Virus record (IMG/VR): IMGVR_UViG_3300005531_000120
Coordinates: 1 to 59,409 of that record
DNA from: a virus
Taxonomy: Duplodnaviria; Caudoviricetes
DNA length: 59,409 bases
Reading direction: 5' to 3' (one strand)
Shown: one piece after another, positions 1 to 59,409 of the stretch
Layout: the number at the start of each line of letters is the position of its first letter
Position numbering within the stretch: position 1 is the first letter of the stretch
Notes under the pieces: generated by a model
What the model was told of the DNA's origin: nothing
The model's database searches: none
Seen by the model: the letters and a program-made list of their open reading frames with translations, nothing else
Made by a program: the position numbers and the translations under genes

Positions 1-10
1 GAACCCGGAA

Positions 11-39
11 ACGGAAAACCGCGCGAATCGGTTTTCCGT
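11..39. terminator. Perfect 11-bp inverted repeat in host flank, possibly the displaced tRNA terminator
   Basis: ACGGAAAACCG-7nt-CGGTTTTCCGT; lies downstream of the tRNA 3' fragment on the minus strand. Confidence 0.45.
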
Positions 40-71
40 CGGCGCCCAAGGCCGCTTCCTAAGTCACTGGA

Positions 72-120
72 AGCCTGGCTGGGGCGCCAGGATTCGAACC
101 TGGGAATGGCGGATTCAAAG
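72..120. repeat. Left attachment site (duplicated 3' half of tRNA-Gln)
   Basis: AGCCTGGCTGGGGCGCCAGGATTCGAACCTGGGAATGGCGGATTCAAAG identical to 59290..59338; identity ends in the anticodon loop. Confidence 0.97.
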
Positions 121-168
121 AGCAGCCCGAGGGGAAGACAAGAGCCTGAGATCATTGTGCGGCGCCCC

Positions 169-1335
169 CTACTCCGGGCCGCCCTGTGCCGGCTTTCGTG
201 CCGGCCGGCTTCCGGACCGGCGCGACCGCTGTGCCGACCGGGCCTGCTTCGAGGCCTCGGCCTCGCGGTTTTCCGCGAGTTTCCGCTCGAGGTCCTCGAC
301 CTCCAGGAAAGCGTAGCTCCGCTGGGTCACCAGCACCGAGGAGTGGCCGAGCCACTGGCTCACCTGCTCCATCGACATGCCGTGGTCCCGCAGCAGCCGC
401 ACGCCGCAGGTGCGCCGGAGATCGTGCCAGCGCACGTCCTTGAGCCCCGCGCGCTCTGCGGCGCCCTTGAGGCCGCGGTCCATCGTCCGGTAGCGCGTCA
501 CGCGCTGGCGGCCTGGCGTCAGCAGCCGCTTGCCGGAGGCCGGATCGACGGCGCGGCGACCCGGAGGCCGCGCGTTCACGAAGACGTAGTCCGTGCCGAG
601 ATGCGCCGGCAGCTTCGCGAGGATCTCGGCCGCGCGCGGCAGCAGCGGCACGTCGCGGGGCTTGCTGTTCTTGGTGCCCTCGCGGAGCGCGATGCGCCCG
701 TGCGCGATCTGCTGGCGCTGCAGCGAGAACTGCTCCTCCTTGCGCAAGCCGGTGTCGATCGCGACGGCGATCGCCTTGGCGACGTGCGGCTGCGCCGCCT
801 TGAGGAGCGCCGCCTCCTCCTCGTGCCGCAGATACCGCCGCCGCGGCGGCGACTCCTTGAGGCCGCGCTTCTTGCGCCGGCGCAGGTAGGGCCCGACGGG
901 GTTGGCGTCGATCCACTCCCAATCGATGCAGCAGCTCATCATCGACGAGAGGCACGCGAAGTCGCGCCGGATCGTCGGCGGCTTGGCGCCCGCGCGCCGG
1001 CGGGTCGTCTCGAACTCCATGAACTCGGCCGAGCCGAGGTCATCGATGAAGCGGCCCTCGAAGGCGTTGGTGAGGTGCACGGCCGAAACGCGATAGCGCT
1101 GGGCCGCCTTGGGCTTCAAGGTCGGCAGGTGCTCGTCGATGAACTTGAGCATCGCCTCGTCGAAGGTCCGGCGGGGCTTCTCGCCCCAGCTGACCCGGTC
1201 TAGCTCCTCGAGCCACTCGCGGAGGCGCTTCTCCGCAACTCGTCGAGACGTTGTCTTAAGGGACTGTCGGAGGTCCTGACCTTGACGCTGGACACGCCCC
1301 CAGAGCATCCGGCCCCGGCGGTAGATGGACGCCAT
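169..1335 (-). CDS. int: Phage integrase (tyrosine recombinase)
   Basis: DTGLRKEE, WHDLRRT, WLGHS...TQRSY catalytic motifs; adjacent to att. Confidence 0.97.
   Translation of the reverse strand: MASIYRRGRMLWGRVQRQGQDLRQSLKTTSRRVAEKRLREWLEELDRVSWGEKPRRTFDEAMLKFIDEHLPTLKPKAAQRYRVSAVHLTNAFEGRFIDDLGSAEFMEFETTRRRAGAKPPTIRRDFACLSSMMSCCIDWEWIDANPVGPYLRRRKKRGLKESPPRRRYLRHEEEAALLKAAQPHVAKAIAVAIDTGLRKEEQFSLQRQQIAHGRIALREGTKNSKPRDVPLLPRAAEILAKLPAHLGTDYVFVNARPPGRRAVDPASGKRLLTPGRQRVTRYRTMDRGLKGAAERAGLKDVRWHDLRRTCGVRLLRDHGMSMEQVSQWLGHSSVLVTQRSYAFLEVEDLERKLAENREAEASKQARSAQRSRRSGSRPARKPAQGGPE
185..205. promoter_or_regulatory. Putative integrase arm-type sites (left)
   Basis: TGTGCCGG / CGTGCCGG direct repeats with 12-bp period; the same pair occurs at 59021..59041. 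Confidence 0.6.
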
Positions 1336-1532
1336 TTCTGCCTCCCCTCGCTGCCGCGCTCATCCCACCAGCGCCAGAACTGCGCCTCGTCGAACACCCA
1401 CTTGCCTTTGGCACCCCCGGGCTGGCGCGCGCCGGGGATCGTGCCATCGGCCGCCCTCGCGGTAAACCAGCGCGCCGAGAAGCCGGTGGCGGCCGCCAGC
1501 TCCGACGCGCTGAGGTGATGCGTCTCAGCCAT
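1200..1532 (-). CDS. Excisionase-like HTH protein overlapping the int 5' end
   Basis: LSASELAAATGFSARW...GTIPGARQPGG...WVFDE pattern; position directly upstream of int. Confidence 0.75.
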   Translation of the reverse strand: MAETHHLSASELAAATGFSARWFTARAADGTIPGARQPGGAKGKWVFDEAQFWRWWDERGSEGRQKWRPSTAGAGCSGGVSSVKVRTSDSPLRQRLDELRRSASASGSRS

Positions 1533-1764
1533 GCGCCGGCAAGGGGCCGGAGAGTGCCGCCGGCTCAAATGCCGGCGATCGCGGCAGGCCGATGCGGATT
1601 CGGATCAGCTCGAGCTTCGCCGCCTTCGCCGCGGCGAAGACCTCGAGCACCTTGTCGAGATCCTTGAGCCTCGCCCCCCGCCGGCGCGCCGCGGCCTCGA
1701 CGCGGTCGAGCGCCTCGAGCTCGCTCACGAGCCTGGCGACGTCGAGGCGCTCGGCGCGGGTCAT
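1525..1764 (-). CDS. Hypothetical phage protein
   Basis: MTRAERLDVARL...; start/stop overlaps with both neighbours. Confidence 0.55.
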   Translation of the reverse strand: MTRAERLDVARLVSELEALDRVEAAARRRGARLKDLDKVLEVFAAAKAAKLELIRIRIGLPRSPAFEPAALSGPLPAHG

Positions 1765-2684
1765 CAGGTCTCCACCATCGGCCGGTACTCGTCGATCGAC
1801 GCGCCGAAGGACCAGGCGACGGCCTCGTGCGCCGTGCACACGTCTGGGGGCACCCTAAGCCAGTACCGGCGCCATGAGCCGTCGGGCTCCGGCGAGCTGT
1901 TGACGACCTCGACCATGACGAGCGGCTCATCATCGACGATCTCGCGGCGCCACAGCGTTCCGAAGCGCTCATCGTGGTCGAGCCGCTTCGCCCCTGAAGC
2001 GTGCAGGAAGGCGCCCGGGCCGCCGCCGCGATCCTTGCCGCCCGCGAACTGCTCTATCATCACGCGGCGAACCTCGACGTTGCTCTCGCGGTCGATCATG
2101 CCGACCGTGATTTCCGAGGGCCGCTCGACGACGAGCCCCGGCACCTGAACGCCGCGCCAGAACCAATAGCGCGCGCCATCGGGCCAGGAGACCGCTGGGC
2201 CGGTCGCACAGTGAAGGCGATCGTCCTCGATGAGGATCGAGGGGCGCGGGACCGCGATGACCTCGCGCTCGGTCACGAAGAAAAGCCAGAGCCCCGCCTC
2301 GCTGGCATCGAGAAATGGCAGCCAAATTCCGATCCACCGAGCGACGGGCGACATCGCTTCGCTCGCCGCCCGATGCCGCCGACCCGGCGTGATGGTCGGC
2401 GGCGAAGAAAGAGTTATCGCCGCCGACCGTGCCGCCGACCATGCCGCCGACCGTGCCGCCGACCATGCCGCCGACCATGCCGCCGACTCTGCCGCCTTAA
2501 AAACGTCGAACCATCCAGCCTCGGCGTCTTTAACCCAGCGGATCGGCGGGCACGGAAGCTCGAGCCGCGCGAAGTGCTCGGCGATCGCCCGCTCCGCGCG
2601 CGCCTTGTCGAGATGCGGCCGCGCGCGATCGATCGCGGCGAGGCGATCGATGATGTTCTGGGCCCCGGCGGAGATAGCGGTCAT
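1764..2684 (-). CDS. DUF6745-like protein with SAAW/SAAR repeats
   Basis: RLHCATGPAVSWPDGARYWFWRGVQV...ESNVEVRRVMIE...VEVVNSSPEPDG...YWLRVPP...AHEAVAWSFG motifs. Confidence 0.8.
   Translation of the reverse strand: MTAISAGAQNIIDRLAAIDRARPHLDKARAERAIAEHFARLELPCPPIRWVKDAEAGWFDVFKAAESAAWSAAWSAARSAAWSAARSAAITLSSPPTITPGRRHRAASEAMSPVARWIGIWLPFLDASEAGLWLFFVTEREVIAVPRPSILIEDDRLHCATGPAVSWPDGARYWFWRGVQVPGLVVERPSEITVGMIDRESNVEVRRVMIEQFAGGKDRGGGPGAFLHASGAKRLDHDERFGTLWRREIVDDEPLVMVEVVNSSPEPDGSWRRYWLRVPPDVCTAHEAVAWSFGASIDEYRPMVET
2419..2496. repeat. 12-bp in-frame tandem repeat, 6.5 copies
   Basis: GCCGCCGACC(G/A)T units encoding SAAW/SAAR on the minus strand. Confidence 0.95.
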
Positions 2685-2691
2685 CGCGGGA

Positions 2692-3024
2692 TCAGTCCGC
2701 GACCTGGCGGATCGCTTCCGGCGAATACTCGCGCTGCCGGACGACCTCGTAATCGCCCGGGGGCACCGCGATCGTCCCGTGCTCCTCGTGCTTGAGTTCC
2801 GCGGGCGCGTCGCCGGCGACACGGATGAATGCCTTCGCAGCGACGCCGCCGGAACCGGTCTCCATGAAATAATGCACGCGTCCGCCATAGAAGGCGTGCG
2901 CATGGCCGGTCACTTCGCCATAGGCCAGCACCACGCGGCCGTCCTTGGGCTTCTCTTCCTTGGCGCTCGCGGGGATCGCGGCGATCTGCCGGACCATCAC
3001 GTCGCCCTGTCTCGCGCTGAACAT
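2692..3024 (-). CDS. Conserved His-rich small protein, usual upstream partner of DUF6745 genes
   Basis: RQGDV...LAYGEVTGHAH...LKHEEH...YEVVRQREY motifs. Confidence 0.8.
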   Translation of the reverse strand: MFSARQGDVMVRQIAAIPASAKEEKPKDGRVVLAYGEVTGHAHAFYGGRVHYFMETGSGGVAAKAFIRVAGDAPAELKHEEHGTIAVPPGDYEVVRQREYSPEAIRQVAD

Positions 3025-3074
3025 CCTGCTCTCCTGGTCGCACTTGCGGCCGATCCCCGGCCGCGGGGTTTGCT

Positions 3075-3290
3075 TCAACTCGCGCCGATCCTCTCCGCGA
3101 TGCTGGCGCGGAGCATGAGGCCGGCGCCGGCACCATAGGTGACGCAGCTCTCGGCGGGCTCTCCCGCGTCCATGGGGCGGACGACGATCGGCTCGTCCTG
3201 CAGGACGCCCATCGCGATCCGCCGGCGCGTCTTCTCGTGCGCCAGGCGCCGCTCCCGCCGATGCGCAAGCTCCTTGACCCCCGCCATCAT
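3075..3290 (-). CDS. Hypothetical phage protein
   Basis: AAGGGGGA SD before ATG; stop overlaps the next ORF. Confidence 0.5.
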   Translation of the reverse strand: MMAGVKELAHRRERRLAHEKTRRRIAMGVLQDEPIVVRPMDAGEPAESCVTYGAGAGLMLRASIAERIGAS

Positions 3291-3341
3291 TTCCCCCTTT
3301 GTTAGAAGCGCGTTAACCGAAAACGGGTTAACGAGCCATCC

Positions 3342-3728
3342 ATGGCCAACGCCAAAGTCAGGAAACTGCTCGCCGATCTGCCGGCCTTCCGGTCGCTGTC
3401 GCTCGAGTACTCGCCGGGCGCCGACAATGTGGCGGAGCTCGCCGATCGGCTCGGCCGCGTTGCGGCCGTGCGGGCGGAACTCGTCGCCTACGAGGACGCG
3501 CTCAAGGAAGTGATCCGCGAGCACGGTGCCGCCGCGATCGAGGGCCGGCTCTTCCGCGCGACGCTCTCGAGCTACGAGCAGACCCGGCTCGACACCAAGG
3601 GGATCCGCGAGGCGAAGCAGCCGCCGGTCGTGAAGCGCTGGCTCAACCGGTTCTGGATCACCAGCGCCGTCATCGCGGTCAAGGTGCATCCGCGGCTCGG
3701 CATAGGCCTCGAGGAAAAAGCGGCCTAG
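3342..3728 (+). CDS. Hypothetical phage protein, counter-oriented
   Basis: Normal globular composition (ADRLGRV...IEGRLFRATLS); AT-richer upstream region. Confidence 0.7.
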   Translation: MANAKVRKLLADLPAFRSLSLEYSPGADNVAELADRLGRVAAVRAELVAYEDALKEVIREHGAAAIEGRLFRATLSSYEQTRLDTKGIREAKQPPVVKRWLNRFWITSAVIAVKVHPRLGIGLEEKAA

Positions 3729-3840
3729 CCTCACGGCACGCCCCAAATCGAGAGCGCGATCGCCGAGACCGCGGCCACCGCGACGACGATCCACATGACG
3801 CCCGAGAGAACCGGATGGTCGCCGCTGCCCGCCATGGCGA

Positions 3841-4245
3841 TCACGAGGAGGCTAGCGCCACAATGCCAACGGCCACGATCGCGAAGCTCAGGAGCCAGAG
3901 CAGCGCGCGCACCGTGACGACTCCCGCGACGATCAGGCGCTCGGCGCCGACGAGCGGGCGTCCCGCATGCAGGTCGCGCCGCAGCCGGCGCCAGCGGCGC
4001 AGGGTCTCGCGGAGCGTGAGAGGCCGCGGCTCGAGCCATTCGACCTCGGCCGTGGGCGTGAGCCACGCGGGCGCCGGCGAGTTCTCGAAGGTTCGCCTCG
4101 GCTCGAACTGCCCGACCGGCTCGATCGGGCGCCGGCCGGCGTCGCGGATCAGGCTGAGCCGCCGACGCGCATCGCCGCGCTCGACGTCGCGCGCCGCATC
4201 GGGAAGCGCCCTCAGCGGCTGAGCAAGGTACCGGGCTGGCGTCAT
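3841..4245 (-). CDS. Hypothetical membrane protein
   Basis: C-terminal hydrophobic segment; ATGA overlap with upstream ORF. Confidence 0.5.
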   Translation of the reverse strand: MTPARYLAQPLRALPDAARDVERGDARRRLSLIRDAGRRPIEPVGQFEPRRTFENSPAPAWLTPTAEVEWLEPRPLTLRETLRRWRRLRRDLHAGRPLVGAERLIVAGVVTVRALLWLLSFAIVAVGIVALASS

Positions 4246-4476
4246 GAGGAACTCCCTGTGGGCGGCGGTTCGGGCGGCGGCAGCGGCTCGGTCAGCAGCT
4301 TCGCCAGGTGCGTGCAGGCCTCGCTGTTGAGGCGTGCCCTGAAGAGGGCGCCTCCGCCGTCGACGAGCTCGAGAAGGCGGCCGCCTTCGGGCAGCTCGTT
4401 GAGCTGGATCGACTCCCATTTTCTGCGGGTATGGGCGATCATGCGCGGCTTGCATTGCCAGACGCCGGGGGGATCG

Positions 4477-4791
4477 ATGGCGCTGGGGTCCGCGATCTGG
4501 TCAACCATTAAACGCTCCTGGTCCTGGGTCCGCGCCGCGGGCCAGTGGGCCGCGATGCGCGCCGAGCTGGATCAGCTCCGGGGCCGTGTCGAAAGGCTTG
4601 AGGCAGAGATGGCGCGCCGGCCGGGCCCGGAGTTCTGCCCTTATTGCTCGGCGCCGCTGAAGGTCGTCGATGTCAAACCGCTGATCGGTGGCCTCGAGCA
4701 GAAGCAGTTCGGCGAGATCCGATATTTCGCCTGCACGCGCGCTCCCGAGTGCCGCTACACCCGCGAGCAGCTGATCGAATTCGACGGCTGA
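4477..4791 (+). CDS. Coiled-coil plus zinc-ribbon protein, counter-oriented
   Basis: CPYC...C-x5-C; GGGGG SD before ATG 4477. Confidence 0.65.
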   Translation: MALGSAIWSTIKRSWSWVRAAGQWAAMRAELDQLRGRVERLEAEMARRPGPEFCPYCSAPLKVVDVKPLIGGLEQKQFGEIRYFACTRAPECRYTREQLIEFDG

Positions 4792-4793
4792 CA

Positions 4794-5009
4794 TCAGGCC
4801 ACTTTCCGCGCGGCGTCTTCGACCGTCGCGGTGGGCGCCTTGATGAGCGTGACCCGCTTCTCGGCGGCGCCAATCACGCGGCTGTGATCGCGCAGCAGCC
4901 GGCCCAGCATCGCGCGCGGCACCCGAACGTCCTTGCTGCGGCCCTTGTCGTGCAGCCGGCAGAGCTCGGTCAGCTCGTCGTCGGAAAGCTCGAGATTGAG
5001 GTTCGACAT
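4794..5009 (-). CDS. Hypothetical protein, first gene of leftward early operon
   Basis: Directly downstream of the predicted leftward promoter. Confidence 0.65.
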   Translation of the reverse strand: MSNLNLELSDDELTELCRLHDKGRSKDVRVPRAMLGRLLRDHSRVIGAAEKRVTLIKAPTATVEDAARKVA

Positions 5010-5035
5010 GTCGCGGCCCCTGCGTCGATGGCTTG

Positions 5036-5087
5036 ACGCTATTCAAGCCGCATGAACAATGCAAGGGCTTTTTTCAAGCCACTTGAA
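5036..5087 (-). promoter_or_regulatory. Leftward early promoter with two repressor operators
   Basis: Minus strand TTGCAT-17nt-TAGCGT; operators TTCAAGCCGCATGAA (5042..5056) and TTCAAGCCACTTGAA (5073..5087). Confidence 0.75.
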
Positions 5088-5189
5088 TTTGGCGGATTTA
5101 CTCAGAAAATCATTGGTTGCAGTGCGAGATGACCCTTTGCCATTTTGTGGTAGTCGGAGAAGGGAGATAACAGCCAGGGAGGACGAGCA

Positions 5190-5543
5190 ATGCGGGTATT
5201 TCGGGTAGTCGTTTTGATCGCTCTCATCGCGACCGCTTGCGCACGCGGCGGCGGCACGCGAGTCACCGACGATCAGCTGTCTGGGTTTGTCGACGGTAGA
5301 ACGACTGCCGCCGAAGTGATTGCGGCCCTCGGGCCGCCTACCAGCGACGTGCGCGACTCGACTGGACTAAGGGTGCTGGGCTACTCGTTCATCGGCTCGA
5401 GGGTGAACGGCGCAGCCTTCATCCCGGTCGTCGGGCCATTCGCGGCACGCGCGAGCGGCGAAATCCGAACCGTTACGTTCACCTTTGATGGTGCCGGTAT
5501 TCTGACGAAACACACGGTCATTGAATCGCACTTCGGGAGCTGA
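5190..5543 (+). CDS. SmpA/OmlA(BamE)-like lipoprotein in the immunity region
   Basis: Signal peptide with ATAC lipobox; GRTTAAEVIAALGPP motif; strong SD. Confidence 0.8.
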   Translation: MRVFRVVVLIALIATACARGGGTRVTDDQLSGFVDGRTTAAEVIAALGPPTSDVRDSTGLRVLGYSFIGSRVNGAAFIPVVGPFAARASGEIRTVTFTFDGAGILTKHTVIESHFGS

Positions 5544-5546
5544 TCG

Positions 5547-5828
5547 CTACGCGGCTGCGCCGGCGAGCGCCTGTGCCAGGCGATGCGGCAGGCCACTGGG
5601 ATCGCCGAGATAGATCCAGTCGAGGGTGACTCCGTAGGTATCGCAGAGCTGCATCGCCTCATCGATGCGCGGCCGGCCCTTGGCTGATTCCCACTGGCTA
5701 TAGGTATTCCGGGCGATCCTCGCCCGGTCTGCGAACTCGGACGGCCGCAATGCGAGAGCCTCGCGCGTGCGCCGCAATCGCGCGGCAATCGCATCGACGG
5801 TTCTAGGATCAGACCGGGCTTGCGCCAT
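5547..5828 (-). CDS. Phage repressor (XRE/CI-like HTH, no peptidase domain)
   Basis: RLRRTREAL...EFADRARIARNTYSQWES...YGVTLDWIYLG; divergent from cro; start could instead be 5864. Confidence 0.88.
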   Translation of the reverse strand: MAQARSDPRTVDAIAARLRRTREALALRPSEFADRARIARNTYSQWESAKGRPRIDEAMQLCDTYGVTLDWIYLGDPSGLPHRLAQALAGAAA

Positions 5829-5870
5829 CAAGAGATTCAACGCCGCAAGCCTCGCCGCTGTCATTTCAGG

Positions 5871-5909
5871 TTCAAGCCGCTTGACATAATTCAAGGGGCA
5901 TGAACAAAT
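5871..5909 (+). promoter_or_regulatory. Rightward promoter with two operators
   Basis: TTGACA at 5881..5886; operators TTCAAGCCGCTTGAC (5871..5885) and TTCAAGGGGCATGAA (5890..5904). Confidence 0.8.
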
Positions 5910-5915
5910 GCGCGC

Positions 5916-6146
5916 ATGCTCACCGAAGCCTCCGATCTCATCGACGCGCTCGGCGGTAACGCCGCCGTCGCTGAGATCTGCGATGTCGGCGTAACAGCCG
6001 TCTGCAATTGGCGCACGTGGGGTCGCTTTCCTCCACGCGTCCATAACCGGCTGCGTCAGGCCGCGAAGCGCAAGCGCCTGAGGGTCGCCGAGGATCTTTT
6101 CGCGAACGAAACTGCGGCGCCGCCCCGCCGCCGCAAGGCCGCCTGA
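5916..6146 (+). CDS. Cro-like HTH protein
   Basis: LIDALGGNAAVAEICDVGVTAVCNWRTWGRFPP. Confidence 0.88.
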   Translation: MLTEASDLIDALGGNAAVAEICDVGVTAVCNWRTWGRFPPRVHNRLRQAAKRKRLRVAEDLFANETAAPPRRRKAA

Positions 6147-6472
6147 TGAGCGCGCGTCTCTCCCGCCGAACCATCTTTGCCGCGATGATCGCGTTAGCGG
6201 CCACGCCGGTTGCCCGCGCATTCCCTAGCGCAGGCCTGTGGGGCCGGCCAATCGATCTGCGATTCGGCGAGGCGCGCGTCCCGGGCAAGCTGATCGCCGC
6301 GTTCGATTTCAGTCCTCCGCCCGCGCGGATGTACGACTTGCAGGAGGAGGATTTCCTGACGGAGGCGGAGGCCGCCGTGCCCGCCTTCACAGGCAGCCGG
6401 CAATACCGCTTCACTCTGCGCCGGTATGCGGTGAGCGAGCTTTCGCCGCTTGTGCCGGTCCGGCGGCTATAG
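6146..6472 (+). CDS. Hypothetical protein with twin-arginine-like N-terminus
   Basis: SRRTIF plus hydrophobic stretch; TGATG coupling to cro. Confidence 0.5.
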   Translation: MSARLSRRTIFAAMIALAATPVARAFPSAGLWGRPIDLRFGEARVPGKLIAAFDFSPPPARMYDLQEEDFLTEAEAAVPAFTGSRQYRFTLRRYAVSELSPLVPVRRL

Positions 6473-6620
6473 CCCCGCATGAGCCGATCGGCGCACAAAC
6501 GGGATCCCTGGCTCGAGCGCTGCATCGCCGAGGTCATGCGCGCGATCGCGCGGTATCTCGACCGGCGCGATCGACGGCTTCGGCGGGCGCTCGGATACAG
6601 GCGCGGCCGACCGCCCTTCG

Positions 6621-6947
6621 CTACGCTGTCGGATCTGCGGGCGCGGCAGGAGGAGAGCCGCCGCCGAGAGCAAGCCGCACGTCGCGCAAAATCGCGGCCA
6701 GCTCGTCCCGCGCCTGACCCGCACAGGGCTTCGCCGCGAAATCGCCGGCCTGCTCCGGATCGAGGCGCACGATGACCCGATCGTACAGCGCGGTCAGGTA
6801 TCGGTCCGGGTCCGGCTGCGACTTCGCCAGATCCACCACCAGCTCGCCGGCGAGCAGGCGCGCGGCGAGCCCCCAGGCCTGCGCCACGAGAATACCTTCG
6901 CCGAGGTCCTTGAAGACCCTCATCCAGTCCTTGTCGTCCTTGTCCAT
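6621..6947 (-). CDS. Hypothetical protein, counter-oriented
   Basis: AGGAG SD; helical globular composition. Confidence 0.65.
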   Translation of the reverse strand: MDKDDKDWMRVFKDLGEGILVAQAWGLAARLLAGELVVDLAKSQPDPDRYLTALYDRVIVRLDPEQAGDFAAKPCAGQARDELAAILRDVRLALGGGSPPAAPADPTA

Positions 6948-7169
6948 GAGTTCCGCTCCTGGGTTGTTTGACCGCTCCCAGTGTAGCGGTGCGGGGGCCG
7001 GCGCGCCGAGCGACAGCGCCGGTCCCCGTCTCGATCTGCTCCGCCCCTCTCATCTGGTTCCGCGACGCGCCGGTTCATTCGCTTGCGCCGGCGTGCCCTT
7101 CGCGGCCGCGGCGCCGGGCCTGCTCGCATCAGCCCGGCGTCGCGGCCGTGATTTTTTCAGGAGTGCACG

Positions 7170-7370
7170 ATGGCCCGATGGACCACCACCGAGATCCGCG
7201 TCCGCGCCCTCGAGCTCGCGCAGGAGGCCGAGGGCGTGGGCGCCCAAGACCACGGCGCTCCCGTCGTCAACGACGTCGACAAAGTGCTCGCCCGCGCGGG
7301 ACGCTACGCCCAGTTCCTCCTGGCGGCAGAGGGCTCGCGAGCTAAGAGCCGCGGTTCGCGGGCTGCCTAA
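7170..7370 (+). CDS. Hypothetical phage protein
   Basis: AGGAG SD; EIRVRALELA...VLARAGRYAQFL. Confidence 0.65.
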   Translation: MARWTTTEIRVRALELAQEAEGVGAQDHGAPVVNDVDKVLARAGRYAQFLLAAEGSRAKSRGSRAA

Positions 7371-7521
7371 CCGTCTTGAGACACTCGGCGTAGGTATCGA
7401 GGATCCATTTACGGTCGGGCTTCTGCCCGGCGCCGGACAGCGTCTTGCCCTCGGCGTGTGCCGTATAGACGAGCAGCTGCAGCGCCACGCCTTCCGCGGT
7501 GTACGGCAGTTCCTGAGCCAT
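7342..7521 (-). CDS. Small hypothetical protein, counter-oriented
   Basis: GGGAGA SD; TAEGVALQLL...DRKWILDTYAECL. Confidence 0.65.
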   Translation of the reverse strand: MAQELPYTAEGVALQLLVYTAHAEGKTLSGAGQKPDRKWILDTYAECLKTVRQPANRGS

Positions 7522-7631
7522 GTGATTTCTCCCGTTGCTGGCAGGTTTACCAGAGCCCACAGCATCGGGGCCGGCGGACGGAGGCGCAAGCTTCCGTCCG
7601 ATCCGGCGATCGCATGCGATCGCATGGCGAT

Positions 7632-7670
7632 GTTACGCGGGCGGCGAGGGTTGGCGTGGCGGCTCGCCGC
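7632..7670 (+). repeat. Dispersed TAC-hairpin repeat, copy a
   Basis: GTTAC + stem GCGGCGAG/CTCGCCGC, loop GGTTGGCGTGGCGG; 30 bp identical to 10318..10347. Confidence 0.85.
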
Positions 7671-7677
7671 CCGCGGA

Positions 7678-7938
7678 TCAGCGAGACCCGTCGAGGGGCG
7701 CGTAAACCGCGTCGCCGACGAGCGTGCCGCCGAAGACGGGAGGCGGCTCGGGCTGGCGGTTCGCGTGCTCCATCGGCGTGTCGTCGGGCGAGGCGATATA
7801 GGCCACGCCGTTCGCGAAGGTGCGGGTCGCGTTGAAGGCCTGGAAGCTCGGGTCCTGCTGCGCGCAGGCCGCCAGTCCGACCGCCGTCGCGATCGCGCCG
7901 GCGGTCAGCGTCTCCTGCAACAAGTCGGCGATCTTCAT
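7678..7938 (-). CDS. Putative lipoprotein, counter-oriented
   Basis: LAAC lipobox after hydrophobic stretch. Confidence 0.6.
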   Translation of the reverse strand: MKIADLLQETLTAGAIATAVGLAACAQQDPSFQAFNATRTFANGVAYIASPDDTPMEHANRQPEPPPVFGGTLVGDAVYAPLDGSR

Positions 7939-7994
7939 TTCTGTTGCCCCTTGAATGTCCGCATTGTCGCGAATGTCGGGTGCAGGGGGCGTTA

Positions 7995-8333
7995 ATGCAG
8001 GGGACCCAAGCGTGCCAGGCACTCCCGATGGCGGGAGTCCGACTCCTCTACCAGCGGCACGCCGCCAAGGCCGTCATGCGGCTCTTCCACGTGAGCCTGC
8101 GCACCGCGCGCCGGTGGCTCGCGAAGGGCTTCGTGCCCGCGCGCGTGGTCGCCTGGGCGCTGCCCATCATCGACGCCGAGATCGAGCGGCGGGCGGCGCG
8201 GCTCGAGGCGCTCCACCGTGAAATCGTCGCGGCCGAGGCTGCTCTGGCTTCGGGTCCTAACGGCGCTCGAGACGAGTGCGATCTCGAGGCTGCGCCGGCT
8301 CAAGCAATTCCTGTCCCGACACCGGAGGACTGA
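7995..8333 (+). CDS. HTH protein at CII-like position
   Basis: AKAVMRLFHVSLRTARRWL HTH followed by coiled coil. Confidence 0.6.
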   Translation: MQGTQACQALPMAGVRLLYQRHAAKAVMRLFHVSLRTARRWLAKGFVPARVVAWALPIIDAEIERRAARLEALHREIVAAEAALASGPNGARDECDLEAAPAQAIPVPTPED

Positions 8334-8422
8334 GCGCTAGAGGGCTCGCCGCCCAGGAAAACGGACGTCTTACTCGAGGCGAGGGCGAGCGCGGTCAATC
8401 GCGCCGCCCGGGGGTGATAGCG

Positions 8423-8722
8423 ATGGGCTACGTGAGCGTGTGGGTCGATCCCGTGGACGTGATCGACGAGCTCAGCGACGCGGAGATCGCGTCGGAGCTG
8501 GCAAGGCGGCGGCGGCGGCTCTCCGGCATTCCGGAGGCCGAGGACCTCCCCAAGGATCCGCTGCTCGAGCTGATGGACCTTCTGGCCGAGGGCCGCACGG
8601 CCGCGGCCAGGTCTCTCCTCGAAACGATCCTCTGGCCGGAGCGCGCGGAGCTGCGCCAGGCGCGGTACGAGCGCGCGAAGATGGCGCGCGATCCCGCCAC
8701 CGGCCGGCCGGTGGCCCAGTGA
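8423..8722 (+). CDS. Hypothetical phage protein
   Basis: VDVIDELSDAEIASELARR; coupled to next ORF. Confidence 0.6.
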   Translation: MGYVSVWVDPVDVIDELSDAEIASELARRRRRLSGIPEAEDLPKDPLLELMDLLAEGRTAAARSLLETILWPERAELRQARYERAKMARDPATGRPVAQ

Positions 8723-9105
8723 TGATGGGGTACGACCCCGCGATCCACGAGAGGACGCCGTCGCCGGTCGCGCGCCGCTACGTCGACGACTATCTGCCGC
8801 CCAAGAAAGCCGTGCGCGTCGAGCTCGGCATCCGGCAGCGAAGGGCCGAAAGGGCGCGAGCGAAGAGGCACCGGGAGCACGCGCGCCGCGAGGCGATCGC
8901 ACAGGTCGCGCGCGACGTCGGCATCCCGCCCGACAAGCTGCTTCCCATGCTGGTCGCCACGCCCGCGGGCCGGCAGCTCCTCGAGTTGTGCGTCGACCAG
9001 CAACTCGTCATCTGGCGCTTCCAGTATCCGCGCCGCGGGGTGCCCGCGGAGGGCGATCTCGCGGCCTGTCCGAGAAGGGCCGTTCTCGGACGGGGCGCGT
9101 TATGA
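8722..9105 (+). CDS. Hypothetical phage protein
   Basis: Overlapping start/stop chain. Confidence 0.5.
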   Translation: MMGYDPAIHERTPSPVARRYVDDYLPPKKAVRVELGIRQRRAERARAKRHREHARREAIAQVARDVGIPPDKLLPMLVATPAGRQLLELCVDQQLVIWRFQYPRRGVPAEGDLAACPRRAVLGRGAL

Positions 9106-9608
9106 GGTCCTCCTCGCTCGCGCGCCGCCCTGTCTCGGCCGAGCGACCCGAGCAGCCGGCCACTCCCGCCGGTCGAGCGGCAGCCTCTACCCTGGGGGCT
9201 TTGCCCAGCGCGGGCGAGGAGGCGCTGTCCACGAAGGCCGCGGTGGCGCGGCTCTGGCGCGCTGGTTGGCGCCCGCACGAGATCAGCCGCGAGCTCGGGC
9301 TCACGGCGGGCCAGGTCGCCGGAATCGCAACGCTCCTCGAGCTGCGCGGGCCACACCATCGACCCTGGTTCAAGCCGCCGCATGCGCTCACCATCAGGAC
9401 CGGCCTTTCGACGCCGTTGCGCGCCCTCCTGAAACGCATGGCCTGGACCGGCCCGGTACGCGCGACGGAGGTGCCACATCCCGGCCGTCTTGTGAGGCTG
9501 CTGGGATTCGGACTCGTGCGCGAAGACGAGCGAGGCCTCCTCACGTTGAGCGCCGCCGGTCTCGAGACCCTCGCCGCGCTCGACGCTACGCCCGATGCCG
9601 CGGCTTAA
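9102..9608 (+). CDS. HTH-containing hypothetical protein
   Basis: VARLWRAGWRPHEISRELGLTAGQVAGI HTH. Confidence 0.55.
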   Translation: MRSSSLARRPVSAERPEQPATPAGRAAASTLGALPSAGEEALSTKAAVARLWRAGWRPHEISRELGLTAGQVAGIATLLELRGPHHRPWFKPPHALTIRTGLSTPLRALLKRMAWTGPVRATEVPHPGRLVRLLGFGLVREDERGLLTLSAAGLETLAALDATPDAAA

Positions 9609-9870
9609 GCTCACGGCCGCGCAGGTCCGCCTTATCGCCGCGCGGATGCACGCGCGCTTCTGGCGCGCCGTGCGAATCAATCGCCGCTTACCGGTGCCGC
9701 CGTTCGACTCGCTCGACCAGGCCGAGCAGCGGCACTGGTGCGTCGCGGTGCGTGAGTATCTCGGGGAGACGATCGCCGCCGGTTTCGACATCCGGCCCGC
9801 TCCCGCGCAAGCCGCGGCGGCGCGATCGCGGGATACGCCGCGCCGGGCTCGAGCACCGCCTCGCCCCTGA
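9595..9870 (+). CDS. Hypothetical phage protein
   Basis: Overlaps upstream stop; FDSLDQAEQRHW. Confidence 0.5.
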   Translation: MPRLKLTAAQVRLIAARMHARFWRAVRINRRLPVPPFDSLDQAEQRHWCVAVREYLGETIAAGFDIRPAPAQAAAARSRDTPRRARAPPRP

Positions 9871-9984
9871 AAAAGGTGAAGCGCCCCGGCGGGCAAACAC
9901 CGGAGCGCTTCGGACGTCATCAAGGCAGGCCGCAATCTGCCAGAACGGGGCGCGGCCGACAACCGAGAATCGGGGACACCAAGG

Positions 9985-10827
9985 ATGAGCCGTACGTTTC
10001 CACTGCGCGAGCTCGCGCGGATGAAGGCCGCGCATCTCAAGGTCATGCTCGCCCTCCTGGACCACGACACCTATCGCGACGGCGCCTGCTCGCCGGCGCT
10101 TCGGTGGATCGCGGCGCACGGGCAGCTCTCGCTCGCCGCCGTCCAACGCGCCGTCAAGGAAATGGCGGCGCTCGCCTACATCGCGGTCGAGCCGGGGCGG
10201 GGCCGATCATTCCGCTATCTGGTTGCGGAGCGGTTCAGGCGGATCCTTGAGCCCGTCGCGACGGACCTCTTGCCGGATCCTGGCGATCGCGCTCTGCGCG
10301 ACACCGGCGCTACCGGCGCGGCGAGGGTTGGCGTGGCGGCTCGCCGCGGCGGGGCGAGCGACCCGAGTCCCACCAGTGGGACTCAGAGTCCACCAGGTGG
10401 GACTCAGAGTCCCGCTGGTGGGACAGAGGAAGAAGGGAATCCCCCTGAGTATGTATTAACTACCGAGACTGTTGCTGCGCGCGCGCGAGAGACGCTACCG
10501 GCGGAAGCGATTCCAAATTTGGATTCGGGTTCCCTTTCGCGCTTCGCGCGCCCCGATCCCCGGGAAGCCGCAGTGCCGCCGCCGCGCGACGAGGCCCAGA
10601 AGCGCGCCGCCCGCGATCGCTGGCTCGAGCTGCTCTGCGTCTTCGTCAACACGCGCTACGGCAACGACGAGGCGAAACGCGACCGGTTCTTCGGCGCGCT
10701 CTACAAGCCGCCGAAGGAGGCGCGTCCAGTCCTCAACCAGTTCGATGACGAGATGCGCCAGAGCACCTGGTGGCGCGAGCGGCAGGCCTCGCTTGAGCTC
10801 CGGCGCGCGGGCGGAACGCGACGATGA
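9985..10827 (+). CDS. Phage replication initiator (N-terminal winged HTH, lambda O-like layout)
   Basis: CSPALRWIAAHGQLSLAAVQRAVKEM...YI HTH; internal iteron array. Confidence 0.75.
   Translation: MSRTFPLRELARMKAAHLKVMLALLDHDTYRDGACSPALRWIAAHGQLSLAAVQRAVKEMAALAYIAVEPGRGRSFRYLVAERFRRILEPVATDLLPDPGDRALRDTGATGAARVGVAARRGGASDPSPTSGTQSPPGGTQSPAGGTEEEGNPPEYVLTTETVAARARETLPAEAIPNLDSGSLSRFARPDPREAAVPPPRDEAQKRAARDRWLELLCVFVNTRYGNDEAKRDRFFGALYKPPKEARPVLNQFDDEMRQSTWWRERQASLELRRAGGTRR
10309..10347 (+). repeat. Dispersed TAC-hairpin repeat, copy b, inside the initiator CDS
   Basis: GCTAC-11nt-GGGTTGGCGTGGCGGCTCGCCGC. Confidence 0.85.
10365..10427. repeat. Three tandem 21-bp palindromic iterons (putative phage origin)
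   Basis: GAGTCCCACCAGTGGGACTCA / GAGTCCACCAGGTGGGACTCA / GAGTCCCGCTGGTGGGACAGA, followed by an AT-richer patch at about 10449..10462. Confidence 0.8.
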
Positions 10828-11057
10828 GCGCCCGGCTGTTCGTGCTCGCCGCCTACCTCAACGAGACCGAGCTCGGCCTGCGGAATCACCGGCTGCAGCG
10901 GATCCTCGAGGGGCGCGCGCGCCGCGACCAGGAGCGCCTCGAGGCCGAGCGCCGCGAGCGCCAGGCCCAAGCCGCGCGCGACGCGGCGGACCGATCGCGG
11001 CAGCTGACGCTGTCGCTCGGCACGGCAACAACGTCGGCGATGGAGGGCGCGGCATGA
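10824..11057 (+). CDS. Hypothetical coiled-coil protein
   Basis: ATGA overlaps at both ends. Confidence 0.55.
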   Translation: MSARLFVLAAYLNETELGLRNHRLQRILEGRARRDQERLEAERRERQAQAARDAADRSRQLTLSLGTATTSAMEGAA

Positions 11058-11446
11058 GCGACGATCAGGACGTCGACGTCGCGAAGCTGCCGGGCATCAA
11101 GGAAGCCGAGCTGCTCGCCCTCGGCCGCTGTGCCATCTGCCGCAAACGCCTGCTCGAGCCCGAGAGCCCGAACCTGACGTTCTACCGCATCACGATCAGC
11201 CATGCCGTTTTGGTGCCGGGGGCGCTCGATCGGCGCGTCGGCCTCTCGCTGCTAGTCGGCAATGACGCGATCGCGCGAGTCATGAGCCCCGACGAGGATC
11301 TCGCGAAGATCACATCGGGACCGGTTAGCGTGCTCGTGCACGAGAGCTGCGCCGGCGACGTCGCGCATCTCGGCATCTTCATTGAGGTCGCCGCCGAGAA
11401 GGAGAGGGCCGGCGACGCCCAGCCAGGGAGCGCACCGCATGCCTGA
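11054..11446 (+). CDS. Hypothetical Zn-binding phage protein
   Basis: CAIC...HESC; GGAGG SD. Confidence 0.65.
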   Translation: MSDDQDVDVAKLPGIKEAELLALGRCAICRKRLLEPESPNLTFYRITISHAVLVPGALDRRVGLSLLVGNDAIARVMSPDEDLAKITSGPVSVLVHESCAGDVAHLGIFIEVAAEKERAGDAQPGSAPHA

Positions 11447-11584
11447 CGGCGAGCTGAGACTTTGGGTGCCGCCTCCGGAGCGGGTTGAAAAGTCTAGCCG
11501 CCCGCTGCTGTGGGTGCTGCTCGTCGCGATCGCTGTCTGGACCACGATCGGAGTGCTGATCGCCCACTTTGTGCGGAGCTTTCC

Positions 11585-11752
11585 ATGAATGATGACGAGC
11601 TCTACGACGATCCCTACGATCACGACGACTGCCCGCTGTGCGGCGGCGCCGGCGTGCTCGAGGACGAGTGCGAATGCCAGGCCTTCGAGGACACCTGCTG
11701 CTGCCTCTATCCGCAGCCGCCGGTCTGTCCTGAATGCAAGGGAGCCGGCTGA
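11585..11752 (+). CDS. Small Cys-rich protein
   Basis: CPLCGGAG...CCC...CPECKGAG (DnaJ-type CxxCxGxG). Confidence 0.6.
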   Translation: MNDDELYDDPYDHDDCPLCGGAGVLEDECECQAFEDTCCCLYPQPPVCPECKGAG

Positions 11753-11881
11753 CCCATGAGCGGCGACGAGCAGCGCGACGAAATCAGGAGCGCGCTGTTG
11801 CCGGGTCTCGCGAGCGGCGACGCGGCGCCCATCCGGTGATGGCGAAGCAGGAAGACGGCGTGTTGCAGGAAGAGGCGGCAA

Positions 11882-12817
11882 ATGGCTGAGCAATCCGCGA
11901 TCGAGTGGACGGACGCGACTTTCAACGCGTGGGTTGGCTGTACCGAGCTCACGCGCGCCTGCGATCATTGCTATGCGCGGAGCTGGGCGAAGCGCACCGG
12001 TCATCCGGAGCTCTGGCAGGGCAAGCGCCGGCGCACCACCGAGGACTATTGGCGCCAGCCGCTCAAGTGGAACGCGAAGGCGGCCGCGGCCGGCGTGCGG
12101 ACGCGCGTCTTCTGCAATTCGCTCGGCGACTGGGCGGACGCAGAGGTGCCGCACGACTGGCGCCGCGATCTGTTCGCGCTGATCGACGAGACGCCCTATC
12201 TCGACTGGCTCCTGCTCACCAAGCGGCATGCACTCGCCGAGCGCTACCTCCCGGCGGAGCCACGCGCGAACATCCGCGTCGGCATGACAGTCGAGGACGA
12301 GGACAACGCGCGCATGCGGCTGCCGGCGCTGGCGATGCTGGGCCTCAAGGGCTGGCAGACCTTCGTCTCCTACGAGCCCGCGCTCGGGCCGGTGAATTGG
12401 TGGCCGTGGCTCGACCCCGAGGGCATCGCCGGCGGCACCCTGCACTGGCTCATCTGCGGCGGCGAGAGCGGCCGTGAGGCGCGGCCGATGCACCCGGACT
12501 GGGCCCGCGCGGCGCGCGATGCCTGCGCGCGCGCCGGCGTGCCGTTCTTCTTCAAGCAGTGGGGCGAATGGCTGCCTGGCGAGGCCAATGACGGCTGCTT
12601 CGGCCCTCACTTTTTGAATGCCTATCGGCGGTGCGACGACCATGGCTTCGCCTGGCCCCGCTACGCGGATCGGGCGGTTGAGAATTTCGGCACGGACCCG
12701 GACAAATGGTCGGGCCAAATTACCGCGCGCCGCGTCGGCAAGAAGCGCGCGGGGCGCCTGCTCGACGGCCGCGAGCACAATGAGTTTCCGGCGCCGGCGC
12801 GCGCGATCGCCGCGTGA
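11882..12817 (+). CDS. Phage Gp37/Gp68 family (DUF5131) protein
   Basis: SAIEWTDATFNAWVGC...CDHCYA; FCNSLGD; LLLTKR; GGESG; PFFFKQWGEW. Confidence 0.93.
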   Translation: MAEQSAIEWTDATFNAWVGCTELTRACDHCYARSWAKRTGHPELWQGKRRRTTEDYWRQPLKWNAKAAAAGVRTRVFCNSLGDWADAEVPHDWRRDLFALIDETPYLDWLLLTKRHALAERYLPAEPRANIRVGMTVEDEDNARMRLPALAMLGLKGWQTFVSYEPALGPVNWWPWLDPEGIAGGTLHWLICGGESGREARPMHPDWARAARDACARAGVPFFFKQWGEWLPGEANDGCFGPHFLNAYRRCDDHGFAWPRYADRAVENFGTDPDKWSGQITARRVGKKRAGRLLDGREHNEFPAPARAIAA

Positions 12818-13035
12818 TGGCCATGGCGCTCCCGGCCGAGGCCCCGCATCCGCGTGTGCCGCTCGGCAAGAAGGTGCGCTTGCGCGCCTGCGAGCACGGC
12901 CACCTGGTGCTGGCGATAGACGATGCGCGCGAGCGGGCGCTCGCCGAGGTCCACATCGAGCTGGAGGAGATCGAGCCGATCGTCGCCGGCATGGAGCGCA
13001 TCGGCAACTCGCTCAAGTCGGGGACGCGGCGGTGA
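12814..13035 (+). CDS. Hypothetical phage protein
   Basis: Overlapping start/stop chain. Confidence 0.5.
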   Translation: MMAMALPAEAPHPRVPLGKKVRLRACEHGHLVLAIDDARERALAEVHIELEEIEPIVAGMERIGNSLKSGTRR

Positions 13036-13223
13036 AGGCCCTCACCGTCTGGCAGCCCTGGGCCACGCTGATCATCGCCGGCGCGAAGCCGTTCGAGTTC
13101 CGGCGCTGGGACTATCGGACGCGCGATCGCGGGCTCGAGGGCCAGCGGATCGTGATCCACGCGGGCGCGCGCCCGATCAAGCGCGCTGAGCGCCCTCCAG
13201 CCACCGCGAAAGGAAGTCCGCGC
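13032..13223 (+). pseudogene. N-terminal half of an ASCH-domain gene, in frame with the next gene
   Basis: KALTVWQPWATLIIAGAKPFEFR...IVIHAG then no ASCH C-terminal half. Confidence 0.7.
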
Positions 13224-13466
13224 ATGAAGATGACGCTCGAGAGCACCACCAAGATCGTCGAGCTCCGCAGCCGCAACGGCGCGGTCATGCAGGCGAGGAT
13301 CTGGGAAGGGGTCACCGAGAACGGCGTCCCGGTGCACGCCTTCATTACGCGAGTCGCCTGTCACAAGGAGCTCGACAACAGCGAGCTCGTGCGCGATCTC
13401 CGCGAGCACAAGCCGGCGACGCCCGAGGTCGAGCGCGCCTACGATCTGCGGCTGTTCATCGACTGA
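13224..13466 (+). CDS. Hypothetical phage protein
   Basis: Own AAGGA SD; MKMTLESTTKIV...ARIWEGVTENGVPVHAFITRV. Confidence 0.7.
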   Translation: MKMTLESTTKIVELRSRNGAVMQARIWEGVTENGVPVHAFITRVACHKELDNSELVRDLREHKPATPEVERAYDLRLFID

Positions 13467-13750
13467 TGACCGCGCGCAAGGCCTGGCACCGCAGCGATAG
13501 CAACACGTCGGCAGCCCGCGCCGAGAACCAGGCGCGCACGGTGCCGACGCAGTACGGGATCCAGCCCGGCTTCAACGGAGCGCTCGCCGGCGGCTGTCAG
13601 TTCATCGAGGGCGAGGACTTCATCGACGTGATCCGCGCCGGCGGCGACCCGCACTGCGGCGCGCCGAGGCTCGAGGGCGAGCCCTATTGCCGCGAGCACC
13701 ACCATCGTGCCTTCGCCGGCGTGCGGCCGCCACCGGGTTATTGGCGCTAG
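13466..13750 (+). CDS. Protein with GcrA-like C-terminal Cys/His domain
   Basis: CQFIEGE...CGAP...GEPYCREH...AF resembles the GcrA C-terminal CRWP...FCG...PYC..H motif. Confidence 0.65.
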   Translation: MTARKAWHRSDSNTSAARAENQARTVPTQYGIQPGFNGALAGGCQFIEGEDFIDVIRAGGDPHCGAPRLEGEPYCREHHHRAFAGVRPPPGYWR

Positions 13751-13772
13751 GCCGGGCGAGTGGGAGCACAGG

Positions 13773-14021
13773 CTAAGCGGTGAGCTCCTTCACGATCCAC
13801 ATGATCGACTGCTCGAGCGACGTGATCGCGAGCGAGTTGTAACGGCCGGGCTTCACCTTCGTGAATAGCGCCTCGAGTTCCGTCGCCTTCGACTTGATCT
13901 CGTCGTGGAGCGCCTTCTCCTCATCGCTGAGCGCGCGGTAACGCGGGCGGAAGCGACTCACTGGGAAATCCTGCTCACTCGACTGGCGCTGATCGGTCGC
14001 GCCTTCGAACACGTGCTCCAT
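13773..14021 (-). CDS. Acb2/Tad1-like anti-defence signalling-nucleotide sponge
   Basis: YRALSDEE...K...PGR...AITSLEQSIMW..K; residue spacing matches my recollection of Acb2. Confidence 0.75.
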   Translation of the reverse strand: MEHVFEGATDQRQSSEQDFPVSRFRPRYRALSDEEKALHDEIKSKATELEALFTKVKPGRYNSLAITSLEQSIMWIVKELTA

Positions 14022-14049
14022 CGTTGGTTCCCCTTAGGTTGCTTGGCTT

Positions 14050-14274
14050 CTAAGCCGCCCGGAGCAGCTGCTCGAGCCGGCCGCGGACTCGGAGGATCTC
14101 GCCGGCGAGCTCGAGGAGAGCGCCCCGGCGGGCATTGGGCGCGAGCTCGATCGCCTCGCCCTCGATCAGCATCTGCGCCTCCTTCAAGGCGCGCTCCGCC
14201 GGCGTCTCCGCGAGGCGGAGAGCCGGCCTTCGAAGCGCCAGTTGGGGTCGGTCGGTGGTCGGGCGGTCGTGCAT
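14050..14274 (-). CDS. Hypothetical helical protein upstream of the Acb2-like gene
   Basis: Co-oriented; follows an AT-rich divergent intergenic region. Confidence 0.55.
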   Translation of the reverse strand: MHDRPTTDRPQLALRRPALRLAETPAERALKEAQMLIEGEAIELAPNARRGALLELAGEILRVRGRLEQLLRAA

Positions 14275-14466
14275 ATCCCGCCGAATATACAGCAAAAAGC
14301 GTTAACCGACTGTGGTAGTAGGACATTCTCGCCCTGACCCTCAAGGGCGCGGGGCAAGCCTTTCAACTTCTACGTACGATCGCGGATGGCGAACCACAAC
14401 GCATTCATGTAATTAAGGGTTCGGCAATAGCGGACGGGTTAGGAACGGCGCTCGGGCGCCGATCCG

Positions 14467-14859
14467 GTGCCGGGACCCTCGATGTCAAAGCCCAGGCTGG
14501 GCGTGCCCTTCCAGGTGATCTATTCCGAGCCCCTCGCGCAGGGCGAGATGCCCCAGTTTCGCGTGCATGCCCGCGCCGGGTCGCTCGACTGGCTGATGCG
14601 CAAGGGCTCGACCTACCAGGTCACCGTTTATCCACAACCACCCTCCGGGGACCTGGCGCTGGGCATCCAGGCCTGGCTCCTGCTCGAGTATCGCCGCCAC
14701 GGCGAGCGCCACCACCTGCCCGATCCCACCGGCTTCGCCATGAGCATGATCGACATGCTCGAATGCGTGCCGGCTCGGCCCGGCGACCTCGACTGGGAGG
14801 TGATCGCCGTGCCCTCGGACTGGTCCGTCGCGGTGCCGGTCGCGGCGCTCGCCACATGA
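14467..14859 (+). CDS. Hypothetical protein
   Basis: Globular composition; ATGA overlap with next gene. Confidence 0.6.
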   Translation: MPGPSMSKPRLGVPFQVIYSEPLAQGEMPQFRVHARAGSLDWLMRKGSTYQVTVYPQPPSGDLALGIQAWLLLEYRRHGERHHLPDPTGFAMSMIDMLECVPARPGDLDWEVIAVPSDWSVAVPVAALAT

Positions 14860-15203
14860 TCGACGTCGACGACCTCGCCCGCCGCGCCGCCGCGCCGCTC
14901 AAGGGCCGCGTGAAGCGCCGCGAGGTGCAGGAGGCGATCGCCGCCGCGCTCACGGTGGCCGTCAACGAGGCCGTCGACAAGGCCGCCGTCCTGCTCCGGC
15001 CCGAGCGGGTGATCGCGGCGCTCTCCATCCGCCGGCACCTCGGCACCACCACCGTGGCGCGGCTCCGGCGCGAGCTCGAGGAGATCCGCACCGAGCTCCA
15101 TGCCCTTCGGGTGATGACGCCATGCCCAGACCCTTCGACCAGCGCCGCCGGCGGCCGAGCGCGCGCGCTCTCGCCGCCGCAGCCACACTCCACCGTCCCC
15201 TGA
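14856..15203 (+). CDS. Hypothetical protein
   Basis: Coupled to upstream ORF. Confidence 0.55.
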   Translation: MIDVDDLARRAAAPLKGRVKRREVQEAIAAALTVAVNEAVDKAAVLLRPERVIAALSIRRHLGTTTVARLRRELEEIRTELHALRVMTPCPDPSTSAAGGRARALSPPQPHSTVP

Positions 15204-15266
15204 CCTGGCCAACGGGCGGCCCGCCAGCGGGCCCCGCGAGCCTGTTCTCGAGCGAGGCACCCCCGC

Positions 15267-16019
15267 GTGGGCAAGCGATCCCGAAACCGAGCCGGCCGCC
15301 CACCCAAGGCTGACGCCAAGCGCCGGCAGACCACGCGCGCCGGCCGGGCCGGCGAGCCGCAGCGGTGCGGGGAATGCGGGACCCGGCTCGACGCCCCGCC
15401 CGAGCTGCTCTGGCGGCGGCTCGCCCTTACCGGCACCGCGACGGGCATCGACATGGAGTTCCCGCCCCACGTCCTGCATGCCCAGAAGCTAATTACCCAG
15501 GAGATGCGCGACGAGGCGGAGCGCTTCGCCATGCTGGCCTGGTGGCTTTATGGCACGCCCAGCGCGTCGTGCGCCGCGATCTACGAGCGGATGGTGGCGG
15601 GCGGCATCGGCGGCGACGACTTCACGCCGCGGCGCGAGGGCGAGCTCGACGAGCGCGCCCAGGCCCGGATCAGCGCCCAGAAGGCCCGCTTCGCCCGCAT
15701 GCTCGAGGCGCTGGGCGCGATCCGGGCGGCGGCGATCGAGACGGCGGCCGTCGGCGGCACCCCCGTGATCTACCGGCCGCGCCGCTTCACGCCGATCAAG
15801 GGGACGGTCTTCGAGGCCGTGCGCAACGCCTGCCAGTTCCTGGAGATGCCGGCGATCGTGCCGAAGCTCGCCGCGGCCGAGCCGCCCTCGGTTGAGGACT
15901 GGGACGCCTTCAGGCGGCTCCTCGAGGGCCTGCGCCGCCTGGTCGCCGCCCGCGACGCCGGCGCACGCTACTGGCGGCGGCGCCGGGCGGAGATGGTGCG
16001 GCAGCTCAAGGAGGGCTGA
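15267..16019 (+). CDS. Hypothetical protein at the late-regulator position
   Basis: Basic GRP N-terminus, CxxC; last long early gene, followed by a hairpin and T-run. Confidence 0.6.
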   Translation: MGKRSRNRAGRPPKADAKRRQTTRAGRAGEPQRCGECGTRLDAPPELLWRRLALTGTATGIDMEFPPHVLHAQKLITQEMRDEAERFAMLAWWLYGTPSASCAAIYERMVAGGIGGDDFTPRREGELDERAQARISAQKARFARMLEALGAIRAAAIETAAVGGTPVIYRPRRFTPIKGTVFEAVRNACQFLEMPAIVPKLAAAEPPSVEDWDAFRRLLEGLRRLVAARDAGARYWRRRRAEMVRQLKEG

Positions 16020-16048
16020 TGCTCAATCCGCGCTATGACACGCGGCGC

Positions 16049-16085
16049 GGGGGCCAGGGCCGGAATCCCTGGCTCCCACCTTTTT
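16049..16085 (+). terminator. Putative intrinsic terminator
   Basis: GGGGCCAGGG/CCCTGGCTCC stem then CACCTTTTT. Confidence 0.45.
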
Positions 16086-16326
16086 AGACGCGGCCTTCCG
16101 GGCTGGAGCGCGAGGTACCCGACAACATGATCGGCGAACAGCGTCCAGTACCGATGATCACCCGGCGCGGGCTGCTGCGCGGACTCGGCGGCTTCATCGC
16201 GAGCGCGCCGGCGATCGTGCGCGTGAGATTAAGAGCGCAGAAACTTCTCCGCGCTACGGTGCACGTAATTTATCTCCCGGACTGCGTCCGGACCCTCGAA
16301 ATCCTCCCGAGACACGGACCATCGGT

Positions 16327-16470
16327 TTCTCCGACTGAGACAAGAGCGGTCCTGGAGATGAACGTTCTCGGACACAAATAGGGCGCGCGCCGTTCGACGC
16401 GGCGCCGCTGTCCGAGAAGAGACCTTCTCCGACACGCGCCAGTGTCAGCCTCACCAACATTCTCGGACAC
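16327..16470. repeat. Cluster of five TTCTC(C/G)GAC motifs including an inverted pair with 6-bp spacer
   Basis: Copies at 16327, 16365, 16425, 16460 and inverted at 16409..16418. Confidence 0.8.
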
Positions 16471-16664
16471 ACGCTCGATGCCCGACTTTGCCGGCACGCT
16501 TGAGGCCGCAAGGGCGATCGCTGAGCAGAAGCCGTCAATATCGTACCCGTCGGGCGTAGCTGCCGAGCATGTCCGATCGGTCGTCCGTCGGCTTATCGCC
16601 TGCCTCGAGCAGGCGCGCCCCACGAAGACCGCTTCCGCGCGTCGGCCTCCTCTGGCGAGAAGGG

Positions 16665-16966
16665 ATGATCCTTGGGGAGCGCTGGGCGCTCGAGTTCATC
16701 CCGAAGTTCGCTGGCGCCGCGCGCGCCTTCGGATACGGCGTGTTTCACGGCGGGACGCTGGTCCGAGACATCGACCTCGTGGCCGTGCCCTGGATCCAGC
16801 CGCTCCCGCACGAGACGACCGACGCCTTCGTGCGCGAGCTCCTCCATGTGCTCCCGCTGCAGCTCGGCAATCACGGTGAGACGCTCTACGGCGCTGGTAT
16901 GCGCTATGGGACCTGAACCACCGCGATCATCAGATCGATCTCAAGGTGATACGCCCGTGCGCCTGA
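16665..16966 (+). pseudogene. Conserved phage protein with apparent 1-bp frameshift near 16891
   Basis: ARAFGYGVFHGGTLVRDIDLVAVPW; the -1 frame continues RWYALWDLNHRDHQIDLKVIRPCA to a stop overlapping the next start region. Confidence 0.55.
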
Positions 16967-17301
16967 TTGATCTGGCGCCACGCTGGATCACCTTCCCGAA
17001 CGTCGCCGATGGCGTCCGCTTCTACTACGGGCTCTCATTTCTTTGCCCGCACTGCGACCACTCCGCGTGCCCGACCTGCGGCAGCGCGCGAGGCCGAAGG
17101 CTAGGAATCAACTTTTGGCCGCCGATCGATCCGGACGAGATCAACGAGCGGATGGTTCCGCTGCCGCACGACGGATTCGCGGATCGCCTGAGCGGCGACA
17201 CCTTCGAGACACTGACGATCAAACAGCGCATCACCGTTGAAGGCCACTGGCGCGGCCATATCGTTTCGGGAGCGCTGGTCGATGCGCCTGATCGAACTTG
17301 A
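16957..17301 (+). CDS. DUF6527-like protein, paralog 1
   Basis: RLIDLAPRW...FLCPHC...GDTFETLTI...HWRGHIVSG. Confidence 0.65.
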   Translation: MRLIDLAPRWITFPNVADGVRFYYGLSFLCPHCDHSACPTCGSARGRRLGINFWPPIDPDEINERMVPLPHDGFADRLSGDTFETLTIKQRITVEGHWRGHIVSGALVDAPDRT

Positions 17302-17635
17302 ACCGCGCTGGCTCGACATCGACGGCAGGCGCGTCGGCATCATGCTGCTGTGCCCGCATTGCCGGAAGACTCCGCTCTCGTGCTTCTTCATCCCGACCAA
17401 GCACATCGCCGGCGGCGACTATCACGATAGCCAGTACGCCCTGTTCGCGAAGCTGATGCCGACGTTCGGCGATCCCTACGTCGACATCCCCGTCAACGAC
17501 GTCGTGCCGTGCCGCCGCGGCTTTGCGTGGCAGCGCACCGGCGATGATTTCGCATCGATGAGCATTACTCCCTCGCTCGACGCCAGCGCCGCGGGGCACT
17601 GGCACGGCTTCATCACGAGCGGAGAAATCCGCTAG
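17282..17635 (+). CDS. DUF6527-like protein, paralog 2
   Basis: RLIELEPRW...LLCPHC...WQRTGDDFASMSITPSLD...HWHGFITSGEI. Confidence 0.7.
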   Translation: MRLIELEPRWLDIDGRRVGIMLLCPHCRKTPLSCFFIPTKHIAGGDYHDSQYALFAKLMPTFGDPYVDIPVNDVVPCRRGFAWQRTGDDFASMSITPSLDASAAGHWHGFITSGEIR

Positions 17636-17651
17636 GCGCGCGGGGCGGTCG

Positions 17652-18500
17652 GTGATCGACGACGACGGCCTGGTCGCGCTCTGGCTGCATGGTCGGCCGG
17701 CGTCGACGACGCGCGTCTATCGGCGCGAGCTCGAGAGCCTGCGGCACCAGTTGGTACAATCTGGTACCAACCTGACCACCGCCACGCTCGAGCAGCTGCA
17801 GCGGCACCTCGCGGCGATCGCCGCCAAGGCGCCGCGCACGCGGGCGAAGGCGATCGCGGCGATCCGCTCGTTCTACCGGTTCCATCAGAAAGTCGGCACG
17901 ATCGCGACGGATCCGTCGCTGGCGCTCGTCGCACCCAAGGTGCCGCGGGATCTCGCCGAGCGGATCCTCGACCAGGCCGATATCGCAAAATTGATATGCG
18001 CGCCGGCGACGCCGGCGGAGCGCGCGATCCTGCGGCTGCTCTATGTGGCAGGCCTGCGCGCCTCCGAGCTCGCCGGGCTCTACTGGCGCCAGGTGGCGCC
18101 ACGGGCCAACCGCGAGGGCCAGGTCACCGTCACCGGAAAAGGCGACAAGACGCGCTCGGTGCTGATCCCCGCGGATCTCTACCGCGCGCTCGTTGACTTA
18201 AAAGTCAACGCTCAGCCCTCTGATCCCGTCTTTCCGTCCGCCAGGGATCCTGCAAAGCCGATCGGCACGCGATCGCTGCTCCGCGTGATCAAGCGCGCGG
18301 CCGCGGCCGCCGGACTCGCCGACAAGGTCTCGACGCATTGGCTGAGGCATAGCCACGCGAGCCACGCGCTCGACAACGGTGCGCCCCTTCATCTGGTCAG
18401 AGATACGCTAGGCCACGCCAGCATCTCGACGACCGATCGATATCTCCACGCGCGCCCCAACGACGGCAGCGCGCGCTACCTCAAAGGCAAAAGCCGATGA
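17652..18500 (+). CDS. Second tyrosine recombinase (XerC/D-like, resolvase type)
   Basis: LYVAGLRASE, GKGDKTR, STHWLRHSHASH, LGHASISTTDRY; no arm-binding domain. Confidence 0.93.
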   Translation: MIDDDGLVALWLHGRPASTTRVYRRELESLRHQLVQSGTNLTTATLEQLQRHLAAIAAKAPRTRAKAIAAIRSFYRFHQKVGTIATDPSLALVAPKVPRDLAERILDQADIAKLICAPATPAERAILRLLYVAGLRASELAGLYWRQVAPRANREGQVTVTGKGDKTRSVLIPADLYRALVDLKVNAQPSDPVFPSARDPAKPIGTRSLLRVIKRAAAAAGLADKVSTHWLRHSHASHALDNGAPLHLVRDTLGHASISTTDRYLHARPNDGSARYLKGKSR

Positions 18501-18952
18501 GTCGCCGCTACACGGACATCACCGGACAGCGCTTCGGCATGCTCGTCGCGCTCGCGCCGGCGCTGCATCGTCGGCGGAGCCACCAGGGCGCGATCATGTG
18601 GCACTGCCGCTGCGACTGCGGCCGCTCGTCGATCGTCAGCGGCCACGATCTGCGCAAGGGTCACAAGCAAAGCTGCGGCTGCGCTCGAGGCGGCGCCCGT
18701 TTCGCGGCCGAGCGCCGCGCGATGAACGCCGCGCTCGCGCCTGTGATCGCGGACGAGGCGCGCCGGCGCCAGCTCGGCGAACAGTTCGGAAGGGGCGAGA
18801 TCAGCTTCGCTGTGCTGCGCCAGCGCATCCGCGCGATCCGCGCACGGCCGCCGCGCATCAACGTCGACCGCAATGCCGCGCCTTCCGACACTCACGAGCT
18901 CGCTGCCGACGCTCAACCCGTCGATCGCGCCGGCGCCGCCCAAGACTGCTGA
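18497..18952 (+). CDS. Protein with the CxCDCG/SCGC domain common in phage AP2/HNH proteins
   Basis: DITGQRFGML...WHCRCDCG...SCGC. Confidence 0.7.
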   Translation: MSRRYTDITGQRFGMLVALAPALHRRRSHQGAIMWHCRCDCGRSSIVSGHDLRKGHKQSCGCARGGARFAAERRAMNAALAPVIADEARRRQLGEQFGRGEISFAVLRQRIRAIRARPPRINVDRNAAPSDTHELAADAQPVDRAGAAQDC

Positions 18953-19208
18953 TCCGCACTACCTCACACCCGAGCACCGCGCCTGGCGCGACGAGGTGAT
19001 CAGGCGCGCAGGCGGTCGCTGCCAGGACCCTGACTGCAAGACGCCCGAGCGCAGCGGCATCCGCATTTTCGCCGACCACGTCCGCGAGCTGCGCGACGGC
19101 GGCGACCCCTACGACCCAGCCAATGGCCTCGGCCGCTGCGGCAGCTGTCACACCCGAAAGACAGCTGCAGCGCGCGCCGCTAGACAGCGTCAGCGAGCGG
19201 ATGGGTAG
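18873..19208 (+). CDS. Terminase-associated HNH endonuclease
   Basis: C-x4-C...ADHV...GG...N...CGSCHTRKT; directly before cos/terS. Confidence 0.88.
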   Translation: MPRLPTLTSSLPTLNPSIAPAPPKTADPHYLTPEHRAWRDEVIRRAGGRCQDPDCKTPERSGIRIFADHVRELRDGGDPYDPANGLGRCGSCHTRKTAAARAARQRQRADG

Positions 19209-19276
19209 GGGGTCTCGAGTTGCGGAGGGCTGCTCTGCGCCGAACCGCCTTGGTGCTCACGCGCGAAAAATTTTTC
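19203..19276. other. Probable cos packaging region
   Basis: GGGTAGGGGG...ACCGCC...CACGCGCGAAAAATTTTT between HNH and terS, the usual HK97-like location. Confidence 0.55.
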
Positions 19277-19295
19277 CTGGCGATTTTGTGAAAAA

Positions 19296-19898
19296 ATGTT
19301 GATCGCGCTCACAAAAAGGCAGCGGCGGTTCGTAAACGCTTATCTAGCTGATCCCAATGCTAAAAAGGCCGCCGCCGCCGCCGGATACTCCGTTAAGACC
19401 GCCGCTCAGCAGGGCTCGCGGCTGTTAAAGCACCCCGCGGTCGCCGCGGCCATCGCCGAGGGCCAGAACCGGGTCAGCGAGCGCACCGGGGTCACCGCCG
19501 AGATGGTGGTGGCGGAGCTGGCGCGGATCGGGTTCGCGCGGATCACCGACCTGGTCACATGGCGCAGCAACGTCCGCGAGTGGCGCCTCGAGGAGACCGA
19601 AGAGGGCGAGGACGAAGTCGCCTTCACCATCACGAACCAGGTCCAGCTCGTCGACAGCGACAATCTGCCGCCGAAGCTCGCGGCGGCGATCGCCGAGGTG
19701 ACGCGATCGGCGAACGGCACGATCAAGATCAAGATGCACGACAAGGTCGGCGCGCTCACCAAGCTCGGCCTCCACCTCGGCGTCTTCGGTCGCATCGACA
19801 AGCCCGAGGCGCCCGGCAAGAAGCAGGCCGCGCAGGCCAAAGCCGACGAGGTCCGCGGCCGCTTCGCGCCGCCGGAGGCTCCCAAGACCCTGCAGTAG
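19296..19898 (+). CDS. terS: Terminase small subunit
   Basis: LTKRQRRFVNAYL...AAAAAGYSVKTAAQQGSRLL...IKMHDKVGAL. Confidence 0.92.
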   Translation: MLIALTKRQRRFVNAYLADPNAKKAAAAAGYSVKTAAQQGSRLLKHPAVAAAIAEGQNRVSERTGVTAEMVVAELARIGFARITDLVTWRSNVREWRLEETEEGEDEVAFTITNQVQLVDSDNLPPKLAAAIAEVTRSANGTIKIKMHDKVGALTKLGLHLGVFGRIDKPEAPGKKQAAQAKADEVRGRFAPPEAPKTLQ

Positions 19899-19904
19899 GA
19901 CGCG

Positions 19905-21596
19905 ATGGACTGGACGACCGCCTGCCCCGACTGGGAACAGCGGATCGTGCAGCGCCAGTCGCTGATCCCGTTCGCGCCGCTCTTTCCCGAGGAGGCGGCC
20001 GCCGCGCTCGACGTCTTCCGCGCGCTCAAGGCGGTCGACGTCGCGGGCTCGCCCACGCTCGGCGAGATCGCGCGGCCCTGGATCATCGATTTCGTCGCCG
20101 CGATCTTCGGCGCCTACGACCACAGTTCGGGCCGCCGGCTGATCCGCGAGTTTCTCGTCCTCATCAGCAAAAAAAACGCGAAGTCGACCGCCGCCGCCGG
20201 CATCATGATGACGGCGCTGATCCGCAACTGGCGCCGCTCCGGCGAGTTCGTGATCCTGGCGCCCACCAAGGAGATCGCGAGCAACAGCTTCATTCCCGCG
20301 CGCGACATGGTGCGCGAGGATCCCGAGCTCCGCGAGCTCATGCACGTCCAGGAGCACTTCCGGTCGATCACCAATCGGGCGACCAAGGCGACGCTTCGCG
20401 TCGTCGCGGCCGATAACGAGACCGTCGGCGGCAAGAAGACCATCGGCCTTCTGGTCGAGGAGCTCTGGCTCTTCGGCAAGCGCGCCAACGCCGAGAACAT
20501 GCTGCGCGAGGCCATGGGCGGCCTCGCCTCGCGGCCCGAAGGGTTCGTCATCTACCTCACGACGCAGTCGGACGAGCCGCCGGCGGGCGTCTTCAGGCAG
20601 AAGCTCGACTACGCCCGCGGCGTGCGCGACGGCCGGATCTCCGACAAGCGCTTCCTGCCGGTGCTCTACGAATTCCCGCAGGCGATGCTCGACAAGGGCC
20701 TGCACAAGGACCCCGCGAACCTCTACGTCACGAACCCCAATCTCGGCGCCTCGGTCGACGAGGAATTCCTGCTCCGCGAGCTCGCGAAGGCGACCAACGC
20801 CGGCGCGGAATCGCTCTGCGGCTTCCTCGCGAAGCACCTCAATGTCGAGATCGGCCTCGCGCTGCGCAGCGACCGGTGGGCCGGCGCCGACTTCTGGCAA
20901 GCCCGCGCGGACCGCACTCTCACCCTCGAGGCGCTCCTCGAGCGCTCCGAGGTGGTGGTGATCGGAATCGATGGCGGAGGCCTGGACGATCTCCTGGGCC
21001 TGGCGGTTATCGGCCGCGAGCGAGAAACCCGCCGCTGGCTGCTCTGGAACAAGGCCTGGTGCCACCGCTCGGTGCTCGAGCGACGGAAGAGCGAGGCGCC
21101 GCGGCTGCAGGACTTCGCCGCCACCGGCGAGCTGGTGATCGTCGACGAGCCCGGTGCGGACGTCGAGGAAGTCGCCGACCTCTGCAAGCGCGTGTCCGAC
21201 GCAGGCGTGCTGCCGGAGAAGAACGCGATCGGTGTCGACCCCGTCGGCATCGGCGCCGTGGTGGACGCTCTCGCGGAGCGTGACCTCGGCGGGACCGATC
21301 GTCCCGACCTGGTCGTGGGCGTGCCCCAGGGCTGGAAGATCTCCGGCGCGATCAAGACGCTCGAGCGGAAGCTCGCCGACGAGAGCCTGATCCACGCCGG
21401 CCTCGAGCTCATGGCGTGGTGCGTCGGCAACGCGAAGGTCGAGCCGCGCGGCAACGCCATCACCATCACGAAGCAGGCCGCCGGCGTCGCGAAGATCGAT
21501 CCGCTGGCTGCGAGCTTCGACGCCGCCGCGCTCATGTCGATGAACCCAGAGGCCGCCGGCTCGGTCTACGAGGAGCGCGGGATCCTGGTCGTCTGA
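19905..21596 (+). CDS. terL: Terminase large subunit
   Basis: ISKKNAKST Walker A, LVEELW Walker B, GIDGGGLDD and KIDP nuclease motifs. Confidence 0.97.
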   Translation: MDWTTACPDWEQRIVQRQSLIPFAPLFPEEAAAALDVFRALKAVDVAGSPTLGEIARPWIIDFVAAIFGAYDHSSGRRLIREFLVLISKKNAKSTAAAGIMMTALIRNWRRSGEFVILAPTKEIASNSFIPARDMVREDPELRELMHVQEHFRSITNRATKATLRVVAADNETVGGKKTIGLLVEELWLFGKRANAENMLREAMGGLASRPEGFVIYLTTQSDEPPAGVFRQKLDYARGVRDGRISDKRFLPVLYEFPQAMLDKGLHKDPANLYVTNPNLGASVDEEFLLRELAKATNAGAESLCGFLAKHLNVEIGLALRSDRWAGADFWQARADRTLTLEALLERSEVVVIGIDGGGLDDLLGLAVIGRERETRRWLLWNKAWCHRSVLERRKSEAPRLQDFAATGELVIVDEPGADVEEVADLCKRVSDAGVLPEKNAIGVDPVGIGAVVDALAERDLGGTDRPDLVVGVPQGWKISGAIKTLERKLADESLIHAGLELMAWCVGNAKVEPRGNAITITKQAAGVAKIDPLAASFDAAALMSMNPEAAGSVYEERGILVV

Positions 21597-21599
21597 TCC

Positions 21600-21679
21600 G
21601 CGCGCACCGCCGACGGCCAACCCGGCGGCGCGCGTAACGCCCCGCTACTCGCGCGACCGGGGTTGGCGGGGCGGCCCGA
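21600..21679. repeat. Back-to-back pair of TAC-hairpin repeats between terL and portal
   Basis: GCCAACCC-10nt-GTAAC (minus unit), 5 bp, GCTAC-11nt-GGGTTGGC (plus unit). Confidence 0.85.
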
Positions 21680-21688
21680 GGAAAACGA

Positions 21689-23014
21689 ATGTCCATCTGG
21701 TCGCGCATCGCCGGGCTCCTCGCGCGGCGCGAGAAGATGACGCCGGAGGAATGGTTCGAGAGCTTCTACGGCGGCTCCGCCAAAAGCGCGACCGGCGAGG
21801 TCATCAACCAGATGGCGGCCCTCAGGGTCGCGGCGGTCTGGGCCTGCGTCACGATCCTCGCCGAGGACGTCGCGAAGCTTCCCTGGCACGTCTACCGGCG
21901 CCGGGCCGACGGCGGCAAGGCGATCGCGCAGGACCATCCGCTCGAGGCGCTGCTGCAGCGGCCCAACGATTATCAGAGCAGCTTCGAGTGGAAAGAGCAG
22001 ATGATGGCGGCGCTGGTGCTGCGCCGCAACGCCTACGCGCCGATCCGCCGCGACTGGCGAGGCGCGCCGACGGCGCTCATTCCCGTCAATCCCGACTGGG
22101 CGTCGATCTATCAGGCCCCTGACGGCCAGATTTTCTACAGGGTCGCGGTCCAGAACCAGCACCTGGCCGCGATGCTGCGCTCCTTCCCGGAGATGATCCC
22201 CGCCGAGGACATGCTGCACATCCGCGGCATGAGCCTGAACAGCCTCTGGGGCCAGTCGGCGATCGGGTCCGGCCGCGACGCGATCGGTCTGGCGCTGGCG
22301 CAGCAGGCGCTGGCCGCCGTGTTCGCCAGCAACGGAACGCAGCTCTCGGGCGTGCTCGAGGTGCCCCAGAAGCTCAGCCCCGACGCGTATGCGCGGCTCA
22401 AGGCGAGCTGGAAGAAGGCTCGCTCCGGCATCAACAATGCCGGCGAGACGGCGATCCTGGAGCAAGGCGCCAAGTTCAGCCGCTTGGGCATGACCTCCGT
22501 CGATGCCGAGTTCATCGCGGCCCGCAATTTCCAGGTCGCCGAAGCCGCGCGGATGTTCCGCATTCCGCTGCACAAGCTCGGCATCTCCGAGCGCTCGACC
22601 AACACCACGATGGCCCAGGCCGAGCAGGAGTATGCCAACAACACCGTGCTTTCCTGGGTCACCCGGATCGAGCAGAAAATGAACCAGGCGTTCGGGCTCT
22701 ACGACGACGGCGCGTTCGTCGAGTTCGACATGTCGCACTTCCTGCGCGCCGACATCGTGAGCCGTTACAGCGCCTATCGCACCGGCATCGTCGGCATGTT
22801 CCTGACGCCCAACGAGGCGCGGCGTGCGGAGGGCCTGCCCGAGGTCGACGAGGGCGACACGCTCTATCAGCCGACGAATGTGGCGCCGATCGGCTTCGAG
22901 CCCGCGGGCAAGGAGACCGGTCCCGGCAGCGACGTCACCGGCACCGCCGCGCCGGGCGGCGCCGGCGATCCAGCGGCCGCTCCGGACGAGGACCCCACGG
23001 CGCCCCAAGGCTGA
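21689..23014 (+). CDS. HK97-family portal protein
   Basis: AVWACVTILAEDVAKLP, RPNDYQSSFEW, LHIRG, ARMFRIP, TPNEARRAEGLP. Confidence 0.97.
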   Translation: MSIWSRIAGLLARREKMTPEEWFESFYGGSAKSATGEVINQMAALRVAAVWACVTILAEDVAKLPWHVYRRRADGGKAIAQDHPLEALLQRPNDYQSSFEWKEQMMAALVLRRNAYAPIRRDWRGAPTALIPVNPDWASIYQAPDGQIFYRVAVQNQHLAAMLRSFPEMIPAEDMLHIRGMSLNSLWGQSAIGSGRDAIGLALAQQALAAVFASNGTQLSGVLEVPQKLSPDAYARLKASWKKARSGINNAGETAILEQGAKFSRLGMTSVDAEFIAARNFQVAEAARMFRIPLHKLGISERSTNTTMAQAEQEYANNTVLSWVTRIEQKMNQAFGLYDDGAFVEFDMSHFLRADIVSRYSAYRTGIVGMFLTPNEARRAEGLPEVDEGDTLYQPTNVAPIGFEPAGKETGPGSDVTGTAAPGGAGDPAAAPDEDPTAPQG

Positions 23015-23035
23015 TTTTCGCGCGAGGAGATTTTC

Positions 23036-24097
23036 ATGCGCCATCGCGCCTTTCCCGGGCCGCGCCTAGAGACGCGCGCTCTCTACGAGCGGGCGGGCAA
23101 ATTCCTGCTGGCCACCATCTTCCGCGACGATGACGCGCGCGCGTGGTGCAAGGCCAATGGCATCGCGATCACGCGCGCCGCGGACGAGACGATGGACTCG
23201 ACCGGCGGCTTCCTGGTCCCCCACGAGCTCGCCGCGGCGATCCTGGACCTCCGCGACATGTTCGGCGCCTTCCGGCGCCGGGCTCGGATCATGCCGATGA
23301 AGCACGACTCCATGGGCGTTCCGCGGCATGCCGGCGGCACGAGCGCGTTTTTTACCGCGCAGAACGCGGCTGTCAGCGGCACCAACGCCAATCCCGACAG
23401 CATGTCGCTCACGGCCAAGAAGATCGGCGCGCTCGTGCAGATCTCGAGCGAGCTCGAGGAGGACGCGATCGACAGCATGGTCGATTACGTCGCCAACGAA
23501 ATCGCCTTCGCGTTCGCGGCCCAGGAGGACGACTGCGCCTTCAACGGCGATGGCACCTCGAAATACGGCGGGATGCTCGGCGTCTCGGCGATCGTTCTCG
23601 ACGGTAACCACAACAAGGCGAAGGTCACCGCGGCCTCCGGCCACAACACCTTCGCCGGCCTCGACACCACGGATCTCGGCAACGTGATGGCCGCGGTCCA
23701 GGCTTCCGCGATCCCGAACGCCGCCTGGTTCTGCTCTCAGACCGCCTTCGCGCTCACGTTCTGCCGTCTCGCCGGATCGGGCGGCGGCGGCTATCTCGAC
23801 ACGCGCCTGGTCGATGGGATTCCGACCCCCTGTTATCTCGGTTTTCCGGTCGTCCTGACCCAGAAGCTGCCGCTGGTCACGAGCTCGCTCTCGGGAAAGG
23901 TGATGCTCGCGTTCGGCGACATGTACGGGGCGGGCGTGCTCGGCGAGCGGCGCGGCATCACGATCGCGCGCTCTTCCCACCGGTATTTCGATCAGGACCA
24001 GATCGGGGTGCTCGGCACGGAGCGCTTCGACGCCGTGCTGCATCAGATGGGGGACAACGCGAATTTCGGGCAACTCGCCGCGCTGGTGGGGAACTGA
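23036..24097 (+). CDS. HK97-fold major capsid paralog 1 (short N-terminus)
   Basis: GGFLVPHEL, LTAKKIGALVQISSELEED, FNGDGT, YLGFPVV, FGD, ERFD; GAGGAG SD; intact ORF. Confidence 0.9.
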   Translation: MRHRAFPGPRLETRALYERAGKFLLATIFRDDDARAWCKANGIAITRAADETMDSTGGFLVPHELAAAILDLRDMFGAFRRRARIMPMKHDSMGVPRHAGGTSAFFTAQNAAVSGTNANPDSMSLTAKKIGALVQISSELEEDAIDSMVDYVANEIAFAFAAQEDDCAFNGDGTSKYGGMLGVSAIVLDGNHNKAKVTAASGHNTFAGLDTTDLGNVMAAVQASAIPNAAWFCSQTAFALTFCRLAGSGGGGYLDTRLVDGIPTPCYLGFPVVLTQKLPLVTSSLSGKVMLAFGDMYGAGVLGERRGITIARSSHRYFDQDQIGVLGTERFDAVLHQMGDNANFGQLAALVGN

Positions 24098-24098
24098 C

Positions 24099-25502
24099 AT
24101 GCTCAAGCGATTGACCATCGACGAGTTCCGCGCGGCCGCTCGCGAGAAGCGCGCGCTCGAGGGCACGGTCTCGCGCCTGGCGCTCTCCGACGGACAGGCG
24201 GTGGACGGGCAGGCCCGCACCATCCGCTTCGTCTTCAGCGACGGCACGGTCGACCGCGCCGGCGACCGCATCGATCCCGAGGGCTGGGACACCGAGGATT
24301 TCCTCAAGAACCCGGTCGCCCTCTGGGCGCACGACAGCTACTCGCCCCCGATCGGCCGCGCCTCGAACATCGGGCCCGTGGCCGGCAAGCTCATGGGCGA
24401 TATCGAGTTCATGCCCGCTGACATCAGCGCGTTCGCGGACAGCGTCTTCCGCATGGTGCAGGGCGGCTACGTGAAGGCGGTCTCCGTCGGCTTCCGGCCG
24501 ATCGAATGGACCTTCACCAACGACAAAGACCGGCCCTACGGCATCGACTTCACGAAGCAGGAGCTGCTCGAGATCTCGGTCTGCCCCGTGCCCTGCAACC
24601 CCAATGCGCTCCTCGAGGCGCGCGCCAAGGGTATCAACACCGCGCCGCTTCTCGAGTGGGCCGAGCGCCTGCTCGACACCGGCGAGAGCGTGCTGGTGCC
24701 GCGCGCCCTGCTCGAGGAGACCTTCAAGGCCGCAAAGACGCCGAAGACCACCCGGCAGAAATATCTGGCTCCTCGCGCGAAGACCGCCGACTGGAAGGTC
24801 GGCGCGGCGCGCGATCTGCCGCTCGACCAGTCCGACTCCTGGGACGGCGCCGCGGCCGCGGCCTCGATCTTCGAGCACGCCGGCGGCGACGATTTCAATC
24901 CGGAGGTCGCGAGGAAGGGCTTCCTGGTCTACGACGCGAGCGCGCCCAAGCTGCGCGGCTCCTACAAGGAGCCTTTCGCACACGTCGTCGACGGCACGCT
25001 GAAGGCCGTCAAGGGCGGGATCCGCGCGGCGGCCTCGCGCCTGCCGCAGGCCGACATCTCCGACGGCGCCCGCGCCGAGGCGAAGGGCGTCATCGAGCAT
25101 TACGAGAAGGCCTTCGGCATCGGCGAGGGCGACAAATCGGTCTCCGGGGAGGACGTCCCGACCGGTACGTGCGGCCGCTCGAAGGACGAAGAGTGCCTCA
25201 TGAAGGATCCGCAGAACTGCGCGGTCCATTACGTCCCGCCGGCGCCTCCAAAGTCGAAGGCGGGACGCCGCATCTCCGCCGCGACGAAAGCGCTTCTCGA
25301 AGCCGCAGCCTCTCATCATGCCGAGGGCATGGCCTGCCATGCCAAGGCGCTCGATTGCATCAAGACGGTGCTCGAGAGCAACGATCCCGCCGGCGACGGC
25401 GACGACGACGCCAACCAGCCGACCGATGACGAGGATACGAAGCGCCATCGCCGGCAAGAGGCGGCCCGGAAGCTCCGCGAGGAGCTCGGTATCGAGAACT
25501 AG
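24099..25502 (+). CDS. HK97-family prohead protease with long C-terminal extension
   Basis: DRAGDRI, NPVALWAHD...PIGR, AVSVGF, ELLEISVCPVPCNPNAL; about 290 further residues. Confidence 0.93.
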   Translation: MLKRLTIDEFRAAAREKRALEGTVSRLALSDGQAVDGQARTIRFVFSDGTVDRAGDRIDPEGWDTEDFLKNPVALWAHDSYSPPIGRASNIGPVAGKLMGDIEFMPADISAFADSVFRMVQGGYVKAVSVGFRPIEWTFTNDKDRPYGIDFTKQELLEISVCPVPCNPNALLEARAKGINTAPLLEWAERLLDTGESVLVPRALLEETFKAAKTPKTTRQKYLAPRAKTADWKVGAARDLPLDQSDSWDGAAAAASIFEHAGGDDFNPEVARKGFLVYDASAPKLRGSYKEPFAHVVDGTLKAVKGGIRAAASRLPQADISDGARAEAKGVIEHYEKAFGIGEGDKSVSGEDVPTGTCGRSKDEECLMKDPQNCAVHYVPPAPPKSKAGRRISAATKALLEAAASHHAEGMACHAKALDCIKTVLESNDPAGDGDDDANQPTDDEDTKRHRRQEAARKLREELGIEN

Positions 25503-25665
25503 AGCCGTCCGACCGGCTCTTCGCCCAGACGGCCCTTGGGCAAGGCAATCCCGCGGCGCCGAGAGTGCGCCGCATCCCACCAACGCCACGCAGATACCTT
25601 CCCGCGAGCAGGAGCCGACGGTTCGGCCCGCGTGAGGGAGTGGCATTTGACGGAGCCCACCAGCA

Positions 25666-26979
25666 ATGGCGAAGAAGCATGAGCTCCGCCAGGCCCTCAC
25701 TAAGGCCGTGGCGGAGTTGGAAACCATGGCCGGCAAGTCCGAGGCCGAAGGTTTCAAGCAGGACGTCTACGACGCCCTGAACGAGAAGATCCTCGACCTC
25801 AAGAAGCAGCTCGAGCGCGTCGAGCAGGCGGAAAAGGTCGCGGCCGCGCTCGCGAGCCCGGTGCCGGACGCGGACCGCTTGACGCCGCTGGCGCCGCCCT
25901 CCGCGCACAAGCTCTACGGCACGCTCAAGCATTTCCGCGATCGCGAGGTGAACGGCCGCACGATCCGCGCGGTCGATCAGGCCTATGCCGCCGGAATGTG
26001 GTTCAAGGCCACGATCTTCGATCACGCCGGCGCGAAAGACTGGTGCAAGTCGCACGGCATCTCCATCGCGAAGGCGCAGGGCGAGGGCATCGACAGCGCC
26101 GGCGGCTTCCTGGTCCCCGAGGAGCTGCTCGCCAACATCATCGTGCTCCGCGAGCAGTTCGGCGTCTTCCGGCGCGAATGCCAGGTGGTGCCGATGGGCA
26201 GCGACACGCTCAACTGGCCCCGCCGCACCGGCGGCCTGACCGCGTTCTTCACCGGCGAGAACAGCGCGGTGACGGAATCCCAGGCCTCGTGGGACAACGT
26301 CAACCTGACCGCCAAGAAGCTCGCGGTCCTCACGCGCATGTCGAACGAGATCGCCGAGGACGCGGTGATCTCGGTCGCCGACTGGCTCGTGGGCGAGATC
26401 GCCTATGCCTTCGCGCTCAAGGAGGACGACACCGGCTGGAACGGCGACGGGACCTCGAGCTACGGCGGCATCCGCGGCGTGCTGACCGTCTTCGCCGACG
26501 GCAATCACACCGCGGGCCAGTACCAGGTCTCGAGCGCGACGCTCACGTCGCTGGTCCTCAAGGACCTGACCGGCACCATGGGCGTGCTGCCGCAATACGC
26601 GATCGGGTCGGCCAAGTGGTACATGTCGCAGCAGATGTTCTACTCGGTGGTCGCGACGATCACGGCAGGGGCGGGCGGCAACCGCCTCGACGTGTTGACC
26701 GACCCGGTCAACCCGCGGCTCCTCGGCTTCCCGGTGGTCTTCTCGCAGAAGCTGCCGGTCGCCACGCCCGGCTCCGGCAAGGCGATGTTCCTGTTCGGCG
26801 ACCTCGCCAAGGCCGCCGCGATGGGCGAGCGCCGCGGCGTCACGATCAAGCGGTCCGATCATCGCTACTTCGAGAACGATCAGATCGGCCTGCTCGGCAC
26901 CGAGCGCTTCGACATCAACGCGCACGACCTCGGCGACACGTCGAACGCCGGCCCGCTCGTCGCCGCGAAGTCGCCGTAA
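25666..26979 (+). CDS. HK97-fold major capsid protein paralog 2 (with N-terminal coiled coil)
   Basis: Coiled-coil delta-like domain, GGFLVPEEL, LTAKKLAVLTRMSNEIAED, LLGFPVV, FGD, ERFD. Confidence 0.95.
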   Translation: MAKKHELRQALTKAVAELETMAGKSEAEGFKQDVYDALNEKILDLKKQLERVEQAEKVAAALASPVPDADRLTPLAPPSAHKLYGTLKHFRDREVNGRTIRAVDQAYAAGMWFKATIFDHAGAKDWCKSHGISIAKAQGEGIDSAGGFLVPEELLANIIVLREQFGVFRRECQVVPMGSDTLNWPRRTGGLTAFFTGENSAVTESQASWDNVNLTAKKLAVLTRMSNEIAEDAVISVADWLVGEIAYAFALKEDDTGWNGDGTSSYGGIRGVLTVFADGNHTAGQYQVSSATLTSLVLKDLTGTMGVLPQYAIGSAKWYMSQQMFYSVVATITAGAGGNRLDVLTDPVNPRLLGFPVVFSQKLPVATPGSGKAMFLFGDLAKAAAMGERRGVTIKRSDHRYFENDQIGLLGTERFDINAHDLGDTSNAGPLVAAKSP

Positions 26980-26984
26980 TGGTC

Positions 26985-27087
26985 CCGGCGCGACGAGCCG
27001 CCACGCCACACCAACCCTCGTCGCGCCGGTAACGCCAGGTCTCCCGCGCTACGCGCGCCGCCGGGTTGGCCGGCGGCGGAGGCGCGC
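26985..27087. repeat. Back-to-back pair of TAC-hairpin repeats after the capsid gene
   Basis: Minus unit stem CCGGCGCGACGAG/CTCGTCGCGCCGG + GTAAC; plus unit GCTAC-GCGCGCCGCC-GGGTTGGC. Confidence 0.85.
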
Positions 27088-27130
27088 GGGAAAAGACCCC
27101 CAACCGCTCTTCCTGAAAAGGACCTCTCCC

Positions 27131-27574
27131 ATGCTCCCGCAACTCAAGCAGATGCCCCTCCTGAACGGCTCGTCGGTGGCGACCAACGCCACCGTGACCG
27201 CGAACTTCGACACCCTCGGCTACGATTGGGCCACCGTCGACGTCTTCGGCGCCACGGCGGCCACCAACAACCAGCCGACCGTGCTCAAGCTCAGCGAGGG
27301 GGATACCACCTCCTCCTTCACGGACATCACCGGCTTCGTCGGCGGCACGGCCGTTGACGCGACCCACGGCTTCGTCATCCCGGCGCAGGTGACGACCGGC
27401 TTCTACAACACGAAGTTCAACATCGACCTTCGTGCCCGTAAGCGTTACCTGCAGATCAGCATCGGGTCGCCCGGCGCCGCGACGGCTTTCTCGGCCGTGG
27501 CGAACCTCGGCCGCGGCGAGCAAGCCCCGGTCACGGCTTCCAAGGCGAACGTCCAGGCGCTGGTGGAGGGCTAA
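27131..27574 (+). CDS. Probable head decoration/cement protein
   Basis: Beta-rich 147 aa after capsid; FDTLGYD...KRYLQI pattern. Confidence 0.7.
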   Translation: MLPQLKQMPLLNGSSVATNATVTANFDTLGYDWATVDVFGATAATNNQPTVLKLSEGDTTSSFTDITGFVGGTAVDATHGFVIPAQVTTGFYNTKFNIDLRARKRYLQISIGSPGAATAFSAVANLGRGEQAPVTASKANVQALVEG

Positions 27575-27580
27575 CCGCAT

Positions 27581-27676
27581 TCCCGGCCCGACAGCCGGGA
27601 GCGAGGTCAGCGCTGATAGGCGGGCGGAGTGTCGGCTCCGCCCGCTGCTTCTCCCCGACAGGAGAGTTCCGACATG
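27581..27676 (+). ncRNA. Structured 5' leader with complementary hairpin loops (candidate translational switch)
   Basis: Hairpin 1 loop CCGACA (27588..27593), hairpin 2 loop TGTCGG (27630..27635), further CCGACA at 27655..27660 and 27669..27674. Confidence 0.65.
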
Positions 27677-28876
27677 GACAACGACACACGCGAGCATCGT
27701 GAGCTCGCGGAAGCCTGCGCCCGACCGATCAAGCTCGACCTCGGCGCCGGCCCGGTCTCGCCCGCAGGCTTCACGCCGATGGGCGCGGATCATGGCTCCG
27801 CGATCTTTCCGCTCGACTATCCCGACGACTCCGTCGACGAGATCCGCGCGAGCCACGTGCTCGAGCATTTCCCGCACCGCCAGGTGATCGACGTCCTGCG
27901 CGAGTGGGTACGCGTGCTGAGGCCCGGCGGGCGCATGCGCATCGCGGTGCCGGACCTGCTGGTGATCTCGCAGAAATACATCGCCGGCGAGCCGATCAAC
28001 GTCCAGGGCTACCTGATGGGCGGCCAGATCGACGCGAACGATTTCCACAAATGCGCCTTCGACGAGGAGGCGCTCGGCGAGGTGATGGCCGCGGCGGGCC
28101 TGCTGCTGATCCGCCGCTGGACCTCCGAGCTCGAGGACGCGGCCGCGCTGCCGATCTCGCTCAACCTCGAGGGCCGGAAGTCGATCGGGCCCAAGCCGAA
28201 GATCCACGCGGTCATGTCCGCGCCGCGGCTTGGCTTCATGGATAATTTCGTGTCGGTGATCGAGGGCCTGGTCCCTCTCGGCATCCCCTTCAACCGGGTC
28301 ACCGGATCCAACTGGGGCCAATGCCTCACGCGCGGCATGGAGTCCGCGCTCGAGGATCCAAACCTCGACCTTGTGCTGACCCTCGACTACGACACCGTCT
28401 TCAAGTCGGTCGACCTGGTCAATCTGATCCAGACCATCATGGTCTACCCCGAGGTCGACGCCTTGGCGCCGGTGCAGTCGAGCCGCGGCAACTCACGGCC
28501 GCTCCTCGGCATGACGCTCGAGGGCGAGGCCACCACCCGCGTCCCTTATTCGACTTTCGCCGGCGACGTAACCGAGATCGCCACGGCGCACTTCGGCCTG
28601 ACGCTGCTGCGCGCGCGCAAGCTGCGCGAGCTGCCGCGCCCATGGCTACACCACGTTCCGGATCCGGACGGCGGCTGGAACGACGGGCGCGTCGACGACG
28701 ACATCGCCTTCTGGCACAAGTGGAAGCAGGCCGGGAACCGGCTCTTCCTGGCGAACCGCATACCGGTCGGCCATGCCGAGCTCGTGGTGCTGTGGCCCGG
28801 CAAGGACCTCTCGGCGATCTACCAGCCGATGCGCGACTATCACCGGGTCGGCAAGCCGCCCGAGGCCTGGTCGTGA
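27674..28876 (+). CDS. SAM-dependent methyltransferase fused to GT-A-like glycosyltransferase domain
   Basis: KLDLGAG, SVDEIRASHVLEHF, RVLRPGG...AVPD; then LTLDYDTVF (DxD), HFGLTLLR, DDDIAFW...GH. Confidence 0.85.
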   Translation: MDNDTREHRELAEACARPIKLDLGAGPVSPAGFTPMGADHGSAIFPLDYPDDSVDEIRASHVLEHFPHRQVIDVLREWVRVLRPGGRMRIAVPDLLVISQKYIAGEPINVQGYLMGGQIDANDFHKCAFDEEALGEVMAAAGLLLIRRWTSELEDAAALPISLNLEGRKSIGPKPKIHAVMSAPRLGFMDNFVSVIEGLVPLGIPFNRVTGSNWGQCLTRGMESALEDPNLDLVLTLDYDTVFKSVDLVNLIQTIMVYPEVDALAPVQSSRGNSRPLLGMTLEGEATTRVPYSTFAGDVTEIATAHFGLTLLRARKLRELPRPWLHHVPDPDGGWNDGRVDDDIAFWHKWKQAGNRLFLANRIPVGHAELVVLWPGKDLSAIYQPMRDYHRVGKPPEAWS

Positions 28877-29478
28877 GCTTCCGCTGGCTCAACGGGCGCG
28901 CGGCGAACGTCTATTCGCAGTTCGGCGAGGATGGCGTCGTTGCCGCGGTCCTCGAGGTGATCCGTCCGGCGAACCGCTGGTGCTTCGAGTGCGGCGCGGC
29001 CGACGGCCTGTTCTTCAGCAACACCCGGCGCCTGGTGCGCGAGGGCTGGGACGCGGTGCTGGTCGAGCAGGACGCGGCGGCGTTCCAACGGCTCTGCGAC
29101 AATACGCGGGACGATCGCGAGCACGTGCACCTCGTGTGCGAGAGGCTCGACACGATCGATCCGGTGCTCCGGCACGCCGGTGCGCCCGAGGACATCGACC
29201 TGGTCGCGATCGACGTCGACGGCCAGGACTATCACCTCTTCAACTCGATGCTGCGCTACCGGCCGCGCATCGTGATCGTCGAGTACGATCCGAACGCGCC
29301 GGCCGATTTCATCCCCGACGTCGGCGGCGAAGGGCAAGCCGGCCTCGAGGCGATGCGTCGTCTCGCCGCCGGCCGCTTTTACACCGAGGTCTACCGCAGC
29401 TGGTGCAACCTGGTGCTGGTCCGGCAGCCGCTCGACCGGCTCCTCAAGCTGAGCCCAGAGGGCAAGCTGCACGTCTGA
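28873..29478 (+). CDS. FkbM-like methyltransferase
   Basis: YSQFGEDG, FECGAADG..FSNTR, DLVAIDVDGQDY, PRIVIVEY; GTGA overlap. Confidence 0.88.
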   Translation: MSFRWLNGRAANVYSQFGEDGVVAAVLEVIRPANRWCFECGAADGLFFSNTRRLVREGWDAVLVEQDAAAFQRLCDNTRDDREHVHLVCERLDTIDPVLRHAGAPEDIDLVAIDVDGQDYHLFNSMLRYRPRIVIVEYDPNAPADFIPDVGGEGQAGLEAMRRLAAGRFYTEVYRSWCNLVLVRQPLDRLLKLSPEGKLHV

Positions 29479-29496
29479 CGCGAAAGGCTCCTGGCC

Positions 29497-30414
29497 ATGC
29501 TCGAGGCGTCCATCTCGACGGTGGTCGCGCCGGCCTCTAGCCACGACTTGACCACGCTCGCGGCCGTCAAGGCCGAGCTCGCCATTCCCTCCACCGACAC
29601 ATCGAACGATAGCTTCCTCTCGCCCGCCATCACCCAGTCCTCGGCGGTAATCGCCAGCTATTGCGGCCGGATCTTCCAGGTCGAGGCGCTGCAGGACCTC
29701 TTCTACGTTCGCCGCGGTGCCTTTCCCTGGCGCCCCGCGCCGCAGCCGGATCCGCTGCAGCTCGCGCGCTGGCCAGTGACGGTCGTGACTTCCGCGGTGC
29801 AGACGCTGAGCGACGGAACCACGACCACCCTGGTCCAGGGCACGGACTTCACGCTCGATGCCGCCCGCGGCTGGCTCTACCGGCTCGATTCCCAGGGCCG
29901 CATCAGCTGGAGCTGGGAGCCGCAGGTCCTCACGGTCCAGTACTCCGCCGGTTACACGAAGCAGATCGCCGGCGAGGCAGCGACGGTCCCGTCGAACCCC
30001 GGGCCCTACACGGCCACGGTCGCGAACGCCTCGAGCTTCGCCGTCGATCTCGGCGTGACCTATGCCTCGAGCGGCGCGGCTCTCACGAAGGTCTCGAGCG
30101 CCCCCGCCGCCGGCCAGTACAGCGTCAACACCGTAACGGGTGTCTACACCTTCGCCGCGGCTGATGCCGGCGCGGCCGTGAAGATCGGCTATAGCTACGC
30201 CGCGATCCCCGACGACGTCGCCAGCGCCGCGCTGCGCCTGGTCACCTCCCGCTACCGGTCGAAAGGCCGCGATCCCGCATTGAGGAGCGAGATGCTGCCG
30301 CAGGAGGGCTCGCGCCAATGGTGGGTCGGCCCGATGCCGGGCCAGGGCGGCTCGCCGTTCCCGCCGGATATCGAGGCGATTCTCGACCCCTATCGGGTCC
30401 CGGGGGTTGCATGA
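29497..30414 (+). CDS. Head-tail connector (gp6-like) with inserted beta domain
   Basis: LTTLAAVKAEL...IASYCGR...VQYSAGY [insert] IPDDVASAALRLV...ILDPYR. Confidence 0.85.
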   Translation: MLEASISTVVAPASSHDLTTLAAVKAELAIPSTDTSNDSFLSPAITQSSAVIASYCGRIFQVEALQDLFYVRRGAFPWRPAPQPDPLQLARWPVTVVTSAVQTLSDGTTTTLVQGTDFTLDAARGWLYRLDSQGRISWSWEPQVLTVQYSAGYTKQIAGEAATVPSNPGPYTATVANASSFAVDLGVTYASSGAALTKVSSAPAAGQYSVNTVTGVYTFAAADAGAAVKIGYSYAAIPDDVASAALRLVTSRYRSKGRDPALRSEMLPQEGSRQWWVGPMPGQGGSPFPPDIEAILDPYRVPGVA

Positions 30415-30884
30415 CCGCGATCCATTTCGCCGTCACGGGCGATCGCGAGGTGGCGCTCAAGTTCGAGGAATTCCCGCGCCAGGTCCATGACCGGCTGCTG
30501 GAGCGGATCCGGGATCTGACCGCCGAGCTCGAGACGAACGTGCGGGCGGCCGAGCCCGAGCGCACCGGACGGCTGCGGAGCGAGACCTCGAGCCGGATCT
30601 TCGACCAGCCGACCCGGATCCATGGTCAGGTCTCGATCGCGGCGGAGTTCGGCAAAGCCGGCGCGCTCGAGTACGGATCCCACCGCAAGATCGAGGTGCG
30701 CGCCCACCAGGCCCGCCTCGACCATGTCTTCTCGCGGCTCGCGGACCTCGAGGTCGAGGTTGGTGCACATGCGCGTCTCACGGACGTCGCCGAGCACCGC
30801 TTCCTGCGCGGCCCGCTGGAGTCCATGACGCCGGAGATTCTCGCGTCGCTCGAGGAGGCCTTGAGCGCGGCCGCCCAGGCGTAG
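30411..30884 (+). CDS. HK97 gp10-like neck/tail-completion protein
   Basis: PERTGRLRS, ALEYG, RFLRGPL. Confidence 0.75.
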   Translation: MTAIHFAVTGDREVALKFEEFPRQVHDRLLERIRDLTAELETNVRAAEPERTGRLRSETSSRIFDQPTRIHGQVSIAAEFGKAGALEYGSHRKIEVRAHQARLDHVFSRLADLEVEVGAHARLTDVAEHRFLRGPLESMTPEILASLEEALSAAAQA

Positions 30885-30927
30885 CGAGCCATCATCGAGC
30901 GATTGCGGGCGGGAAGGAGCTTGAGCG

Positions 30928-31578
30928 GTGGGTCAGACCAGAGAACCCATCATGCAGGCCCTCCAGGCCCGCATTACCGGCGCGATCGCGTCCTCCTTCA
31001 CGGGCAATATCGCCAACACCGGCCCCGGCGGCGTCGCGCAGATCTCCGCGATCGCCGACACCTCGAAGCTCTTCGCGGGCCTGCCCGCCGTCGGCGGCAC
31101 GGTGCCGCCGGGTACGCTCATCCAGTCGATCGACAGCGGCTCACAGATCACGCTCACCCAGCCGGTCGGCACGCCGGCGGACGGCGTCACGTTCCTGTCT
31201 GGCTTCCAGACGGTGAGCCGGAGGGTCAAGTCCTGGAACCAGGACCTGGCGCAGCCGGCGCTGTTCCTCACCAACGTCGACGACGAGCGGCAGGTGCGCG
31301 AGGGCTTCCCTCCCAAGCGCACCATGATCGTCGAGCTGCGGATCTATACCGACGTCGCCAAGAACCCCGACCAGGCCGCGGGACCGGTGCTCAACAATTT
31401 CCTCGACGCGATCGAGGCCGCGCTCCAGCCGCAGCCCGGCCAGGAGCAGATGCTGAACCGCGTCACGCTCGGCGGCCTCTGCCAGCACTGCTGGATCTCC
31501 GGCAAGAGCGAGTTCTACCCGGGCGACCTCGGGACGCAGGCGAAGCTGCTGATCCCCGTGTCGATTCTCATTCCCTGA
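30928..31578 (+). CDS. Tail terminator-like protein with inserted beta domain
   Basis: TREPIMQAL [insert] FQTVSRR...QPALF...LDAIEAAL...TLGGL. Confidence 0.75.
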   Translation: MGQTREPIMQALQARITGAIASSFTGNIANTGPGGVAQISAIADTSKLFAGLPAVGGTVPPGTLIQSIDSGSQITLTQPVGTPADGVTFLSGFQTVSRRVKSWNQDLAQPALFLTNVDDERQVREGFPPKRTMIVELRIYTDVAKNPDQAAGPVLNNFLDAIEAALQPQPGQEQMLNRVTLGGLCQHCWISGKSEFYPGDLGTQAKLLIPVSILIP

Positions 31579-31586
31579 GGCGCCAC

Positions 31587-31784
31587 ATGGCGAAACGAGA
31601 CGAAACGCTCGCGACGGACGCCGCGCCGGCGCCCGCCGAGCCCGCGCCGCCGACGGAGCCCCCGCCATCCCCTGCGCCCGCGCGCACGGACGAGATCGTC
31701 GATCGCTGGCTCGGCGACTACGCGATCCCCAACCACTTCCGCACCGCCGTCGACGAGCTCAAGCGCCGCCTGCGCGCCGGCTGA
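31587..31784 (+). CDS. Small hypothetical protein
   Basis: GAGG SD; Pro-rich linker then IVDRWL...VDELKRRL. Confidence 0.6.
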   Translation: MAKRDETLATDAAPAPAEPAPPTEPPPSPAPARTDEIVDRWLGDYAIPNHFRTAVDELKRRLRAG

Positions 31785-31802
31785 GCCGGAGCCGCTCCCT
31801 GC

Positions 31803-31862
31803 CTCTGTGCCGCCTTCCGCGGTCGCGCTGACGCGCGACGCCGGCGGCGGCCTTTGACGATC
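31803..31862 (+). promoter_or_regulatory. Conserved structured leader, copy A (tail tube gene)
   Basis: CTCTGT GCCGCC TTCC GCG G TCGCGC tgac GCGCGA CGC CGGC GGCGGC CTTTGAC. Confidence 0.75.
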
Positions 31863-31882
31863 TAAAAAGGAGATCGCAAATC

Positions 31883-32632
31883 ATGTTCTTCTTCGGCTCC
31901 GGCGTGCTGCTCGTCCAGCGCCAGGACATCGCCAATGCCACGCCGGTCAACATCGGCCTGCTGCAGGACGTCGCCTTCGATCTCAGCTTCGACCTGAAGC
32001 AGCTCTACGGCCAGTATCAGTTCCCCGTGGCGCTCGGCCGCGGCAAGGCGAAGCTCGCAGCCAAGGCCAAGGTGGCGCGGCTCTCGGGCCGCGCGATCGG
32101 CGACATCTTCTTCGGCATTTCGCCGGCCGTGGGCGAGCTCCTGACGTCCTTCGGCGAGGGTCCGACCCCGATTCCCGCGACGCCGTTCCAGATCACCGTC
32201 ACGCACGGCGCCACCTTCGTCGACGACTACGGGGTGGTGAACGCGGCGACCGGCCTGCCGTTCGCGCGCGTCGCGAGCGCCCCCGCCGCGGGCCAGTACA
32301 GCGTCTCGAACGCCGGCGTCTACACCTTCGCTTCCGCCGACAACGTCAGCGGCATCAGCGTCCTCATCAGCTACACCTACACGGTCAGCACCGCCGGCAC
32401 GCAGCAGATCGCGATCGCGAACCAGCTGATGGGCACGACGCCCACCTTCCAGGGCCAGTTCTACGGCACGTTCCAGGGCGTGCCACTCAATTTCAAGGCC
32501 TATCAGTGCGTCTGCTCTAAGCTCAATCTGTCGAGCAAGCTCGACGATTTCATGATCCCGGAGTTCGATTTCGAGATATTCGCGAACGCCGCTGGGGCCG
32601 TCGGCAACATGTCCTTCGGCGAGGCGAGCTAG
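31883..32632 (+). CDS. Major tail tube protein
   Basis: Position, strong SD; FGSGVL...LQDVAFD...KQLYGQYQFPV...DDFMIPEFDF. Confidence 0.85.
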   Translation: MFFFGSGVLLVQRQDIANATPVNIGLLQDVAFDLSFDLKQLYGQYQFPVALGRGKAKLAAKAKVARLSGRAIGDIFFGISPAVGELLTSFGEGPTPIPATPFQITVTHGATFVDDYGVVNAATGLPFARVASAPAAGQYSVSNAGVYTFASADNVSGISVLISYTYTVSTAGTQQIAIANQLMGTTPTFQGQFYGTFQGVPLNFKAYQCVCSKLNLSSKLDDFMIPEFDFEIFANAAGAVGNMSFGEAS

Positions 32633-32648
32633 TTTAGAAAGGGCTCCG

Positions 32649-32957
32649 ATGGACATCACTCTCGCCGGCCAGGTTTTCACGATCCAACCGCTCAACCTCG
32701 GCCAGATCGAGGAGATCGCCGACGCGCTCGGCGGTGGCGCGGGGGCGCCTCTCTCTCCCGGCGCCCCCCCGCGCGCCTTCGACCGCACGCTCGCGATCGT
32801 CTCGGCCGCGCTCAAGGCCTCCGGCAAGCCCGAGCTCACGCCCGACGCGCTCCGGCAGCTCATGATCACGCCGGACGAGATGAAGGCGGCGCAGGACGCG
32901 ATCCTCCGCCATTCGGGCCTGATCCCCGCGGGGGAAGCCAAGGCCCCGGCCGCCTAG
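32649..32957 (+). CDS. Tail assembly chaperone (gpG-like)
   Basis: Between tube and tape measure; ends with slippery G GGG GAA. Confidence 0.8.
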   Translation: MDITLAGQVFTIQPLNLGQIEEIADALGGGAGAPLSPGAPPRAFDRTLAIVSAALKASGKPELTPDALRQLMITPDEMKAAQDAILRHSGLIPAGEAKAPAA

Positions 32958-33343
32958 CGCACGGCGGGCGGGGCGGCCTGGATTTCGGCTACATCATCGG
33001 CCGCATCGGCACGGCGCTGAAGAAGCTGCCGTCGGAGGTCCGGCAGATGACGCTGCCGGATGTCCAGCGCCTGTTCGACTATTGGCGCGAGCACCCTCCG
33101 GAGCATGAGCTCGTCGCCATGATGGCGCGCGTCTATACGACCTGGCGCCCCGAGGCCGCGGGCCCGCAGCCCTGCACCAAGATCAGCCCGTCGATCGGCG
33201 ACTTCCCCCCGGTGGCCGTGAAGCGGCCCTCCGGCGCGGGCGCCGGGGCGCCGGAAGCCCGCAAGCGTGCCCTCATGGACGCGCTCAAGGCCAAAGGCGG
33301 CGCCGTCTCGCTCGAGGATCTCAAGATCCTCGGCAACGCATGA
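32930..33343 (+). CDS. Frameshifted tail chaperone extension (gpT-like), -1 shift at GGGGGAA 32930..32936
   Basis: -1 frame is open from 32933 through LDFGYIIGRI...MTLPDVQRLFDYWREHPP to 33343. Confidence 0.75.
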   Translation, partial: GGSQGPGRLAHGGRGGLDFGYIIGRIGTALKKLPSEVRQMTLPDVQRLFDYWREHPPEHELVAMMARVYTTWRPEAAGPQPCTKISPSIGDFPPVAVKRPSGAGAGAPEARKRALMDALKAKGGAVSLEDLKILGNA

Positions 33344-33352
33344 GGCTCCCGC

Positions 33353-33385
33353 GCTACTCGCGCGGCGAGGGTCGGCGTCGGCTCG
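33353..33385 (+). repeat. TAC-hairpin repeat upstream of tape measure gene
   Basis: GCTAC TCGCGCGGCGA GGGTCGGC GTCGGCTCG. Confidence 0.75.
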
Positions 33386-33395
33386 TGGAGAATAG

Positions 33396-36026
33396 ATGTC
33401 CTCCCTTTCCGTCTCCGTCACCGCCGAGACCCAAGACCTAGAGGCGAAGCTCGCCGTCGCCCAGGCGCAGCTCCGCGCCTTCCAGGCCGAGCTGCGCAAC
33501 ACCGCGAACGCCGCGGTGCAGTCCGGCACCGCGCTCGACGACATGAGCCGCGCGAAGCTCGGCCAGCTCGCGAGCCAGGTCGACCAGGCGCAGGGCCGGG
33601 TCAGCTATTTCAAGGCGAGCCTCTCGGAGCTTGGCCCCGCCGCCAACCAGGCCTCGCTCCACGCGAGCACGCTCACCCGCGAGACCCGCGCCCTCATCGC
33701 CGAGCTTAGCCGCGGCGAATTCTTGCGCGCCGGCGGCACGATCGCGCTGCTCGGCGAGCATCTGGCCGAGCTGGGACCCGCGGCGCTCGCCGGCATCGCC
33801 GGTGTCGCCGCGATGGGCGCCGGCCTCGCGTACATGATCGTCCAGGGCCAGTCCGCGCAGAAGGCGCTCGACGATATCCAGGGCCAGATGATCCTGGTTG
33901 GCCGCGGCGCGAGCTTCTCCGCCGAGGCCGCCCAGGGCGCCATGGACCAGCTGGAGAAGAGCTTCGGGCTCTCCGCCAGCAGCGCCGCCGTGGTCGAGAA
34001 AGAGATCGCGAAGATCCCGATTGCCACGGACGCGACGCGCCAGGCGGTCAGTCTGCTCGCCGTGGCCTATGCACACCTCAACAGCGAGACGCCGGAGAAG
34101 GCGGCCCAGACGGTCGCCAAGGCGTTCGCCGGCGGCGGCGAGGCCGCGCTCCAGTTCGCCCAGCAGCTGCGCGCCCTCACTCCCGCGCAGCAGCTCGCGC
34201 TGCGGGAGGCCCAGCGCCACAGCGATGTGCTGGGCGCCCAGGCCATCCTGACGGATGCGCTGAGCTCGCGCCTCGGCCACTTCGTGGATTACCTGAAGCA
34301 GCTGACCGAGTGGTGGGACAAGGCGCGGATCGCGGCGCTCACCGCCGACACGGCCATGGGCCAGACCGTCGAGGATATCATCGGTCCTAAGCCCACGATG
34401 CCTACCGGCTCCGGCCCGGGCACCGGAGCCGCGGACCAGCAGGCGCTCGATATCACCCTGCGATACCGCGACGTCGTCGACCAGATCCGCGATCGCGAGA
34501 AGGACATCAAGATCCTCAAGGAGGGGATCAAGACCGCCTCCGGCGACGTCCTCGCCACCGAGACTCACGCGCTCCAGGTCGCCGAGAAGCAGCTGCAGGA
34601 TCTCAAGACCCAGGGCCAGGGCTCGGCGCTCGAGCAGGATCGCGCGCAGCTCGTGCAAGAGCTCGCGCTCTCCCAGGGCGGCCATCAGCAGCAGCTTCAG
34701 GAGACCGTCACGTTCTGGCAGAACGTCCTCAACACCCAGAAGCTCTCCGCCAAGGAGCGGCTGCAGGTCGAGACCGAGCTCGCGAACGCGCAGAAGCAGC
34801 TAAATCAAGCGAAGCACGCCGACGATCTCGCAGAGGCCCAGAGCCACCAGCAGGTCGTGATCGCGGGCTATCAGTTCGAGGAAGAGCAGGCGCGGACGGC
34901 GCTCGCCACCGGACAGATCACCCTCGAGCAGGAATACCAGCGGCTCAAGGACGTCGAGAACCGCAAGATCGCGGCCGTCATCGAATACCTGCAGCGCAAG
35001 ATGGAGCTCGAGGGTGCGAGCGCGGCCGCAATCCAGCAGCTCAAGGACCAGGAGACCATCGCCGAGTATGAGCATGACCAGAAGATGCTGCGGATCGACC
35101 AGGACTATTACCAGCAGAAAAAGCAACTGGCTGAGCAGGATCTCCAGTCCGAGAAGGGCATCCTCGGCGAGCTCACCCGGCTCGAGTCCGGCCTGGTCAG
35201 CAGCATCCTGTCGAGCCGGCAGCGCCTCTCGGTCAGTCTGATCCAGCTCGCCGAGCAGACCGTCGCCCGCGAGATCGAGGCGGACCTCAAGGCTCTCACG
35301 ATCTCGCTGTTTTCCGACAACGCGAAGAAGGCCTCCGAGCAGGGCGGCGTACTCTGGCACGCGATCGCCGAGGCGACCAAGACCAAGGAGACGATCGCCG
35401 GCGTCGCGCAGCGGACCGGCGCGGAGAACGCCGGCCAGACAACCTTCCTCGGCCGGATCGTGCAGGGCATCGCACGCTGGCTCGGCTTCGAGACCACCAA
35501 GACCGCGACGACGGAGACCGAATCCGCCGCCCGCACTGCGGCCGAGGCCGCGGCCGCCACCGCCTCCAAGGCGGTCGAGGTCGCGACCGGCTTCGGCGAG
35601 ATCCAGATTGACGCTTCCGTCGGCGCCGCCGCCGCCTTCGCGGACATGGCGCAGCTCGGGCCCGAGGGCCTGGCAGCGGCACCCGGCGTCGCCGCCGCGA
35701 CCTACGCCACGATCCTCGGCTACGCCAGCGGCCTCGGCGCCGCCATGTTCGACCAGGGCGCCTGGGAGCTGCCGTCGGACATGCACGGCGTCACCGTGCA
35801 CCGCGGCGAGACCATCATGCCCGCGAGCTTCGCCCAGGGCTGGCGCGACGCCGTCTCCGGGGGCGGCGGTCTTGGTGGCGGAGGGCCGATCAACATCAAC
35901 GTGAGCGCGGTCGACGCCCGGAGCTTCATGTCGATGCTCCGCGATCCGACCTCGCCGCTCACCCGCGCGCTCGCTCATGCGGCGCGCAATAACGACAGTC
36001 ACCTCCGCGGGATACTGAAACGGTAG
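33396..36026 (+). CDS. Tail tape measure protein
   Basis: 876 aa Ala/Gln-rich helical; C-terminal VHRGETIMPA, INVSAVDARS. Confidence 0.93.
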   Translation: MSSLSVSVTAETQDLEAKLAVAQAQLRAFQAELRNTANAAVQSGTALDDMSRAKLGQLASQVDQAQGRVSYFKASLSELGPAANQASLHASTLTRETRALIAELSRGEFLRAGGTIALLGEHLAELGPAALAGIAGVAAMGAGLAYMIVQGQSAQKALDDIQGQMILVGRGASFSAEAAQGAMDQLEKSFGLSASSAAVVEKEIAKIPIATDATRQAVSLLAVAYAHLNSETPEKAAQTVAKAFAGGGEAALQFAQQLRALTPAQQLALREAQRHSDVLGAQAILTDALSSRLGHFVDYLKQLTEWWDKARIAALTADTAMGQTVEDIIGPKPTMPTGSGPGTGAADQQALDITLRYRDVVDQIRDREKDIKILKEGIKTASGDVLATETHALQVAEKQLQDLKTQGQGSALEQDRAQLVQELALSQGGHQQQLQETVTFWQNVLNTQKLSAKERLQVETELANAQKQLNQAKHADDLAEAQSHQQVVIAGYQFEEEQARTALATGQITLEQEYQRLKDVENRKIAAVIEYLQRKMELEGASAAAIQQLKDQETIAEYEHDQKMLRIDQDYYQQKKQLAEQDLQSEKGILGELTRLESGLVSSILSSRQRLSVSLIQLAEQTVAREIEADLKALTISLFSDNAKKASEQGGVLWHAIAEATKTKETIAGVAQRTGAENAGQTTFLGRIVQGIARWLGFETTKTATTETESAARTAAEAAAATASKAVEVATGFGEIQIDASVGAAAAFADMAQLGPEGLAAAPGVAAATYATILGYASGLGAAMFDQGAWELPSDMHGVTVHRGETIMPASFAQGWRDAVSGGGGLGGGGPININVSAVDARSFMSMLRDPTSPLTRALAHAARNNDSHLRGILKR

Positions 36027-36046
36027 CGACCTTCGGAATTCACCTC

Positions 36047-36664
36047 ATGTCGCTCGCCGTCTTCCCCACGCTCATCGGCCTCGGCTGGAACGTCAAGCAC
36101 GGCAAGCTCTGGAAAACGCGGTCGCAGGAGGCAATCTCCGGCAAGAGCGCGCGGATCAGCGACTGGGTCTTCCCGAGGCACCAGTGGGAGCTCAGCTTCG
36201 AGTTCCTGGGCCAGGGGACGATCAGCGGCCAGGTCTATAGCGACCTCGCGAACCTCATGGGGTTCTTCGACCTGCGCCAGGGCATGTTCGACAGCTGGCT
36301 CTACCAGGACGCCGAGTTCAATTCGGTCACCGATCAGTCGCTGGGCGCGGGCGACGGCACGACCACGGTCTTCCAGCTGCTGGCCACGACGAGCGCGGGT
36401 TTCATCGAGCCGGTGCTGGCGCCGAACGTCGTCACCGCCGTCAAGATCAATGGCGTCACCCAGGCGGCGAACACCTACTCCGTCAACGCCAGCACCGGCC
36501 AGATCACCTTCAACAGCGCGCCCGGCAACGGCCTCCTCGTCACCTGGAGCGGCACCTATTACTGGCTCTGCCAGTTCGCCGAGGATCACATGGACTTCGA
36601 GAAGTTCATGCAGGGCTTTTGGCAAGCGAAGAGCGTGAAGTTCCTGTCGCTGAAGAGCGCGTAG
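36047..36664 (+). CDS. Distal tail protein, DUF2460-like
   Basis: FPTLIGLGW...SGK...LMGFF..RQG...GDGTTTVFQL. Confidence 0.85.
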   Translation: MSLAVFPTLIGLGWNVKHGKLWKTRSQEAISGKSARISDWVFPRHQWELSFEFLGQGTISGQVYSDLANLMGFFDLRQGMFDSWLYQDAEFNSVTDQSLGAGDGTTTVFQLLATTSAGFIEPVLAPNVVTAVKINGVTQAANTYSVNASTGQITFNSAPGNGLLVTWSGTYYWLCQFAEDHMDFEKFMQGFWQAKSVKFLSLKSA

Positions 36665-36674
36665 ATATTGCCGC

Positions 36675-36717
36675 GCTACTCGCGCGACCGGGGTTGGGCA
36701 GGCGGTCGGTCGCGCGA
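36675..36717 (+). repeat. TAC-hairpin repeat
   Basis: GCTAC + stem TCGCGCGACCG/CGGTCGCGCGA, loop begins GGGTTGG. Confidence 0.85.
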
Positions 36718-36724
36718 GGATCAA

Positions 36725-36952
36725 ATGAGACTCTGGCTCCTGCAATTCCCGCCGGAGTCCGATGTCCCCTTCGCATCGATCCGCGTCGCCGCGCGCACGA
36801 AGCTCGAGGCCTGCACGATCGTCGCGGGGCAGCTCGAGCTGCCGATCGACGCCGAGAGCCCGCACCCTCTGGGCCGCGGCACGGTGGCTATCAACCACGT
36901 CGGGCAGAGTGCCGCGCTGGAGCCGGGGATCCTGGGAGCCGCGGCGAGGTGA
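36725..36952 (+). CDS. Small hypothetical gene between two repeat copies
   Basis: GAGGA SD; interrupts the normally adjacent DUF2460-DUF2163 pair. Confidence 0.55.
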   Translation: MRLWLLQFPPESDVPFASIRVAARTKLEACTIVAGQLELPIDAESPHPLGRGTVAINHVGQSAALEPGILGAAAR

Positions 36953-36956
36953 TCCT

Positions 36957-37014
36957 CGCGTGGCGAGCCGCCACGCCAACCCGCGCCGCCGGGTTGGCCG
37001 GCGGCGGAGGCGCG
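36957..37014. repeat. Collapsed pair of TAC-hairpin repeats
   Basis: GCGAGCCGCCACGCCAACCC GCGCCGCC GGGTTGGCCGGCGGCGGAGGCGCG; an internally deleted version of 26985..27087. Confidence 0.8.
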
Positions 37015-37026
37015 GGGACAACAATC

Positions 37027-37929
37027 ATGAAGCCGGCCAGCGTTTTGTTTCAGACGATCCTCGGCCAATCCGAGTGGCTGGCGCCCGACCTCTACACCTT
37101 CACGCTCGCCGACGGCACGGTGCTCCGCTACACCAATCTCGACGTCGACGTCCTATGCCTCGGCAACACCTTCTCGAGCGGCGGGCTCACCGGGCCGTTC
37201 TTCGATCGCCAGGACAACAAGGCGAAGTGCCACTGGAAGATCGGCGTCGACGTCGACACGCTCATCTTCGACGTCATCCCGGGATCCTCGACGATCGAGG
37301 GCAAGCCGTTCCTCCAGGCCGCGCGGCTCGGGATCTTCGACGGCGCGGAGCTGCAGCTCGAGCGCGCGGCGATCGCGCCGCCCACCGGCGCCTTCCAGCC
37401 GCCGCTTCCGGCGCCCGCCGGCACGGTGATCCTGTTCGTCGGCCGCGTGGGCGAGATCGATTTCGGCCGCTCGCTCGCGACCTTCAACGTCAACAGCCAT
37501 CTCGAGCTGCTGAACCTCAACCTGCCGCGGAACCTGTACCAGAGCGCCTGCGTGAACTCGCTCTACGACGCCGCATGCGGCGTCAATCGCGCGGCGTACC
37601 AGGTGAACGGCGCCGCCGCCGCGGGCTCGAGCACCTCCGCCGTGACCGCCACGCTGGCGAGCCCGACCGGCTGGTTCGACCAGGGCTCGCTCATCTTCAC
37701 GAGCGGCCAGAACCAGGGCTTCGCGCGCACGGTCAAGAGCTACGTCGCGGGATCTCCGGGCACGCTCTCGCTGATCGAGCCGCTCCCCTTCGCGCCGGCG
37801 CCGGGCGACACGTTCCAGGCGTTTCCCGGCTGCGATAAGACGAACGGCGCGGGCGGCTGCGCGAAGTTCAACAACACGGCGCGCTTCAAGGGATTCCCGT
37901 TCGTGCCCATCCCCGAAACGGCGGCCTAG
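37027..37929 (+). CDS. Baseplate hub protein, DUF2163/BR0599-like
   Basis: DLYTFTLADGTVLRYT, GIFDGA, C...LYD..CGV, PGCDKT...C.KFNN...FKGFPFVP. Confidence 0.9.
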   Translation: MKPASVLFQTILGQSEWLAPDLYTFTLADGTVLRYTNLDVDVLCLGNTFSSGGLTGPFFDRQDNKAKCHWKIGVDVDTLIFDVIPGSSTIEGKPFLQAARLGIFDGAELQLERAAIAPPTGAFQPPLPAPAGTVILFVGRVGEIDFGRSLATFNVNSHLELLNLNLPRNLYQSACVNSLYDAACGVNRAAYQVNGAAAAGSSTSAVTATLASPTGWFDQGSLIFTSGQNQGFARTVKSYVAGSPGTLSLIEPLPFAPAPGDTFQAFPGCDKTNGAGGCAKFNNTARFKGFPFVPIPETAA

Positions 37930-37945
37930 CGGTTCGGAGGCTGCG

Positions 37946-38419
37946 ATGCCGACCGAGCTCGAGCAGCGCGCCGCCGTGGTCGCCGAGGCTCGCTCCTGGC
38001 TTGGCACGCCCTATCACCACATGGGGCGCATCAAGGGCGTGGGCGCGGACTGCCTCACCGCACCGCTCTGCTGCTATCAGGCGGTCGGGCTGGTGCCGCG
38101 CAGCTTCGCGGTGCCCTTCTATCCGCTCGATTGGAACCTCCATCGGACCGAGGAGCGCTACCTCGAGGGCGTCTTGCAATTCGCCCGCGAGATCCCGGGG
38201 CCGCCGCAGCCGGGCGATCTCGCCCTGTGGAAATTCGGCCGCTGCTTCGCGCACGGCGCCGTCGTCGTCGATTGGCCGAGGGTCATTCACGCCCAGATCG
38301 GCCACGGGGTCCGCCTCGAGGACGTCGAACGCGCGGTCTGGCTGAATTTTGTCGGCGAGCCCGGCCCTGATCGCGGGAAGCCGCGACCGCGGAGGTTTTT
38401 CAGCCCATGGGCGGCCTGA
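37946..38419 (+). CDS. Tail-associated NlpC/P60 peptidase
   Basis: EARSWLGTPYHH...GVGADC...PGDL...HGAVV...IHA. Confidence 0.92.
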   Translation: MPTELEQRAAVVAEARSWLGTPYHHMGRIKGVGADCLTAPLCCYQAVGLVPRSFAVPFYPLDWNLHRTEERYLEGVLQFAREIPGPPQPGDLALWKFGRCFAHGAVVVDWPRVIHAQIGHGVRLEDVERAVWLNFVGEPGPDRGKPRPRRFFSPWAA

Positions 38420-40767
38420 CCGGCAAAGGCGGAGCATCTCAAGCCGCCACCAACACCCGCGCCGCCGGCCTGCAGATCCAGACCAGCGTGCTCGGCGCCG
38501 CGGTCGCGTTGATCTACGGCGCGACCCGCGTTGCGGGGAACGTGATTTGGGCCGGCGACTTCAAGGCGATCGCGCATCAGAGCTCCGCCGGCGGCGGCGG
38601 CAAGGGCGGCGTGGTCGGCGGCGGCGGCAAGGGCGGCGGCGGAGGCGTGACCTACACCTACCAGACCGGGCTCGCCATTGCGCTCGGCGAGGGGCCGATC
38701 GCCGGCGTCAACACCGTCTATGTCAACAAGAACGTCGACACGCCCGCGCAGCTCGGCTTCACCGTCTTCGACGGGACCTACCCCCAGGCGCCCTGGGGCG
38801 TGCTCGCGACCAATCACCCCGATCAGGCGCTGCCCTATACCGGCATCGCCTACGTCGCGGCGGACCCCTACAACCTCGGCAGCACGCCGACGCTTCCGAA
38901 CCACAATTACGAGGTCTACGGGCGCCTCTATGCGACGGCCGCCAACGGCGTCGACGCGGAGCCCTCGCAGGTCATCACGGACCTGCTGACGAACCCGGAT
39001 TACGGCGCGGGCTTCCCCCCGGCGCGCCTCGGCGACCTGTCGCTCTATCGGACCTATTGCCAGGCAGTCGGGCTCTGGGTCTCGCCGGCCTATGCCTCGC
39101 AGACGTCGGCATCGCAGATGCTCGACGAGCTCGCCAAGAACACGAACAGCGCCTTCGTCTGGTCCTCGGGCGTGCTGACGCTGGTGCCGTTCGGCGACAC
39201 GGCGGTCACCGGCAACGGCGCCACCTATCAGCCCGCGGCGGCGCCGCAGTACGACCTGACCGACGACGACTTCTTGCCGAACGCCAACGCCGCAGGCTCC
39301 AGCGGCACCAACAGCGACCCCGTCCTGGTGACGCGCAAGCGGCCCGCCGACGCGCTCAACAACATCAAGATCGAATTCCTCAACCGGTCGAACCAGTACA
39401 ATCCGGAAGTGGTGGAGGCGATCGACCAGGCCGCGGTCGACCGCTACGGCCGGCGCACCGACGGCTCGCGCAGCAGCCACATGTTCGCGGATCCCGCCGC
39501 CGCGAAGCTCAGCGTCCAGCTGCAGCTGCAGCGCGAGACGATCAAGAACGTCTACCAGTTCACCCTGGGGCAGCGGTTCATCCGCCTCGATCCCATGGAC
39601 ATCGTGACGCTCACCGACAACGCGCTGGGCTTGAACAAGCAGTGGGTCCGCATCACCGAGATCACCGAGCAGGACGACGGCACGCTGCTCGTTACGGCCG
39701 AGGAGTACCAGCAGGGCACCGGCCACGCCGCGCTCTATAATTTCGGCACCAGCCAGGGCTACAAGGCGAACGCGGACGCGGCGCCGCCCTCGACCAACGC
39801 CCCCGTGATGTTCGCGGCGCCGGTGCAGCTCGCGCAATCGGCCTCGGGCCTCGAGCTCTGGGTGGCGCTCTCCGGCCCCGCGGCCACCGGCGCCCAGGCG
39901 CAATGGGGCGGCTGCGACGTCTGGGTGAGCTCGGACGGCGGCAACTCCTATCCGAAGCAGCTGCCGCGCGTGCTCGGCGGCTCGCGCCAGGGTGTCATCT
40001 CGCAGGCCCTGCCGAGCGGCTCGGATCCCGATCTCGCCCACGCGCTCATGGTGGACCTCACCATGACCAACGGCGGGGCGCAGCTCCTCTCGGGCACGCA
40101 GGCCGACGCGGACGCGTTCCACACGCTCTGCTACGTCGACGGCGAGCTGATCTCCTACGAGACGGCGACGCTGATCGCGACCGGAAAGTATGCGCTGACC
40201 TATCTGCGCCGCGGCGCCTACGGCACGGCGGTGAAGCCGCACCTCGCGGGGAAGCAATTCGCGCGGCTCGACGAGTCGATCCTGATCATCCCCTACACGG
40301 CCGACCAGATCGGCAAGACGCTCAACATCAAGTTTCCGGCCTTCAACATCTTCGGCGGCGGCCTTCAGAGCCTTTCGCAGGTGCCGGCCTATTCGATCGT
40401 GCTGCCGGCGCCGCCGGTGCCGCCCGACGTCACCAACTTCGCGGTCGCCAACTCCGGCGAGGTGGTGGCGCTCACCTGGACCCAGGTCGCCGATAACGCG
40501 ATCCTCGGCTACGACATCCGCTACGGCGCCTTCGGCGTCACCGACTGGAACCAGATGATGCCTCTGACCGAGGCGAAGAAGGGCACCGAGATGACCAACG
40601 CCGCGGTGCCCCCGGGCCTCTGGACCTTCGCGATCCGCGCGCTCTCGATCGACGGCAAGACCTGGTCGACGCACATGGCGACCCAGACGCTCCAGGTGGT
40701 GACGACGAATCCGGTGCTGGCGACCCAGCCGCAGGCGCCGGTGTGGGGGAATTTGGGCGTGGTGTAA
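38407..40767 (+). CDS. Tail tip / host-specificity protein (GTA megatron-like), possibly lacking its C-terminal part
   Basis: LIYGATRVAGNVIW, LGEGPI, YTGIAY, LDPMDIVTLTD, YLRRGAYGT, terminal FN3-like domain. Confidence 0.9.
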   Translation: MGGLTGKGGASQAATNTRAAGLQIQTSVLGAAVALIYGATRVAGNVIWAGDFKAIAHQSSAGGGGKGGVVGGGGKGGGGGVTYTYQTGLAIALGEGPIAGVNTVYVNKNVDTPAQLGFTVFDGTYPQAPWGVLATNHPDQALPYTGIAYVAADPYNLGSTPTLPNHNYEVYGRLYATAANGVDAEPSQVITDLLTNPDYGAGFPPARLGDLSLYRTYCQAVGLWVSPAYASQTSASQMLDELAKNTNSAFVWSSGVLTLVPFGDTAVTGNGATYQPAAAPQYDLTDDDFLPNANAAGSSGTNSDPVLVTRKRPADALNNIKIEFLNRSNQYNPEVVEAIDQAAVDRYGRRTDGSRSSHMFADPAAAKLSVQLQLQRETIKNVYQFTLGQRFIRLDPMDIVTLTDNALGLNKQWVRITEITEQDDGTLLVTAEEYQQGTGHAALYNFGTSQGYKANADAAPPSTNAPVMFAAPVQLAQSASGLELWVALSGPAATGAQAQWGGCDVWVSSDGGNSYPKQLPRVLGGSRQGVISQALPSGSDPDLAHALMVDLTMTNGGAQLLSGTQADADAFHTLCYVDGELISYETATLIATGKYALTYLRRGAYGTAVKPHLAGKQFARLDESILIIPYTADQIGKTLNIKFPAFNIFGGGLQSLSQVPAYSIVLPAPPVPPDVTNFAVANSGEVVALTWTQVADNAILGYDIRYGAFGVTDWNQMMPLTEAKKGTEMTNAAVPPGLWTFAIRALSIDGKTWSTHMATQTLQVVTTNPVLATQPQAPVWGNLGVV

Positions 40768-41490
40768 TCAGCGCCGTCTCTGCACGGTGGAACCCGCAGC
40801 GTCGTTTGGCGAGAGCGCGAGAGGTGGGATAGCAACGAAGGCCTTCAGCTTCGGATAGTGCGCATTCATGGCGACATCGAGCCCATAATTGTCGAGCTCC
40901 TTTTCGAGCATCTGAAAATGCACCCTTACGGGCCGGAGCGGCAGGCACAGCGCCATGAGGGCCGCCGCGCCCTTCGGTGAAATCGAGTAGCAGACCAGGC
41001 CGAGCATCTGTTCGAGCCGGTCTAGTCGAACGCGCGCGCGGGCGCTTTGAAAATCCGTGAACGCCGTTTCAAGCCGCACAACGTCGAACCCGATCGAGCC
41101 CCCGATGGGGCCGTGCGCGATGTGCGCGCCGACGTTGCACCCCCAGAACGCGATGTCCCAGTCCTCGGGAAGTCGTTCGATGCCAGCGGCGGCCTTGCCC
41201 TCGAAGTCGCGCCGCAGGATTGCATCATCCTCGGCGATCGTGGCAGCGCTCCGCCCGGCAATGGCCTCCTGCCAGAGCGTGACATGTGAGAGGGCGCACC
41301 CCAATGCGCCCCGCGTGTAGAACGGCAACGCCGCCGGGGTGATCAGTCCTGCGCGAACGAACTGTTCATTGACGATCTGCGCGCCGTCGGCGGCAGCAAC
41401 TCGGCGGATCTCCGTTAGGTGACGATTAGCGGCAAGAAACGCCGCGAGGCGGTCAGCGCTCCTGTCGAGATTGATCACGTGAATCCGCAT
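40768..41490 (-). CDS. Glycosyltransferase family 25 (LPS biosynthesis type), counter-oriented moron
   Basis: VINLDRSADRL, AADG, GALGCALSH..LW, IAEDDA, YSISPKGA. Confidence 0.92.
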   Translation of the reverse strand: MRIHVINLDRSADRLAAFLAANRHLTEIRRVAAADGAQIVNEQFVRAGLITPAALPFYTRGALGCALSHVTLWQEAIAGRSAATIAEDDAILRRDFEGKAAAGIERLPEDWDIAFWGCNVGAHIAHGPIGGSIGFDVVRLETAFTDFQSARARVRLDRLEQMLGLVCYSISPKGAAALMALCLPLRPVRVHFQMLEKELDNYGLDVAMNAHYPKLKAFVAIPPLALSPNDAAGSTVQRRR

Positions 41491-41543
41491 TTTGGGAAGC
41501 AGAGGCCGCCGCCGGCGCCTCTGTCAAGCGCGAGGTCCTGTCC

Positions 41544-42440
41544 ATGATGGAGGTCGAGCTCGCGGCTTCCGCGGGGATCTCGCTGTCGCTGAACGCGCCG
41601 ATCGAGGGCACCCTGACATGCAGACTGGGTGACTGGATCGAGCCGGTCCTGGCGCTATCGCCGGAGGCCCCGCCGGCGGCCGAGCTCGAGCTCCCGGTTC
41701 CGGTTACCGGACCGGCCATCGAGGGCGACGAGCTCACGCTCCATCTGCCGTGGCTGGACCGATACCCCTTCACGGTCCCGCTGACGCGCTATGCGGGCAT
41801 CGGCACGCCGGTCAATCTCGGCAACGTCCACGGCAGCCTGATCGTCACCACCGCGGCGGCTAACGCCGGCGACGCGATCATCGTGGCGCTCTCCTCGAAG
41901 AATGCGACCGCGCTCACCGTAACCGACAGCGGCGGAAATTCTTACGTCCAGGACGTTCAGGTCGCCAACGGCAGTTCCATCCAGTGCGCGATATTCCGCA
42001 GCAACAATGCCAACGGGCTCGCGAGCGGCGGCACGATCACCCTCGGCGGAGGCGTCTCCGGCGGCGGCGCGGCCATCGTCGTCTCGGGCCTGGATGCCTC
42101 GCCGGTCGATGGCACCGGGACCGAGACTGACTCCGCCACTACCGGGACCGTTTCCCTCACGACCGGCGCGGCGAACGACATCCTGATCGGCGCCGTCGCC
42201 AGCAACGGGCCGAATACCGTCAGCAGCGAGAGCCCCGGCTTCACCTCGCTCACGGGCAATGCGACCTCGGCCTCGATCGAGTGGGCTTACAACAACGGAG
42301 TCGGCGCCGGTGCGCAGACCTATGCGCCGACCATGAGTGGCTCCAACGGTCACGCCCGCGTCTGCGTCGCCTATAAGGCGGCCCAGACTTTCGTCCCTTA
42401 CACGCCCTGGCCTCAGCTCGGCCCCATCCTCGCGCAGTGA
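41544..42440 (+). CDS. Putative virion appendage protein, Gly/Ser/Thr-rich beta domain
   Basis: AGDAIIVA...VTDSGGNSY; acidic 80-aa leader; Pro/Trp C-terminal tail. Confidence 0.65.
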   Translation: MMEVELAASAGISLSLNAPIEGTLTCRLGDWIEPVLALSPEAPPAAELELPVPVTGPAIEGDELTLHLPWLDRYPFTVPLTRYAGIGTPVNLGNVHGSLIVTTAAANAGDAIIVALSSKNATALTVTDSGGNSYVQDVQVANGSSIQCAIFRSNNANGLASGGTITLGGGVSGGGAAIVVSGLDASPVDGTGTETDSATTGTVSLTTGAANDILIGAVASNGPNTVSSESPGFTSLTGNATSASIEWAYNNGVGAGAQTYAPTMSGSNGHARVCVAYKAAQTFVPYTPWPQLGPILAQ

Positions 42441-42449
42441 GGCTCGCGC

Positions 42450-42764
42450 ATGATCCGAGATTCCGTGCTGCTCACGGGCCGCGCCAACGGCGAGACGTAT
42501 GTCCGGGAGAACCGCACCGAGCGCTATGTCTGCATCCCGCCGGCCTACATCATCACCGACGAGACCGGCGCGACCTGGACGTTCGGCCACAGCTACGTGC
42601 GGCACGGCGACGGTTTTCTTTTCTCCGTGATGCGCAACGACGTCGATACCGGCGAGCTCGCGGAGAAGATCGAATTCAGGGCCACGCGCATGAATCCGCG
42701 CGGCTCGGTCACGATCTATGGGCCGGGCGGCTGCAAGGTCTGGAACGGCCGGGCGTTCATCTGA
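42450..42764 (+). CDS. Hypothetical protein
   Basis: GAGG SD; globular composition. Confidence 0.65.
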   Translation: MIRDSVLLTGRANGETYVRENRTERYVCIPPAYIITDETGATWTFGHSYVRHGDGFLFSVMRNDVDTGELAEKIEFRATRMNPRGSVTIYGPGGCKVWNGRAFI

Positions 42765-42775
42765 GCTTCACCCGT

Positions 42776-42834
42776 CTCCGCGCGGGGCTTCCGCGACGAT
42801 CGCTCATGCGATCGCGTCTGGCGCCCGCCTTTGA
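42776..42834 (+). promoter_or_regulatory. Conserved structured leader, copy C
   Basis: CTCCGC GCGGGGC TTCC GCG A CGATCGC tcat GCGATCG CGT CTGGC GCCCGC CTTTGA. Confidence 0.7.
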
Positions 42835-42846
42835 AAGGAATTGCAA

Positions 42847-43338
42847 ATGACGCGCGAATTTTCGATCTCCGCCGCCGGCGTCACCGTCGCCGGCGCCACC
42901 ACGCTCATCTTCGTGAACCCGGCGGCGGCGCCGAACTTCAATCTGGAGTTCCTCCGCTTCTGGATCGGGCAGAGCGCCAACGCCACGTCTGCGCAGCAGC
43001 GCGCGCAGCTCGAGACCCAGGTCTCGGCCTTCCCGACCTTGACCGCGGCGACACCGGCAAAGCTCAAGCCTGCGGACCCGAACGCCTCCATCATCACCGG
43101 CGGCACCGCCGGCGCCGCCGGCACCGCCGGCACCAACGCCTCGGCCGAGGGCGCCGGCGCCAAGACCGCCGTCTACGACGACGTCTTCAACGTGCTCAAC
43201 GGCTGGCTCCATGTGCCGACACCCCCGGAGACGCGCATCATGCCGGCGGGCTTCGCCTCCGGGCTAGGTCTGTTCTTCCCGGTCGCGCCCGCGACCCTCA
43301 CCAACTGGGCCTTCGGCCTGATCTTCAGGGAAGTCTAG
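42847..43338 (+). CDS. Putative virion structural protein
   Basis: AAGGA SD; Ala/Thr/Gly-rich beta composition, location in fibre region. Confidence 0.7.
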   Translation: MTREFSISAAGVTVAGATTLIFVNPAAAPNFNLEFLRFWIGQSANATSAQQRAQLETQVSAFPTLTAATPAKLKPADPNASIITGGTAGAAGTAGTNASAEGAGAKTAVYDDVFNVLNGWLHVPTPPETRIMPAGFASGLGLFFPVAPATLTNWAFGLIFREV

Positions 43339-43389
43339 CCGTCGCGTAGCGACGGTCTCGCGCCGCGGCAGCACCACGTTTCAACCTGT

Positions 43390-43449
43390 CTCTGTGCCTG
43401 GCTTCGGCGACGATGCTTCGCATCGCGCCGGCGCCGGCCTTTGACAATC
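43390..43449 (+). promoter_or_regulatory. Conserved structured leader, copy B
   Basis: CTCTGT GCCTGGC TTCG GCG A CGATGC ttc GCATCG CGC CGGC GCCGGC CTTTGAC. Confidence 0.75.
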
Positions 43450-43467
43450 CAAGAGGATTGCAAACAC

Positions 43468-43680
43468 ATGCCCACCATCGCCCACAAGACCGTCACTCGC
43501 GACGCCGACAAGAAGGTGTTCACTTCCGGGCACGGCCAGGTTCACCACGGGAAGACCTGCACGGTCGTGCGCGCGGTCACCGAGGAGGACAAGGAGTGGG
43601 ACCGGGAAATCGGCAAAACCTGGGTCCGCCTCGAGGACGGAACCGAGGTCGCGGTGCTGAACGACGAGGTCGTTCACTGA
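43468..43680 (+). CDS. Small beta-rich (SH3-like) hypothetical protein
   Basis: GAGGA SD; HGKTCTVVR...VRLEDGTE...DEV. Confidence 0.65.
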   Translation: MPTIAHKTVTRDADKKVFTSGHGQVHHGKTCTVVRAVTEEDKEWDREIGKTWVRLEDGTEVAVLNDEVVH

Positions 43681-43722
43681 TCCTTCCGACACGCCGCTGC
43701 GCGGCGCGCTCAGGATGAGGGG
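43680..43722. repeat. Alphaproteobacterial REP-like palindromic element
   Basis: ATCCTTCCGACACGCCGCTGCGCGGCGCGCTCAGGATGAGG resembles the common ATCCTTCGAGAC...CTCAGGATGAG element. Confidence 0.6.
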
Positions 43723-43729
43723 AGCGCTG

Positions 43730-43771
43730 GCTGAAAGCTGACGGCTGACGGCTGAGGGCTGACAGCTGATG
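43730..43771. repeat. Six tandem GCTGANN heptamers running into the next start codon
   Basis: GCTGAAA GCTGACG GCTGACG GCTGAGG GCTGACA GCTGATG. Confidence 0.9.
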
Positions 43772-45184
43772 GCCATCTTTTACCCGCCGCCGCCGCCGTT
43801 CGTCGGAGGCCAGCAGCCCCACGCGCCGAAGCCGCTGCCGGCCTCGATCGAGGCGGTGCCGGTCGACGAGCCGCCCCACCAGCACCCTGCGCGATCGCCG
43901 GCGCTCTCGGCGATCGTGCGGGCGTGGGACCCGCCGCCGCCGAACGCCTTCCTCGGCGGGCGGCAGCCGCTCCAGCCGCTGCTCCCGAGCGAGCTGTTCC
44001 CGCCTGGCCCCAGCAATCCTCCGTTCAGCCACCCCGCGCGCACGGCGGCGCTGCAGTCGCTCCTCCGAGCCTGGGACCCGCCCCCGCCCGACCCGCGCTT
44101 CGACGGCCGCCAGGCGCTGAGCCCACGCCGGCTCGCGCCGGCGATCATCGCCGTCCCCGTCAGCGACCCGCCCTTCCGCCATCCCGCGCGCACGGCGGCG
44201 CTGCAGGCGATCATGCGGGCCTGGGACCCGCCGCCGCCGAACGCCTTCCTCGGCGGGCGGCAGCCGCTCAATCCGCCCTGGCTCAATCCGTCGATTACGA
44301 ATTACGTCCCAGACAATCCGCCCTTCGGGCACTTCGCGCGCACGCCCACCTTCGCGCAGATCCTGCGCATGTGGGATCCGCCGCCGCCCGAGGCGTACCA
44401 GGGGCGGCAGCGCGGCGATCGCCGGGATCTCGCGGCGATCCTCGAGTCGCTGCCGATCCCGGTCAACGCGTCGGGCTGGGTCTACCACTACTCGGGCGTG
44501 CTGGTGCCCGACAGCTACCTGGTCGCCGCGAACGACGGCGGCTTCGCGGTCTTCGACAATTACGTCTGGTCGCCCGTCGCCCAGGGCATCTACGAGGCGC
44601 CGGGGATCTCGCTGGCGAAGACGTCGCTGATCCGCGCCTGGGCGACGCTGGTGCAGGTGCTGGGCCCGGGCGCCGCCGGCAAGATCGCGCCGCAGCTGCA
44701 GCTCCGCTATTCCACCAGCGCGACCTCCGACCCCGCCATGTGGGGCTCGAGCTCGTCGCTCATGTGGAACGTCGATCCCTCGACGCTCATGTGGGCGGGC
44801 CTCTCGGATTGGGTGGGCCTGCCGGCGAAGGCGACGCTCCGGACCGATTACGTCCAGATCCGCGTCGTCAACGACTTCACCCAGGGCCTGCCGATCTTCC
44901 AGGCCTTCACGCCCGTGATCGACCAGCCGGTGATCTCGGACTCGAGCCTCTACTCGCCGAACGGGCCGAACGTCGCGGTGGCGCGCGGCGGGACGCGGGT
45001 CAATTTCAACACGGCGGATTTCCTGAACCCGCCGCACGTGGACGCGGTCTTCGTCTCCGCGACCGGCGACACCAGCGGCACCGCGACCGCGACGGCGATC
45101 GACAACACCGGCTTCACGCTGCACGTCTTCGACACGATCGGAAACGACGTCGGCGGCGTCGCCGGCTGGCGCGCGTCGACGTAG
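43769..45184 (+). CDS. Pro-rich repeat protein fused to a tail-tip-like C-terminal region
   Basis: Four ~50-aa repeats ending R(A/M)WDPPPP; C-terminal beta region ending FTLHVFDTIGNDVGGVAGWRA. Confidence 0.8.
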   Translation: MAIFYPPPPPFVGGQQPHAPKPLPASIEAVPVDEPPHQHPARSPALSAIVRAWDPPPPNAFLGGRQPLQPLLPSELFPPGPSNPPFSHPARTAALQSLLRAWDPPPPDPRFDGRQALSPRRLAPAIIAVPVSDPPFRHPARTAALQAIMRAWDPPPPNAFLGGRQPLNPPWLNPSITNYVPDNPPFGHFARTPTFAQILRMWDPPPPEAYQGRQRGDRRDLAAILESLPIPVNASGWVYHYSGVLVPDSYLVAANDGGFAVFDNYVWSPVAQGIYEAPGISLAKTSLIRAWATLVQVLGPGAAGKIAPQLQLRYSTSATSDPAMWGSSSSLMWNVDPSTLMWAGLSDWVGLPAKATLRTDYVQIRVVNDFTQGLPIFQAFTPVIDQPVISDSSLYSPNGPNVAVARGGTRVNFNTADFLNPPHVDAVFVSATGDTSGTATATAIDNTGFTLHVFDTIGNDVGGVAGWRAST

Positions 45185-45221
45185 TCGATCGCTGGCGCCC
45201 GCGCAGAGCAGAAAGAGACGC

Positions 45222-46769
45222 ATGACCTTCCGGCGCCCCATCAGCATCGCCTGCGCCGGGCTGATCGCCGGCCTCTGCGGCTACGCGGGCTCGGCGATCC
45301 ATGACGGCGATATCCCGCGCCTCGTCGCGCAGGCCCAGGCGCAGGTGGCGTGCCCGTCCGTGCTGCCGCCTGCGGCGAACTTCACCGGCGGCGGCGTGAC
45401 GCAAGGCGGCTTCAAGACCGCGATCACCAGCCTGATCAACAACCTTACCTGTCTCTTCGGCACGGACGGCACCGCGGCGACCGCGAAGAGCACGCTCGGC
45501 CTCGCCACCGTCGCGAGCTCGGGGCTCTATTCGGACCTCTCGGGATCCCCGACCGCGCTCCCGCCCAACGGCGCCGCCGGCGGCGATCTAACGGGCAGCT
45601 ATCCCAACCCGACCGTCGCCAACATTCGCGGCGTTCCCGTCTCCAGCACGCCGCCCACGAACGGCCAGCAGCTGCAGTTCAACGGCAGCCAGTACGTCCC
45701 GGTCACGCCCTCGAGCAACCCCGTCGGGCCCGAGGCCCCGCTCGCGGCGGCGGCAACGACGGATCTCGGCTCGACCGGGGTGCTGGCGGTCAAGATCACC
45801 GGCAGCGGCGTCAACATCACGAGCCTGGGCTCGAGCGCCTCGACCGCCTACCCGATATACTGGGTGCGCTTCGCCGGCGCGAACACCGTCAAATACAACG
45901 CCACGACCCTGCAGACGCCCGGCGGCGTCGACATTCCGGCAGCGGCCGGCGACGAGATGGTGGCGCTCTACCTGGGCGCCGGCAATTGGCGCGTGATCAT
46001 GTACAAGCCGGCGCTGGCGGCTTACGTGGGCGGCGCCACCGGGACCTGGGGCGCCACCAACGGCACCCAGGCGATCGGCCAGCTCGTGGTCGGCGCCGAC
46101 GGCCGCGTGACCGGCCTCACGGTCATCAATCTGCCGACCTCCGGCTCCCCCTCCGGCGGCGGCAGCTGCGGCAGCTCGTGCGGCGCGAGTTGCTTCCTGC
46201 TCTCGGCGCTGGTCACCATGGCGGATGGCGCGACGAAGCCGCTCGGCCTCGTCCGGATCGGCGATCGCGTGGCCGACGGCCGCGGCGGCGTCAACACCGT
46301 CGTTGCGCTCGATCGCACCGAGCTCGGCGAGCGGCTGATGTACCGCCTCAACACCGAGCACTACTTCTCGGGCGAGCATCCGCACATGTTGGCCGCCGGC
46401 GGTTTCGTCGCCGCGGAGCCGATGGCGATCTATGCGGAGTGGGGCGACGCGCATCCGCTCATCGTGAAGGGCGGCGGGATCGAGCGCCGGCTCAACGTCG
46501 GGCTGCCCATCGGCATGGTCCAGCAGATGCGCGCCGGCCAGGTGCTCCGGAAGCACGGCCGTCCGGTGCCGCTGATCACGCTCGAGATCTGCGATCCCAC
46601 GCAGTTCCCGCCCGAGACGCCGCTCGCCAACCTAGCCGTCGACGGCAGCGGCACCTGGGAGTGCGACGGTTACGCCGTGACCGGCTGGCCCGATCACACG
46701 AAATTCGACCACGCGGCGTGGAGGCCGAAGACGGCCACGTCCGAGGCGGGCATCGGCGCCGCGGCGTAG
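45222..46769 (+). CDS. Tail fibre-like protein with C-terminal Hint domain
   Basis: AGGDLTGSYPNPTV and AAATTDLG...GAGNWR fibre motifs; CFLLSALVTMADG...IGDRV...FSGEHP...NLAVDG Hint blocks. Confidence 0.82.
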   Translation: MTFRRPISIACAGLIAGLCGYAGSAIHDGDIPRLVAQAQAQVACPSVLPPAANFTGGGVTQGGFKTAITSLINNLTCLFGTDGTAATAKSTLGLATVASSGLYSDLSGSPTALPPNGAAGGDLTGSYPNPTVANIRGVPVSSTPPTNGQQLQFNGSQYVPVTPSSNPVGPEAPLAAAATTDLGSTGVLAVKITGSGVNITSLGSSASTAYPIYWVRFAGANTVKYNATTLQTPGGVDIPAAAGDEMVALYLGAGNWRVIMYKPALAAYVGGATGTWGATNGTQAIGQLVVGADGRVTGLTVINLPTSGSPSGGGSCGSSCGASCFLLSALVTMADGATKPLGLVRIGDRVADGRGGVNTVVALDRTELGERLMYRLNTEHYFSGEHPHMLAAGGFVAAEPMAIYAEWGDAHPLIVKGGGIERRLNVGLPIGMVQQMRAGQVLRKHGRPVPLITLEICDPTQFPPETPLANLAVDGSGTWECDGYAVTGWPDHTKFDHAAWRPKTATSEAGIGAAA

Positions 46770-46837
46770 CCGCGATCGCGAGAGCCCGCGCCCATGAAGG
46801 ACAGAACCCGCTGCACCCGTCCGCTCAGGCTAGTCGG

Positions 46838-46885
46838 CTCTGTGCGGGCTTCCGCGATCGCGCTGCGCGCGACGCCGGCGCCCGC
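46838..46885 (+). promoter_or_regulatory. Conserved structured leader, copy D
   Basis: CTCTGT GCGGGC TTCC GCG A TCGCGC tgc GCGCGA CGC CGGC GCCCGC. Confidence 0.75.
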
Positions 46886-46917
46886 GCTCAGCGGCATCTG
46901 AGCGCAGGAGCGCTCTG

Positions 46918-48015
46918 ATGCCGTTTACTCGCACCGACATGACGAACCAGACCGGGTCTGGCTACAAGGCGAACATCGACGCTGCGACGGCCGCGCTCGC
47001 CGGGATCTACGGGAAGCGCCGCAATGTCAACGGCGACGGCCAGGTGAACCAGCTGGTCTCGGCGGTCGCGATCTCGAATTCCTGGCAGTACATCCTCGAC
47101 ATGTGGGAGCTGCAGTCCTCGACGGCGAACGCGTCGGGGAATTTCGGGCAGATCTCCGACAGCAACTTCCCCGCAGGCGTGGCGATCGGCACCTCGAGCT
47201 TCTCGACCTCGGCCGCGCTCAACGTCTCGTTCCGCACCAAGATCGAGAGCAAGAACATCCGCGACATCGCCTCCGCCGCGGCCTTCCAGTATCCCGTCAC
47301 CAACCCCACGCATTACTTCGTCTCGCTGAGCCTGCTCGCCTACCAGGACACCGGCGCGGCGATGAACGTGACGCCGTCGCTGCGGTCGGCCGATGCCGCC
47401 GACAATTTCTCGGCCATGACCAACTCGGTGGCGGGGAACGCGCTTTCGCTGCCCTCGGGCGCGGTGACGCTGCTCACCTGGGAGGGTGCGGCGAACGCGC
47501 TCCAGGTCGATACGCTCACCAACTTCGCGAACGGCGTCTGCTTGCAGCTCGACGTCGCCTGCCCCAACGGCATCGCCAACAAGAATCTGCGCATCGGCGA
47601 CGTCCAGCTCGAGGGCGGCCAGGTCGCCTCGCTCTTCGGCCGCGCGAGCTTCGCGGACGAGCTCGAGCGGTGCGAGCGCTACTACGCCAAGACCTTCGCA
47701 CTGGGGACGGCGCCGGCGCAGAACGCGGGACTGGTCGGCTCGCTCTTTGCCCAGGCGACCGGCAGCGCCGCGGGCCAGCTGTCGACCCAATGGCGCTTCC
47801 CGGCGAAGATGATCAAGGCGCCCGCCATCACGACCTATAACCCGGGCGCGGCGAACGCCAACTGGCGCGATGTCTCCGGCTCGAGCGACGTCGTCGTCTC
47901 GGTCGACCCCGACACCGCGATCGGCGCAGACGCGGTGGTGATCGGGTCGCAGACGACCGCGCTCACCGCCGGCCACCGCTGCTACATCCACGCGGTGGCC
48001 GACGCCCGCCTTTGA
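46918..48015 (+). CDS. Tail fibre/receptor-binding protein
   Basis: NGDGQVNQ...VQLEGGQVASLF...ELERCERYY...ADARL fibre module. Confidence 0.8.
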   Translation: MPFTRTDMTNQTGSGYKANIDAATAALAGIYGKRRNVNGDGQVNQLVSAVAISNSWQYILDMWELQSSTANASGNFGQISDSNFPAGVAIGTSSFSTSAALNVSFRTKIESKNIRDIASAAAFQYPVTNPTHYFVSLSLLAYQDTGAAMNVTPSLRSADAADNFSAMTNSVAGNALSLPSGAVTLLTWEGAANALQVDTLTNFANGVCLQLDVACPNGIANKNLRIGDVQLEGGQVASLFGRASFADELERCERYYAKTFALGTAPAQNAGLVGSLFAQATGSAAGQLSTQWRFPAKMIKAPAITTYNPGAANANWRDVSGSSDVVVSVDPDTAIGADAVVIGSQTTALTAGHRCYIHAVADARL

Positions 48016-48021
48016 TTTTTC

Positions 48022-48054
48022 CGCGCGGCGCCGGCGCCAACGGCCGCGCGTAGC
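48022..48054 (-). repeat. Degenerate TAC-hairpin repeat
   Basis: Minus strand GCTAC GCGCGGC CGTTGGCGCCGGC GCCGCGC. Confidence 0.55.
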
Positions 48055-48071
48055 GCTCCGGAGGTCTCGAC

Positions 48072-48450
48072 ATGCACGATCGCCTGATGACGGCCCTGGC
48101 CGTGCTGCTCTCGCTCGCCCCGGGCCTTGTGATCCTGCCCGACGCGCCCCGGGCCGAGGAGAATCAAGCCTGCCAATCGAGCTGGGCGCATGAGCTCGCG
48201 ATCGCCCATGGGGGGGGGCTGGGCGATCCGGGAGCTCAAGGCCGATCAGCGCGAGAGCTTCATGGCCGGTTATAACGCCCACGAGCCGAAGACCGATTTT
48301 CGCGCCGACCACGTCTACGTCGGGACGCATCCGGACGCGACGCGTTTCGTGGTGGTCGCGATGGTCGAGGGCCTGGATTGCGTGGTTCAGATCGACGAGA
48401 TCCCGATTACAGAGATGCAGAAGCTGCTGGGTGGCGGCGATGGGCTCTGA
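48072..48450 (+). pseudogene. Exported protein gene split by a G9 tract
   Basis: Signal-peptide ORF from 48072 and downstream +1 ORF join into 125 aa if G9 (48210..48218) were G8. Confidence 0.7.
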
Positions 48451-48490
48451 GGTCCTCTCGCGCGGAGCAGCTTGGCGCCGGAGCCCGATC

Positions 48491-48661
48491 ATGGATCAGC
48501 TCTCGAAGCATGCGCTCGACGGCGCCGTCGGCGCCGCCGCCGTGACCGCGCCGCTCTGGCTTCAGCTCGTCCAGAGCGGCAGCCAGGCCCTGGTCGCCCT
48601 CGGCGGCGTCGTGCTGGTGGCGCTCCGCATCGCCATTGCCGTGCGGGACCTGCGGAAATGA
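48491..48661 (+). CDS. Putative holin
   Basis: Small hydrophobic protein, basic C-terminus, ATGA overlap with endolysin. Confidence 0.7.
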   Translation: MDQLSKHALDGAVGAAAVTAPLWLQLVQSGSQALVALGGVVLVALRIAIAVRDLRK

Positions 48662-49101
48662 CCTATGACCGAGCGGCGCTGGCGGCGCAGCTCCGGATCG
48701 ACGAGGGCGTGCGCGACCGGCCCTACCGCGACAGCCGCGGGATTTGGACCGCCGGCGTCGGCCACAACCTCGAGGCCCACGCGATCGACCCCGCGTGCCT
48801 CCCGGTGCCGATTCCGAGCGCCACGATCGACGCTTGGCTCGCCCAGGATATCGATGCCGCCGAGGCCGCGCTCGACGCCGGCCTTTCGCCGTGGCGCGCG
48901 CTCTCGGACGGCCGCCAGCGGGCGCTCCTCAACCTTTGCTTCAACCTGGGCTGGGCGAAGCTCGCGACATTCGGGACCTTCCTGGGCTACGTGCTCGCCG
49001 AGAACTTCGACGCCGCGGCCGAGGATCTCCTGGGGACGCTCTACGCCCGCGAGGTCGGCGCCCGCGCGCAGCGCGTCGCCGCGCTGCTGCGCCAGGGCTG
49101 A
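48658..49101 (+). CDS. Endolysin, T4-lysozyme-like muramidase
   Basis: DEGVRDRPYRDSRGIWTAGVGHNL (E-8x-D-5x-T), NLCFNLG. Confidence 0.92.
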   Translation: MTYDRAALAAQLRIDEGVRDRPYRDSRGIWTAGVGHNLEAHAIDPACLPVPIPSATIDAWLAQDIDAAEAALDAGLSPWRALSDGRQRALLNLCFNLGWAKLATFGTFLGYVLAENFDAAAEDLLGTLYAREVGARAQRVAALLRQG

Positions 49102-49112
49102 CGGAGGGGCCG

Positions 49113-49322
49113 ATGATCGAGCGGCTGGGCTCCGAGGCCTGGCTCGAACGCGTCGACGCAGTCATCAGGCTCTACCGATCCGGCGGGGGCAGCTATAACG
49201 GCCGCGACTATTTCGGGCCGATGCCGCTCGAGGACGCGCTCGAGGCGCTCCGGCGGCTCGGCCTCGGGGAGGGCGTCGCGCTCCGCTGGCTCGGCAAGCG
49301 GACGCCGCCGCTTCCGGCATGA
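49113..49322 (+). CDS. Hypothetical protein
   Basis: GGAGG SD. Confidence 0.5.
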   Translation: MIERLGSEAWLERVDAVIRLYRSGGGSYNGRDYFGPMPLEDALEALRRLGLGEGVALRWLGKRTPPLPA

Positions 49323-49388
49323 GCCTCGACGGCGTCACCCAGCTCCTCGCGTTCCTCTGCCTCGTGGTCGCACTGGTCGGGCTGCTCT

Positions 49389-50030
49389 ATGACGATTTCA
49401 GACCGTGATCTCGCGGCGCTCGCCGAGGCCGCCTACCGAGGCGTGCCAACCTGGCGCGGACCGAGCGGCGCGTGCGCCGACGCCGCCGCCACGCTGACGG
49501 TTCTTCCGCGAGCCGCCGCGGCCGACGAGGTCTGCGTCGTCGCGTGCCGCGGCACCGGGCACGACGAGCTGCTGGTGCTGCTCGACCTGCTGCACGACCT
49601 CGACTTCCGGCGCGCACAGGACCCGGACCTCGGCTGGTGCGACGAGGGCTTCCTGAGCCTGATCCTCGCCCTGATCGATCCGATCGCCGCCGAGCTCGAG
49701 GGCAAGATGGTTCAGACGGTCGGCCATAGCCTGGGCGGCGTCATCGCGCTGGGGCTGGCGGCCAAGCTCGCCGCGCGCGGGTTCCGCGTACTGACGCCCG
49801 TCACCTTCGGCGCGCCGCGGCTCGGCATGGGCGACAGGTTCCTGCAGGCCTTCGCGGCGATCGGCGCGCGCCAATATCGCTGCGGCAACGACCCCGTCCC
49901 GGACCTGCCGCCGGCGGGTCTCGGCTGGCTCCACGTGCGCGACCCCGTCTCGATCGGCGCGCCTTGCAGCATCGCGCTCGAGGCGCACCTGATGGCCCGG
50001 TACCGGGCCGCGCTCGGAGACAAGTCATGA
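49389..50030 (+). CDS. Class 3 lipase / alpha-beta hydrolase
   Basis: VACRGT, GHSLGG, TFGAPR, NDPVPDLP, C-terminal H. Confidence 0.92.
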   Translation: MTISDRDLAALAEAAYRGVPTWRGPSGACADAAATLTVLPRAAAADEVCVVACRGTGHDELLVLLDLLHDLDFRRAQDPDLGWCDEGFLSLILALIDPIAAELEGKMVQTVGHSLGGVIALGLAAKLAARGFRVLTPVTFGAPRLGMGDRFLQAFAAIGARQYRCGNDPVPDLPPAGLGWLHVRDPVSIGAPCSIALEAHLMARYRAALGDKS

Positions 50031-50404
50031 TGAATTCCGTCTCGCGGCTCGATCGCGTCGCCATCCGGATCGCGCTCGCGCTCTGCGCCGCGCTCGTCGT
50101 GGCGGCCGCCGTGTCGCTCGTCGAGGTGGCGCTGGCGCAGAGCACGGTGGACGCCGTCGCGGCTGACCTCTGCTCCAACGATGGGGCGCTCATCCATTGG
50201 GCCTGGGCCGCGGTCGGCAGCGCGCCCGCCGTGGCCTCCGCCCTCGCGGCGGTCGCCGTCGTCCTGCGGCGCTGGATGCCGGCGCCGATCGCCAAGCTCC
50301 TCTATGCGCTATCGCTGAACTGGCTCAAGGACCTCGCGGACCGCGCGGCCGCGAAACCGGCCCCGTCTTCCGCGGACCCCGCGCCAGGCTCCGGCGCCGA
50401 CTAG
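50027..50404 (+). CDS. Membrane protein (possible second holin)
   Basis: Two hydrophobic segments; LYALSLNW; coupled to lipase. Confidence 0.6.
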   Translation: MMNSVSRLDRVAIRIALALCAALVVAAAVSLVEVALAQSTVDAVAADLCSNDGALIHWAWAAVGSAPAVASALAAVAVVLRRWMPAPIAKLLYALSLNWLKDLADRAAAKPAPSSADPAPGSGAD

Positions 50405-50444
50405 GCGCCCCTCACGCGCCGCTAGAAGCGAAGAGGACCGCGTC

Positions 50445-50567
50445 ATGCCCCGCCGATTTCTCGCCCTGGCGCTGCTGCTGGCGCTCTGCGCGTGTGCGAG
50501 GCCGTCCGACTGCGCCGCTCCCATTCCGCTCGATCCCCGCTGCCTTCTAACCCAGGAGTTCCCATGA
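50445..50567 (+). CDS. 40-aa lipoprotein (below the ORF track cut-off)
   Basis: GAGGA SD; MPRRFLALALLLALCAC; ATGA overlap with next gene. Confidence 0.55.
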   Translation: MPRRFLALALLLALCACARPSDCAAPIPLDPRCLLTQEFP

Positions 50568-51055
50568 TCCGAAAGATCGGCGCATTCGCCCCCGCCATCG
50601 GCGTCGCCAGCATGCTCGCGGTCGCGGCGTGCGCGCCGGGCACCGTGCAGTCCGAGATCGCGGCCTTCAATTCCAAGGTCAAGACGCTGGTCGACGACTT
50701 CAACGGCGACGTCGCCGGCATCCAGCAGGGGCTCTCCGACGTCGCGAGCACGCTGCAATCGGGCGCGGTCGTCACGCTGCAGACCGCCCAGAAGGCCTGC
50801 GGCGCGGCCTCGATCCTGAACGGCTTCTACCAGGTCGCCGCGGCGATCTCGCCCACGGTCGCCGCGACCAAGGGCGACGAGGCGAAGGCTATGGGCGACG
50901 CCGAGGTGTTCTGCAGCAATCAGGTCACCGACCCCGCGTCCGCGGCCAAGGCCGCGATGTCGACGGTCGACGCGGTCAAGGCCAGCGTGAAGCAGGACCC
51001 CGCGATCGCGATCGCGTTGCAGGCCGCGAGCCTGCCGCCCACGGCGGTGAAATAG
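50564..51055 (+). CDS. Helical lipoprotein
   Basis: AGGAG SD; VAAC lipobox; paired Cys. Confidence 0.75.
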   Translation: MIRKIGAFAPAIGVASMLAVAACAPGTVQSEIAAFNSKVKTLVDDFNGDVAGIQQGLSDVASTLQSGAVVTLQTAQKACGAASILNGFYQVAAAISPTVAATKGDEAKAMGDAEVFCSNQVTDPASAAKAAMSTVDAVKASVKQDPAIAIALQAASLPPTAVK

Positions 51056-51064
51056 GCGCCGCTC

Positions 51065-51304
51065 GTGGGGCTCTCGCGACGATCGCTGGCGCGGTCGCGC
51101 TGGCGCGTGCTCGCAATGCTGTGCATTGCGCCTGCGCTCTCCGGGTGCTGGGCCACGTTGGGCGCGGCGGTGCTGACCACGACGCTGCAGATCGGCGCCA
51201 ATGCGCTCAAGCTCGACACCGCCGTGCACGAGTGGGCCCACGAGCGCCAGCTCGAGAAGGCCGGGAATCCGGCGCCGGCGCCGGCGCGCGAGGGCGCGAA
51301 ATGA
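51065..51304 (+). CDS. Putative lipoprotein
   Basis: LSGC lipobox; start uncertain. Confidence 0.55.
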   Translation: MGLSRRSLARSRWRVLAMLCIAPALSGCWATLGAAVLTTTLQIGANALKLDTAVHEWAHERQLEKAGNPAPAPAREGAK

Positions 51305-51462
51305 TCGGCCGGCTCCTCGCCTGGCTGCTCAGGATCCTCGGCGGCGGGCAGCAGCGCGCGGCTGACGCGGCGGCCGACGCGCGCGTGATCGCGGCCGAGC
51401 GCGATGCGCCGCAGGACAGCGTCGCTCAGGCCGAGCGCGACGCCGCGCGGGGGAAATTCTGA
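51301..51462 (+). CDS. Putative i-spanin-like protein
   Basis: MIGRLLAWLLRILG + helical region ending RGKF. Confidence 0.55.
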   Translation: MIGRLLAWLLRILGGGQQRAADAAADARVIAAERDAPQDSVAQAERDAARGKF

Positions 51463-51731
51463 TGGTGGCTCGTGATCCGCGCGGCCAACCCGCCGGCGCG
51501 CGCCTCATCCTGGTCGCCCTCTGCATGAGCCTCGCCGCGTGCGCAGGCCGCGCGCCGGCCTCTCCGATCGTCTGCCCCGAGCCCGTGCGCTATACGACGG
51601 AGCAGGAGGCGCATATCGGCTTCGCGATCGCCCAGCTCGAGCGCACCAACCCGGACGGGGCGCAGGCGCTCGCCGACTACCACAACGAGCGCATGAGGCT
51701 CTGGCGCTGCCGCGGAGAGACGCCGCCCTAG
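51462..51731 (+). CDS. Putative o-spanin-like lipoprotein
   Basis: LAAC lipobox, CPEPVRYTTEQE...DY...R...C. Confidence 0.65.
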   Translation: MVARDPRGQPAGARLILVALCMSLAACAGRAPASPIVCPEPVRYTTEQEAHIGFAIAQLERTNPDGAQALADYHNERMRLWRCRGETPP

Positions 51732-51787
51732 GAACCGCAGTTCACGGTCATTCACTTTCATCCGCGTCCTGAGCGCGGATGGACGAC

Positions 51788-51830
51788 GCGCCGCCGAGGC
51801 CTCCTTCGGGAGAGCCTCGGCGGCGCTTTT
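51788..51830 (+). terminator. Intrinsic terminator closing the late operon
   Basis: GCGCCGCCGAGGC-CTCC ttcg GGAG-A-GCCTCGGCGGCGC TTTT. Confidence 0.8.
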
Positions 51831-52005
51831 CGCGTTTCTGCGGGACGGCCGGCGACCGCGGGATCGCCGCATCGCCGGCATCGAGCCGGCCGGGCGGGGG
51901 TCTTATAATCCCGATCTGGTGGCTCGAGCCCGCCATGCGCACTCGCCGCCGATAGGTCAGAGCGACGTCGCGCGCGATTGCGGCGTCGCCGGCATCGAGC
52001 CGAGC

Positions 52006-52305
52006 CTATGCGGCAGCGGCCTCCAGCGCGCGAATCACGGCCTTGGGCTCGTGCGCGATCACGGTCAGGAATGCGCGCACCGCGCCATCAGGCACGCGGC
52101 GGCCCTGTTCCCAGCCTCGGACCGTCCCGATGGGAAAGCCGAAGCGCATGGCGAACTGTTGCTGGCTCATTCCCAGCTTCTGTCTGATCTCCTTCACGTT
52201 GACGGTCCGGACGCTGACCGTGGTGGCCTTTACGCCCGACCGCTCGCCCTTCGCGTGAGCGAGCGCGTCACGCAAACCGGCGATGATCTTGGCCCCGTTG
52301 GACAT
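52006..52305 (-). CDS. HigA-like XRE antitoxin
   Basis: VKEIRQKLGMSQQQFA..FG....TVRGWEQGRRVP. Confidence 0.9.
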   Translation of the reverse strand: MSNGAKIIAGLRDALAHAKGERSGVKATTVSVRTVNVKEIRQKLGMSQQQFAMRFGFPIGTVRGWEQGRRVPDGAVRAFLTVIAHEPKAVIRALEAAAA

Positions 52306-52341
52306 AACTGTTCCCTTCGCCTCTATCGGTTATCAGAGTGG

Positions 52342-52713
52342 TCAGCCGGCTTGTCGGTGCCGTTTGAATGACCTAACTATCCGCTTCACCAAATCCTTCA
52401 TTTCCGCCTTCTCGTCGGCAGACAAATCCACCTTCTCGTTCTTGGCGTAGATCGCCAGCAAATAAAGCGGGATTGTCTCGTCGTGGTAGAAGTAGATCAC
52501 GCGACCGCCGCCTCTCTTGCCGCGACCGCCCAGGCCCACGCGGGTCTTTCTGACGCCGCCGGTGCCGGGGATCACGACGCCTTCCTCTGGGTTACGGGCC
52601 AGCCGGTCGATCAGGCTGGTCAGCTCGTCTTCCGTCAGCAGCCGCCGCGCATCCTTCATGAACGGCTCGGTCTCGCCGACCACTACCCCAACGACCAAAA
52701 CGTAGCGTTCCAT
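52342..52713 (-). CDS. RelE/HigB-family toxin
   Basis: NPEEGVVIPGTGGVRKTR...GKRGGGRVIYFY...YAKNEKVDLS; start uncertain. Confidence 0.92.
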   Translation of the reverse strand: MERYVLVVGVVVGETEPFMKDARRLLTEDELTSLIDRLARNPEEGVVIPGTGGVRKTRVGLGGRGKRGGGRVIYFYHDETIPLYLLAIYAKNEKVDLSADEKAEMKDLVKRIVRSFKRHRQAG

Positions 52714-52758
52714 AGTCGTCTCCAAAGTCCCTCTTGGTTTTGCCCTCCCGGCTACCCG

Positions 52759-52786
52759 TATATAGGTCATTGACGCAGTACGTCAA
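52759..52786 (-). promoter_or_regulatory. TA operon promoter/operator
   Basis: Palindrome TTGACG-CAGTA-CGTCAA overlapping minus-strand TTGACG-16nt-TATATA. Confidence 0.65.
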
Positions 52787-52880
52787 GAGCGTAGCGAGGG
52801 ATTTTTGCCGCCAGAGCAAACGTCAATAGATCAATGGTTTATGCTGCCGTCCGAGAAGCGACGTTCTCAGCCAGGGTTCC

Positions 52881-53105
52881 CTATAGCCCCTGGTGCGACC
52901 GCGACGGGTCGATCATCTCGTCCGGTATCTCGGGCTCCCAATTGAGGCCCCGCCACCGAACCTTGCCGCACTTCTCGCACCGGAATCGAGCTGTCGCGCC
53001 AACGGCGCTCCACCAGTCAAAGCCGACCTTTTCGTCGAGCTCCCAGCGATGCCAGCACCAAAAGCGACCCCGCTCGCGGCCCGGCTCGAAACGCGGGTTT
53101 TTCAT
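52881..53105 (-). CDS. Small Zn-ribbon prophage protein
   Basis: FWCWHRW...RCEKCGK. Confidence 0.55.
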   Translation of the reverse strand: MKNPRFEPGRERGRFWCWHRWELDEKVGFDWWSAVGATARFRCEKCGKVRWRGLNWEPEIPDEMIDPSRSHQGL

Positions 53106-53171
53106 CGTTCAGCGGTCGGCCGGAGGTTCTCCGGCTGGGCGTCCCGCGCGACGCGCTGCCACGCTGAACCG

Positions 53172-53336
53172 ATGCCGAAGCAAAAGACCAAACTGAGCGA
53201 CGAAGAACGCGGACGCCGCCTCCGTGCGACGGCGCGCGAGGTGGGCGCCGATGCCTCTGGGAAGGAATTTGAGCGCGTCTTCACAAAGATAGTCCGCCCG
53301 AAGGCCAGCCCGCGAATGGGCAAGAAAGGCCGCTAG
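53172..53336 (+). CDS. Small basic hypothetical protein
   Basis: RLRATAREVGADASGKEFERVFTKI pattern. Confidence 0.5.
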   Translation: MPKQKTKLSDEERGRRLRATAREVGADASGKEFERVFTKIVRPKASPRMGKKGR

Positions 53337-53428
53337 AACTCGCATATAGGCACCTTCATCTCCCCAGGCTTCCAGGCTCATCGCGGCCCTCTGGCGAGGC
53401 GCTCGATCCGCTCGATGAGGGATTTCAG

Positions 53429-54451
53429 GGGGCTTATATACTTGACTCCCCATGATGGGTTAGGCCGCCACGATCTTCCGCTCAGCGATGTAGCAGAGCA
53501 GCGAGCATTCGGCGGCCGGTCCTTCATCGCCATCGTCAAGGGTCGGGTCCAACTCATCCAGAAATATCCGCTCCCGGTCGCCGCTGGTCATCTTCACAAG
53601 CCGCACGCCCAAGGCGCGGCTGAGCCGCGCTCGCTTCTCGAAATCAACCGGGAAATGACGCCGGGTCCGGTTCCAATAGCGAGGCGATTGAGCGTTAACG
53701 CATCCTATGCAATTCGCGTTTGGAAAGCCCAGCCGATACATGATCGGCAGGAGGATGCCCGCACGGATCACAATGGCATGGCAGTCATCCTTGGTGAGAC
53801 CGGCATCAATCAGGGGCGTGACGAGCCGGACATCTGGGTTCTGATCCCGGAACCGTTCGGCCCGCGCGCGCTCATCAAAGGTAAAACCAAAAGCCTGCAA
53901 ATCCGGGTGCCACTCCCTCTCGAAAGTCCAGCAAACGGCCTTCTTCATTTCCTGTGTGCAGGAAGCCCCTTCGACGCCGCTCATATATCGGCGTCGGGTC
54001 CACACGTCCTCGCAACTCGAATACTCCGCGCTCTTCAGATTCAAGATTGGGCGCCCGAACCATCGCTCACAGTCGGCGGCAAAACGATCATTGTCCTCGT
54101 GTTCCTCGGGCACCAGACAGCGGGCAATCTCCACGTCATGCGTGTCCGAATACTCGGCGAGTACAAGCCGACTTGTGACAGCGCTGGCCGTCCCCGCAGA
54201 AAACCACGAAACAATGCGAGGCCGATCAGCCATCGCGTACGATCTCCGCCGCGCGCCGACCCTAGCGACCAAAGAGGAATTCGAGCGTCTTCCGCACCCG
54301 GCGGTGCCCGAAGGCAACACGCAAACCACGACGATATGCCTGGGCGAGCACCTCCTCGTTCGCGTCATGAGTTCGGAAATCGGCCACGATATCATTCGCC
54401 GATGGAAGAATCTTAGGGGCAGAACCATGTTCAGCCAAAGTGATTACTCCC
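53429..54451. mobile_element. 1023-bp non-autonomous cassette with 8-bp target duplication (IS1595-like ends)
   Basis: GATTTCAG at 53421..53428 and 54452..54459; imperfect terminal inverted repeats; no transposase. Confidence 0.8.
53460..54233 (-). CDS. PAPS-reductase-like (adenine nucleotide alpha hydrolase) phage protein
   Basis: WFSAGTASAV PP-loop variant, CTQEMKK, GFTFDE..R, PLID..LTK.DC, NANCIGCV, C-terminal CSLLC. Confidence 0.85.
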   Translation of the reverse strand: MADRPRIVSWFSAGTASAVTSRLVLAEYSDTHDVEIARCLVPEEHEDNDRFAADCERWFGRPILNLKSAEYSSCEDVWTRRRYMSGVEGASCTQEMKKAVCWTFEREWHPDLQAFGFTFDERARAERFRDQNPDVRLVTPLIDAGLTKDDCHAIVIRAGILLPIMYRLGFPNANCIGCVNAQSPRYWNRTRRHFPVDFEKRARLSRALGVRLVKMTSGDRERIFLDELDPTLDDGDEGPAAECSLLCYIAERKIVAA

Positions 54452-54493
54452 GATTTCAGCCGCTCGCCGGCGGCGCCGCCGTGGTCCGCCATT

Positions 54494-54787
54494 TCATGCT
54501 CCTCCGAGTGGACCCGCGCACTTGCTGCAGAGGTCGCTGTCGTTGACCCAGTGACAGCGGCCGCCGCTCCGGATATCGACGCAGGCGCGGTCCTCGGTGC
54601 AGCCGCAGAGCCGGCAGGCGATCATCGGGGTCGTCTGCACGCCCGCGACCTCGCCGAGCCCGAAGCGATGGGCGGTCGAGGCCAGCTGCTGGACCTGGAA
54701 CTCGTCCGGCTGCTCGAGCGAGACCGCCTCGAGCAAGACGCGCCGGTACCGGTCGACCACCTGGTTGCGGAAGATCTCGGGCATCAC
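54494..54787 (-). CDS. Hypothetical protein with Cys cluster
   Basis: CRLCGCTEDRAC...CHWV..DLCSKC. Confidence 0.65.
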   Translation of the reverse strand: MMPEIFRNQVVDRYRRVLLEAVSLEQPDEFQVQQLASTAHRFGLGEVAGVQTTPMIACRLCGCTEDRACVDIRSGGRCHWVNDSDLCSKCAGPLGGA

Positions 54788-54902
54788 TCGGGCGCCTTCC
54801 CTTGCTCTCGCCGCCGCTTGATCCGACGGCGGATCAGCCAGGCGAGCGGCGCCAGCGCATAGGCGACGATCGCCGGCAGCTGCGCAGTTCCGAGGGCCCC
54901 GC

Positions 54903-55115
54903 TCACAGCGCGAGCTCCAGTTGCGCCTGGAACCAGATTCGCAACGGCCGCCGCTGCGGAAGCGGACGCCGGCACGCCGAGCACATCTCTCGGTGACCCC
55001 GATCGGCGGGATCCGGCAGGGGCGCGCTGCCGAGCTTCACGCCAACGAGCGACATTTCGGCGCCCGGCCGGGTCCGCCGGAGGAAGGCCGGGATCTCCCA
55101 GGGGTCGGCACTCAT
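54903..55115 (-). CDS. Hypothetical phage protein
   Basis: WEIPAFLRR motif; ATGA overlap with ATPase stop. Confidence 0.5.
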   Translation of the reverse strand: MSADPWEIPAFLRRTRPGAEMSLVGVKLGSAPLPDPADRGHREMCSACRRPLPQRRPLRIWFQAQLELAL

Positions 55116-56974
55116 GCGCGGCCTCGCATGAGCTCGGCGTCGAAGAGCTGCTCGGCCGCGCGGATCGTGCCGTCGCGCTCGGTGACGACGAGCTCGCGGG
55201 CGCCGAGGCGCTGAAGGTAGGTGTCACGGCTCGAGCGCTTGTAGCCGGTCGCCTCGGTGAGCGCCTCGCGGCTCACCGGCTCCGGATAGGCCGGCAGCAG
55301 CCGCTCGAGGATGACGCGCTCGCCCTGGGGCAGGCGCTCGAGCCAGTACCGCTGCAGCTCCTCCCCAGTGGGCAATGGCGCGAAATCGGCGCCCAGGGCC
55401 GCGATGCCGGCATCGGTCGCGAGGATCCGCTCGCCCGTCTCGACGTAGCCCGCGGCGCCGAGCCGCTGCACGTAGGTGTCCCGGCTCGAGCGCTTGTAGC
55501 CCGTGAGGACGGTCAGCTGCTCGCGCGTGACGCCCTCGGGATGCTGCGCGATCGCGACCAGGCACGCGCGCTCGCCGCGCGCCAGCGGCTCGCCGGCGCC
55601 GTTGGAAGATGGAGCGGGGTCCCGGCGTCGCACCGGGCTCATGCTGGTCGGGCCAGCCCGTCGAACCGACACCCCGCCGGGCGCCGGAGTCGTTCCGACT
55701 CCGGATTTCGTCAGCGCGTCGTTGAAGAGCTTGAGCGAGGCGAAGGCCTCGGTATTCCCGCCGAGCTTCTCGAGCTTCGGGTCCTTGAGCTCGTCAATGA
55801 AGGCGCGCAGCCCGGTCACGCTCTCCGCGAGGCGGCCGAGGTTCGCCATCAGCGGCGCGATGTGCTTCGCCGCACGGCGTAGACCATCGGTGACGCCTTC
55901 GGCGTGACCCTCTTCGCGGGCCCGCTTCAAATCGTCCTTCACCGCCTCGAGCGCGGTCTTCAGAGATGACCTGAGGTTGGCAACCTGCTCGTGTGCCTTC
56001 GCATCCGGCGTCGTGGCCGCGGCCTTCAGCTGCCGCTGCAGCTCCGCGATCGTCGCCTTGAGCCGGCGCGGGTCATTGTCGGCGGTCTCCTTCTCGACCG
56101 TCGCGAGCTTGCCGCGCAGCGCCTCGACATTGAGCGGCTTCAGGTCGGCGGCGTGCTTGCGCTCGCCGCGCTTCGGCGTCGCCGAGCTGTCGAAGGTTGT
56201 CTTCGCCGGGAAGTCCGCGTCCTTGATGATCCCGCGGCCGGGGATCCACACCAGGCCGTGGCCGCGCGGAAAGGCCGCGAGCTCGCCGTAGAGCTCCTTC
56301 CACCGCGCCTTGTCGGCCTGACCCTCGACCCAGTCGCCGATCGCGTCGCGGTCCTGGGTCGAGGTGAGCTTGAACGCGACGAGCCCGTCGATCTGGGAGA
56401 GCACGTTCTTCGAGAGCACCGCCGGCCGCTGGGTGATGAGCCAGGGGATGAAGCCGAGGCGCCGGCCGCGGCGGACGATCGTCTCCATCTGGCCCAGCAG
56501 CTTCGCGGCCTCGCCCTCCTTGTCGAGGAGCCGCTGCGGCGCCCAGAGATCCGCCTCGTCGAAGATCAGGTGCACGGGCTCGCGCGAGGCCTTGCGGTAG
56601 ATCGCGGTCAGCAGGCCCAGCATGAAGCGGCGCTCGGCCGCGTTGGTGCCGAGGCTCGAGAGCGAGACGATGCAGCTCTCCGCCATGCCGGCGACGGTCT
56701 CGCCGATGAGCGCGCCGGCGTGCTCGTTCAGCGGCAGGTCGCCGTGCTCGCCGCCGAAGATCACCACCTTGAACGGCGATTCCGTCTTGCCGTCCGCCAG
56801 CAGCCGCAGGCCAAACCACACATCCAAGGGGTCCAGAATGATGCACCGCGCCCCCCGACGGAGAAGCTGCTCAACGCAGCCGGAAGCGTTGTAGGTCTTG
56901 CCGGAGCCCGCCGTGCCAACGAACCCCAGGCGATCGTCGAGGGCGGCAGCGGGTATGGGGTGCTGCGCGCTCAT
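55112..56974 (-). CDS. HerA/FtsK-like P-loop ATPase with coiled coil and tandem C-terminal winged helices
   Basis: GTAGSGKT, ILDPLD, LIFDEAD, RRGR..G, ITQRP; two TGYKRSSRDTY(V/L)QRL repeats. Confidence 0.9.
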   Translation of the reverse strand: MSAQHPIPAAALDDRLGFVGTAGSGKTYNASGCVEQLLRRGARCIILDPLDVWFGLRLLADGKTESPFKVVIFGGEHGDLPLNEHAGALIGETVAGMAESCIVSLSSLGTNAAERRFMLGLLTAIYRKASREPVHLIFDEADLWAPQRLLDKEGEAAKLLGQMETIVRRGRRLGFIPWLITQRPAVLSKNVLSQIDGLVAFKLTSTQDRDAIGDWVEGQADKARWKELYGELAAFPRGHGLVWIPGRGIIKDADFPAKTTFDSSATPKRGERKHAADLKPLNVEALRGKLATVEKETADNDPRRLKATIAELQRQLKAAATTPDAKAHEQVANLRSSLKTALEAVKDDLKRAREEGHAEGVTDGLRRAAKHIAPLMANLGRLAESVTGLRAFIDELKDPKLEKLGGNTEAFASLKLFNDALTKSGVGTTPAPGGVSVRRAGPTSMSPVRRRDPAPSSNGAGEPLARGERACLVAIAQHPEGVTREQLTVLTGYKRSSRDTYVQRLGAAGYVETGERILATDAGIAALGADFAPLPTGEELQRYWLERLPQGERVILERLLPAYPEPVSREALTEATGYKRSSRDTYLQRLGARELVVTERDGTIRAAEQLFDAELMRGRA

Positions 56975-57528
56975 AAAGCTTCCGCGCGGACGGCGCCGTG
57001 CTTCAGCCGCCAGACAGTCGATTGGCTTACGCCGAATTCGGCCGCGACGGCTCGCTGGCTGATCCCGGGCGTGTTCGCCCGGCGCCGAAGCGCCGCTACC
57101 TGGTCGTCGGTCAGGTCGGCATTCCAGTTGTTCTCGCCGCGCGGCCCGACTTTGCGCGCCCGACCCTTGGCCTCCATATCTTCGACGTTCTCGGCTTGCG
57201 TGCCTTCGAACAGATGGCGCGGCCGGACGCAATTGGGCACGTCGCACTCATGCAGCACGTGGATGCCGTCGGGGATCGGACCGTTCGCGCAGGCATAGGC
57301 GAGCCGGTGAACGTAGACCTGTTGTTCCTTGTACTCGATCCGGCCATGTAGTCCGCTCGGTCGATAGCCCTCGAAGAGCCAGCAATCGCCAGCAGGGCGC
57401 ACGAGCGCCAGCGTCGCCATGATGCGTTCGATCGAAACAACGGCGTTGCGGTCGACGATCACCGGCGCGCTGCGACCAACCAGCCGCATCTCGGCGAGCA
57501 TCCGATGAATGAAACTCACGGCGACCAA
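56971..57528 (-). CDS. HNH endonuclease with C-terminal HTH
   Basis: CWLF...VHRLAY...VLHECDVPNCVRPRHLFEGTQAENVED. Confidence 0.9.
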   Translation of the reverse strand: MVAVSFIHRMLAEMRLVGRSAPVIVDRNAVVSIERIMATLALVRPAGDCWLFEGYRPSGLHGRIEYKEQQVYVHRLAYACANGPIPDGIHVLHECDVPNCVRPRHLFEGTQAENVEDMEAKGRARKVGPRGENNWNADLTDDQVAALRRRANTPGISQRAVAAEFGVSQSTVWRLKHGAVRAEAL

Positions 57529-57851
57529 CCCCGCCAGCGCGCGAGCGAGAGCCCGCCGTTAAGAGCCAGCGCGGCGACCGCGAGCCAGAAGAACCATTTC
57601 GCCCGGCGGAGCGCATGGCCCGCGCGGTCCAGATGGCTCTTCGCCGTCTCCGCGCTCTGCTTCGCGGCCTCGGCGAGTCTCACCGTCGCTGCCACGCCCT
57701 GCTCGGTCGCGCGCCGCAGTGCCGTCATGACCTCGAGCGTGTTCCGCTGCGCGAGCAGCCACGGCAGCGGCCAGGACGGGAAGTCGGCGACCCGCGCGAG
57801 CGGCCCCGTGGGCTCGTCGACGAACTCCTCCTCGTGAGCGCGCGGGCTCAT
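57516..57851 (-). CDS. Hypothetical membrane protein
   Basis: Coiled coil plus C-terminal hydrophobic segment. Confidence 0.55.
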   Translation of the reverse strand: MSPRAHEEEFVDEPTGPLARVADFPSWPLPWLLAQRNTLEVMTALRRATEQGVAATVRLAEAAKQSAETAKSHLDRAGHALRRAKWFFWLAVAALALNGGLSLARWRGWSP

Positions 57852-58105
57852 GGCGCGACCCTTCCTCGACGATCGAGCCATGCGCGATAGGCTGACTGAT
57901 GGTCCGGGCAGAGGTGCTTATCGGCAGCGACCTCCTTCGCGCAGCGATGGCAGATCGGCCGATCGCAGGTGCCCGACTTCCGGTCGCTCACCTTCCAATC
58001 GCAGAGCAGCTCGGCGCGGCCGCCACAGCCGCAGCGCCGCGCCCGCTGGTGCGGCGTGCAGACGATCGCCACCGTGTCGCCGATCTTGACGGGCGTGCAG
58101 ACCAT
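57848..58105 (-). CDS. Cys-rich Zn-finger phage protein
   Basis: CGCG...LLCDW...TCDRPICHRCA...LCPDH. Confidence 0.7.
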   Translation of the reverse strand: MVCTPVKIGDTVAIVCTPHQRARRCGCGGRAELLCDWKVSDRKSGTCDRPICHRCAKEVAADKHLCPDHQSAYRAWLDRRGRVAP

Positions 58106-58317
58106 CAGGCCCGTGCCTTCCCTGTCTCGAAACGCTTGAGCCACCGTTCCACAGTCGCTCGGCGCCACCACTTGCGTGCAACCTTGCCGTCACTCCGACG
58201 AGCGACTTTGTCCGGCGCAGGAAAACCAAGTTCGCGCGTCCAGCGCCACAGCGTCATCTCGCTGACAGCGTCGCCGAAGAACGCGCGAACCTGCTTAGTG
58301 CTGAGAAGCTCGCCCAT
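58105..58317 (-). CDS. AlpA-like HTH regulator / second excisionase-like protein
   Basis: LLSTKQVRAFFG..SEMTLWRW...GFPAP...WW...VERW. Confidence 0.85.
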   Translation of the reverse strand: MGELLSTKQVRAFFGDAVSEMTLWRWTRELGFPAPDKVARRSDGKVARKWWRRATVERWLKRFETGKARA

Positions 58318-58505
58318 TAGCGGACCCCGCGCCGGAGCAGGACCTCGCTTATCGATGCGCGCGCCTTCTTGAGGCGCTCGACCTCGTCATCCCCGAGGGC
58401 GATGCCCTCCTCGACCGCCTTGCGCACCATCTCGGCCTGCGCCGCGAGCGAGACGATGACGTCCCGCGTGCGCAGCTCCCGCGTGCCGCCGCGCGCTTGG
58501 GCCAT
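58317..58505 (-). CDS. Hypothetical helical protein
   Basis: GGAGG SD; coupled at both ends. Confidence 0.55.
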   Translation of the reverse strand: MAQARGGTRELRTRDVIVSLAAQAEMVRKAVEEGIALGDDEVERLKKARASISEVLLRRGVR

Positions 58506-59017
58506 CAACACACCTCCCGCCCGAAACGCTCGCGGCTCTGATATTGGCCTCTTTCGCGACGGGCCGCTCTCATGGCGCTGATAGCCGCTCGGCGGTTCGG
58601 GAAGCGTCCGAGGAAGATGCGCCTACCGTTGTCCGAAATCCGCGCAAACCAGAGGCCGGTCTGCCTGCAGAGGAAAACGCCTCGCGAGGCTGCGGCCGTG
58701 CTGTTCAGCAGATTGGCAGACCGAGTGCATCGCCGGAGATTCCGGCGAACGTTCAAGAGCGTGTCGCCGTTCTTGTGGTCGACATCCTCGCCAGGGCGCG
58801 CCCGGGCGATCACGCGGTGCATGAAAATGGTGGTGCGCTTTCGGACGCCACCGATTGTCCTAGTCACACGGCGAGCGGCGTAGAACCGACCAGGAACGGA
58901 TGCGTGGGCGAACCAGCGATGCTGGCGCAGCACTTCAAAGTCGCGGGGTTCGACGACGGCGAAGAGGCCGCGCGTGAGAGGGATTCGGCAGATGCCCGGC
59001 GTCATGCCGCCCACCAC
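58505..59017 (-). CDS. HNH-AP2 domain endonuclease
   Basis: IPLTRGLFAVV, FMHRVI, VDHKNGDTLLNVRRNLRRCT, GV...WFARI...IFLGRF. Confidence 0.88.
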   Translation of the reverse strand: MVGGMTPGICRIPLTRGLFAVVEPRDFEVLRQHRWFAHASVPGRFYAARRVTRTIGGVRKRTTIFMHRVIARARPGEDVDHKNGDTLLNVRRNLRRCTRSANLLNSTAAASRGVFLCRQTGLWFARISDNGRRIFLGRFPNRRAAISAMRAARRERGQYQSRERFGREVC

Positions 59018-59020
59018 CGC

Positions 59021-59254
59021 TGTGCCGGGAATCGTGCCGGCTTGTTTTCCGATTTTTCCGATCCTGCGAGCGCGATCGCGCTGGCGCGCGCTAGATGTCG
59101 GGAGTCGCGGTCGCGGGTAACACCACCGGTTCTCTTAAGCGCCGCATGGGGTTGCGGACTAGTCCTCCGCGGCGCCGCCGGGCCGGCATCGCGCGATCGA
59201 CTGTGCCGACTCTTGTGCGGTCGACAGTTCCGGGATTTCCGGGATTTCCGATCC
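59021..59254. promoter_or_regulatory. Right att arm: integrase arm-type pairs and TTTCCG direct repeats
   Basis: TGTGCCGG/CGTGCCGG (59021, 59033), TGTGCCGA/TGTGCGG (59202, 59214); TTTCCGA/TTCCGGGAT repeats at 59046..59064 and 59229..59254. Confidence 0.55.
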
Positions 59255-59289
59255 GACGCGATCGCAGAAACGCCGATTCCATCGGCATT

Positions 59290-59338
59290 AGCCTGGCTGG
59301 GGCGCCAGGATTCGAACCTGGGAATGGCGGATTCAAAG
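59290..59338. repeat. Right attachment site
   Basis: Identical to 72..120. Confidence 0.97.
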
Positions 59339-59368
59339 TCCGCTGCCTTACCGCTTGGCGACGCCCCA
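59294..59368 (-). tRNA. tRNA-Gln(TTG), intact, with encoded CCA
   Basis: TGGGGCG acceptor stem, GCGGA-CTTTGAA-TCCGC anticodon arm, GGTTCGAATCC T-arm. Confidence 0.98.
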
Positions 59369-59409
59369 CCGAGGCGGGCCGGGACCTTACCGACAAAGCC
59401 TAGGGCTCG

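Follow-up and report, generated by a model that had tools for sequence, protein, structure and literature searches.

The window, that is the whole 59,409-nt stretch of DNA analysed here, carries two capsid genes, cap1 and cap2, in a head module that the ORF list orders as portal, cap1, S78 protease and cap2 (Table 1). Both lie inside this module, between the portal gene and the head-tail adaptor. The host element of the pair is one 59.2-kb temperate siphophage. The prophage looks complete: att repeats of 49 nt lie at 72-120 and, within a tRNA-Gln gene on the right, at 59290-59338, and there are an integrase and full head and tail modules that include genes for TerS, TerL, portal, protease, tape measure and tail. 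Therefore, cap1 is not debris of a dead element. None of the RNA runs searched for the window sequence contains it.

Table 1. Features of the head module around the two capsid genes, with positions in the window.
Feature	Position	Strand	Evidence
Portal protein, 441 aa	21689..23014	+	PF04860, E 4e-97
GAGGAG Shine-Dalgarno motif of cap1	23022..23027	+	sequence; 7 nt before cap1 ATG
cap1, short HK97-family capsid paralogue, 353 aa	23036..24097	+	PF05065 1.4e-29; TIGR01554 1.2e-42
cap1 N-terminal ~48 residues, retained C-terminal part of delta region	23036..23179	+	
Prohead serine protease, 467 aa	24099..25502	+	PF04586 4.2e-07 (residues 51-179); TIGR01543 9.7e-11; phrog_80 3e-28
163-nt spacer before cap2	25503..25665	+	GGAG 10 nt before cap2 ATG
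cap2, full-length HK97-family major capsid protein, 437 aa	25666..26979	+	PF05065 1.3e-46; TIGR01554 3.1e-62
g147, conserved 147-aa gene	27131..27574	+	phrog_5707 (function unknown), 3.6e-08

The preliminary description of this DNA had noted two intact paralogous capsid genes flanking the protease, and our analysis bears this out. BLASTP aligns cap1 residues 20-349 with cap2 residues 109-433 at 157/330 identities (48%), an E value of 3e-106 and 5 gap positions, and all of the shared motifs quoted in that description are present in the alignment. The two proteins are co-linear with cores of the same size, differing mainly in the N-terminal scaffold part. Both belong to the HK97 family, with bit scores for cap1 of 103.8 (cut-off 24.2) against Pfam PF05065 and 146.4 (cut-off 27.5) against NCBIfam TIGR01554, and for cap2 of 159.7 and 210.9 respectively. 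The best solved-structure match of cap1 is 6TBA, the RcGTA capsid protein (7.5e-09), and that of cap2 is 9GYI (7.2e-06), with 6TBA also matching cap2 (1.8e-05). Moreover, residues 101-251 of HK97 prohead gp5 (3QPR) align to cap2 134-284. On the strength of the sequence matches to 6TBA and 3QPR, both proteins are predicted to adopt the HK97 fold; their AlphaFold2 models (mean pLDDT 59.5 for cap1 and 64.0 for cap2) are of too low confidence for a fold comparison of the paralogues. Two other identities, cap1 as an encapsulin and the pair as members of the T4 gp23/gp24 sequence family, were rejected on Pfam scans at E≤0.01, which gave PF05065 only.

The TIGR01554 match of cap2 spans model positions 2-374 of 385 and, together with helices predicted at residues 2-22 and 32-62 in a low-confidence model, marks an N-terminal delta domain. 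The match of cap1 spans positions 100-373 only, the N-terminal part being missing. M1 of cap1 aligns at approximately G85 of cap2, and cap1 lacks the counterpart of cap2 residues 1-84, which comprise two long helices and a Pro-rich linker. The earlier count of about 85 missing N-terminal residues is therefore correct, but cap1 is not completely delta-less: although the coiled-coil half of the scaffolding domain is absent, the last ~50 residues before the core are kept. Homologous residues occur at 85-136 of cap2 and at the corresponding place in single-capsid relatives. In cap1 the stretch follows the conserved pattern MRxRAFPGxGPEVEARYQRAGQWLLATIY...WCK..G, with M1, R4, F6, Y17, R19, W37 and C38 invariant in 31 cap1 sequences. 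The mature N-terminus of HK97 (S104) maps to approximately cap2 137, equivalent to cap1 ~48.

The portal gene ends 21 nt before cap1, and the two genes share a reading frame with one TGA and 7 codons between them. We read this as coincidence, since the frames differ in a related locus (L014). The strong Shine-Dalgarno motif attributed to cap1 is present, with an anti-SD duplex energy of -8.9 kcal/mol vs -5.8 for cap2, and the ribosome-binding site of cap1 is at least as strong as that of cap2 in 16/22 phages. Its strength does not suggest a ~7-fold lower output. Also as described before, cap1 ends (TGA 24095-24097) one base before the protease ATG at 24099; this tight spacing is not conserved, with homing-endonuclease-sized inserts in some relatives, for example L007. 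In the protease, residues ~35-206 form the S78 domain; the C-terminal part behind it, ~260-290 residues long, has no known family, and residues 181-467 gave no Pfam match at E≤1. Within the spacer before cap2 we found no promoter-like site, no + strand terminator-like site and no Rfam match. A portal of PF04860 and an S78/HK97-type protease (PF04586/TIGR01543) adjoin the capsid genes, which is a feature of the family. Most of the related loci have g147 behind the capsid gene, an arrangement that holds throughout the wider family.

The cap1/cap2 pair is kept in a group of soil prophages. A survey of relatives for gene order and for dN/dS of cap1, as proposed in the preliminary description, found an intact cap1 between portal and protease in 24 of the 28 distinct related loci spanning these two genes. 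In one exception, L041, a short paralogue of 354 aa that shares the RxRAFxG N-terminus lies downstream of g147 instead. All 27 non-redundant copies of cap1 are intact, and the nearest relative clusters (at least 119, at 62-71% identity) are all 347-363 aa in length; cap2 orthologues are 69-81% identical. One source names Bradyrhizobium elkanii for a member of the cap1 family (P0015). Single-capsid relatives with the same module also exist (L052 and L053), showing that the second subunit is not structurally required, and every traced wider-family locus has one capsid gene (42/42 and 26/26).

Purifying selection acts on both genes. Across 231 phage pairs the median dN/dS (NG86) is 0.25 for cap1 and 0.20 for cap2, and dN is higher for cap1 in 231/231 pairs, with a median ratio of 1.6. 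Neutral decay of cap1, named beforehand as the outcome that would count against a role, is thus not what we see: the gene is intact and under selection in relatives. GC3 is higher in cap2 than in cap1 in 17/22 phages and ENC is lower in 16/22, a modest gap that is absent in 5-6 of the 22; in the window cap2 is the most codon-biased head gene (GC3 0.95, ENC 29). Among 348 aligned columns, 44 are conserved in cap2 alone and 13 in cap1 alone, and 74 are identical and conserved in both paralogues. Of the cap2-only columns, 15/44 lie in cap2 178-213, which by offset to HK97 is the E-loop region. This column pattern fits cap2 meeting many quasi-equivalent positions and cap1 few. At the 14 fixed differences between the paralogues, single-capsid relatives carry the residue of cap2 at 8 and that of cap1 at 3. 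Taken together, cap2 evolves more slowly than cap1, has the stronger codon bias and looks closer to the ancestral state.

In phylogenetic trees cap1 and cap2 form deeply separated clades (100 each), and the pair is therefore old. The nearest relatives of cap1 outside its own clade are short capsid proteins. A 50-row tree contains a 38-row clade (SH-aLRT 95) made up of cap2, L052, L053, P0143 and 29 short-class rows of 337-399 aa, 7 of them cap1. These 7 rows (SH-aLRT 99) have the protein of G200 and P0209 as neighbours (80) within a short group of 16 rows (90). In a 163-row tree, 28/29 short rows lie inside the same clade of cap2, single-capsid and short proteins, and outside it 1/125 rows is short. 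However, a tree constrained to hold cap1 and cap2 together is not rejected (AU p 0.30), so that plain in-place duplication is possible. Matches are rare in genomes (4/301 family genomes and 2/401 order genomes).

Three genomic contexts of the short capsid proteins were traced, two of them with informative flanks. Two satellite-like islands, G200/L133 and G059/L134, were examined over 19 kb and 12 kb respectively, and in each of them no capsid gene other than the short one turned up. This suggests that the short form may suffice for a complete shell. Each island encodes an integrase or a primase-helicase, and the 12-19 kb examined gave no matches to portal, terminase or tail genes, as would be expected of small elements with a satellite-encoded capsid. 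The gene of ~200-230 aa that precedes the short capsid gene in the satellites has no homologue in the window. Phage satellites include capsid-forming PICIs, and others redirect head size through SaPI CpmA/B or P4 Sid. The cap1-related short capsids resemble such satellite capsid genes in their setting, but unlike capsid-forming PICIs the islands examined show one recognisable head gene only. PHROGs and Pfam searches gave no similarity to known size-redirection proteins. We rejected cap1 itself as a satellite-encoded capsid gene, as it sits in a prophage with its own TerS, TerL, portal, protease and tail genes.

Known systems offer several points of comparison. HK97 and RcGTA use a single capsid gene for hexons and pentons, and we know of no delta-truncated second copy described for either. 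HK97 gp5 and the RcGTA capsid protein belong to the same family as our pair, and cap2 shows the portal-protease-capsid order and N-terminal scaffold domain expected of it. In T4, the propeptide removed from gp24 is much shorter than that of gp23. Like gp23/gp24, cap1 and cap2 are two paralogous shell proteins whose genes share a head module, and of the two the special one is derived. T4 has a separate scaffolding core, whereas the phage in the window, a temperate siphophage, combines an S78 protease with a delta-domain scaffold; its capsid genes fall in the PF05065/TIGR01554 family only and flank the protease. PMC3012670 describes gp24 as a close relative of gp23 that forms pentons and can be bypassed. 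For the Mycobacterium abscessus phage Jabs, a preprint reports that MCPh (594 aa) forms the hexons and MCPp (257 aa) the pentons, a strategy its authors call unprecedented among icosahedral phages (bioRxiv 10.64898/2026.07.24.740622). There the spine helix of MCPp is described as bent and its axial domain as reduced, and MCPh is described as bearing a C-terminal turret. Jabs is likewise a siphophage with two capsid genes, one of them short and in Jabs forming the pentons. However, the Jabs genes are adjacent whereas cap1 and cap2 flank the protease, and, judged by size only, cap1 has no reduced axial domain, given the few gap positions against cap2.

We tentatively propose, as the likeliest of the readings considered though short of probable, that cap1 co-assembles with cap2 as a shell subunit devoid of a scaffold and most likely forms the pentons, in the manner of T4 gp24 or Jabs MCPp. 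cap2 would be an ordinary HK97-type major capsid protein forming the bulk of the shell (hexons), with its N-terminal delta domain as internal scaffold. cap1 would be a derived paralogue that lost the coiled-coil scaffold part whilst keeping the HK97 core and the ~50 residues before the predicted maturation site. Lacking a scaffold of its own, cap1 would enter procapsids organised by cap2 and the protease; the same S78 protease may trim it, and it would take one special class of position, most probably the eleven pentons. Co-assembly, processing and penton position are what we infer from the genes and their relatives. The preliminary description had offered three options: a subunit specific to the vertices, a shell that is mosaic or differently modified, and a particle of a second size. 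Their common premise, a cap1 that is maintained and selected, is upheld, and the proposal as a whole is partly supported. The vertex option fits best of the three, since cap1 is without its own scaffold like T4 gp24 and Jabs MCPp, and cap2 is the more constrained, codon-biased and ancestral-like copy. Two results weaken a simple minor-vertex reading: the strength of the cap1 ribosome-binding site and the grouping of cap1 with short capsids of satellite-like islands. The second of these keeps an alternative-shell or satellite-linked role open.

It is unlikely, though worth weighing first, that cap1, alone or mixed with cap2, builds an alternative shell, be it a head of a second size or a lattice that is mosaic or made of hetero-capsomers. 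The lone short capsid genes of the two islands, a cap1 core as large as that of cap2 and the strong ribosome-binding site all speak for this. However, cap1 has no scaffold domain, no separate scaffold gene was recognisable beside it in PHROGs and Pfam searches, and the gene that precedes the short capsid in satellites is missing from the window. Moreover, equal lattice partners would not show the faster evolution and fewer constrained columns of cap1.

Less likely again is a part in phage-satellite conflict, in which the capsid gene was exchanged between helpers and satellites and the phage keeps cap1 to compete for the cap2 and protease machinery, or satellites took theirs from cap1. Both trees group cap1 with short proteins, in the 50-row tree next to the G200 island protein, and the gene content of the islands points the same way. 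However, few contexts have been traced, the constrained tree is not rejected, PADLOC gave no defence matches, and cap1 occupies the place of a structural gene within the late head operon, next to the protease gene. We give still less weight to cap1 as an assembly helper absent from the mature shell, whether a portal nucleator or an adaptor bringing the protease into the procapsid. Its position between the portal and protease genes would suit such a helper, and the kept delta-proximal stretch, conserved in full-length relatives, might be where the protease docks or cleaves. However, the whole HK97 core is conserved, including the columns shared by both paralogues, the spacing to the protease varies and the short paralogue of L041 lies elsewhere. 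A functionless redundant duplicate being lost is already close to refuted, for despite the single-capsid relatives and the faster evolution of cap1, the gene is intact in every non-redundant copy, with invariant N-terminal residues, uniform length and constrained sequence in an old pair.

A broader and more speculative scheme, to which we assign a lower probability than to the helper role, is that cap1, the L041-type copy and the island copies are one radiation of scaffold-less subunits that assemble only on a helper's cap2-type scaffold and protease, a module traded between helpers and parasites. If so, the vertex or auxiliary shell gene of the helper and the capsid gene of the satellites would be the same evolving module. 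cap1 would then be central to an arms race over the capsid, with satellites redirecting head assembly and the phage holding its own version.

To our knowledge, a single capsid protein makes up both hexons and pentons in nearly all tailed phages. In the literature searched, dedicated second shell proteins are found in T4-like phages and in Jabs only. The cap1/cap2 phages are a third, independent lineage with a putative second shell protein, in the classic HK97 family, where the capsid protein carries its own scaffold, and the second copy has lost exactly that part. This lineage is thus a natural experiment in how the delta domain directs assembly and how subunits specialise for fivefold positions. 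A culturable host may be available, given the cap1 family member named from Bradyrhizobium elkanii. Lastly, the link to satellite-like islands, if it holds, would tie capsid gene duplication to the conflict between helper phages and their satellites.

The perfect 49-nt repeats at the two ends of the record are probably attL and attR and, taken together with a tRNA-Gln and an integrase gene, indicate that the record is a complete prophage of ~59.2 kb. Its late region is encoded on the + strand in the order HNH, TerS, TerL, portal, cap1 (the short capsid paralogue), S78 prohead protease, cap2 (the full-length capsid) and a 147-aa gene, followed by methyltransferase-like genes, a head-tail adaptor, a major tail-like protein, the tape measure and tail tip genes.

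Features of the virus record, of related loci (L) and of genomes holding short capsid genes (G)
Feature	Sequence	Position	Strand	Remark
Whole record	window	59,409 bases		one virus record
Direct repeat, 49 nt, perfect	window	72-120 and 59290-59338
Integrase	window	169-1335	-
Second integrase-like gene	window	17652-18500	+	directly upstream of HNH/terminase genes
Portal	window	21689-23014	+
cap1, 353 aa	window	23036-24097	+
S78 prohead protease, 467 aa	window	24099-25502	+
Protease C-terminal part (~290 residues)	window	24639-25502	+	residues 181-467
cap2, 437 aa	window	25666-26979	+
30-nt GC-rich hairpin-forming repeat, exact	window	27055-27084 and 36983-37012		76 nt past cap2 stop; again in tail region
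147-aa gene, phrog_5707	window	27131-27574	+	function not assigned
SAM-methyltransferase-like gene	window	27629-28876	+	C-terminal half weakly glycosyltransferase-2-like (E 0.041)
FkbM-family methyltransferase	window	28873-29478	+	within head module
Second motif, ~36 nt, five copies	window	7627, 10304, 21639, 33349, 36670		mostly intergenic
711-aa ORF	window	55112-57247	-	near right end; weak terminase-large-subunit-like match (6e-17)
tRNA-Gln	window	59294-59368	-	contains right 49-nt repeat copy
Endonuclease-like ORF	L052	3185-4510		portal-protease interval, at cap1's place
HNH endonuclease ORF	L007	7041-8125		between cap1 and protease
Island	G200 (L133)	6459-10972		primase-helicase, 229-aa ORF, then 353-aa capsid gene
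Island	G059 (L134)	3339-11830		integrase, 234-aa ORF, then 360-aa capsid gene
Island	G249 (L131)	3.3-kb contig		203-aa ORF and capsid gene
Fourth island	L015			gammaproteobacterial MAG; integrase, primase-helicase, TerS, long-form capsid gene

The preliminary description had claimed that two paralogous capsid genes flank the protease, and both are indeed intact: a 330-residue alignment with five gap positions gives 48% identity (E 3e-106), and each protein scores above the curated cut-offs for PF05065 and TIGR01554. The shared motifs it quoted are present in the alignment, cap1 has the strong SD it reported (GAGGAG), and a single base separates the cap1 stop from the protease start. Its claim that cap1 lacks about 85 N-terminal residues, including the coiled coil, also holds: M1 aligns approximately with cap2 G85, and cap1 matches only positions 100-373 of the TIGR01554 model compared with 2-374 for cap2. 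The missing part, cap2 residues 1-84, represents the coiled-coil portion of the delta domain, the N-terminal scaffolding part of HK97-type capsid proteins; it comprises two long helices, placed at 2-22 and 32-62 by a low-confidence model, and a Pro-rich linker. HK97 prohead gp5 101-251 aligns with cap2 134-284, and thus the mature N-terminus of HK97 corresponds to approximately cap2 137, or about cap1 48. Therefore, some 50 residues of the delta region are kept in cap1. The retained stretch, MRxRAFPGxGPEVEARYQRAGQWLLATIY...WCK, is nearly invariant across cap1 orthologues and recognisable in cap2 and in the single-capsid relatives (among them loci L052 and L053 and protein cluster P0143). We infer that the protease cleaves both paralogues there, a conserved K-A-(A/Q)-G-E ahead of GGFLVP being the candidate site. 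AlphaFold2 models built from 31-row alignments were poor (pLDDT 59.5 for cap1 and 64.0 for cap2). Two fusion products were ruled out. Portal and cap1 share a frame with one TGA between them, which might allow readthrough, but the frames differ in the related locus L014 and the spacers vary; a cap1-protease frameshift fusion was discarded because the spacing varies among relatives and inserts occur between the genes.

Other elements of the head module were also inspected. No Pfam family (E<=1) matched protease residues 181-467, which may form a scaffold-like extension; many single-capsid relatives have a shorter protease (ORFs of ~240-410 aa), and the window protease matches an NCBIfam protease-capsid fusion model (4.8e-13). 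The 147-aa gene may encode a decoration or head-completion protein; almost every locus, whether related or wider-family, has it 3′ of the capsid gene. Most loci of the wider family, the more distant capsid relatives, also carry the SAM-methyltransferase-like gene after their capsid gene, and the two methyltransferase-like genes of the module may modify virion sugars. Neither a promoter-like site nor a + strand terminator-like site lies in the 163-nt spacer 5′ of cap2, and Rfam gave no match to it. No RNA data set was listed as matching window 22900-27100. The 30-nt and ~36-nt repeats may be transcript-stabilising or regulatory hairpins.

A protein search with cap1 recovered 491 relatives, the nearest 119 clusters being 62-71% identical and all 347-363 aa in length; one cap1 relative, P0015, is attributed by one source to Bradyrhizobium elkanii. 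Locus searches with cap1, cap2 and the cap1 alignment yielded 53 loci, 40 of which span portal and protease and represent 28 distinct sequences. The preliminary description had proposed a survey of related prophages for the same gene order, and an intact cap1 orthologue lies between portal and protease in 24 of these 28. Among the four exceptions, L041 has nothing between portal and protease, and carries a 354-aa short paralogue 3′ of the 147-aa gene whose N-terminus reads RGRAFxG, as in cap1. The L042 contig stops just past the 147-aa gene, and L052 and L053 hold one capsid gene within the region covered, ~51-52% identical to cap2. Enlarged portal-protease gaps, besides the endonuclease ORFs of L052 and L007, were seen in L003, L009, L013 and L035. 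Cap1 (27 rows) and cap2 (29 rows) each form a clade with support of 100 in a 60-row tree, in which the short copy of L041 branches as sister of cap1 (96) and L052 and L053 fall in an unresolved base. The separate clades indicate that the pair is old and co-inherited, and wholesale gene conversion is not evident. In two cap2 orthologues (L045 and L054) the usual SS--ATLTSL is replaced by AASGHNTF/AATGHNTF (alignment A2, columns ~340-360), a segment typical of cap1 and the single-capsid relatives, which is either an ancestral retention or a short inter-paralogue gene-conversion tract.

Selection was assessed by NG86 in the 22 phages with both genes (231 pairs). Median dN/dS was 0.25 for cap1 and 0.20 for cap2, absolute values that are rough given the large synonymous distances and the very high GC content of the genomes, and the neutral decay that the preliminary description had named as a refuting outcome for cap1 is not seen. 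In each of the 231 pairs cap1 has the higher dN (ratio 1.6 at the median, 1.02-2.77 overall). Both genes are clearly constrained, cap1 somewhat less than cap2. GC3 is higher in cap2 in 17/22 phages and ENC lower in 16/22, and codon bias among the window head genes is strongest in cap2 and among the weakest in cap1. Of the 348 columns in the alignment, the two paralogues share one conserved residue at 74 and show a fixed difference at 14; another 44 are conserved in cap2 only and 13 in cap1 only. Fifteen of the 44 lie within cap2 178-213, which we take to be the E-loop region by its offset to HK97; cap1 orthologues carry insertions in this region too. Among the 14 sites of fixed difference, the cap2 residue occurs in two or more of the three single-capsid relatives at 8 and the cap1 residue at 3. 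This resemblance, together with the stronger bias and constraint, makes cap2 look like the ancestral, general-purpose protein and cap1 the derived one. Cap2 is probably the more abundant subunit. SD pairing runs in the opposite direction to the other asymmetries, being stronger for cap1 in 16/22 phages, and these data do not support a weaker ribosome-binding site lowering cap1 translation.

The dual arrangement was not seen in the wider family. Exactly one capsid ORF was found in each of the 42 loci with a recognisable one, out of 45 reached with the short-form cluster P0138, and in every one of the 26 reached with P0186 and P0126; at least two contigs are common to both sets. These loci show portal-protease-capsid order or protease-capsid fusions, and many wider-family phages encode a fused protein of 570-730 aa (L074, L079, L081, L087-L093, L098-L100). 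Apart from L041, IMG/VR loci reached via P0138, P0186, P0212 and P0126 were only more distant, long-form single-capsid loci. A tblastn search of 50,697 cultured-phage records gave 211 matching records, all below 60% identity, the best among the 30 matches listed being below 30%. Species-representative genomes with a family member numbered 4/301 in a sample of one family and 2/401 in an order sample, counts that describe these samples only. Our literature searches brought up no earlier account of a protease gene with an HK97-family capsid gene on either side.

Proteins resembling cap1 in length do occur elsewhere. An exhaustive search gave 7,339 matches, and the best 150 include ~17 other clusters of 337-365 aa, many with the RAF motif 3-20 residues from the start. 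Of the 29 short rows in a 163-row tree, 28 group with cap2, L052, L053 and P0143 in a single clade of 38 rows (support 97), leaving 1 short row among the other 125. A 50-row IQ-TREE keeps this clade (95) without resolving its four sub-lineages, and places cap1 (99) inside a group of 16 short rows (90), where its neighbours are the G200 protein and P0209 (80). The topology joining cap1 and cap2 was not rejected (AU p 0.30), and thus in-place duplication and acquisition from elsewhere are both possible. Islands in three genomes, G200, G059 and G249, look like phage satellites with a scaffold-less capsid gene, of 353-360 aa and preceded by an ORF of ~200-230 aa. No portal, terminase or tail matches were found within the 12-19 kb inspected in G200 and G059, and none to portal, terminase large subunit or tail in the L015 island. 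The capsid-upstream ORFs of G200 and G249 are homologues of each other, with 34% identity (E 8e-27), and have no counterpart in the window; the islands' upstream ORFs show no BLASTP-level similarity to the protease C-terminal part or the cap2 delta domain.

The results establish cap1 as a maintained head-module gene whose product has a complete HK97 core and no coiled-coil scaffold of its own. The interpretation offered in the preliminary description thus finds partial support, and the position of cap1 in the shell is a tentative proposal. Here, cap1 would join procapsids organised by the cap2 delta domains and the protease, and would then occupy only one kind of position, the pentons being the likeliest. 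We regard such recruitment as the most economical mechanism, at slightly below an even chance. It would explain the lost scaffold part, the fewer constrained cap1 columns (one structural environment vs six or more) and the parallel with T4 gp24 and the MCPp of phage Jabs. T4 gp23/gp24 is a known parallel for dual shell proteins (PMC3012670), and mutants that bypass T4 gene 24 have been obtained. The Jabs preprint describes hexons built from one protein of 594 aa and pentons from another of 257 aa, and terms this arrangement unprecedented among icosahedral phages (bioRxiv 10.64898/2026.07.24.740622).

Three observations count against this mechanism: the cap1 and cap2 cores are equal in size, the cap1 ribosome-binding site is strong, and the short protein of the satellite relatives is the sole capsid gene found nearby. 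Placing cap1 in an alternative or mixed shell is unlikely. Next in probability, and doubtful, is a role in helper-satellite conflict, against which stands the absence of any PADLOC match to defence families. Rather improbable, and behind both, is a transient assembly helper, whilst a redundant copy is highly implausible for a gene so constrained. With recruitment into cap2/protease procapsids as the favoured reading, cap1 and cap2 constitute a dual capsid protein system within the classic HK97 family; the reading makes testable predictions, and a culturable host is possible.

Follow-up and report, generated by a model that had tools for sequence, protein, structure and literature searches.

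A phage needs hundreds of coat and tail subunits and only few enzymes and chaperones, all from one late transcript; to our knowledge, the way in which the ratio of these late proteins is set is understood in only few model phages. Several kinds of RNA structure are known at gene boundaries. REP/BIME hairpins are intercistronic, standing after abundant genes and before low-abundance genes, and in systems of the repY-repZ type the termination of translation on an upstream ORF opens a structure.

In the passages of PMC8053102 that deal with such plasmids, a pseudoknot is described as essential for RepZ translation, with reference to Asano & Mizobuchi 1998 and Praszkier & Pittard 2002. Another group of systems, set out in the corresponding part of PMC12548453, couples neighbouring genes through RNA unfolding, as at the MS2 coat-lysis, f1 VII-IX, and E. 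coli rpmI-rplT pairs, one of them with a spacing of +52 nt. For phages, the section of PMC2864571 on cyanophages presents manA (RF01745) and wcaG (RF01761) as candidates for cis-regulatory RNAs, located before sugar and exopolysaccharide genes, and PMC10690425 (2023) catalogues 8495 candidate structured RNAs taken from intergenic regions in IMG/VR.

The locus described here belongs to an IMG/VR phage record of 59,409 bp (68.6% G+C, completeness about 90%), which was analysed over its whole length and is referred to below as the window. Positions 27575-27673 are best read as a conserved cis-regulatory RNA element of late mRNA that consists of four hairpins (H1, P, H2, and H3). Judged by sequence comparison, we rate it as a new RNA family of a known kind, namely translational control through sequestering of the ribosome-binding site (RBS) or through pairing of loops. 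Its three-way matched loops, combined with a loop code specific to each genome, are unusual.

Gene context and anatomy of the element

The head module of the window includes a capsid-family ORF (23036-24097), a prohead protease (24099-25502), the major capsid protein (25666-26979), and a head-tail adaptor (29497-30414). Phage_capsid (HK97-like) ORFs of 353 aa and 437 aa lie on both sides of the protease (23036-26979), an unusual doubling. After the major capsid gene comes p147 (147 aa; plus strand, 27131-27574, with the stop codon TAA at 27572-27574), followed, across a gap of 99 nt (27575-27673), by a gene whose 400-aa product fuses a SAM-methyltransferase to a glycosyltransferase-2-like domain (plus strand, 27674-28876, with ATG at 27674-27676), 3′ of which lies the frame of an FkbM-type methyltransferase. 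The p147 protein belongs to phrog_5707, a family without known function, and a phmmer search against PDB sequences returned nothing meaningful. Its AlphaFold model is a beta jellyroll (pLDDT 87.3), for which Foldseek gave a weak match to the jellyroll chain of a Bordetella phage capsid (3j4u_H, TM about 0.5). On the strength of this model and this weak likeness, p147 is probably an abundant capsid protein of the cement or decoration type.

The fusion protein carries a Pfam Methyltransf_11 domain at its N terminus, and PF13632/PF13641 glycosyltransferase domains are found in its homologues. Its N terminus is about 17 aa longer than that of most homologues (383-385 aa, starting at KLDLGAG), and the first codon of this extension (27674-27727) is the start codon that the RNA element provides. 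The FkbM methyltransferase ORF, 385 aa in length and in a different frame, overlaps the fusion gene at its end (28321-28876); its true start is probably near 28873, because the frame from 28873 is open and the domain is still present.

Read from 5′ to 3′, the element runs from the upstream stop codon through 6 nt, H1, P, H2, and H3 with the Shine-Dalgarno (SD) sequence to a linear CCGACA and the AUG. H1 (plus strand, 27581-27600), which begins 6 nt past the p147 stop codon, pairs TCCCGGC (27581-27587) with GCCGGGA (27594-27600) in a 7-bp stem around the loop CCGACA (27588-27593), here called the decoy loop. P (plus strand, 27606-27617) is a hairpin or palindrome with the core TCAGCGCTGA (27607-27616). 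In H2 (plus strand, 27620-27645), the arms GCGGGCGGAG (27620-27629) and CTCCGCCCGC (27636-27645) enclose the loop TGTCGG (27630-27635), which as UGUCGG constitutes the anti-loop; the G+C-rich stem has 10 bp, or 12 bp when two G.U pairs are included (27619-27646). H3 (plus strand, 27650-27665; hairpin energy -6.3 kcal/mol) is a 5-bp UCUCC/GGAGA stem with the loop CCGACA (27655-27660), and its 3′ arm is the SD sequence itself (GGAG, 27661-27664, with A27660 opening AGGAG). A fourth, unpaired copy of CCGACA occupies 27669-27674 on the plus strand, A27674 being the A of ATG. In the minimum-free-energy fold, a U.G pair closes H2 to a GUCG tetraloop, so that a 6-bp kiss would need this pair to be opened.

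A first-pass annotation of the window had listed H1, H2, the palindrome, and the CCGACA copies, and each of them is present where it was placed. The copy next to the SD sequence had been described as overlapping it, with occlusion by a loop partner. Its position and the involvement of the SD sequence hold; what had been missed is that this copy forms the loop of H3, the SD sequence being sequestered by its own hairpin and not merely overlapped.

The anatomy of H1, H2, and H3 is far beyond chance. The RNA fold of 27570-27700 has an energy of -62.1 kcal/mol, against -48.65 ± 4.14 for shuffled sequences (z = -3.25), and 1 of 200 shuffles was as good. The hexamer CCGACA is not enriched window-wide, 43 matches being counted over the two strands where 38.3 ± 6.8 would be expected, and inverted repeats of at least 5 bp surround only 3 of these 43 copies (7, 10, and 5 bp), all others reaching at most 3 bp. 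Among the 171 hairpins of the window with at least 5 Watson-Crick pairs and a 6-nt loop, H1/H2 and H2/H3 are the only neighbours within 120 nt whose loops are complementary; 200 second-order Markov simulations produced a mean of 0.015 such pairs and a maximum of 1. Two weak 5-bp hairpins at 52858 and 52901 that share the loop GCGACG look like chance when the sequence is read.

Consensus scans detected no promoter-like site in the element region on either strand and no terminator at the element. An interpretation of CCGACA as a -35-like box was discarded, as no -10 box occurs at the proper spacing and the loop variants misfit. Stop-codon readthrough or bypassing was also discarded, given that the downstream genes have their own SD sequence and start codon and differ between loci.

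Conservation, covariation, and placement over the ribosome-binding site

A comparison of the DNA from 25600 to 29600 with GenBank phages gave no similarity match, and a tblastn search of the same phages with the fusion protein gave one weak partial match, to an uncultured phage, and no cultured relative. The fusion-protein family comprised 1797 proteins at E ≤ 0.001 among 8000 candidates scored, the nearest relatives being P0002 (75% identity) and P0003 (69%), both on short contigs. A single-protein scan of viral contigs with the methyltransferase returned nothing, and alignment-based scans returned 530 relatives in viral contigs, 39 loci in genome contigs, and 552 in metagenome contigs, all with protein identities to the window of at most 56%. 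The best 80 of the 530 viral relatives and the best 80 of the 552 metagenome relatives were taken further. The order of p147 and then the fusion gene is kept in most related loci, and reading of the raw gaps before any RNA model, in loci chosen by protein homology only, revealed the same four-hairpin layout with differing stems in about twenty of them.

A covariance model, R1, was built from 21 loci and used with a match threshold of E ≤ 1e-5 on the plus strand. Matches were obtained in 39 of the best 80 viral loci, 2 of 36 genome-contig loci (the search covered all but L121-L123), and 20 of the best 80 metagenome loci. These 61 matches yielded 46 distinct sequences, the 5′-truncated L146 being omitted, all from uncultured phages with flanking proteins about 40-56% identical; the alignment holds 45 of the 46, L019 having been dropped as it has no anti-loop. 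Most instances were found by a model built from the first ones, and R1 did not model the loop pairs as pairs. Two MAG genomes (G006 and G007) contain one element site each, on a phage contig. Among 151 genomes of one family, three matched at E ≤ 1e-4, namely G006, a tail-type variant in G148, and G134, whose match is a long inverted repeat and hence a false positive. A bacterial genome match (L216) is a long inverted repeat and not the element. The phages that carry the element belong to a large group of uncultured soil phages, whose hosts are probably Alphaproteobacteria.

The stems of H1, P, H2, and H3 all covary across the 45 sequences. The nested helices are paired in 88.3% of cells, with double changes in 28 of 31 pairs; none of 500 shuffles reached any of the five covariation measures, and pairing fell to 32-47% when partners were slid as controls. 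Counts of G.U against A.C in the stems are 37 to 5 for H2, 12 to 9 for H1, and 7 to 4 for H3, and the excess in H2 argues that the element is an RNA on the gene strand rather than a DNA site. In the window, R1 scores 88.7 bits on the plus strand against 38.2 bits on the minus strand, and the element is co-oriented with the genes at every locus examined.

P covaries as a hairpin and is at the same time a perfect, spacer-less palindrome in about nine sequence versions, including TCAGCGCTGA, ATCGGCCGAT, ACCAGCTGGT, CCGAGCTCGG, and GGTTGCAACC, with palindromic versions in L009, L020, L046, L011, L025, L210, and L215, among others. The palindrome is broken in a few variants, by a GUGA loop in L023 and by AGUGCU in the L035 group. 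A plain hairpin has no need of a self-complementary loop, which leaves the palindrome unexplained; RNA dimerisation or a DNA-level site is possible. Besides the loops and the palindrome, few unpaired positions are conserved.

Complementarity between the loops is conserved together with the stems. The H1-H2 and H2-H3 loop pairs are each 96.7% paired in the 45 sequences, with both-side changes at 3 of 6 pairs each, a covariation that rests on 4 of the 45 sequences and on 3 tail-variant sequences described below. Most sequences have the loop set CCGACA/UGUCGG/CCGACA (H1/H2/H3), and the variant sets are CCCACA/UGUGGG/CCCACA (L039), CGCACA/UGUGCG/CGCACA (L046), CCGGCA/UGCCGG/CCGGCA (L011), and CCGGACA/UGCCGG/CCGGCA (L152), the last having an H1 loop of 7 nt that matches along no more than 4 bases. 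In a maximum-likelihood tree built from the fusion proteins, four independent changes of the anti-loop can be placed; all four are matched in the H3 loop, and in the H1 loop three are matched fully and one partly. L039 and L034, of which L034 is unchanged, are sisters with good support, and the two UGCCGG cases stand apart on the tree. Pairing is also kept through G.U, at the RNA level only, in L045 (H1 loop CCGGCA with UGUCGG) and in L215 (H1 loop CCGCUA with UGGCGG). The loops thus appear to have kept their complementarity by compensatory changes, as would be expected of a kissing interaction, and the leader alignment that the first-pass annotation proposed as a check has borne it out. Since a 6-nt anti-loop can hold one partner only, selection on the loops of both H1 and H3 fits the prediction of partner exchange.

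The element is also placed consistently with respect to translation signals. H1 follows the upstream stop codon at a median distance of 6 nt, with 3-7 nt in 34 of 45 instances; positions 3-7 nt past a stop codon are within the reach of a terminating ribosome. This short distance may reflect a compact intergenic region only. H3 contains the SD sequence in its 3′ arm (GGAG, GAGG, or AAGG) in 41 of 45 instances, counted where a start codon follows 6-18 nt after the loop and opens an ORF of at least 50 codons, which indicates a conserved SD-sequestering hairpin before the start codon. The copy of CCGACA at the start codon, to which attention had been drawn at first reading, recurs as a start-near loop copy of at least 5 nt in 13 of these 41 instances, where the background is 0.069 for each 27-nt stretch, and shows no visible covariation in the variant-loop lineages. 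Taken at the level of sequence comparison, the alignment shows a conserved structure with covarying stems, three-way covarying loops, and a link to the RBS.

Variant arrangements and the proposed mechanism

The upstream neighbour of the element is p147 or a short Ala-rich ORF. Directly downstream stands the fusion gene in most loci, a GDP-mannose 4,6-dehydratase gene in L006, L008, L023, and L061, and small ORFs or a Trans_reg_C protein in some others. The four dehydratases, some of them fused to a cupin, share a cassette with the methyltransferase-glycosyltransferase; the presence of a dehydratase in the cassette points to a putative capsid glycosylation with a deoxy-sugar. The first-pass annotation had presented the element as a leader of the methyltransferase-glycosyltransferase and of modification genes. 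This specificity is contradicted by the other genes found behind the element, by a variant that precedes tail chaperones, and by three homologous gene pairs that have no gap at all (L002, L004, and L018, with L028 and L085 on the same contig as L004).

Partial modules also occur. H1-P-H2 without H3 is found in L014, L021, L024, and the first module of L045; H1 and H3 without H2 in L007, L019, the first module of L061, and the second of L045; and H3 alone in L048 and in the second modules of L052, L021, and L024. L007 has no anti-loop in its 11-kb record, a fragment estimated to be 19% complete. In multi-module loci, a single anti-loop hairpin is accompanied by two or three hairpins with CCGACA. 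The modules that have no anti-loop in cis, or no H3, indicate that a simple local three-hairpin switch is not the whole story.

The records of L019 and L048 contain methyltransferase leaders with CCGCCA loops and no anti-loop, and, between phrog_290 (a tail structural gene) and phrog_313 (a tail assembly chaperone), a full variant of the element with UGGCGG and CCGCCA loops. The distance from this tail variant to the methyltransferase leader is 19 kb and 5.5 kb, respectively, on the same strand. Tail variants are located at 1500-1630 in L210 and at 1500-1640 on the minus strand in L206, both leading from the tail structural gene to the tail assembly chaperone, and at 1500-1630 on the minus strand in L215, where the flanking genes are unannotated; the third of them is on a genome contig from the same family as the Bradyrhizobium MAG that carries L099. 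They have an extra hairpin with the palindrome GGTTGCAACC or ATCGCGAT, and their CCGCCA/UGGCGG loops are a fifth loop pair. A loop sequence that is specific to a genome and common to distant sites within it hints at an action over a long range or in trans. Matches below the threshold of the Rfam ALIL pseudoknot occur about 1.4 kb upstream of the element in L017 (953-1060, 24.6 bits) and L039 (930-1065, 19.3 bits; gathering score 50).

We lean, with modest confidence, towards a translational switch in which the anti-loop of H2 would alternate between the H1 decoy and the loop of the SD hairpin H3. The UGUCGG loop would form a 6-bp kissing helix with one partner at a time, which may be the identical CCGACA loop of H1 just past the stop codon that ends the abundant capsid-associated gene, the CCGACA loop of the hairpin H3 that sequesters the SD sequence of the next gene, or, in the window phage, the linear CCGACA copy over the start codon. 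The partner of H2 would set the accessibility of the RBS and thereby how strongly a low-abundance gene, in the window the methyltransferase-glycosyltransferase, is translated behind a high-abundance structural gene. As the trigger, the ribosome is the most likely candidate: when terminating on the upstream ORF, it would cover or melt H1, and the anti-loop freed in this way would move to H3 or to the start site. We infer that the loops kiss in vivo, that translation is the output, and that the ribosome is the trigger, with either repression or activation as the sign of the effect. The two-state translational switch suggested by the first-pass annotation is upheld in its anatomy, an anti-loop with two or three alternative partners of which one is on the RBS; its functional half is carried forward as a proposal.

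A broader form of this switch, which we put forward only tentatively and consider rather unlikely, is an RNA "address code", in which each phage would have one anti-loop hairpin and hairpins with the matching loop on several late-gene RBSs. The sites lie up to 19 kb apart in one record, and each genome has a loop sequence of its own. The anti-loop, perhaps set free as a small RNA, would act over a long range or in trans; the decoy beneath the terminating ribosome of the most-translated structural gene would restrain it, so that ribosome traffic on capsid and tail genes would determine how much of the enzymes and chaperones is made. Two RNAs could, moreover, dimerise through P.

At the same junction, the element could instead serve, like intercistronic REP hairpins, to protect mRNA ends or in processing or attenuation, a reading to which we assign a low though not negligible probability. 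H2, compacted through H1:H2 pairing, would block 3′-to-5′ exonucleases or mark a site of processing or termination, the structural mRNA on the upstream side would outlive or outnumber the downstream part, and H3 would be an ordinary structured RBS. The position of the element, always after a structural gene expected to be abundant (p147 or a tail gene), is in line with such a role, as are the H1-P-H2 modules without H3 in 4 of 45 instances, with a T run downstream in L014. At the same junction in some more distant relatives without the element, a strong hairpin is followed by 5-6 T in 9 nt (L050, L059, and L071), and a hairpin with a T run was seen by eye in L062, L065, L091, and L097, which agrees with the junction being a point where expression may step down after an abundant structural gene. 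In the element itself, none of the 44 H2 instances has at least 5 T in the next 8 nt, and H2 is therefore not a canonical intrinsic terminator. Moreover, protection leaves unexplained both the covariation of the H3 loop with the anti-loop and the H3-type hairpins that display the genome's own loop on other RBSs.

The matched loops could alternatively be read by a protein. H1 and H3 would then be operator hairpins whose CCGACA is recognised by a phage RNA-binding protein, as boxB is by lambda N and the operator hairpin by the MS2 coat protein, and H2 would be a built-in masking competitor; we consider this distinctly improbable. It would account for a loop that every site of one genome shares and that varies from genome to genome, and for the persistence of CCGACA-type hairpins at sites without an anti-loop in cis. 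No candidate protein was identified, however, the loops tolerate G.U-type changes (L045 and L215), and the compensatory changes still demand pairing with the anti-loop. As this pairing is needed in any case, an operator would add to the RNA-RNA model without replacing it.

A riboswitch for SAM/SAH or a nucleotide sugar, in which the H1:H2 kiss organises a ligand pocket, appears very unlikely. Loop-loop contacts do organise some riboswitch aptamers, and the downstream gene often encodes the methyltransferase-glycosyltransferase or a GDP-mannose 4,6-dehydratase. A SAM or NDP-sugar ligand had been entertained, as speculative, at first reading. That suggestion finds no backing in Rfam 15 (including SAM/SAH riboswitches, ROSE, manA, and wcaG), which gave no match in 27575-27673 at E ≤ 10 and none at the element in L008, L017, L210, L039, and L046 at E ≤ 1, nor in the sequence itself, where little is conserved outside the stems, loops, and palindrome. 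The heterogeneity of the downstream genes, with tail chaperones, small ORFs, and a Trans_reg_C protein behind the element or its variant, likewise makes a SAM or sugar riboswitch unlikely. A DNA-level feature made of hexamer sites and a palindromic operator, a cruciform, or a recombination site is scarcely credible: the hexamer does occur in both orientations and P stays palindromic through its versions, as operators of dimeric proteins do, but the hexamers are always exactly in loops, their +/-/+ orientation is fixed, the element is always co-oriented with genes, and the stems covary with G.U on the plus strand only.

The element looks like a compact, evolvable RNA device at the boundaries of structural and enzyme genes, and its three mutually matched loops offer unusually clean natural compensatory evidence. 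If the partner exchange is true, the element would be a kissing-loop switch that senses ribosomes and uses orthogonal "codes", of interest both to RNA biology and to the design of synthetic translational control. It also marks a cassette for capsid glycosylation and methylation in uncultured soil phages.

Comparison with described systems

No description of the element was found in the literature, and the catalogue of PMC10690425 may include it unnamed. The phage RNAs manA and wcaG, as characterised in the cyanophage section of PMC2864571, differ from it in architecture and in the phage groups concerned, and their models do not match it.

REP/BIME sequences and terminators resemble the element in that G+C-rich hairpins stand within an operon, immediately past the stop codon that ends an abundant gene. 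REP/BIME sequences are dispersed in the host, whereas the element has one site each in G006 and G007; REPs are also the opposite of the element, whose stems vary while its loops stay conserved. Intrinsic terminators have a U tract, which H2 lacks.

A closer likeness is seen with the RNA-unfolding systems outlined in PMC12548453, where a structured downstream RBS likewise becomes accessible depending on ribosomes that finish the upstream gene. According to that outline, the ribosome directly melts the RBS helix in those systems, whereas the element would act indirectly, through the proposed exchange of kissing partners. Its RBS lies about 70-90 nt past the upstream stop codon, unlike helices that are melted directly.

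The plasmid systems repY-repZ (IncI1 ColIb-P9) and repB-repA (IncB pMU720) differ from the element in several respects. The element is related to them neither in sequence nor through Rfam, has three hairpins and a decoy loop identical to the target loop, and gave no sign of an antisense RNA gene. The upstream ORF is short in IncI1 and IncB plasmids, whereas those of the element are full-length structural genes within phage structural operons. What the element shares with these plasmids is an upstream ORF that ends at the structure, at a median of 6 nt in the case of the element, and, as proposed here, the pairing of a hairpin loop with a distant sequence beside a downstream RBS.

Follow-up and report, generated by a model that had tools for sequence, protein, structure and literature searches.

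A single long late transcript yields the virion proteins of tailed phages in widely differing amounts, and to our knowledge the mechanism of this unequal output has been worked out for only a few model phages. In bacteria, REP/BIME elements are intergenic palindromes that stabilise upstream mRNA, and REPs are present in tens to hundreds of copies per host chromosome.

Several described phage systems combine repeated hairpins with gene junctions. Phage T7 carries five RNase III processing signals in one polycistronic precursor, and single-strand cuts in RNase III substrates of this geometry leave RNA-stabilising 3' hairpins (PMC3867540). The SAS/ESAS sequences of Cluster K mycobacteriophages consist of a 13-mer, GGGATAGGAGCCC, at the start codon, with no function assigned; about half of the SAS copies are preceded by 17-bp imperfect inverted repeats with a variable spacer, and nearly all have one orientation (PMC3203893). 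They number 11–19 copies, lie in the non-structural half of the genome and are conserved across the whole phage cluster (PMC3203893). The PeSL cassettes of T4-type phages include a strong sigma-70-like early promoter and are described as acting as terminators (PMC2839356).

Structure and placement of four intergenic copies

The window analysed here is a 59,409-nucleotide stretch of DNA of a soil prophage (IMG/VR record IMGVR_UViG_3300005531_000120). It carries four plus-strand copies of a two-hairpin spacer of about 85 bases, located just 5' of tail-region genes. In each copy, invariant linkers surround a hairpin of about 45 nt (HP1). The sequence itself confirmed all four sites of the original prediction.

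31801-31858, plus strand: copy s1; flank CTCTGT at 31803-08, HP1 at 31809-51, flank CTTTGA at 31852-57, ATG at 31883; HP1 consists of P1 GCCGCC/GGCGGC, internal loop TTCC/CGGC, P2 GCG/CGC, a bulged G, P3 TCGCGC/GCGCGA and loop TGAC
42774-42835, plus strand: copy s2; variant flank GTCTCCGC at 42774-81, HP1 at 42782-42828 with one bulged G, CTTTGA at 42829-34, ATG at 42847; P1 GCG(G)GGC/GCCCGC, P3 CGATCGC/GCGATCG
43388-43445, plus strand: copy s3; flank CTCTGT at 43390-95, HP1 at 43396-43438, flank CTTTGA at 43439-44, ATG at 43468; P1 GCC(T)GGC/GCCGGC, loop TTCG/CGGC, P3 CGATGC/GCATCG
46836-46892, plus strand: copy s4; flank CTCTGT at 46838-43, HP1 at 46844-85, no CTTTGA, ATG at 46918; P1 GCGGGC/GCCCGC, P3 TCGCGC/GCGCGA

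The 5' flank CTCTGT, expected in every copy, was found in s1, s3 and s4 but is replaced by the variant flank in s2. As anticipated, CTTTGA is missing from s4, and AGGA...GCAAA precedes the ATG in three copies (s1, s2 and s3). Both flanks are infrequent on the plus strand: CTCTGT occurs only four times, three of them at the elements, and CTTTGA six times, again with three at the elements. All four full copies are strictly intergenic and co-oriented with the late genes, in spacers of 82–148 nt; s1 occupies a 98-nt spacer downstream of a 65-aa ORF ending at 31784. The distance from the 3' end of HP1 to the ATG is 18–32 nt.

The downstream genes match the proposed tail and fibre assignment in part. 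Copy s4 precedes a tail fibre gene (phrog_4492), the sole recognisable tail fibre after a copy, and s1 precedes a 249-aa phrog_8234 protein that is the major tail protein by gene position only. The 163-aa and 70-aa proteins that follow s2 and s3, respectively, have no family match, and for these two copies the assignment is not supported. The proposed cis-regulatory role was tied to abundant virion proteins; the term "abundant" can be applied to s1 only, by gene position, and not to s2, s3 or s4.

A covariance model (R1) was built from s1, s3 and s4, which scored 81.3, 79.9 and 74.6 bits, respectively. The model recovered the left-out copy s2 at 41.1 bits with an E-value of about 1e-7, although R1 E-values appear roughly tenfold too low, because 122 matches reached E ≤ 10. 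Standard pairs occupy all 60 pair cells across the four copies, and 6 of the 15 pairs are changed on both sides (2/6 in P1 and 4/9 in P2 plus P3), the basis for covariation being four paralogous copies within one genome. The claim that P1 and P3 change letters yet keep pairing while the linkers stay fixed was thus borne out. The observed pairing score was reached by one of 500 shuffles, and slid controls were 24–58% paired. The internal loop, P2 and the bulged purine are invariant among the copies, while the stems differ; the stems vary more than the unpaired linkers, which is the opposite of neutral decay in a freshly copied repeat. Each copy is more stable than most of its shuffles (z from -1.9 to -5.3), with predicted folds of -32.4 kcal/mol for s1 (z -2.56), -29.9 for s2 (z -2.65), -35.3 for s3 (z -5.32) and -38.6 for s4 (z -1.93).

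The second hairpin and a proposed role on late mRNA

Folding also revealed a pairing that the original prediction had overlooked: CUUUGA pairs with GCAAA. In the predicted fold of three copies this forms a second small hairpin (HP2) that encloses the Shine-Dalgarno sequence (SD).

31853-31880, plus strand: HP2 of s1; UUUG/CAAA, inner stem CGAUCU/AGAUCG, SD AAGGAG in the loop and 3' arm, ATG at 31883
43440-43464, plus strand: HP2 of s3; UUUG/CAAA, inner stem CAAUCC/GGAUUG, SD AGAGGA in the loop and 3' arm, ATG at 43468
46893-46922, plus strand: own second hairpin of s4; 12 pairs, AGGA at 46906-09 as the apical loop, start codon 46918-20 in the 3' arm

HP2 folds at -8.7 kcal/mol in s1 (z -2.2) and at -9.4 kcal/mol in s3 (z -3.46), with two compensatory pairs between them. 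In s2, HP2 is weak (only -1.5 kcal/mol) and extends to the ATG at 42847, and the separate hairpin of s4 folds at -24.7 kcal/mol (z -3.5). The location of the SD in the loop of HP2 was considered as a special feature and rejected, because it is common among the other genes of this GC-rich genome.

The element was predicted to be unannotated, and the Rfam search agreed with this, no family being matched. At gathering score, Rfam 15 returned only a tRNA at 59297-59368 in the whole window. In E-value mode (up to E 1–10), no match over s1–s4 overlapped the element on its own strand, and all matches over these copies were far below their own gathering score.

The copies are repeats with compensatory pairing, in sense orientation, at intergenic sites adjoining the ribosome-binding site. 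Taken with the lack of annotation, these features are more in keeping with a cis-acting RNA than with a promoter or a symmetric DNA site for a protein. We tentatively favour an intercistronic processing or stability hairpin combined with a translation-start module, acting on the late mRNA of one temperate siphovirus lineage. For this module we infer a single late RNA, its cleavage and protection, and an effect on protein amounts. HP1 would be a highly stable helix with some 20 stacked positions, built from P1, the fixed internal loop UUCC/CGGC, P2, the bulged purine and P3, and its 5' flank CUCUGU would be single-stranded and U-containing. A host endoribonuclease might cut the long late transcript at or beside HP1; the candidates are an RNase E-type enzyme acting in the U-containing flank and RNase III acting inside the helix, which spans two turns and contains an internal loop. 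HP1 would then cap the end of the resulting RNA segment and shield it from decay, and would keep the ribosome-binding site of the next gene insulated from the coding sequence before it. HP2, whose 5' arm is U-rich, may set a uniform translation start, for which s4 would use its own stronger hairpin with the AGGA loop.

In geometry, to which this comparison is confined, HP1 resembles a T7-type RNase III signal (about 20–22 positions with an internal loop): P1 has 6 pairs, the loop is 4 by 4, P2 has 3 pairs and P3 has 6–7, giving about 19–20 stacked positions at an intergenic site.

Distribution, inverted copies and alternative explanations

Relatives whose proteins are up to 86% identical lack the element at the corresponding gene junctions. 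R1 applied to 27 related loci gave one weak match, located elsewhere, and the element was not found in related virus records. At the 13 junctions read by eye, the spacers of relatives are as short as 12–15 nt, and the flanking genes keep their order without the cassette. This absence points to a recent lineage-specific addition rather than a conserved requirement, and it implies that expression of these genes does not need the element.

Larger collections were searched with two strict patterns, which diverged copies would escape. These patterns gave no copies in IMG/VR, 11 single matches in 185,579 species genomes (at most 24.6 bits, none a real copy) and 13 matches in JGI metagenomes, all within protein-coding-looking sequence. 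A looser IMG/VR pattern gave 117 single matches, which were dropped as chance. The lack of real copies in these collections argues against an abundant repeat of the host, which may be unsampled.

The element recurs only in near-identical phage DNA of a second study. Among the sequencing runs listed for the stretch, none was of RNA. Contigs were compared, and identity is claimed for s3 only, where whole contigs show no differences: s3 is letter-identical in contigs of runs X2, X3 and X5, and its HP2 is also unchanged. In that study, a variant at s2 lacks 15 nt of the 5' flank as well as one G from the bulged run but retains the helix. Judged from the sequence collections searched, the element is confined to one phage lineage.

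Scanning the window with R1 added two weaker minus-strand copies that had been overlooked earlier, one probable and one possible.

46739-46792, minus strand: probable inverted degenerate HP1 copy; R1 32.7 bits on the minus strand versus 12.8 on the plus strand
45158-45210, minus strand: possible second inverted, more degenerate copy; R1 26.8 bits, one non-standard pair in P1

The probable copy is about 85% like s4 over about 45 nt by eye, lacks the CTCTGT flank and overlaps the end of the gene at 45222-46769, including its final codons and its TAG stop (46767-69). Pairing with the 5' half of s4 is also possible, an alternative long-range interaction seen in the fold of 46770-46917. The possible copy, borderline given the loose E-values of R1, overlaps the TAG stop (45182-84) of the gene at 43769-45184. 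Paralogy was rejected as the origin of the two inverted copies, the two upstream proteins being unrelated. Both copies count against a leader function, which does not explain weaker copies in opposite orientation over stop codons.

The same genome contains a second repeat family with at least seven plus-strand and three minus-strand copies, which form inverted doublets three times. Searches of plasmids with s1 and with this second family gave chance-level matches only (E ≥ 0.02).

Such observations bear on an unlikely but credible alternative, namely a selfish or recombination-spread hairpin repeat (of the REP, miniature-element or phage-linker-cassette kind) that was copied into junctions at the DNA level, with any RNA effect incidental. 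The absence of the element from orthologous junctions and from complete records of related viruses would reflect recent gain at several sites. The weaker inverted copies, one of them forming an inverted doublet with s4, the presence of another repeat family that includes such doublets, and the clustering of copies in the variable tail-fibre region are all in line with this origin. However, the two strict patterns gave no real copy elsewhere, and no target-site duplication was seen by eye at the junctions. No transposase-like family, such as the tyrosine (HUH-type) transposases associated with REP/REPIN repeats, was detected among 53 ORFs scanned with PHROGs (19 also with Pfam), many of which had no match at all. 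In addition, all four full copies are in sense and fused to the ribosome-binding module, with invariant linkers and covarying stems, which argues against such a repeat.

It is less likely still that the copies are leaky intrinsic terminators or attenuators between late gene blocks, with HP1 as the stem and CUUUGA as a short U tract. A GC-rich stem followed by C-UUU is indeed present in three of the four copies (C-TTTGA in the DNA), and several of the 21 related loci that were read (of 49) have an unrelated hairpin and CTT(T) before the homologue of the major tail gene, one of them (L145) with a full T run. In other phages, the hairpin at the corresponding leader position has T6-7 (L264, L268, L288 and L312). 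On the other hand, none of the four copies has the five or more T in eight that our terminator scan required; the scan of 30000-49000 found three terminator-like sites, none at an element. Moreover, s4 has no U after its stem, the U residues of the other copies are explained by pairing with GCAAA, and a terminator needs neither so long a helix (20 positions) nor a fixed internal loop and 5' flank.

An RNA site for a phage or host protein, either a translational operator or a Nus-type (boxA-like) antitermination site reloaded along the operon, seems quite doubtful. The invariance of the internal loop, P2, the bulged purine and both single-stranded flanks beside variable stems is the usual signature of a recognised motif. 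The flanks are pyrimidine-rich like boxA, and a linear box beside a hairpin is the nut-site layout as presented in PMC2724277. Compared with the gammaproteobacterial boxA consensus GYTCTTTAANA, as quoted in PMC5725501, the 3' flank of s1–s3 matches 7–8 of 11 positions, with mismatches at 2, 3 and 8, a consensus that may not be that of the host. No candidate binding protein was identified, and four sites directly before start codons are unlike the known placement of nut sites.

Late promoters with the TTGAC of CTTTGAC as a -35 box are highly improbable: TTGAC is present in s1 and s3, and TTTGAC occurs only four times on the plus strand, three of them before virion genes, but the scan of 30000-49000 gave no promoter-like site, in s1 and s3 a -10 box at the usual 16–18 nt would coincide with the start codon or lie beyond it, s2 leaves far too little room, and s4 lacks the motif.

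Three further candidates were rejected. A sigma-54 promoter would need a suitably spaced GG/GC pair, which is lacking, and an integron attC site would need complementary outer flanks, which the element does not have (both judged by eye). A CRISPR-repeat mimic of the kind described in PMC10651486 was dismissed since the stems differ between copies; the sole CRISPR-DR match, at 43333-43369, lies outside the element and scored 14.9 bits versus 42 at gathering.

Virion-gene leaders and comparison with known systems

A looser version of the element had been predicted before the capsid gene.

25586-25651, plus strand: looser version before the major capsid gene; outer stem GCCAC/GTGGC, then ATTTGAC, GGAG, GCA and ATG at 25666

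A site with a like layout does exist there. It is not demonstrably of the same sequence family, being absent from the 122 matches of R1, and its TTTGAC...GCAA pairing is unstable (z +0.83).

The major capsid gene of this phage is preceded by an invariant 17-mer leader, GCCCTTGGGCAAGGCAA. The same leader precedes major head/capsid, major tail and sheath genes in many phages of 41–68% GC, and one of its subfamilies is an extended, covarying structured RNA absent from Rfam. The junction of homologues of the 163-aa protein, occupied by s2 in this phage, carries GCCCTTGGGCAAGGCAA exactly in locus L182, with one change in L183 and with two in L188. The 17-mer leader was found neither in Rfam nor, by sequence, in the literature searched; megablast of one such leader against named phages gave no match, and RNAalifold on a MAFFT alignment of the leaders was uninformative.

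We consider it a speculative and rather unlikely extension that the hairpin cassette and the GCCCTTGGGCAAGGCAA leader belong to one unrecognised class of virion-gene leader RNAs and can stand in for each other. Such leaders would be recognised in cis by a conserved machine of the host (ribosome, RNase or elongation complex) and would raise the output of chosen structural genes. If so, this phage would have swapped the common leader for its own version at several junctions. As a by-product of this analysis, the 17-mer leader may be the broader gain.

Acquiring a small modular RNA cassette at a gene junction would offer a phage a simple means of retuning single cistrons. The clean compensatory changes and the natural "empty sites" in relatives make this locus an easy system for reporter and end-mapping tests.

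Like the element, REP/BIME sequences are imperfect palindromes of about 35–45 nt between cistrons, sometimes arranged as inverted doublets. Unlike REPs, no further copies of the element were present in any collection searched with the strict patterns.

With SAS/ESAS the element shares architecture only: in both cases, some of the genes have a conserved asymmetric sequence at their start together with an inverted repeat (PMC3203893). Its sequence differs, and it is present in four copies (plus two weak ones), in the virion half of the genome and in one lineage.

PeSL cassettes are similar in joining a repeated intergenic stem-loop to an SD and the start of the next gene; the published description also has them concentrated in variable regions and proposes that they spread and shuffle by recombination (PMC2839356). 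In contrast to PeSLs as described there, no promoter-like site was found at the element, and gene order is kept in relatives without the cassette.

The T7 RNase III signals differ from the element in having no sequence relation to it. The element is fused to a conserved ribosome-binding module, is accompanied by weaker inverted copies and belongs to a phage of a GC-rich host, and its cleavage is putative. The two are alike in what the T7 account describes, namely several related intercistronic hairpins of about two turns with an internal loop (PMC3867540).

Genome setting

The window spans a complete virus record from IMG/VR (59,409 bases); it is linear, ~90% complete and 68.6% G+C. Its predicted integrase and tRNA mark it as a temperate phage or prophage. 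According to PHROGs and Pfam scans, the late and virion genes lie on the plus strand from ~19.3 to 48 kb; gene starts are our own assignments from ORF lists and third-position G+C.

Principal features of the window
169-1335, minus strand, integrase (PHROGs/Pfam scan)
from ~19.3 kb, before the major head gene, plus strand, small and large terminase, portal and protease-like gene (family scans)
25532-25548, 17-mer leader motif
25666-26979, plus strand, major head protein (family scans)
31801-31858, plus strand, element copy s1
31883-32632, plus strand, phrog_8234 protein of 249 aa (PHROGs), at a position typical of a major tail protein
3' of the 249-aa gene, plus strand, two small ORFs, then an 876-aa ORF (tape measure by position only)
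plus strand, DUF2460 and NlpC/P60-like gene (family scans)
plus strand, tail protein of 786 aa (Phage-tail_3 and Rcc01698_C domains)
42774-42835, 43388-43445 and 46836-46892, plus strand, element copies s2, s3 and s4
46918-48015, plus strand, tail fibre (phrog_4492)
59297-59368, minus strand, tRNA (Rfam at gathering score)

The plus-strand proteins of 298, 104, 163, 70, 471 and 515 aa had no match in the family scans. The named phages nearest by the 249-aa protein infect Brevundimonas, Acinetobacter and Pseudomonas, with identity below 40%. Between 30928-31578 and s1 there is a 65-aa ORF (31587-31784) whose third-position G+C is high; the listed long ORF 30903-31784 is probably not a real gene.

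Besides the integrase at 169-1335 there is another tyrosine recombinase (282 aa, phrog_1, 17652-18500), directly 5' of an HNH endonuclease and the terminase genes. Two pairs of virion genes are paralogous: 23036-24097 and 25666-26979 are both major-head-like (DNA repeat D4, 71-73%), and 29497-30414 and 31883-32632 are both phrog_8234-like (repeat D5). The 471-aa protein contains internal repeats at 43834-44295, with three to four units of ~150 nt, each coding for a proline-rich stretch ending in ...RAWDPPPP.

Structure of the element

Sequence inspection confirmed the four predicted copies at their exact positions. All share the order GBCTCYGYGC, P1, TTCS, GCG, R, P3 hairpin, CG(C/T), C(T)GGC and P1', followed by CTTTGA in three of four. 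On the plus strand of the whole window CTCTGT occurs four times and CTTTGA six times, three of each at elements. The fourth CTCTGT, at 41519, is part of the 3' arm of a 7-bp hairpin not related to the element (CAGAGGC...GCCTCTG, 41500-41524), 20 nt 5' of the ATG at 41544 and just after an opposite-strand glycosyltransferase family 25 gene (40768-41490); this hairpin gave no score with R1, the covariance model trained on s1, s3 and s4.

R1 scored 75-81 bits on its own three copies and found the left-out s2 at 41 bits. The stems change sequence and keep their pairing, as the original prediction had noted: 60/60 cells are standard pairs, and 6 of 15 pairs are changed on both sides, the basis being four paralogous copies in one genome. 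With the model-guided alignment, the observed pair score was reached in 1 of 500 shuffles, and slid controls paired at only 24-58%. The proposed main hairpin (HP1) forms in every copy (-30 to -39 kcal/mol, z -1.9 to -5.3). Upstream of the capsid gene, the proposed looser version shares this layout and gives no R1 score.

A pairing missed in the original prediction joins CUUUGA to GCAAA, both conserved. In s1 and s3 it closes a second hairpin, HP2 (~-9 kcal/mol, z -2.2 and -3.5), whose inner stem is CGAUCU/AGAUCG in s1 versus CAAUCC/GGAUUG in s3, with two compensatory pairs. The Shine-Dalgarno sequence is carried within it; since such sequences are common in small loops in this genome, this placement alone means little. 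Copy s4 forms a different, much stronger hairpin with AGGA as the loop and AUG in the stem, and s2 has only a weak HP2 version. With this second hairpin beside HP1, the unit is ~85 nt long and consists of HP1 and a translation-start module.

Distribution and a second leader type

The element is unannotated, as predicted: Rfam searches, both with gathering scores and with relaxed E-values, returned no family. In none of the four sets searched did R1 detect the element at the matching junctions of relatives: 49 loci with relatives of the 249-aa protein (identity 62% or below; the top score, 18.5 bits, fell elsewhere), 27 with relatives of the 163-aa protein (46-86%; a single match of 19.3 bits, also elsewhere), 19 with tail-fibre relatives (0 matches) and five whole related virus records (best 21.2 bits). 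Thirteen of these 27 junctions were inspected by eye: a shared ...WNG..F(I/V)* motif closes the upstream gene, spacers shrink to as little as 15 nt before the 163-aa homologue and 12 nt before the 70-aa homologue, and other loci hold unrelated hairpins at that junction. Two strict element patterns gave 0 matches in IMG/VR, 11 single matches without the structure in 185,579 species genomes, and 13 in metagenomes, which by eye form two groups of near-alike, coding-looking sequence.

The same phage DNA was also recovered from a second study, a mine metagenome, four runs of which contained 85-94% of sampled words. Contigs over s3 and its HP2 showed zero differences. A variant of s2 has a 15-nt deletion beginning at 42767 and has also lost a G at 42784; judged from the coordinates, this takes away the 5' flank together with a single G from the bulged run and keeps the helix. 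Three of these four runs contain both this variant and the undeleted form.

On the minus strand, R1 detected a copy at 46739-46792 (32.7 bits, weaker than full copies; by eye ~85% like s4 over ~45 nt), which is able to base-pair with the 5' half of s4, and a borderline one at 45158-45210 (26.8 bits). Both overlap the TAG stop of their upstream genes, whose proteins are unrelated to each other.

A second repeat family, CG(C/T)TAC-(N)-CGCGCG-N4-GGGTTGGCG-N-GGCGG, occupies both early and late regions, with at least seven plus copies (~7627, 10304, 21639, 27041, 33346, 36670 and 36969) and at least three minus copies (~21615-21650, 27009-27040 and 36974-36999). There are three inverted doublets: one behind the large terminase gene, a second 3' of the capsid gene, and a third that falls within or next to ORF 36762-37838. 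The mine strain carries a 29-nt insertion behind 36978. The family had no plasmid match.

The element was also predicted to set the stoichiometry of abundant virion proteins; this fits s1, which alone precedes a plausibly abundant protein, and does not extend to the other three copies. Together with the inverted copies, the GGGTTGGCG family and the relatives lacking the element, this counts against the processing role proposed below and keeps in play a selfish or recombination-spread repeat, which we consider a fairly unlikely origin.

The invariant 17-mer GCCCTTGGGCAAGGCAA (25532-25548) lies 117 nt 5' of the major capsid ATG. Its 16-mer is present without mismatch in 87 IMG/VR stretches (41-68% G+C; 57-58 distinct contexts), nearly always 0-80 nt 5' of a virion gene; in 47 of 57 contexts an ORF of 80 codons or more begins within 200 nt downstream. 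Among the 32 of these 47 ORFs scanned against PHROGs, 11 encode major head protein, six major tail protein and six phrog_5931 (unknown function); four had no family match, and tail sheath, minor tail protein, another unknown family, protease and HNH endonuclease were found once each. In relatives the 17-mer also lies 5' of the 163-aa homologue, at the junction held by s2 in the window (exact in L182, one change in L183, two in L188, at ~2940-2975 in each, a hairpin then following), so two leader kinds occupy the same place.

Most of 30 aligned contexts have (TT)GCCC 5-9 nt 5' of the motif, which can pair with GGGC(AA). The 17-mer is often followed by a hairpin, which in four loci is a full terminator. 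One subfamily has a hairpin on each side of the motif; its covariance model, R2, scored 65-116 bits in 24 of the 87 loci and 26.5 bits in four more. In these 28 matches (13 distinct rows), in an alignment fitted to the model itself, 8 of 10 pairs are changed on both sides and 95% of cells are paired, a score reached by 0 of 500 shuffles. None of 12 loci of this kind matched an Rfam family. No paper in the literature collection searched carries GCCCTTGGGCAAGGCAA, and a text query on RNA motifs in capsid leaders returned nothing relevant.

Proposed function and known systems

Invariant linkers, covarying stems, sense orientation, strictly intergenic position and fusion to the ribosome-binding site argue for a cis-acting RNA. 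HP1, located between cistrons, is a helix of ~20 positions interrupted by a fixed internal loop, and the 5' flank is the sole U-containing single-stranded stretch not taken up in pairing. Our tentative reading, held at somewhat less than an even chance, is that HP1 would act as a processing and stability hairpin between cistrons of the late messenger, combined with the adjacent module as a standardised translation start.

A leaky terminator has a small chance of being the right description; it stays under consideration because the equivalent positions of other phages hold hairpins followed by CTT(T) or full T runs. A scan for promoter and terminator shapes found neither at the elements, and a promoter is hardly to be expected. 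A protein-binding or boxA-like site is improbable, since only 7-8 of 11 positions match the published consensus GYTCTTTAANA (PMC5725501), which is gammaproteobacterial and may not be the host's.

The element can be set beside several known systems. REP elements are among the closest; compared by sequence, the element appears to belong neither to these nor to the PeSL, SAS/ESAS or T7 RNase III signals. PeSL cassettes are alike in repeating a stem-loop with a ribosome-binding cassette in variable regions, but PeSL carries a promoter (PMC2839356). The likeness to SAS/ESAS of Cluster K mycobacteriophages is one of architecture, a conserved start-associated sequence with an imperfect inverted repeat 5' of it, to which the cited account assigns no function (PMC3203893). 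The likeness to T7 RNase III signals is one of proposed function and of geometry, a helix of ~20 positions with an internal loop between cistrons, where single-strand cuts leave stabilising hairpins (PMC3867540); this geometry, together with the U-containing single-stranded 5' flank, suggests the processing and stability role for HP1.

Follow-up and report, generated by a model that had tools for sequence, protein, structure and literature searches.

A transposase-less IS1595-type cassette with a PAPS-reductase-like gene in a phage genome

Transporter IS of the IS1595 family are said to have been described by Siguier, Gagnevin and Chandler in 2009, and the mobile insertion cassette MIC231 of Bacillus cereus reportedly by De Palmenaer et al. 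in 2004. In the ISNwi1 subgroup of ISfinder, ends read gg..atTAT and some members carry passengers, and the ends of the lineage studied here are presumably ISNwi1-like. In the parts of two sources that deal with them, transporter IS (tIS) of the IS1595 family are IS with passenger genes (10.1101/2021.05.26.445724; PMC3129680). Mobile insertion cassettes (MICs), in the corresponding part of the second source, consist of IS-type inverted repeats around genes not involved in transposition, are devoid of a transposase and are presumed to be mobilised in trans (PMC3129680).

The locus described here lies in an IMG/VR record of 59,409 bp, estimated to be about 90% complete, which was analysed over its whole length and is called the window. 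Two genes for tyrosine integrases are present in the record, so the source, probably a soil phage, is probably temperate, and host transposases would have access to it in its prophage state. Positions 53429-54451 of the window were interpreted, with a probability of about 0.9, as an IS1595-derived cassette devoid of a transposase and inserted with a target duplication. The cassette shares with tIS (exemplified by elements of Roseomonas p1318-1, Methylobacterium pMOC1, a Mesorhizobium plasmid and the bacterial genome G123, and by the viral elements L118 and L132) the type of terminal repeat, the 8-bp duplication and a passenger adjoining one repeat, and differs from them by having no transposase gene or detectable remnant of one, and one degenerate repeat. 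Relative to an autonomous IS1595 element, terminal repeats and the 8-bp duplication were present and the transposase, in such elements a DDE enzyme with an N-terminal zinc ribbon, was absent. The cassette has the structure of a MIC, i.e., IS-type inverted repeats around a passenger gene not involved in transposition, with no transposase. It differs from MIC231 in being derived from IS1595 and not from IS231/IS4, in residing in a phage genome, in having a cargo of the DNA-modification type, and in that its mobilisation in trans is putative. No paper joining IS1595 and PAPS reductase was found in the literature search, and the passenger lists in the 2009 IS1595 paper or in ISfinder may already include such genes. 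In the portions of the literature retrieved for IS1595, methyltransferase, passenger and phage, none appears to describe such cassettes.

Boundaries and target of the insertion

Two copies of the 8-bp sequence GATTTCAG, at 53421-53428 on the left and 54452-54459 on the right, form the target-site duplication and enclose 1023 bp (53429-54451). The left terminal inverted repeat occupies 53429-53450 on the plus strand, with a 19-nt core at 53429-53447 and likeness to relatives reaching position 22. The right terminal inverted repeat, at 54433-54451 on the minus strand, is degenerate (11/19 identical to the left end). Coordinates of GATTTCAG, spacing, and identity of the inverted inner 19-mers were all as given in the original prediction. 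A further terminal-repeat site was not found elsewhere in the window (best 14/19), nor was a second copy of the cassette in the phage record.

Taken alone, an 8-bp repeat with 11/19 inverted ends is at chance level. The window contained 9099 pairs of exact 8-mer direct repeats spaced 700-2500 bp apart, and in 105 of them the inner ends also matched as inverted repeats at 11/19 or more positions. These 105 pairs favor an alternative in which the PAPS-reductase-like gene would be a moron like any other, brought in by illegitimate recombination, and both the repeat and the inverted ends would be coincidental. The pattern gains significance only by comparison, because the ends belong to the IS1595 type of terminal repeat and the joined flanks resemble the start of gapR.

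Base composition bears on both sides of this alternative. The insert had been predicted to be a less GC-rich segment, and this held for its right boundary, as the best GC change point (log-likelihood gain 5.2) was at 54459, in the right duplication copy, where GC climbs sharply; this coincidence with the repeat argues against a chance origin. It did not hold for the left boundary: no change point was found at the left duplication copy, and lower GC extended leftward beyond it to about 52200, taking in a RelE-like/HTH pair farther left (52342-52713 and 52006-52305, minus strand), which favors a chance origin. Third-position GC (GC3) was about 0.91 in native genes, 0.68 in the PAPS-reductase-like gene and 0.62 in an open reading frame (ORF) spanning the right boundary, orf76.

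The native gene upstream of the insertion (54494-54787, minus strand, GC3 0.91) encodes a Cys-rich protein of 97 aa and marks a native operon reading into the cassette. Also on the minus strand are genes for a HerA/FtsK-like ATPase of 620 aa (55112-56974; phrog_2666 "terminase large subunit", 6e-17, and HerA profiles) and an HNH endonuclease (56971-57528). The gene hit by the insertion is gapR-like and belongs to this early/ATPase operon; the cassette interrupts its start, at codons 12-14. The 5' part of the disrupted gene (54460-54492, minus strand) consists of an ATG (54492-54490) and ten more codons ahead of the duplicated L-K-S; the Shine-Dalgarno sequence GGAGGAG lies within the last stretch of the upstream gene, whose stop codon is one base away from the ATG. 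The 3' remnant (53378-53420, minus strand) was read together with the left duplication copy, whose minus strand encodes L-K-S, as LKSLIERIERL, followed by five unrelated codons and TGA. A called ORF of 90 aa (53109-53381) overlaps the stop of the remnant with its start (ATGA). Precise removal of the cassette had been predicted to restore a reading frame, which proved true in a modest sense: in-silico excision gave a stop-free ORF of 27 codons only, from the ATG at 54492 to the TGA at 53378-53380.

The assignment to gapR was obtained from a search at DNA level in 401 Xanthobacteraceae genomes, centred on a genome with a 59%-identical ATPase. Only window positions 53395-53428 were matched recurrently (15/401 genomes, up to 32/34 nt). 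The eight matches inspected were all in GapR/DUF2312 genes of 87-94 aa, at the core motif of the family, and the 11 residues of the window reading LKSLIERIERL were identical in the Xanthobacteraceae GapR of L079. The natural left piece of 24 aa weakly matched NCBIfam PRK13694 (E 0.12, profile positions 13-25 of 83), and matched Pfam GapR_DNA-bd at profile positions 5-16 of 72 only (E 0.056). A full GapR DNA-binding domain, or any more GapR similarity, was not found elsewhere in the window. As the homology stops five codons before the TGA and no further GapR is present in the window, the left flank is a remnant. Thus, the target resembles GapR/DUF2312 in the core motif, and differs from it in retaining about 27 codons, with the DNA-binding domain beyond the motif absent. 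A profile built from eight GapR proteins gave 12.9 bits for the left piece alone and 18.5 bits for the ORF joined in silico. When the N-terminal residues were shuffled, 13 of 200 variants scored as high as the joined ORF, so the contribution of the right flank to the GapR likeness is only suggestive. Genomic matches to the right flank (54451-54490), considered as a gapR N-terminus, were in unrelated genes. A full gapR is present on a related phage contig (L019/L048). The similarities of the ATPase and of the gapR-like sequence allow only a guess at the phage host.

An empty allele, the search for which formed part of the original prediction, was not found. Contigs of four other metagenome runs contained the occupied site only, and no joint among those listed (sides of 20-24 letters) linked 53428 to 54460. 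Loose contig ends at 54452-54462 led into unrelated GC-rich sequence, e.g., an acyl-CoA-ligase-like gene in G176 that shares the stretch. A close relative of the phage was not found in three collections; the searches covered viral contigs (with the cargo, the 97-aa protein and the ATPase), a phage collection (by DNA), and GTDB genomes and metagenome contigs (with the ATPase). The best ATPase relatives were at most 73% identical, and none shared the neighbouring small genes.

IS1595-type relatives in bacteria, plasmids and viruses

Both ends of the cassette were merged into one IUPAC pattern, which matched three times in the 401 Xanthobacteraceae genomes (reversed control, 0 matches). The core of the left end was 18/19 identical to the repeats of L089 and L090 and 17/19 identical to that of L091, and extended to 22 nt it was 21/22 identical to L089 and L090. 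Two of the three matched repeats are found outside ORFs that contain Pfam IS1595 domains, at a distance of about 45-65 nt. The repeat of L091, in G123, is 47 nt outside a 319-aa ORF with DDE_Tnp_IS1595 (PF12762; 1e-37) and Zn_ribbon_IS1595 (PF12760; 2e-10), and that of L089 is 50 nt outside an ORF with Zn_ribbon_IS1595 (3.7e-11). The predicted membership of the ends in the IS1595 family was borne out by these identities. L090 (G127) shares 27 identical nt with L089 but lacks a transposase, and a search of 8 kb gave no partner repeat. A partner repeat was not found for L089 either, whose contig ends there.

The element of G123 is complete (2007 bp), with repeats 18/19 identical to each other, an 8/8 duplication, a transposase and one passenger ORF. 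Its transposase was compared with plasmids by tblastn and matched 430 records, annotated as "IS1595 family transposase" wherever there was an annotation. Three plasmid elements were inspected and had the same type of repeat. Identity between their own ends was 15/19 in Roseomonas p1318-1, 15/19 in Methylobacterium pMOC1 and 18/19 in the Mesorhizobium plasmid; all three had perfect 8-bp duplications, and their lengths were 2604-3816 bp. Passenger genes, including a PIN/VapC gene, were present in the two elements that were annotated. In ten aligned repeats, positions 1, 2, 8, 9, 15 and 18 were invariant. The right end of the window cassette keeps all six invariant positions and differs at positions 10-13, which are otherwise well conserved in the lineage. 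It was 13/19 identical to the repeat of L091 (counted by eye from aligned strings), and BLAST against the ends of other elements gave no match.

The repeat pattern GGGNNTTATATACTTGACT was scanned in IMG/VR and was carried by at least 119 viral stretches. Enrichment of the lineage in viruses cannot be claimed, since the three matches in about 2 Gb of genomes compare with at least 119 in a much larger viral collection. For each exact match, a partner repeat was sought with an identical 8-mer outside both ends (8/8 required). Among the matches listed, 48 elements (43 of them distinct) combined a perfect 8-bp duplication with a partner repeat identical at 16/19 or more positions, and were 297-2389 bp long. 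Over positions 5/6-22, the left end of the window cassette matched the ends of almost every complete viral element among the matches listed. Duplications of 8 bp, predicted to be typical of these elements, were thus found in the three plasmid elements, in G123 and in the 48 viral elements among the matches listed. By eye, the target duplications of the viral elements among the matches listed look A/T-rich.

The original prediction had taken a lack of related ends anywhere as evidence against itself; related ends were abundant. The chance origin introduced above is also favored by the presence of cargo homologs in unrelated contexts in other phages. Opposed to it are the 21/22 identity of the left end to IS1595 element ends, the occurrence of the same repeat type around the 48 viral elements with perfect duplications among the matches listed, and the continuation of the gapR-like gene across the insertion by the flanks. 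A chance origin is very improbable, and is effectively refuted by the IS1595-type ends together with the plasmid, G123 and viral elements. Campbell-type integration of a small circular DNA at an 8-bp core, by a site-specific or illegitimate recombinase, was weighed as another origin of the direct repeat, as a single crossover at a shared core also leaves a direct repeat around the insert and the phage encodes two tyrosine integrases. This history is extremely unlikely: the ends of the cassette are IS1595-type terminal repeats, and the duplicated 8-mers vary among the 48 relatives among the matches listed, which is the signature of a staggered-cut duplication and not of a fixed core.

Absence of a transposase and order of events

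The PF12762 transposase domain had no match in the whole phage record, and tblastn with four IS1595 transposases gave nothing significant in the cassette. The cassette is therefore transposase-less, as predicted, and a remnant that would make it a decayed IS was sought by these searches in the cassette and phage record and was not detected. Between the right repeat and the start of the cargo there is a spacer of 199 nt (54234-54432, minus strand), also without a recognisable transposase remnant. The ORF orf76 (54262-54492, minus strand) joins 14 target codons to 62 cassette codons. It had no family matches and was found only as itself among 5.8 billion clusters, and its BLASTP matches to two transposases had E of about 1. 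A genuine conserved gene was rejected on account of its being the sole member among those clusters, and orf76 is probably an orphan fusion ORF created by the insertion.

Both with and without a transposase, elements of the lineage were numerous. Among the matches listed, the 43 distinct viral elements comprised 19 with a transposase of at least 200 aa, five with a partial one and 19 with none. The 19 without a transposase among the matches listed included seven of 297-504 bp (MITE-sized) and 12 of 716-1298 bp. The predicted existence of passenger-carrying and of transposase-less relatives was borne out, and three viral elements have PAPS-reductase-like cargo, L118 and L132 with a transposase and L205 without one. 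L202 and L211 are transposase-less elements of 1069 bp with a D12 methylase, 91% identical end to end and flanked by different duplications, so this unit was inserted at least twice while carrying no transposase.

In the preferred interpretation, an IS1595-family transposase would have catalysed the insertion, supplied in trans by the host or by a co-resident element; alternatively, it would have been encoded by an ancestor with transposase and cargo like L118 or L132, which later lost the gene. Insertion into codons 12-14 of the gapR-like gene duplicated the 8 bp GATTTCAG. It would also have created the orphan fusion ORF orf76 and brought the cargo into the same orientation as the phage operon, and the rest of gapR would have been lost after the insertion. 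Read-through of the operon, a weak promoter within the right end, or both may account for transcription of the cargo. A weak sigma-70-like pair (hexamers read by eye) consists of TTGGCT at 54438-54433 and TAAGAT at 54415-54410, separated by 17 nt, and may be such a promoter; a promoter scan of the spacer returned 0 sites at the threshold of the scanner.

A different order of events is possible, albeit doubtful: a complete tIS with a transposase and the PAPS-reductase-like passenger would have jumped in, and the transposase would have been deleted on site. The cassette would then never have moved as a transposase-less unit and could no longer move. L118 and L132, which combine a transposase with the same class of cargo adjoining one repeat in the same geometry, point in this direction. 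So do the position of the degenerate repeat on the upstream side of the cargo, at the expected place of the transposase, the 199 nt of unassignable sequence that follows it, and the single copy in which the window cassette is known. A transposase remnant was undetectable in the 199 nt, and transposase-less cassettes of the lineage occur as units at different sites (L202 and L211), both of which argue against deletion on site. Because the two histories leave the same structure, they differ only in the order of events, and the confidences placed in them overlap. Mobilisation of the window cassette in trans, as originally proposed, is backed indirectly by the 91% identity of L202 and L211 at different target sites and weakened by the degenerate right repeat; with its degeneration at positions 10-13, the present copy may be immobile. 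The structure of the cassette, the family to which its ends belong, the duplication and the kind of gene targeted are shown by the data; present-day mobility and the function of the cargo are much less certain.

The PAPS-reductase-like cargo and the passengers of sister elements

The cargo gene (53460-54233, minus strand) encodes a protein of 257 aa, and the gap between its end and the adjoining repeat is 12 nt. The protein matched phrog_424 "PAPS reductase" (8e-43), the structure 21fy_C, named "PptA" by its depositors, over nearly its full length (1e-48, and 2e-88 with a profile), and the PADLOC profile of SspD (9.7e-6). Pfam gave no family at E ≤ 10, PF01507 included. The nearest Atlas clusters were dominated by viruses, with PF01507 in 10-52% of their members, and a structural neighbour cluster with PF01507 had a TM of 0.90. 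The PP-loop nucleotide-binding motif is of the SGGxDS type. This canonical motif was absent from the alignment of 11 cargo homologs, which had instead an S-x-G-x-x-S near the N-terminus (invariant S12, G14 and S17), together with an E-H-x-D-N motif and six invariant Cys. These motifs may form a PP-loop-like nucleotide site and a metal or Fe-S site.

Phage PAPS reductases are treated, in the relevant part of one source, as DndC/SspD homologs in Aca-regulated anti-defence operons, and evasion of Dnd by a phage PAPS reductase is attributed there to Piel et al. 2022 (PMC13551039). The window cargo resembles the phage PAPS-reductase-like proteins (PHROG 424), DndC/SspD and PptA in its phrog_424, PptA and SspD matches and in its virus-dominated neighbour clusters. 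It differs from these in having no PF01507 match and no adjoining partner genes, as neither DndA/D/E nor SspA-C genes were found beside it. No paper on the role of PptA was found in the literature search. In the 401 Xanthobacteraceae genomes, no match to the cargo reached E ≤ 1e-10. Its closest viral homolog (L002, 63%) is placed after an overlapping HTH gene.

Annotation of the cargo of the viral elements covered 60 of 136 ORFs of at least 60 aa with Pfam and 22 ORFs with PHROGs. Among the matches listed, the 12 cargo-sized transposase-less elements carried a DNA methyltransferase in nine cases, a homolog of the window cargo in one and no family in two. The methylases in those nine elements (among the matches listed) were Dam-type in one, N6_N4 in five, D12 in two and C5 in one. 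DNA methyltransferase passengers were also present in the transposase-bearing L155, L214 and L160/L193. Cargo of the PAPS-reductase-like type was present in three viral elements among the matches listed, with a transposase in L118 (phrog_424 8e-46) and L132 (phrog_424 2e-50) and without one in L205. The transposase-less L205 is 859 bp long, and its cargo is 44% identical to the window cargo over 243 aa (phrog_424 6e-30). The passenger of L132 also matched Pfam PAPS_reduct, and hhalign against the family of the window cargo gave a probability of 88%. The gap between passenger end and repeat was about 11 nt in both L118 and L132, vs. the 12 nt of the window.

An anti-restriction modification role, as originally proposed, is plausible for the cargo, given its family and the methyltransferases on sister cassettes. 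The cargo would act on DNA, or on a host defence that depends on DNA modification, judging from the DNA methyltransferases that occupy the equivalent position in sister elements of this lineage. A broader interpretation is put forward tentatively, with odds a little short of even: one IS1595 lineage, with GGGNNTTATATACTTGACT repeats and 8-bp duplications, and both with and without a transposase, would shuttle DNA-modification genes among phages and prophages, with a slot filled interchangeably by Dam-type, D12, N6/N4 or C5 methyltransferases or by PAPS-reductase-like (PptA/SspD-like) proteins. If the slot is shared in this way, the PAPS-reductase-like enzyme would itself modify DNA or mimic such modification in counter-defence, and genes for counter-defence would pass from phage to phage by transposition as well as by recombination.

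Variable regions of phage genomes are known for clusters of counter-defence genes, whose movement has mostly been ascribed to recombination. In the present case, a gene of the DNA-modification type has entered a phage operon by way of a defined transposition system whose ends and duplications are recognisable, and sister elements bring orphan DNA methyltransferases. If general, this would be a testable route for the spread of anti-restriction genes, and the terminal repeat would be a cheap sequence handle for new anti-restriction cargo. Shared carriage also links the poorly understood phage PAPS-reductase-like proteins with DNA modification. In L110, a homolog of the cargo lies 2.9 kb from a lone repeat.

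Short and passenger-bearing relatives of the cassette

Seven elements in viral contigs (L213, L152, L105, L163, L169, L119 and L180) are MITE-like derivatives of the IS1595 lineage of the cassette. Each had an IS1595-type repeat at either end and a perfect 8-bp target duplication, and at 297-504 bp they were too short to accommodate a gene. The first 66 nt of L105 matched one end of the transposase-bearing element L132 at 94%.

In two IS1595 elements of alphaproteobacterial plasmids (L095, NZ_CP061092.1; L096, NZ_JX627580.1), the transposase gene was followed by the same kinds of passenger, namely genes for a ~270-aa hypothetical protein, a PIN/VapC toxin and a ~60-aa protein. Of these two elements, the one in pMOC1 had an extra gene, in the opposite sense. 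These passengers are a toxin-antitoxin-like module carried in a transporter IS. A lone IS1595-type end in a Xanthobacteraceae genome (L099, G127:C2:2084750) was identical over 27 nt to the L089 end, with neither a transposase nor a partner repeat within 8 kb; L099 is either a solo repeat or part of a far larger element.

Relatives of the cargo gene in other contigs

The 859-bp sister cassette in the IMG/VR contig L205 (L205:3673-4531) carried a PptA-like gene with one in-frame TGA. The TGA was at the position of a Cys that was invariant in 11/11 aligned homologs, equivalent to C175 of the PAPS-reductase-like protein encoded by the cassette of the window. This stop may reflect a nonsense mutation or an error; TGA in place of a conserved Cys also has the classic appearance of selenocysteine.

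The protein cluster of the cargo also included P0004 (85 aa, from a 2055-bp contig), a ~95%-identical fragment of the cargo gene. A core of 70 residues matched the cargo and the sequence differed on both sides of it; P0004 may be a decayed second copy of the cargo gene, or an assembly chimera.

Neighboring genes in the window and in related phage contigs

To the left of the cassette, and within the same stretch of lower GC3, a RelE-like toxin gene (Pfam RelE, 3.4e-9; phrog_5869) was paired with an HTH antitoxin-like gene (HTH_3, MqsA-like) at 52006-52713 (-). A RelE variant near-identical to that of the window, with two substitutions, was present in a separate 2840-bp contig. Gene callers recorded a 90-aa ORF at 53109-53381 (-), the ATG of which overlapped the stop codon of the gapR remnant (ATGA), and GC per codon position favored over it a 53-aa lysine-rich ORF at 53175-53336 (+); no family was found for either.

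Two phage contigs related to the window through the large ATPase (46% identity) had a gapR-like gene of full length (L019:1303-1521 and L048:3303-3521), with 58% identity to a host GapR. The gene was located ~4.5 kb upstream of that for the ATPase; gapR genes are thus present in this group of phages, although at a different position.

The ATPase of the window (55112-56974, -) was labeled "terminase large subunit" by PHROG 2666, but looked more like a HerA/FtsK-type translocase with two winged-helix (MarR-like) repeats at the C-terminus. Its relatives at 45-64% identity were in Xanthobacteraceae, Pseudolabrys and other MAGs.
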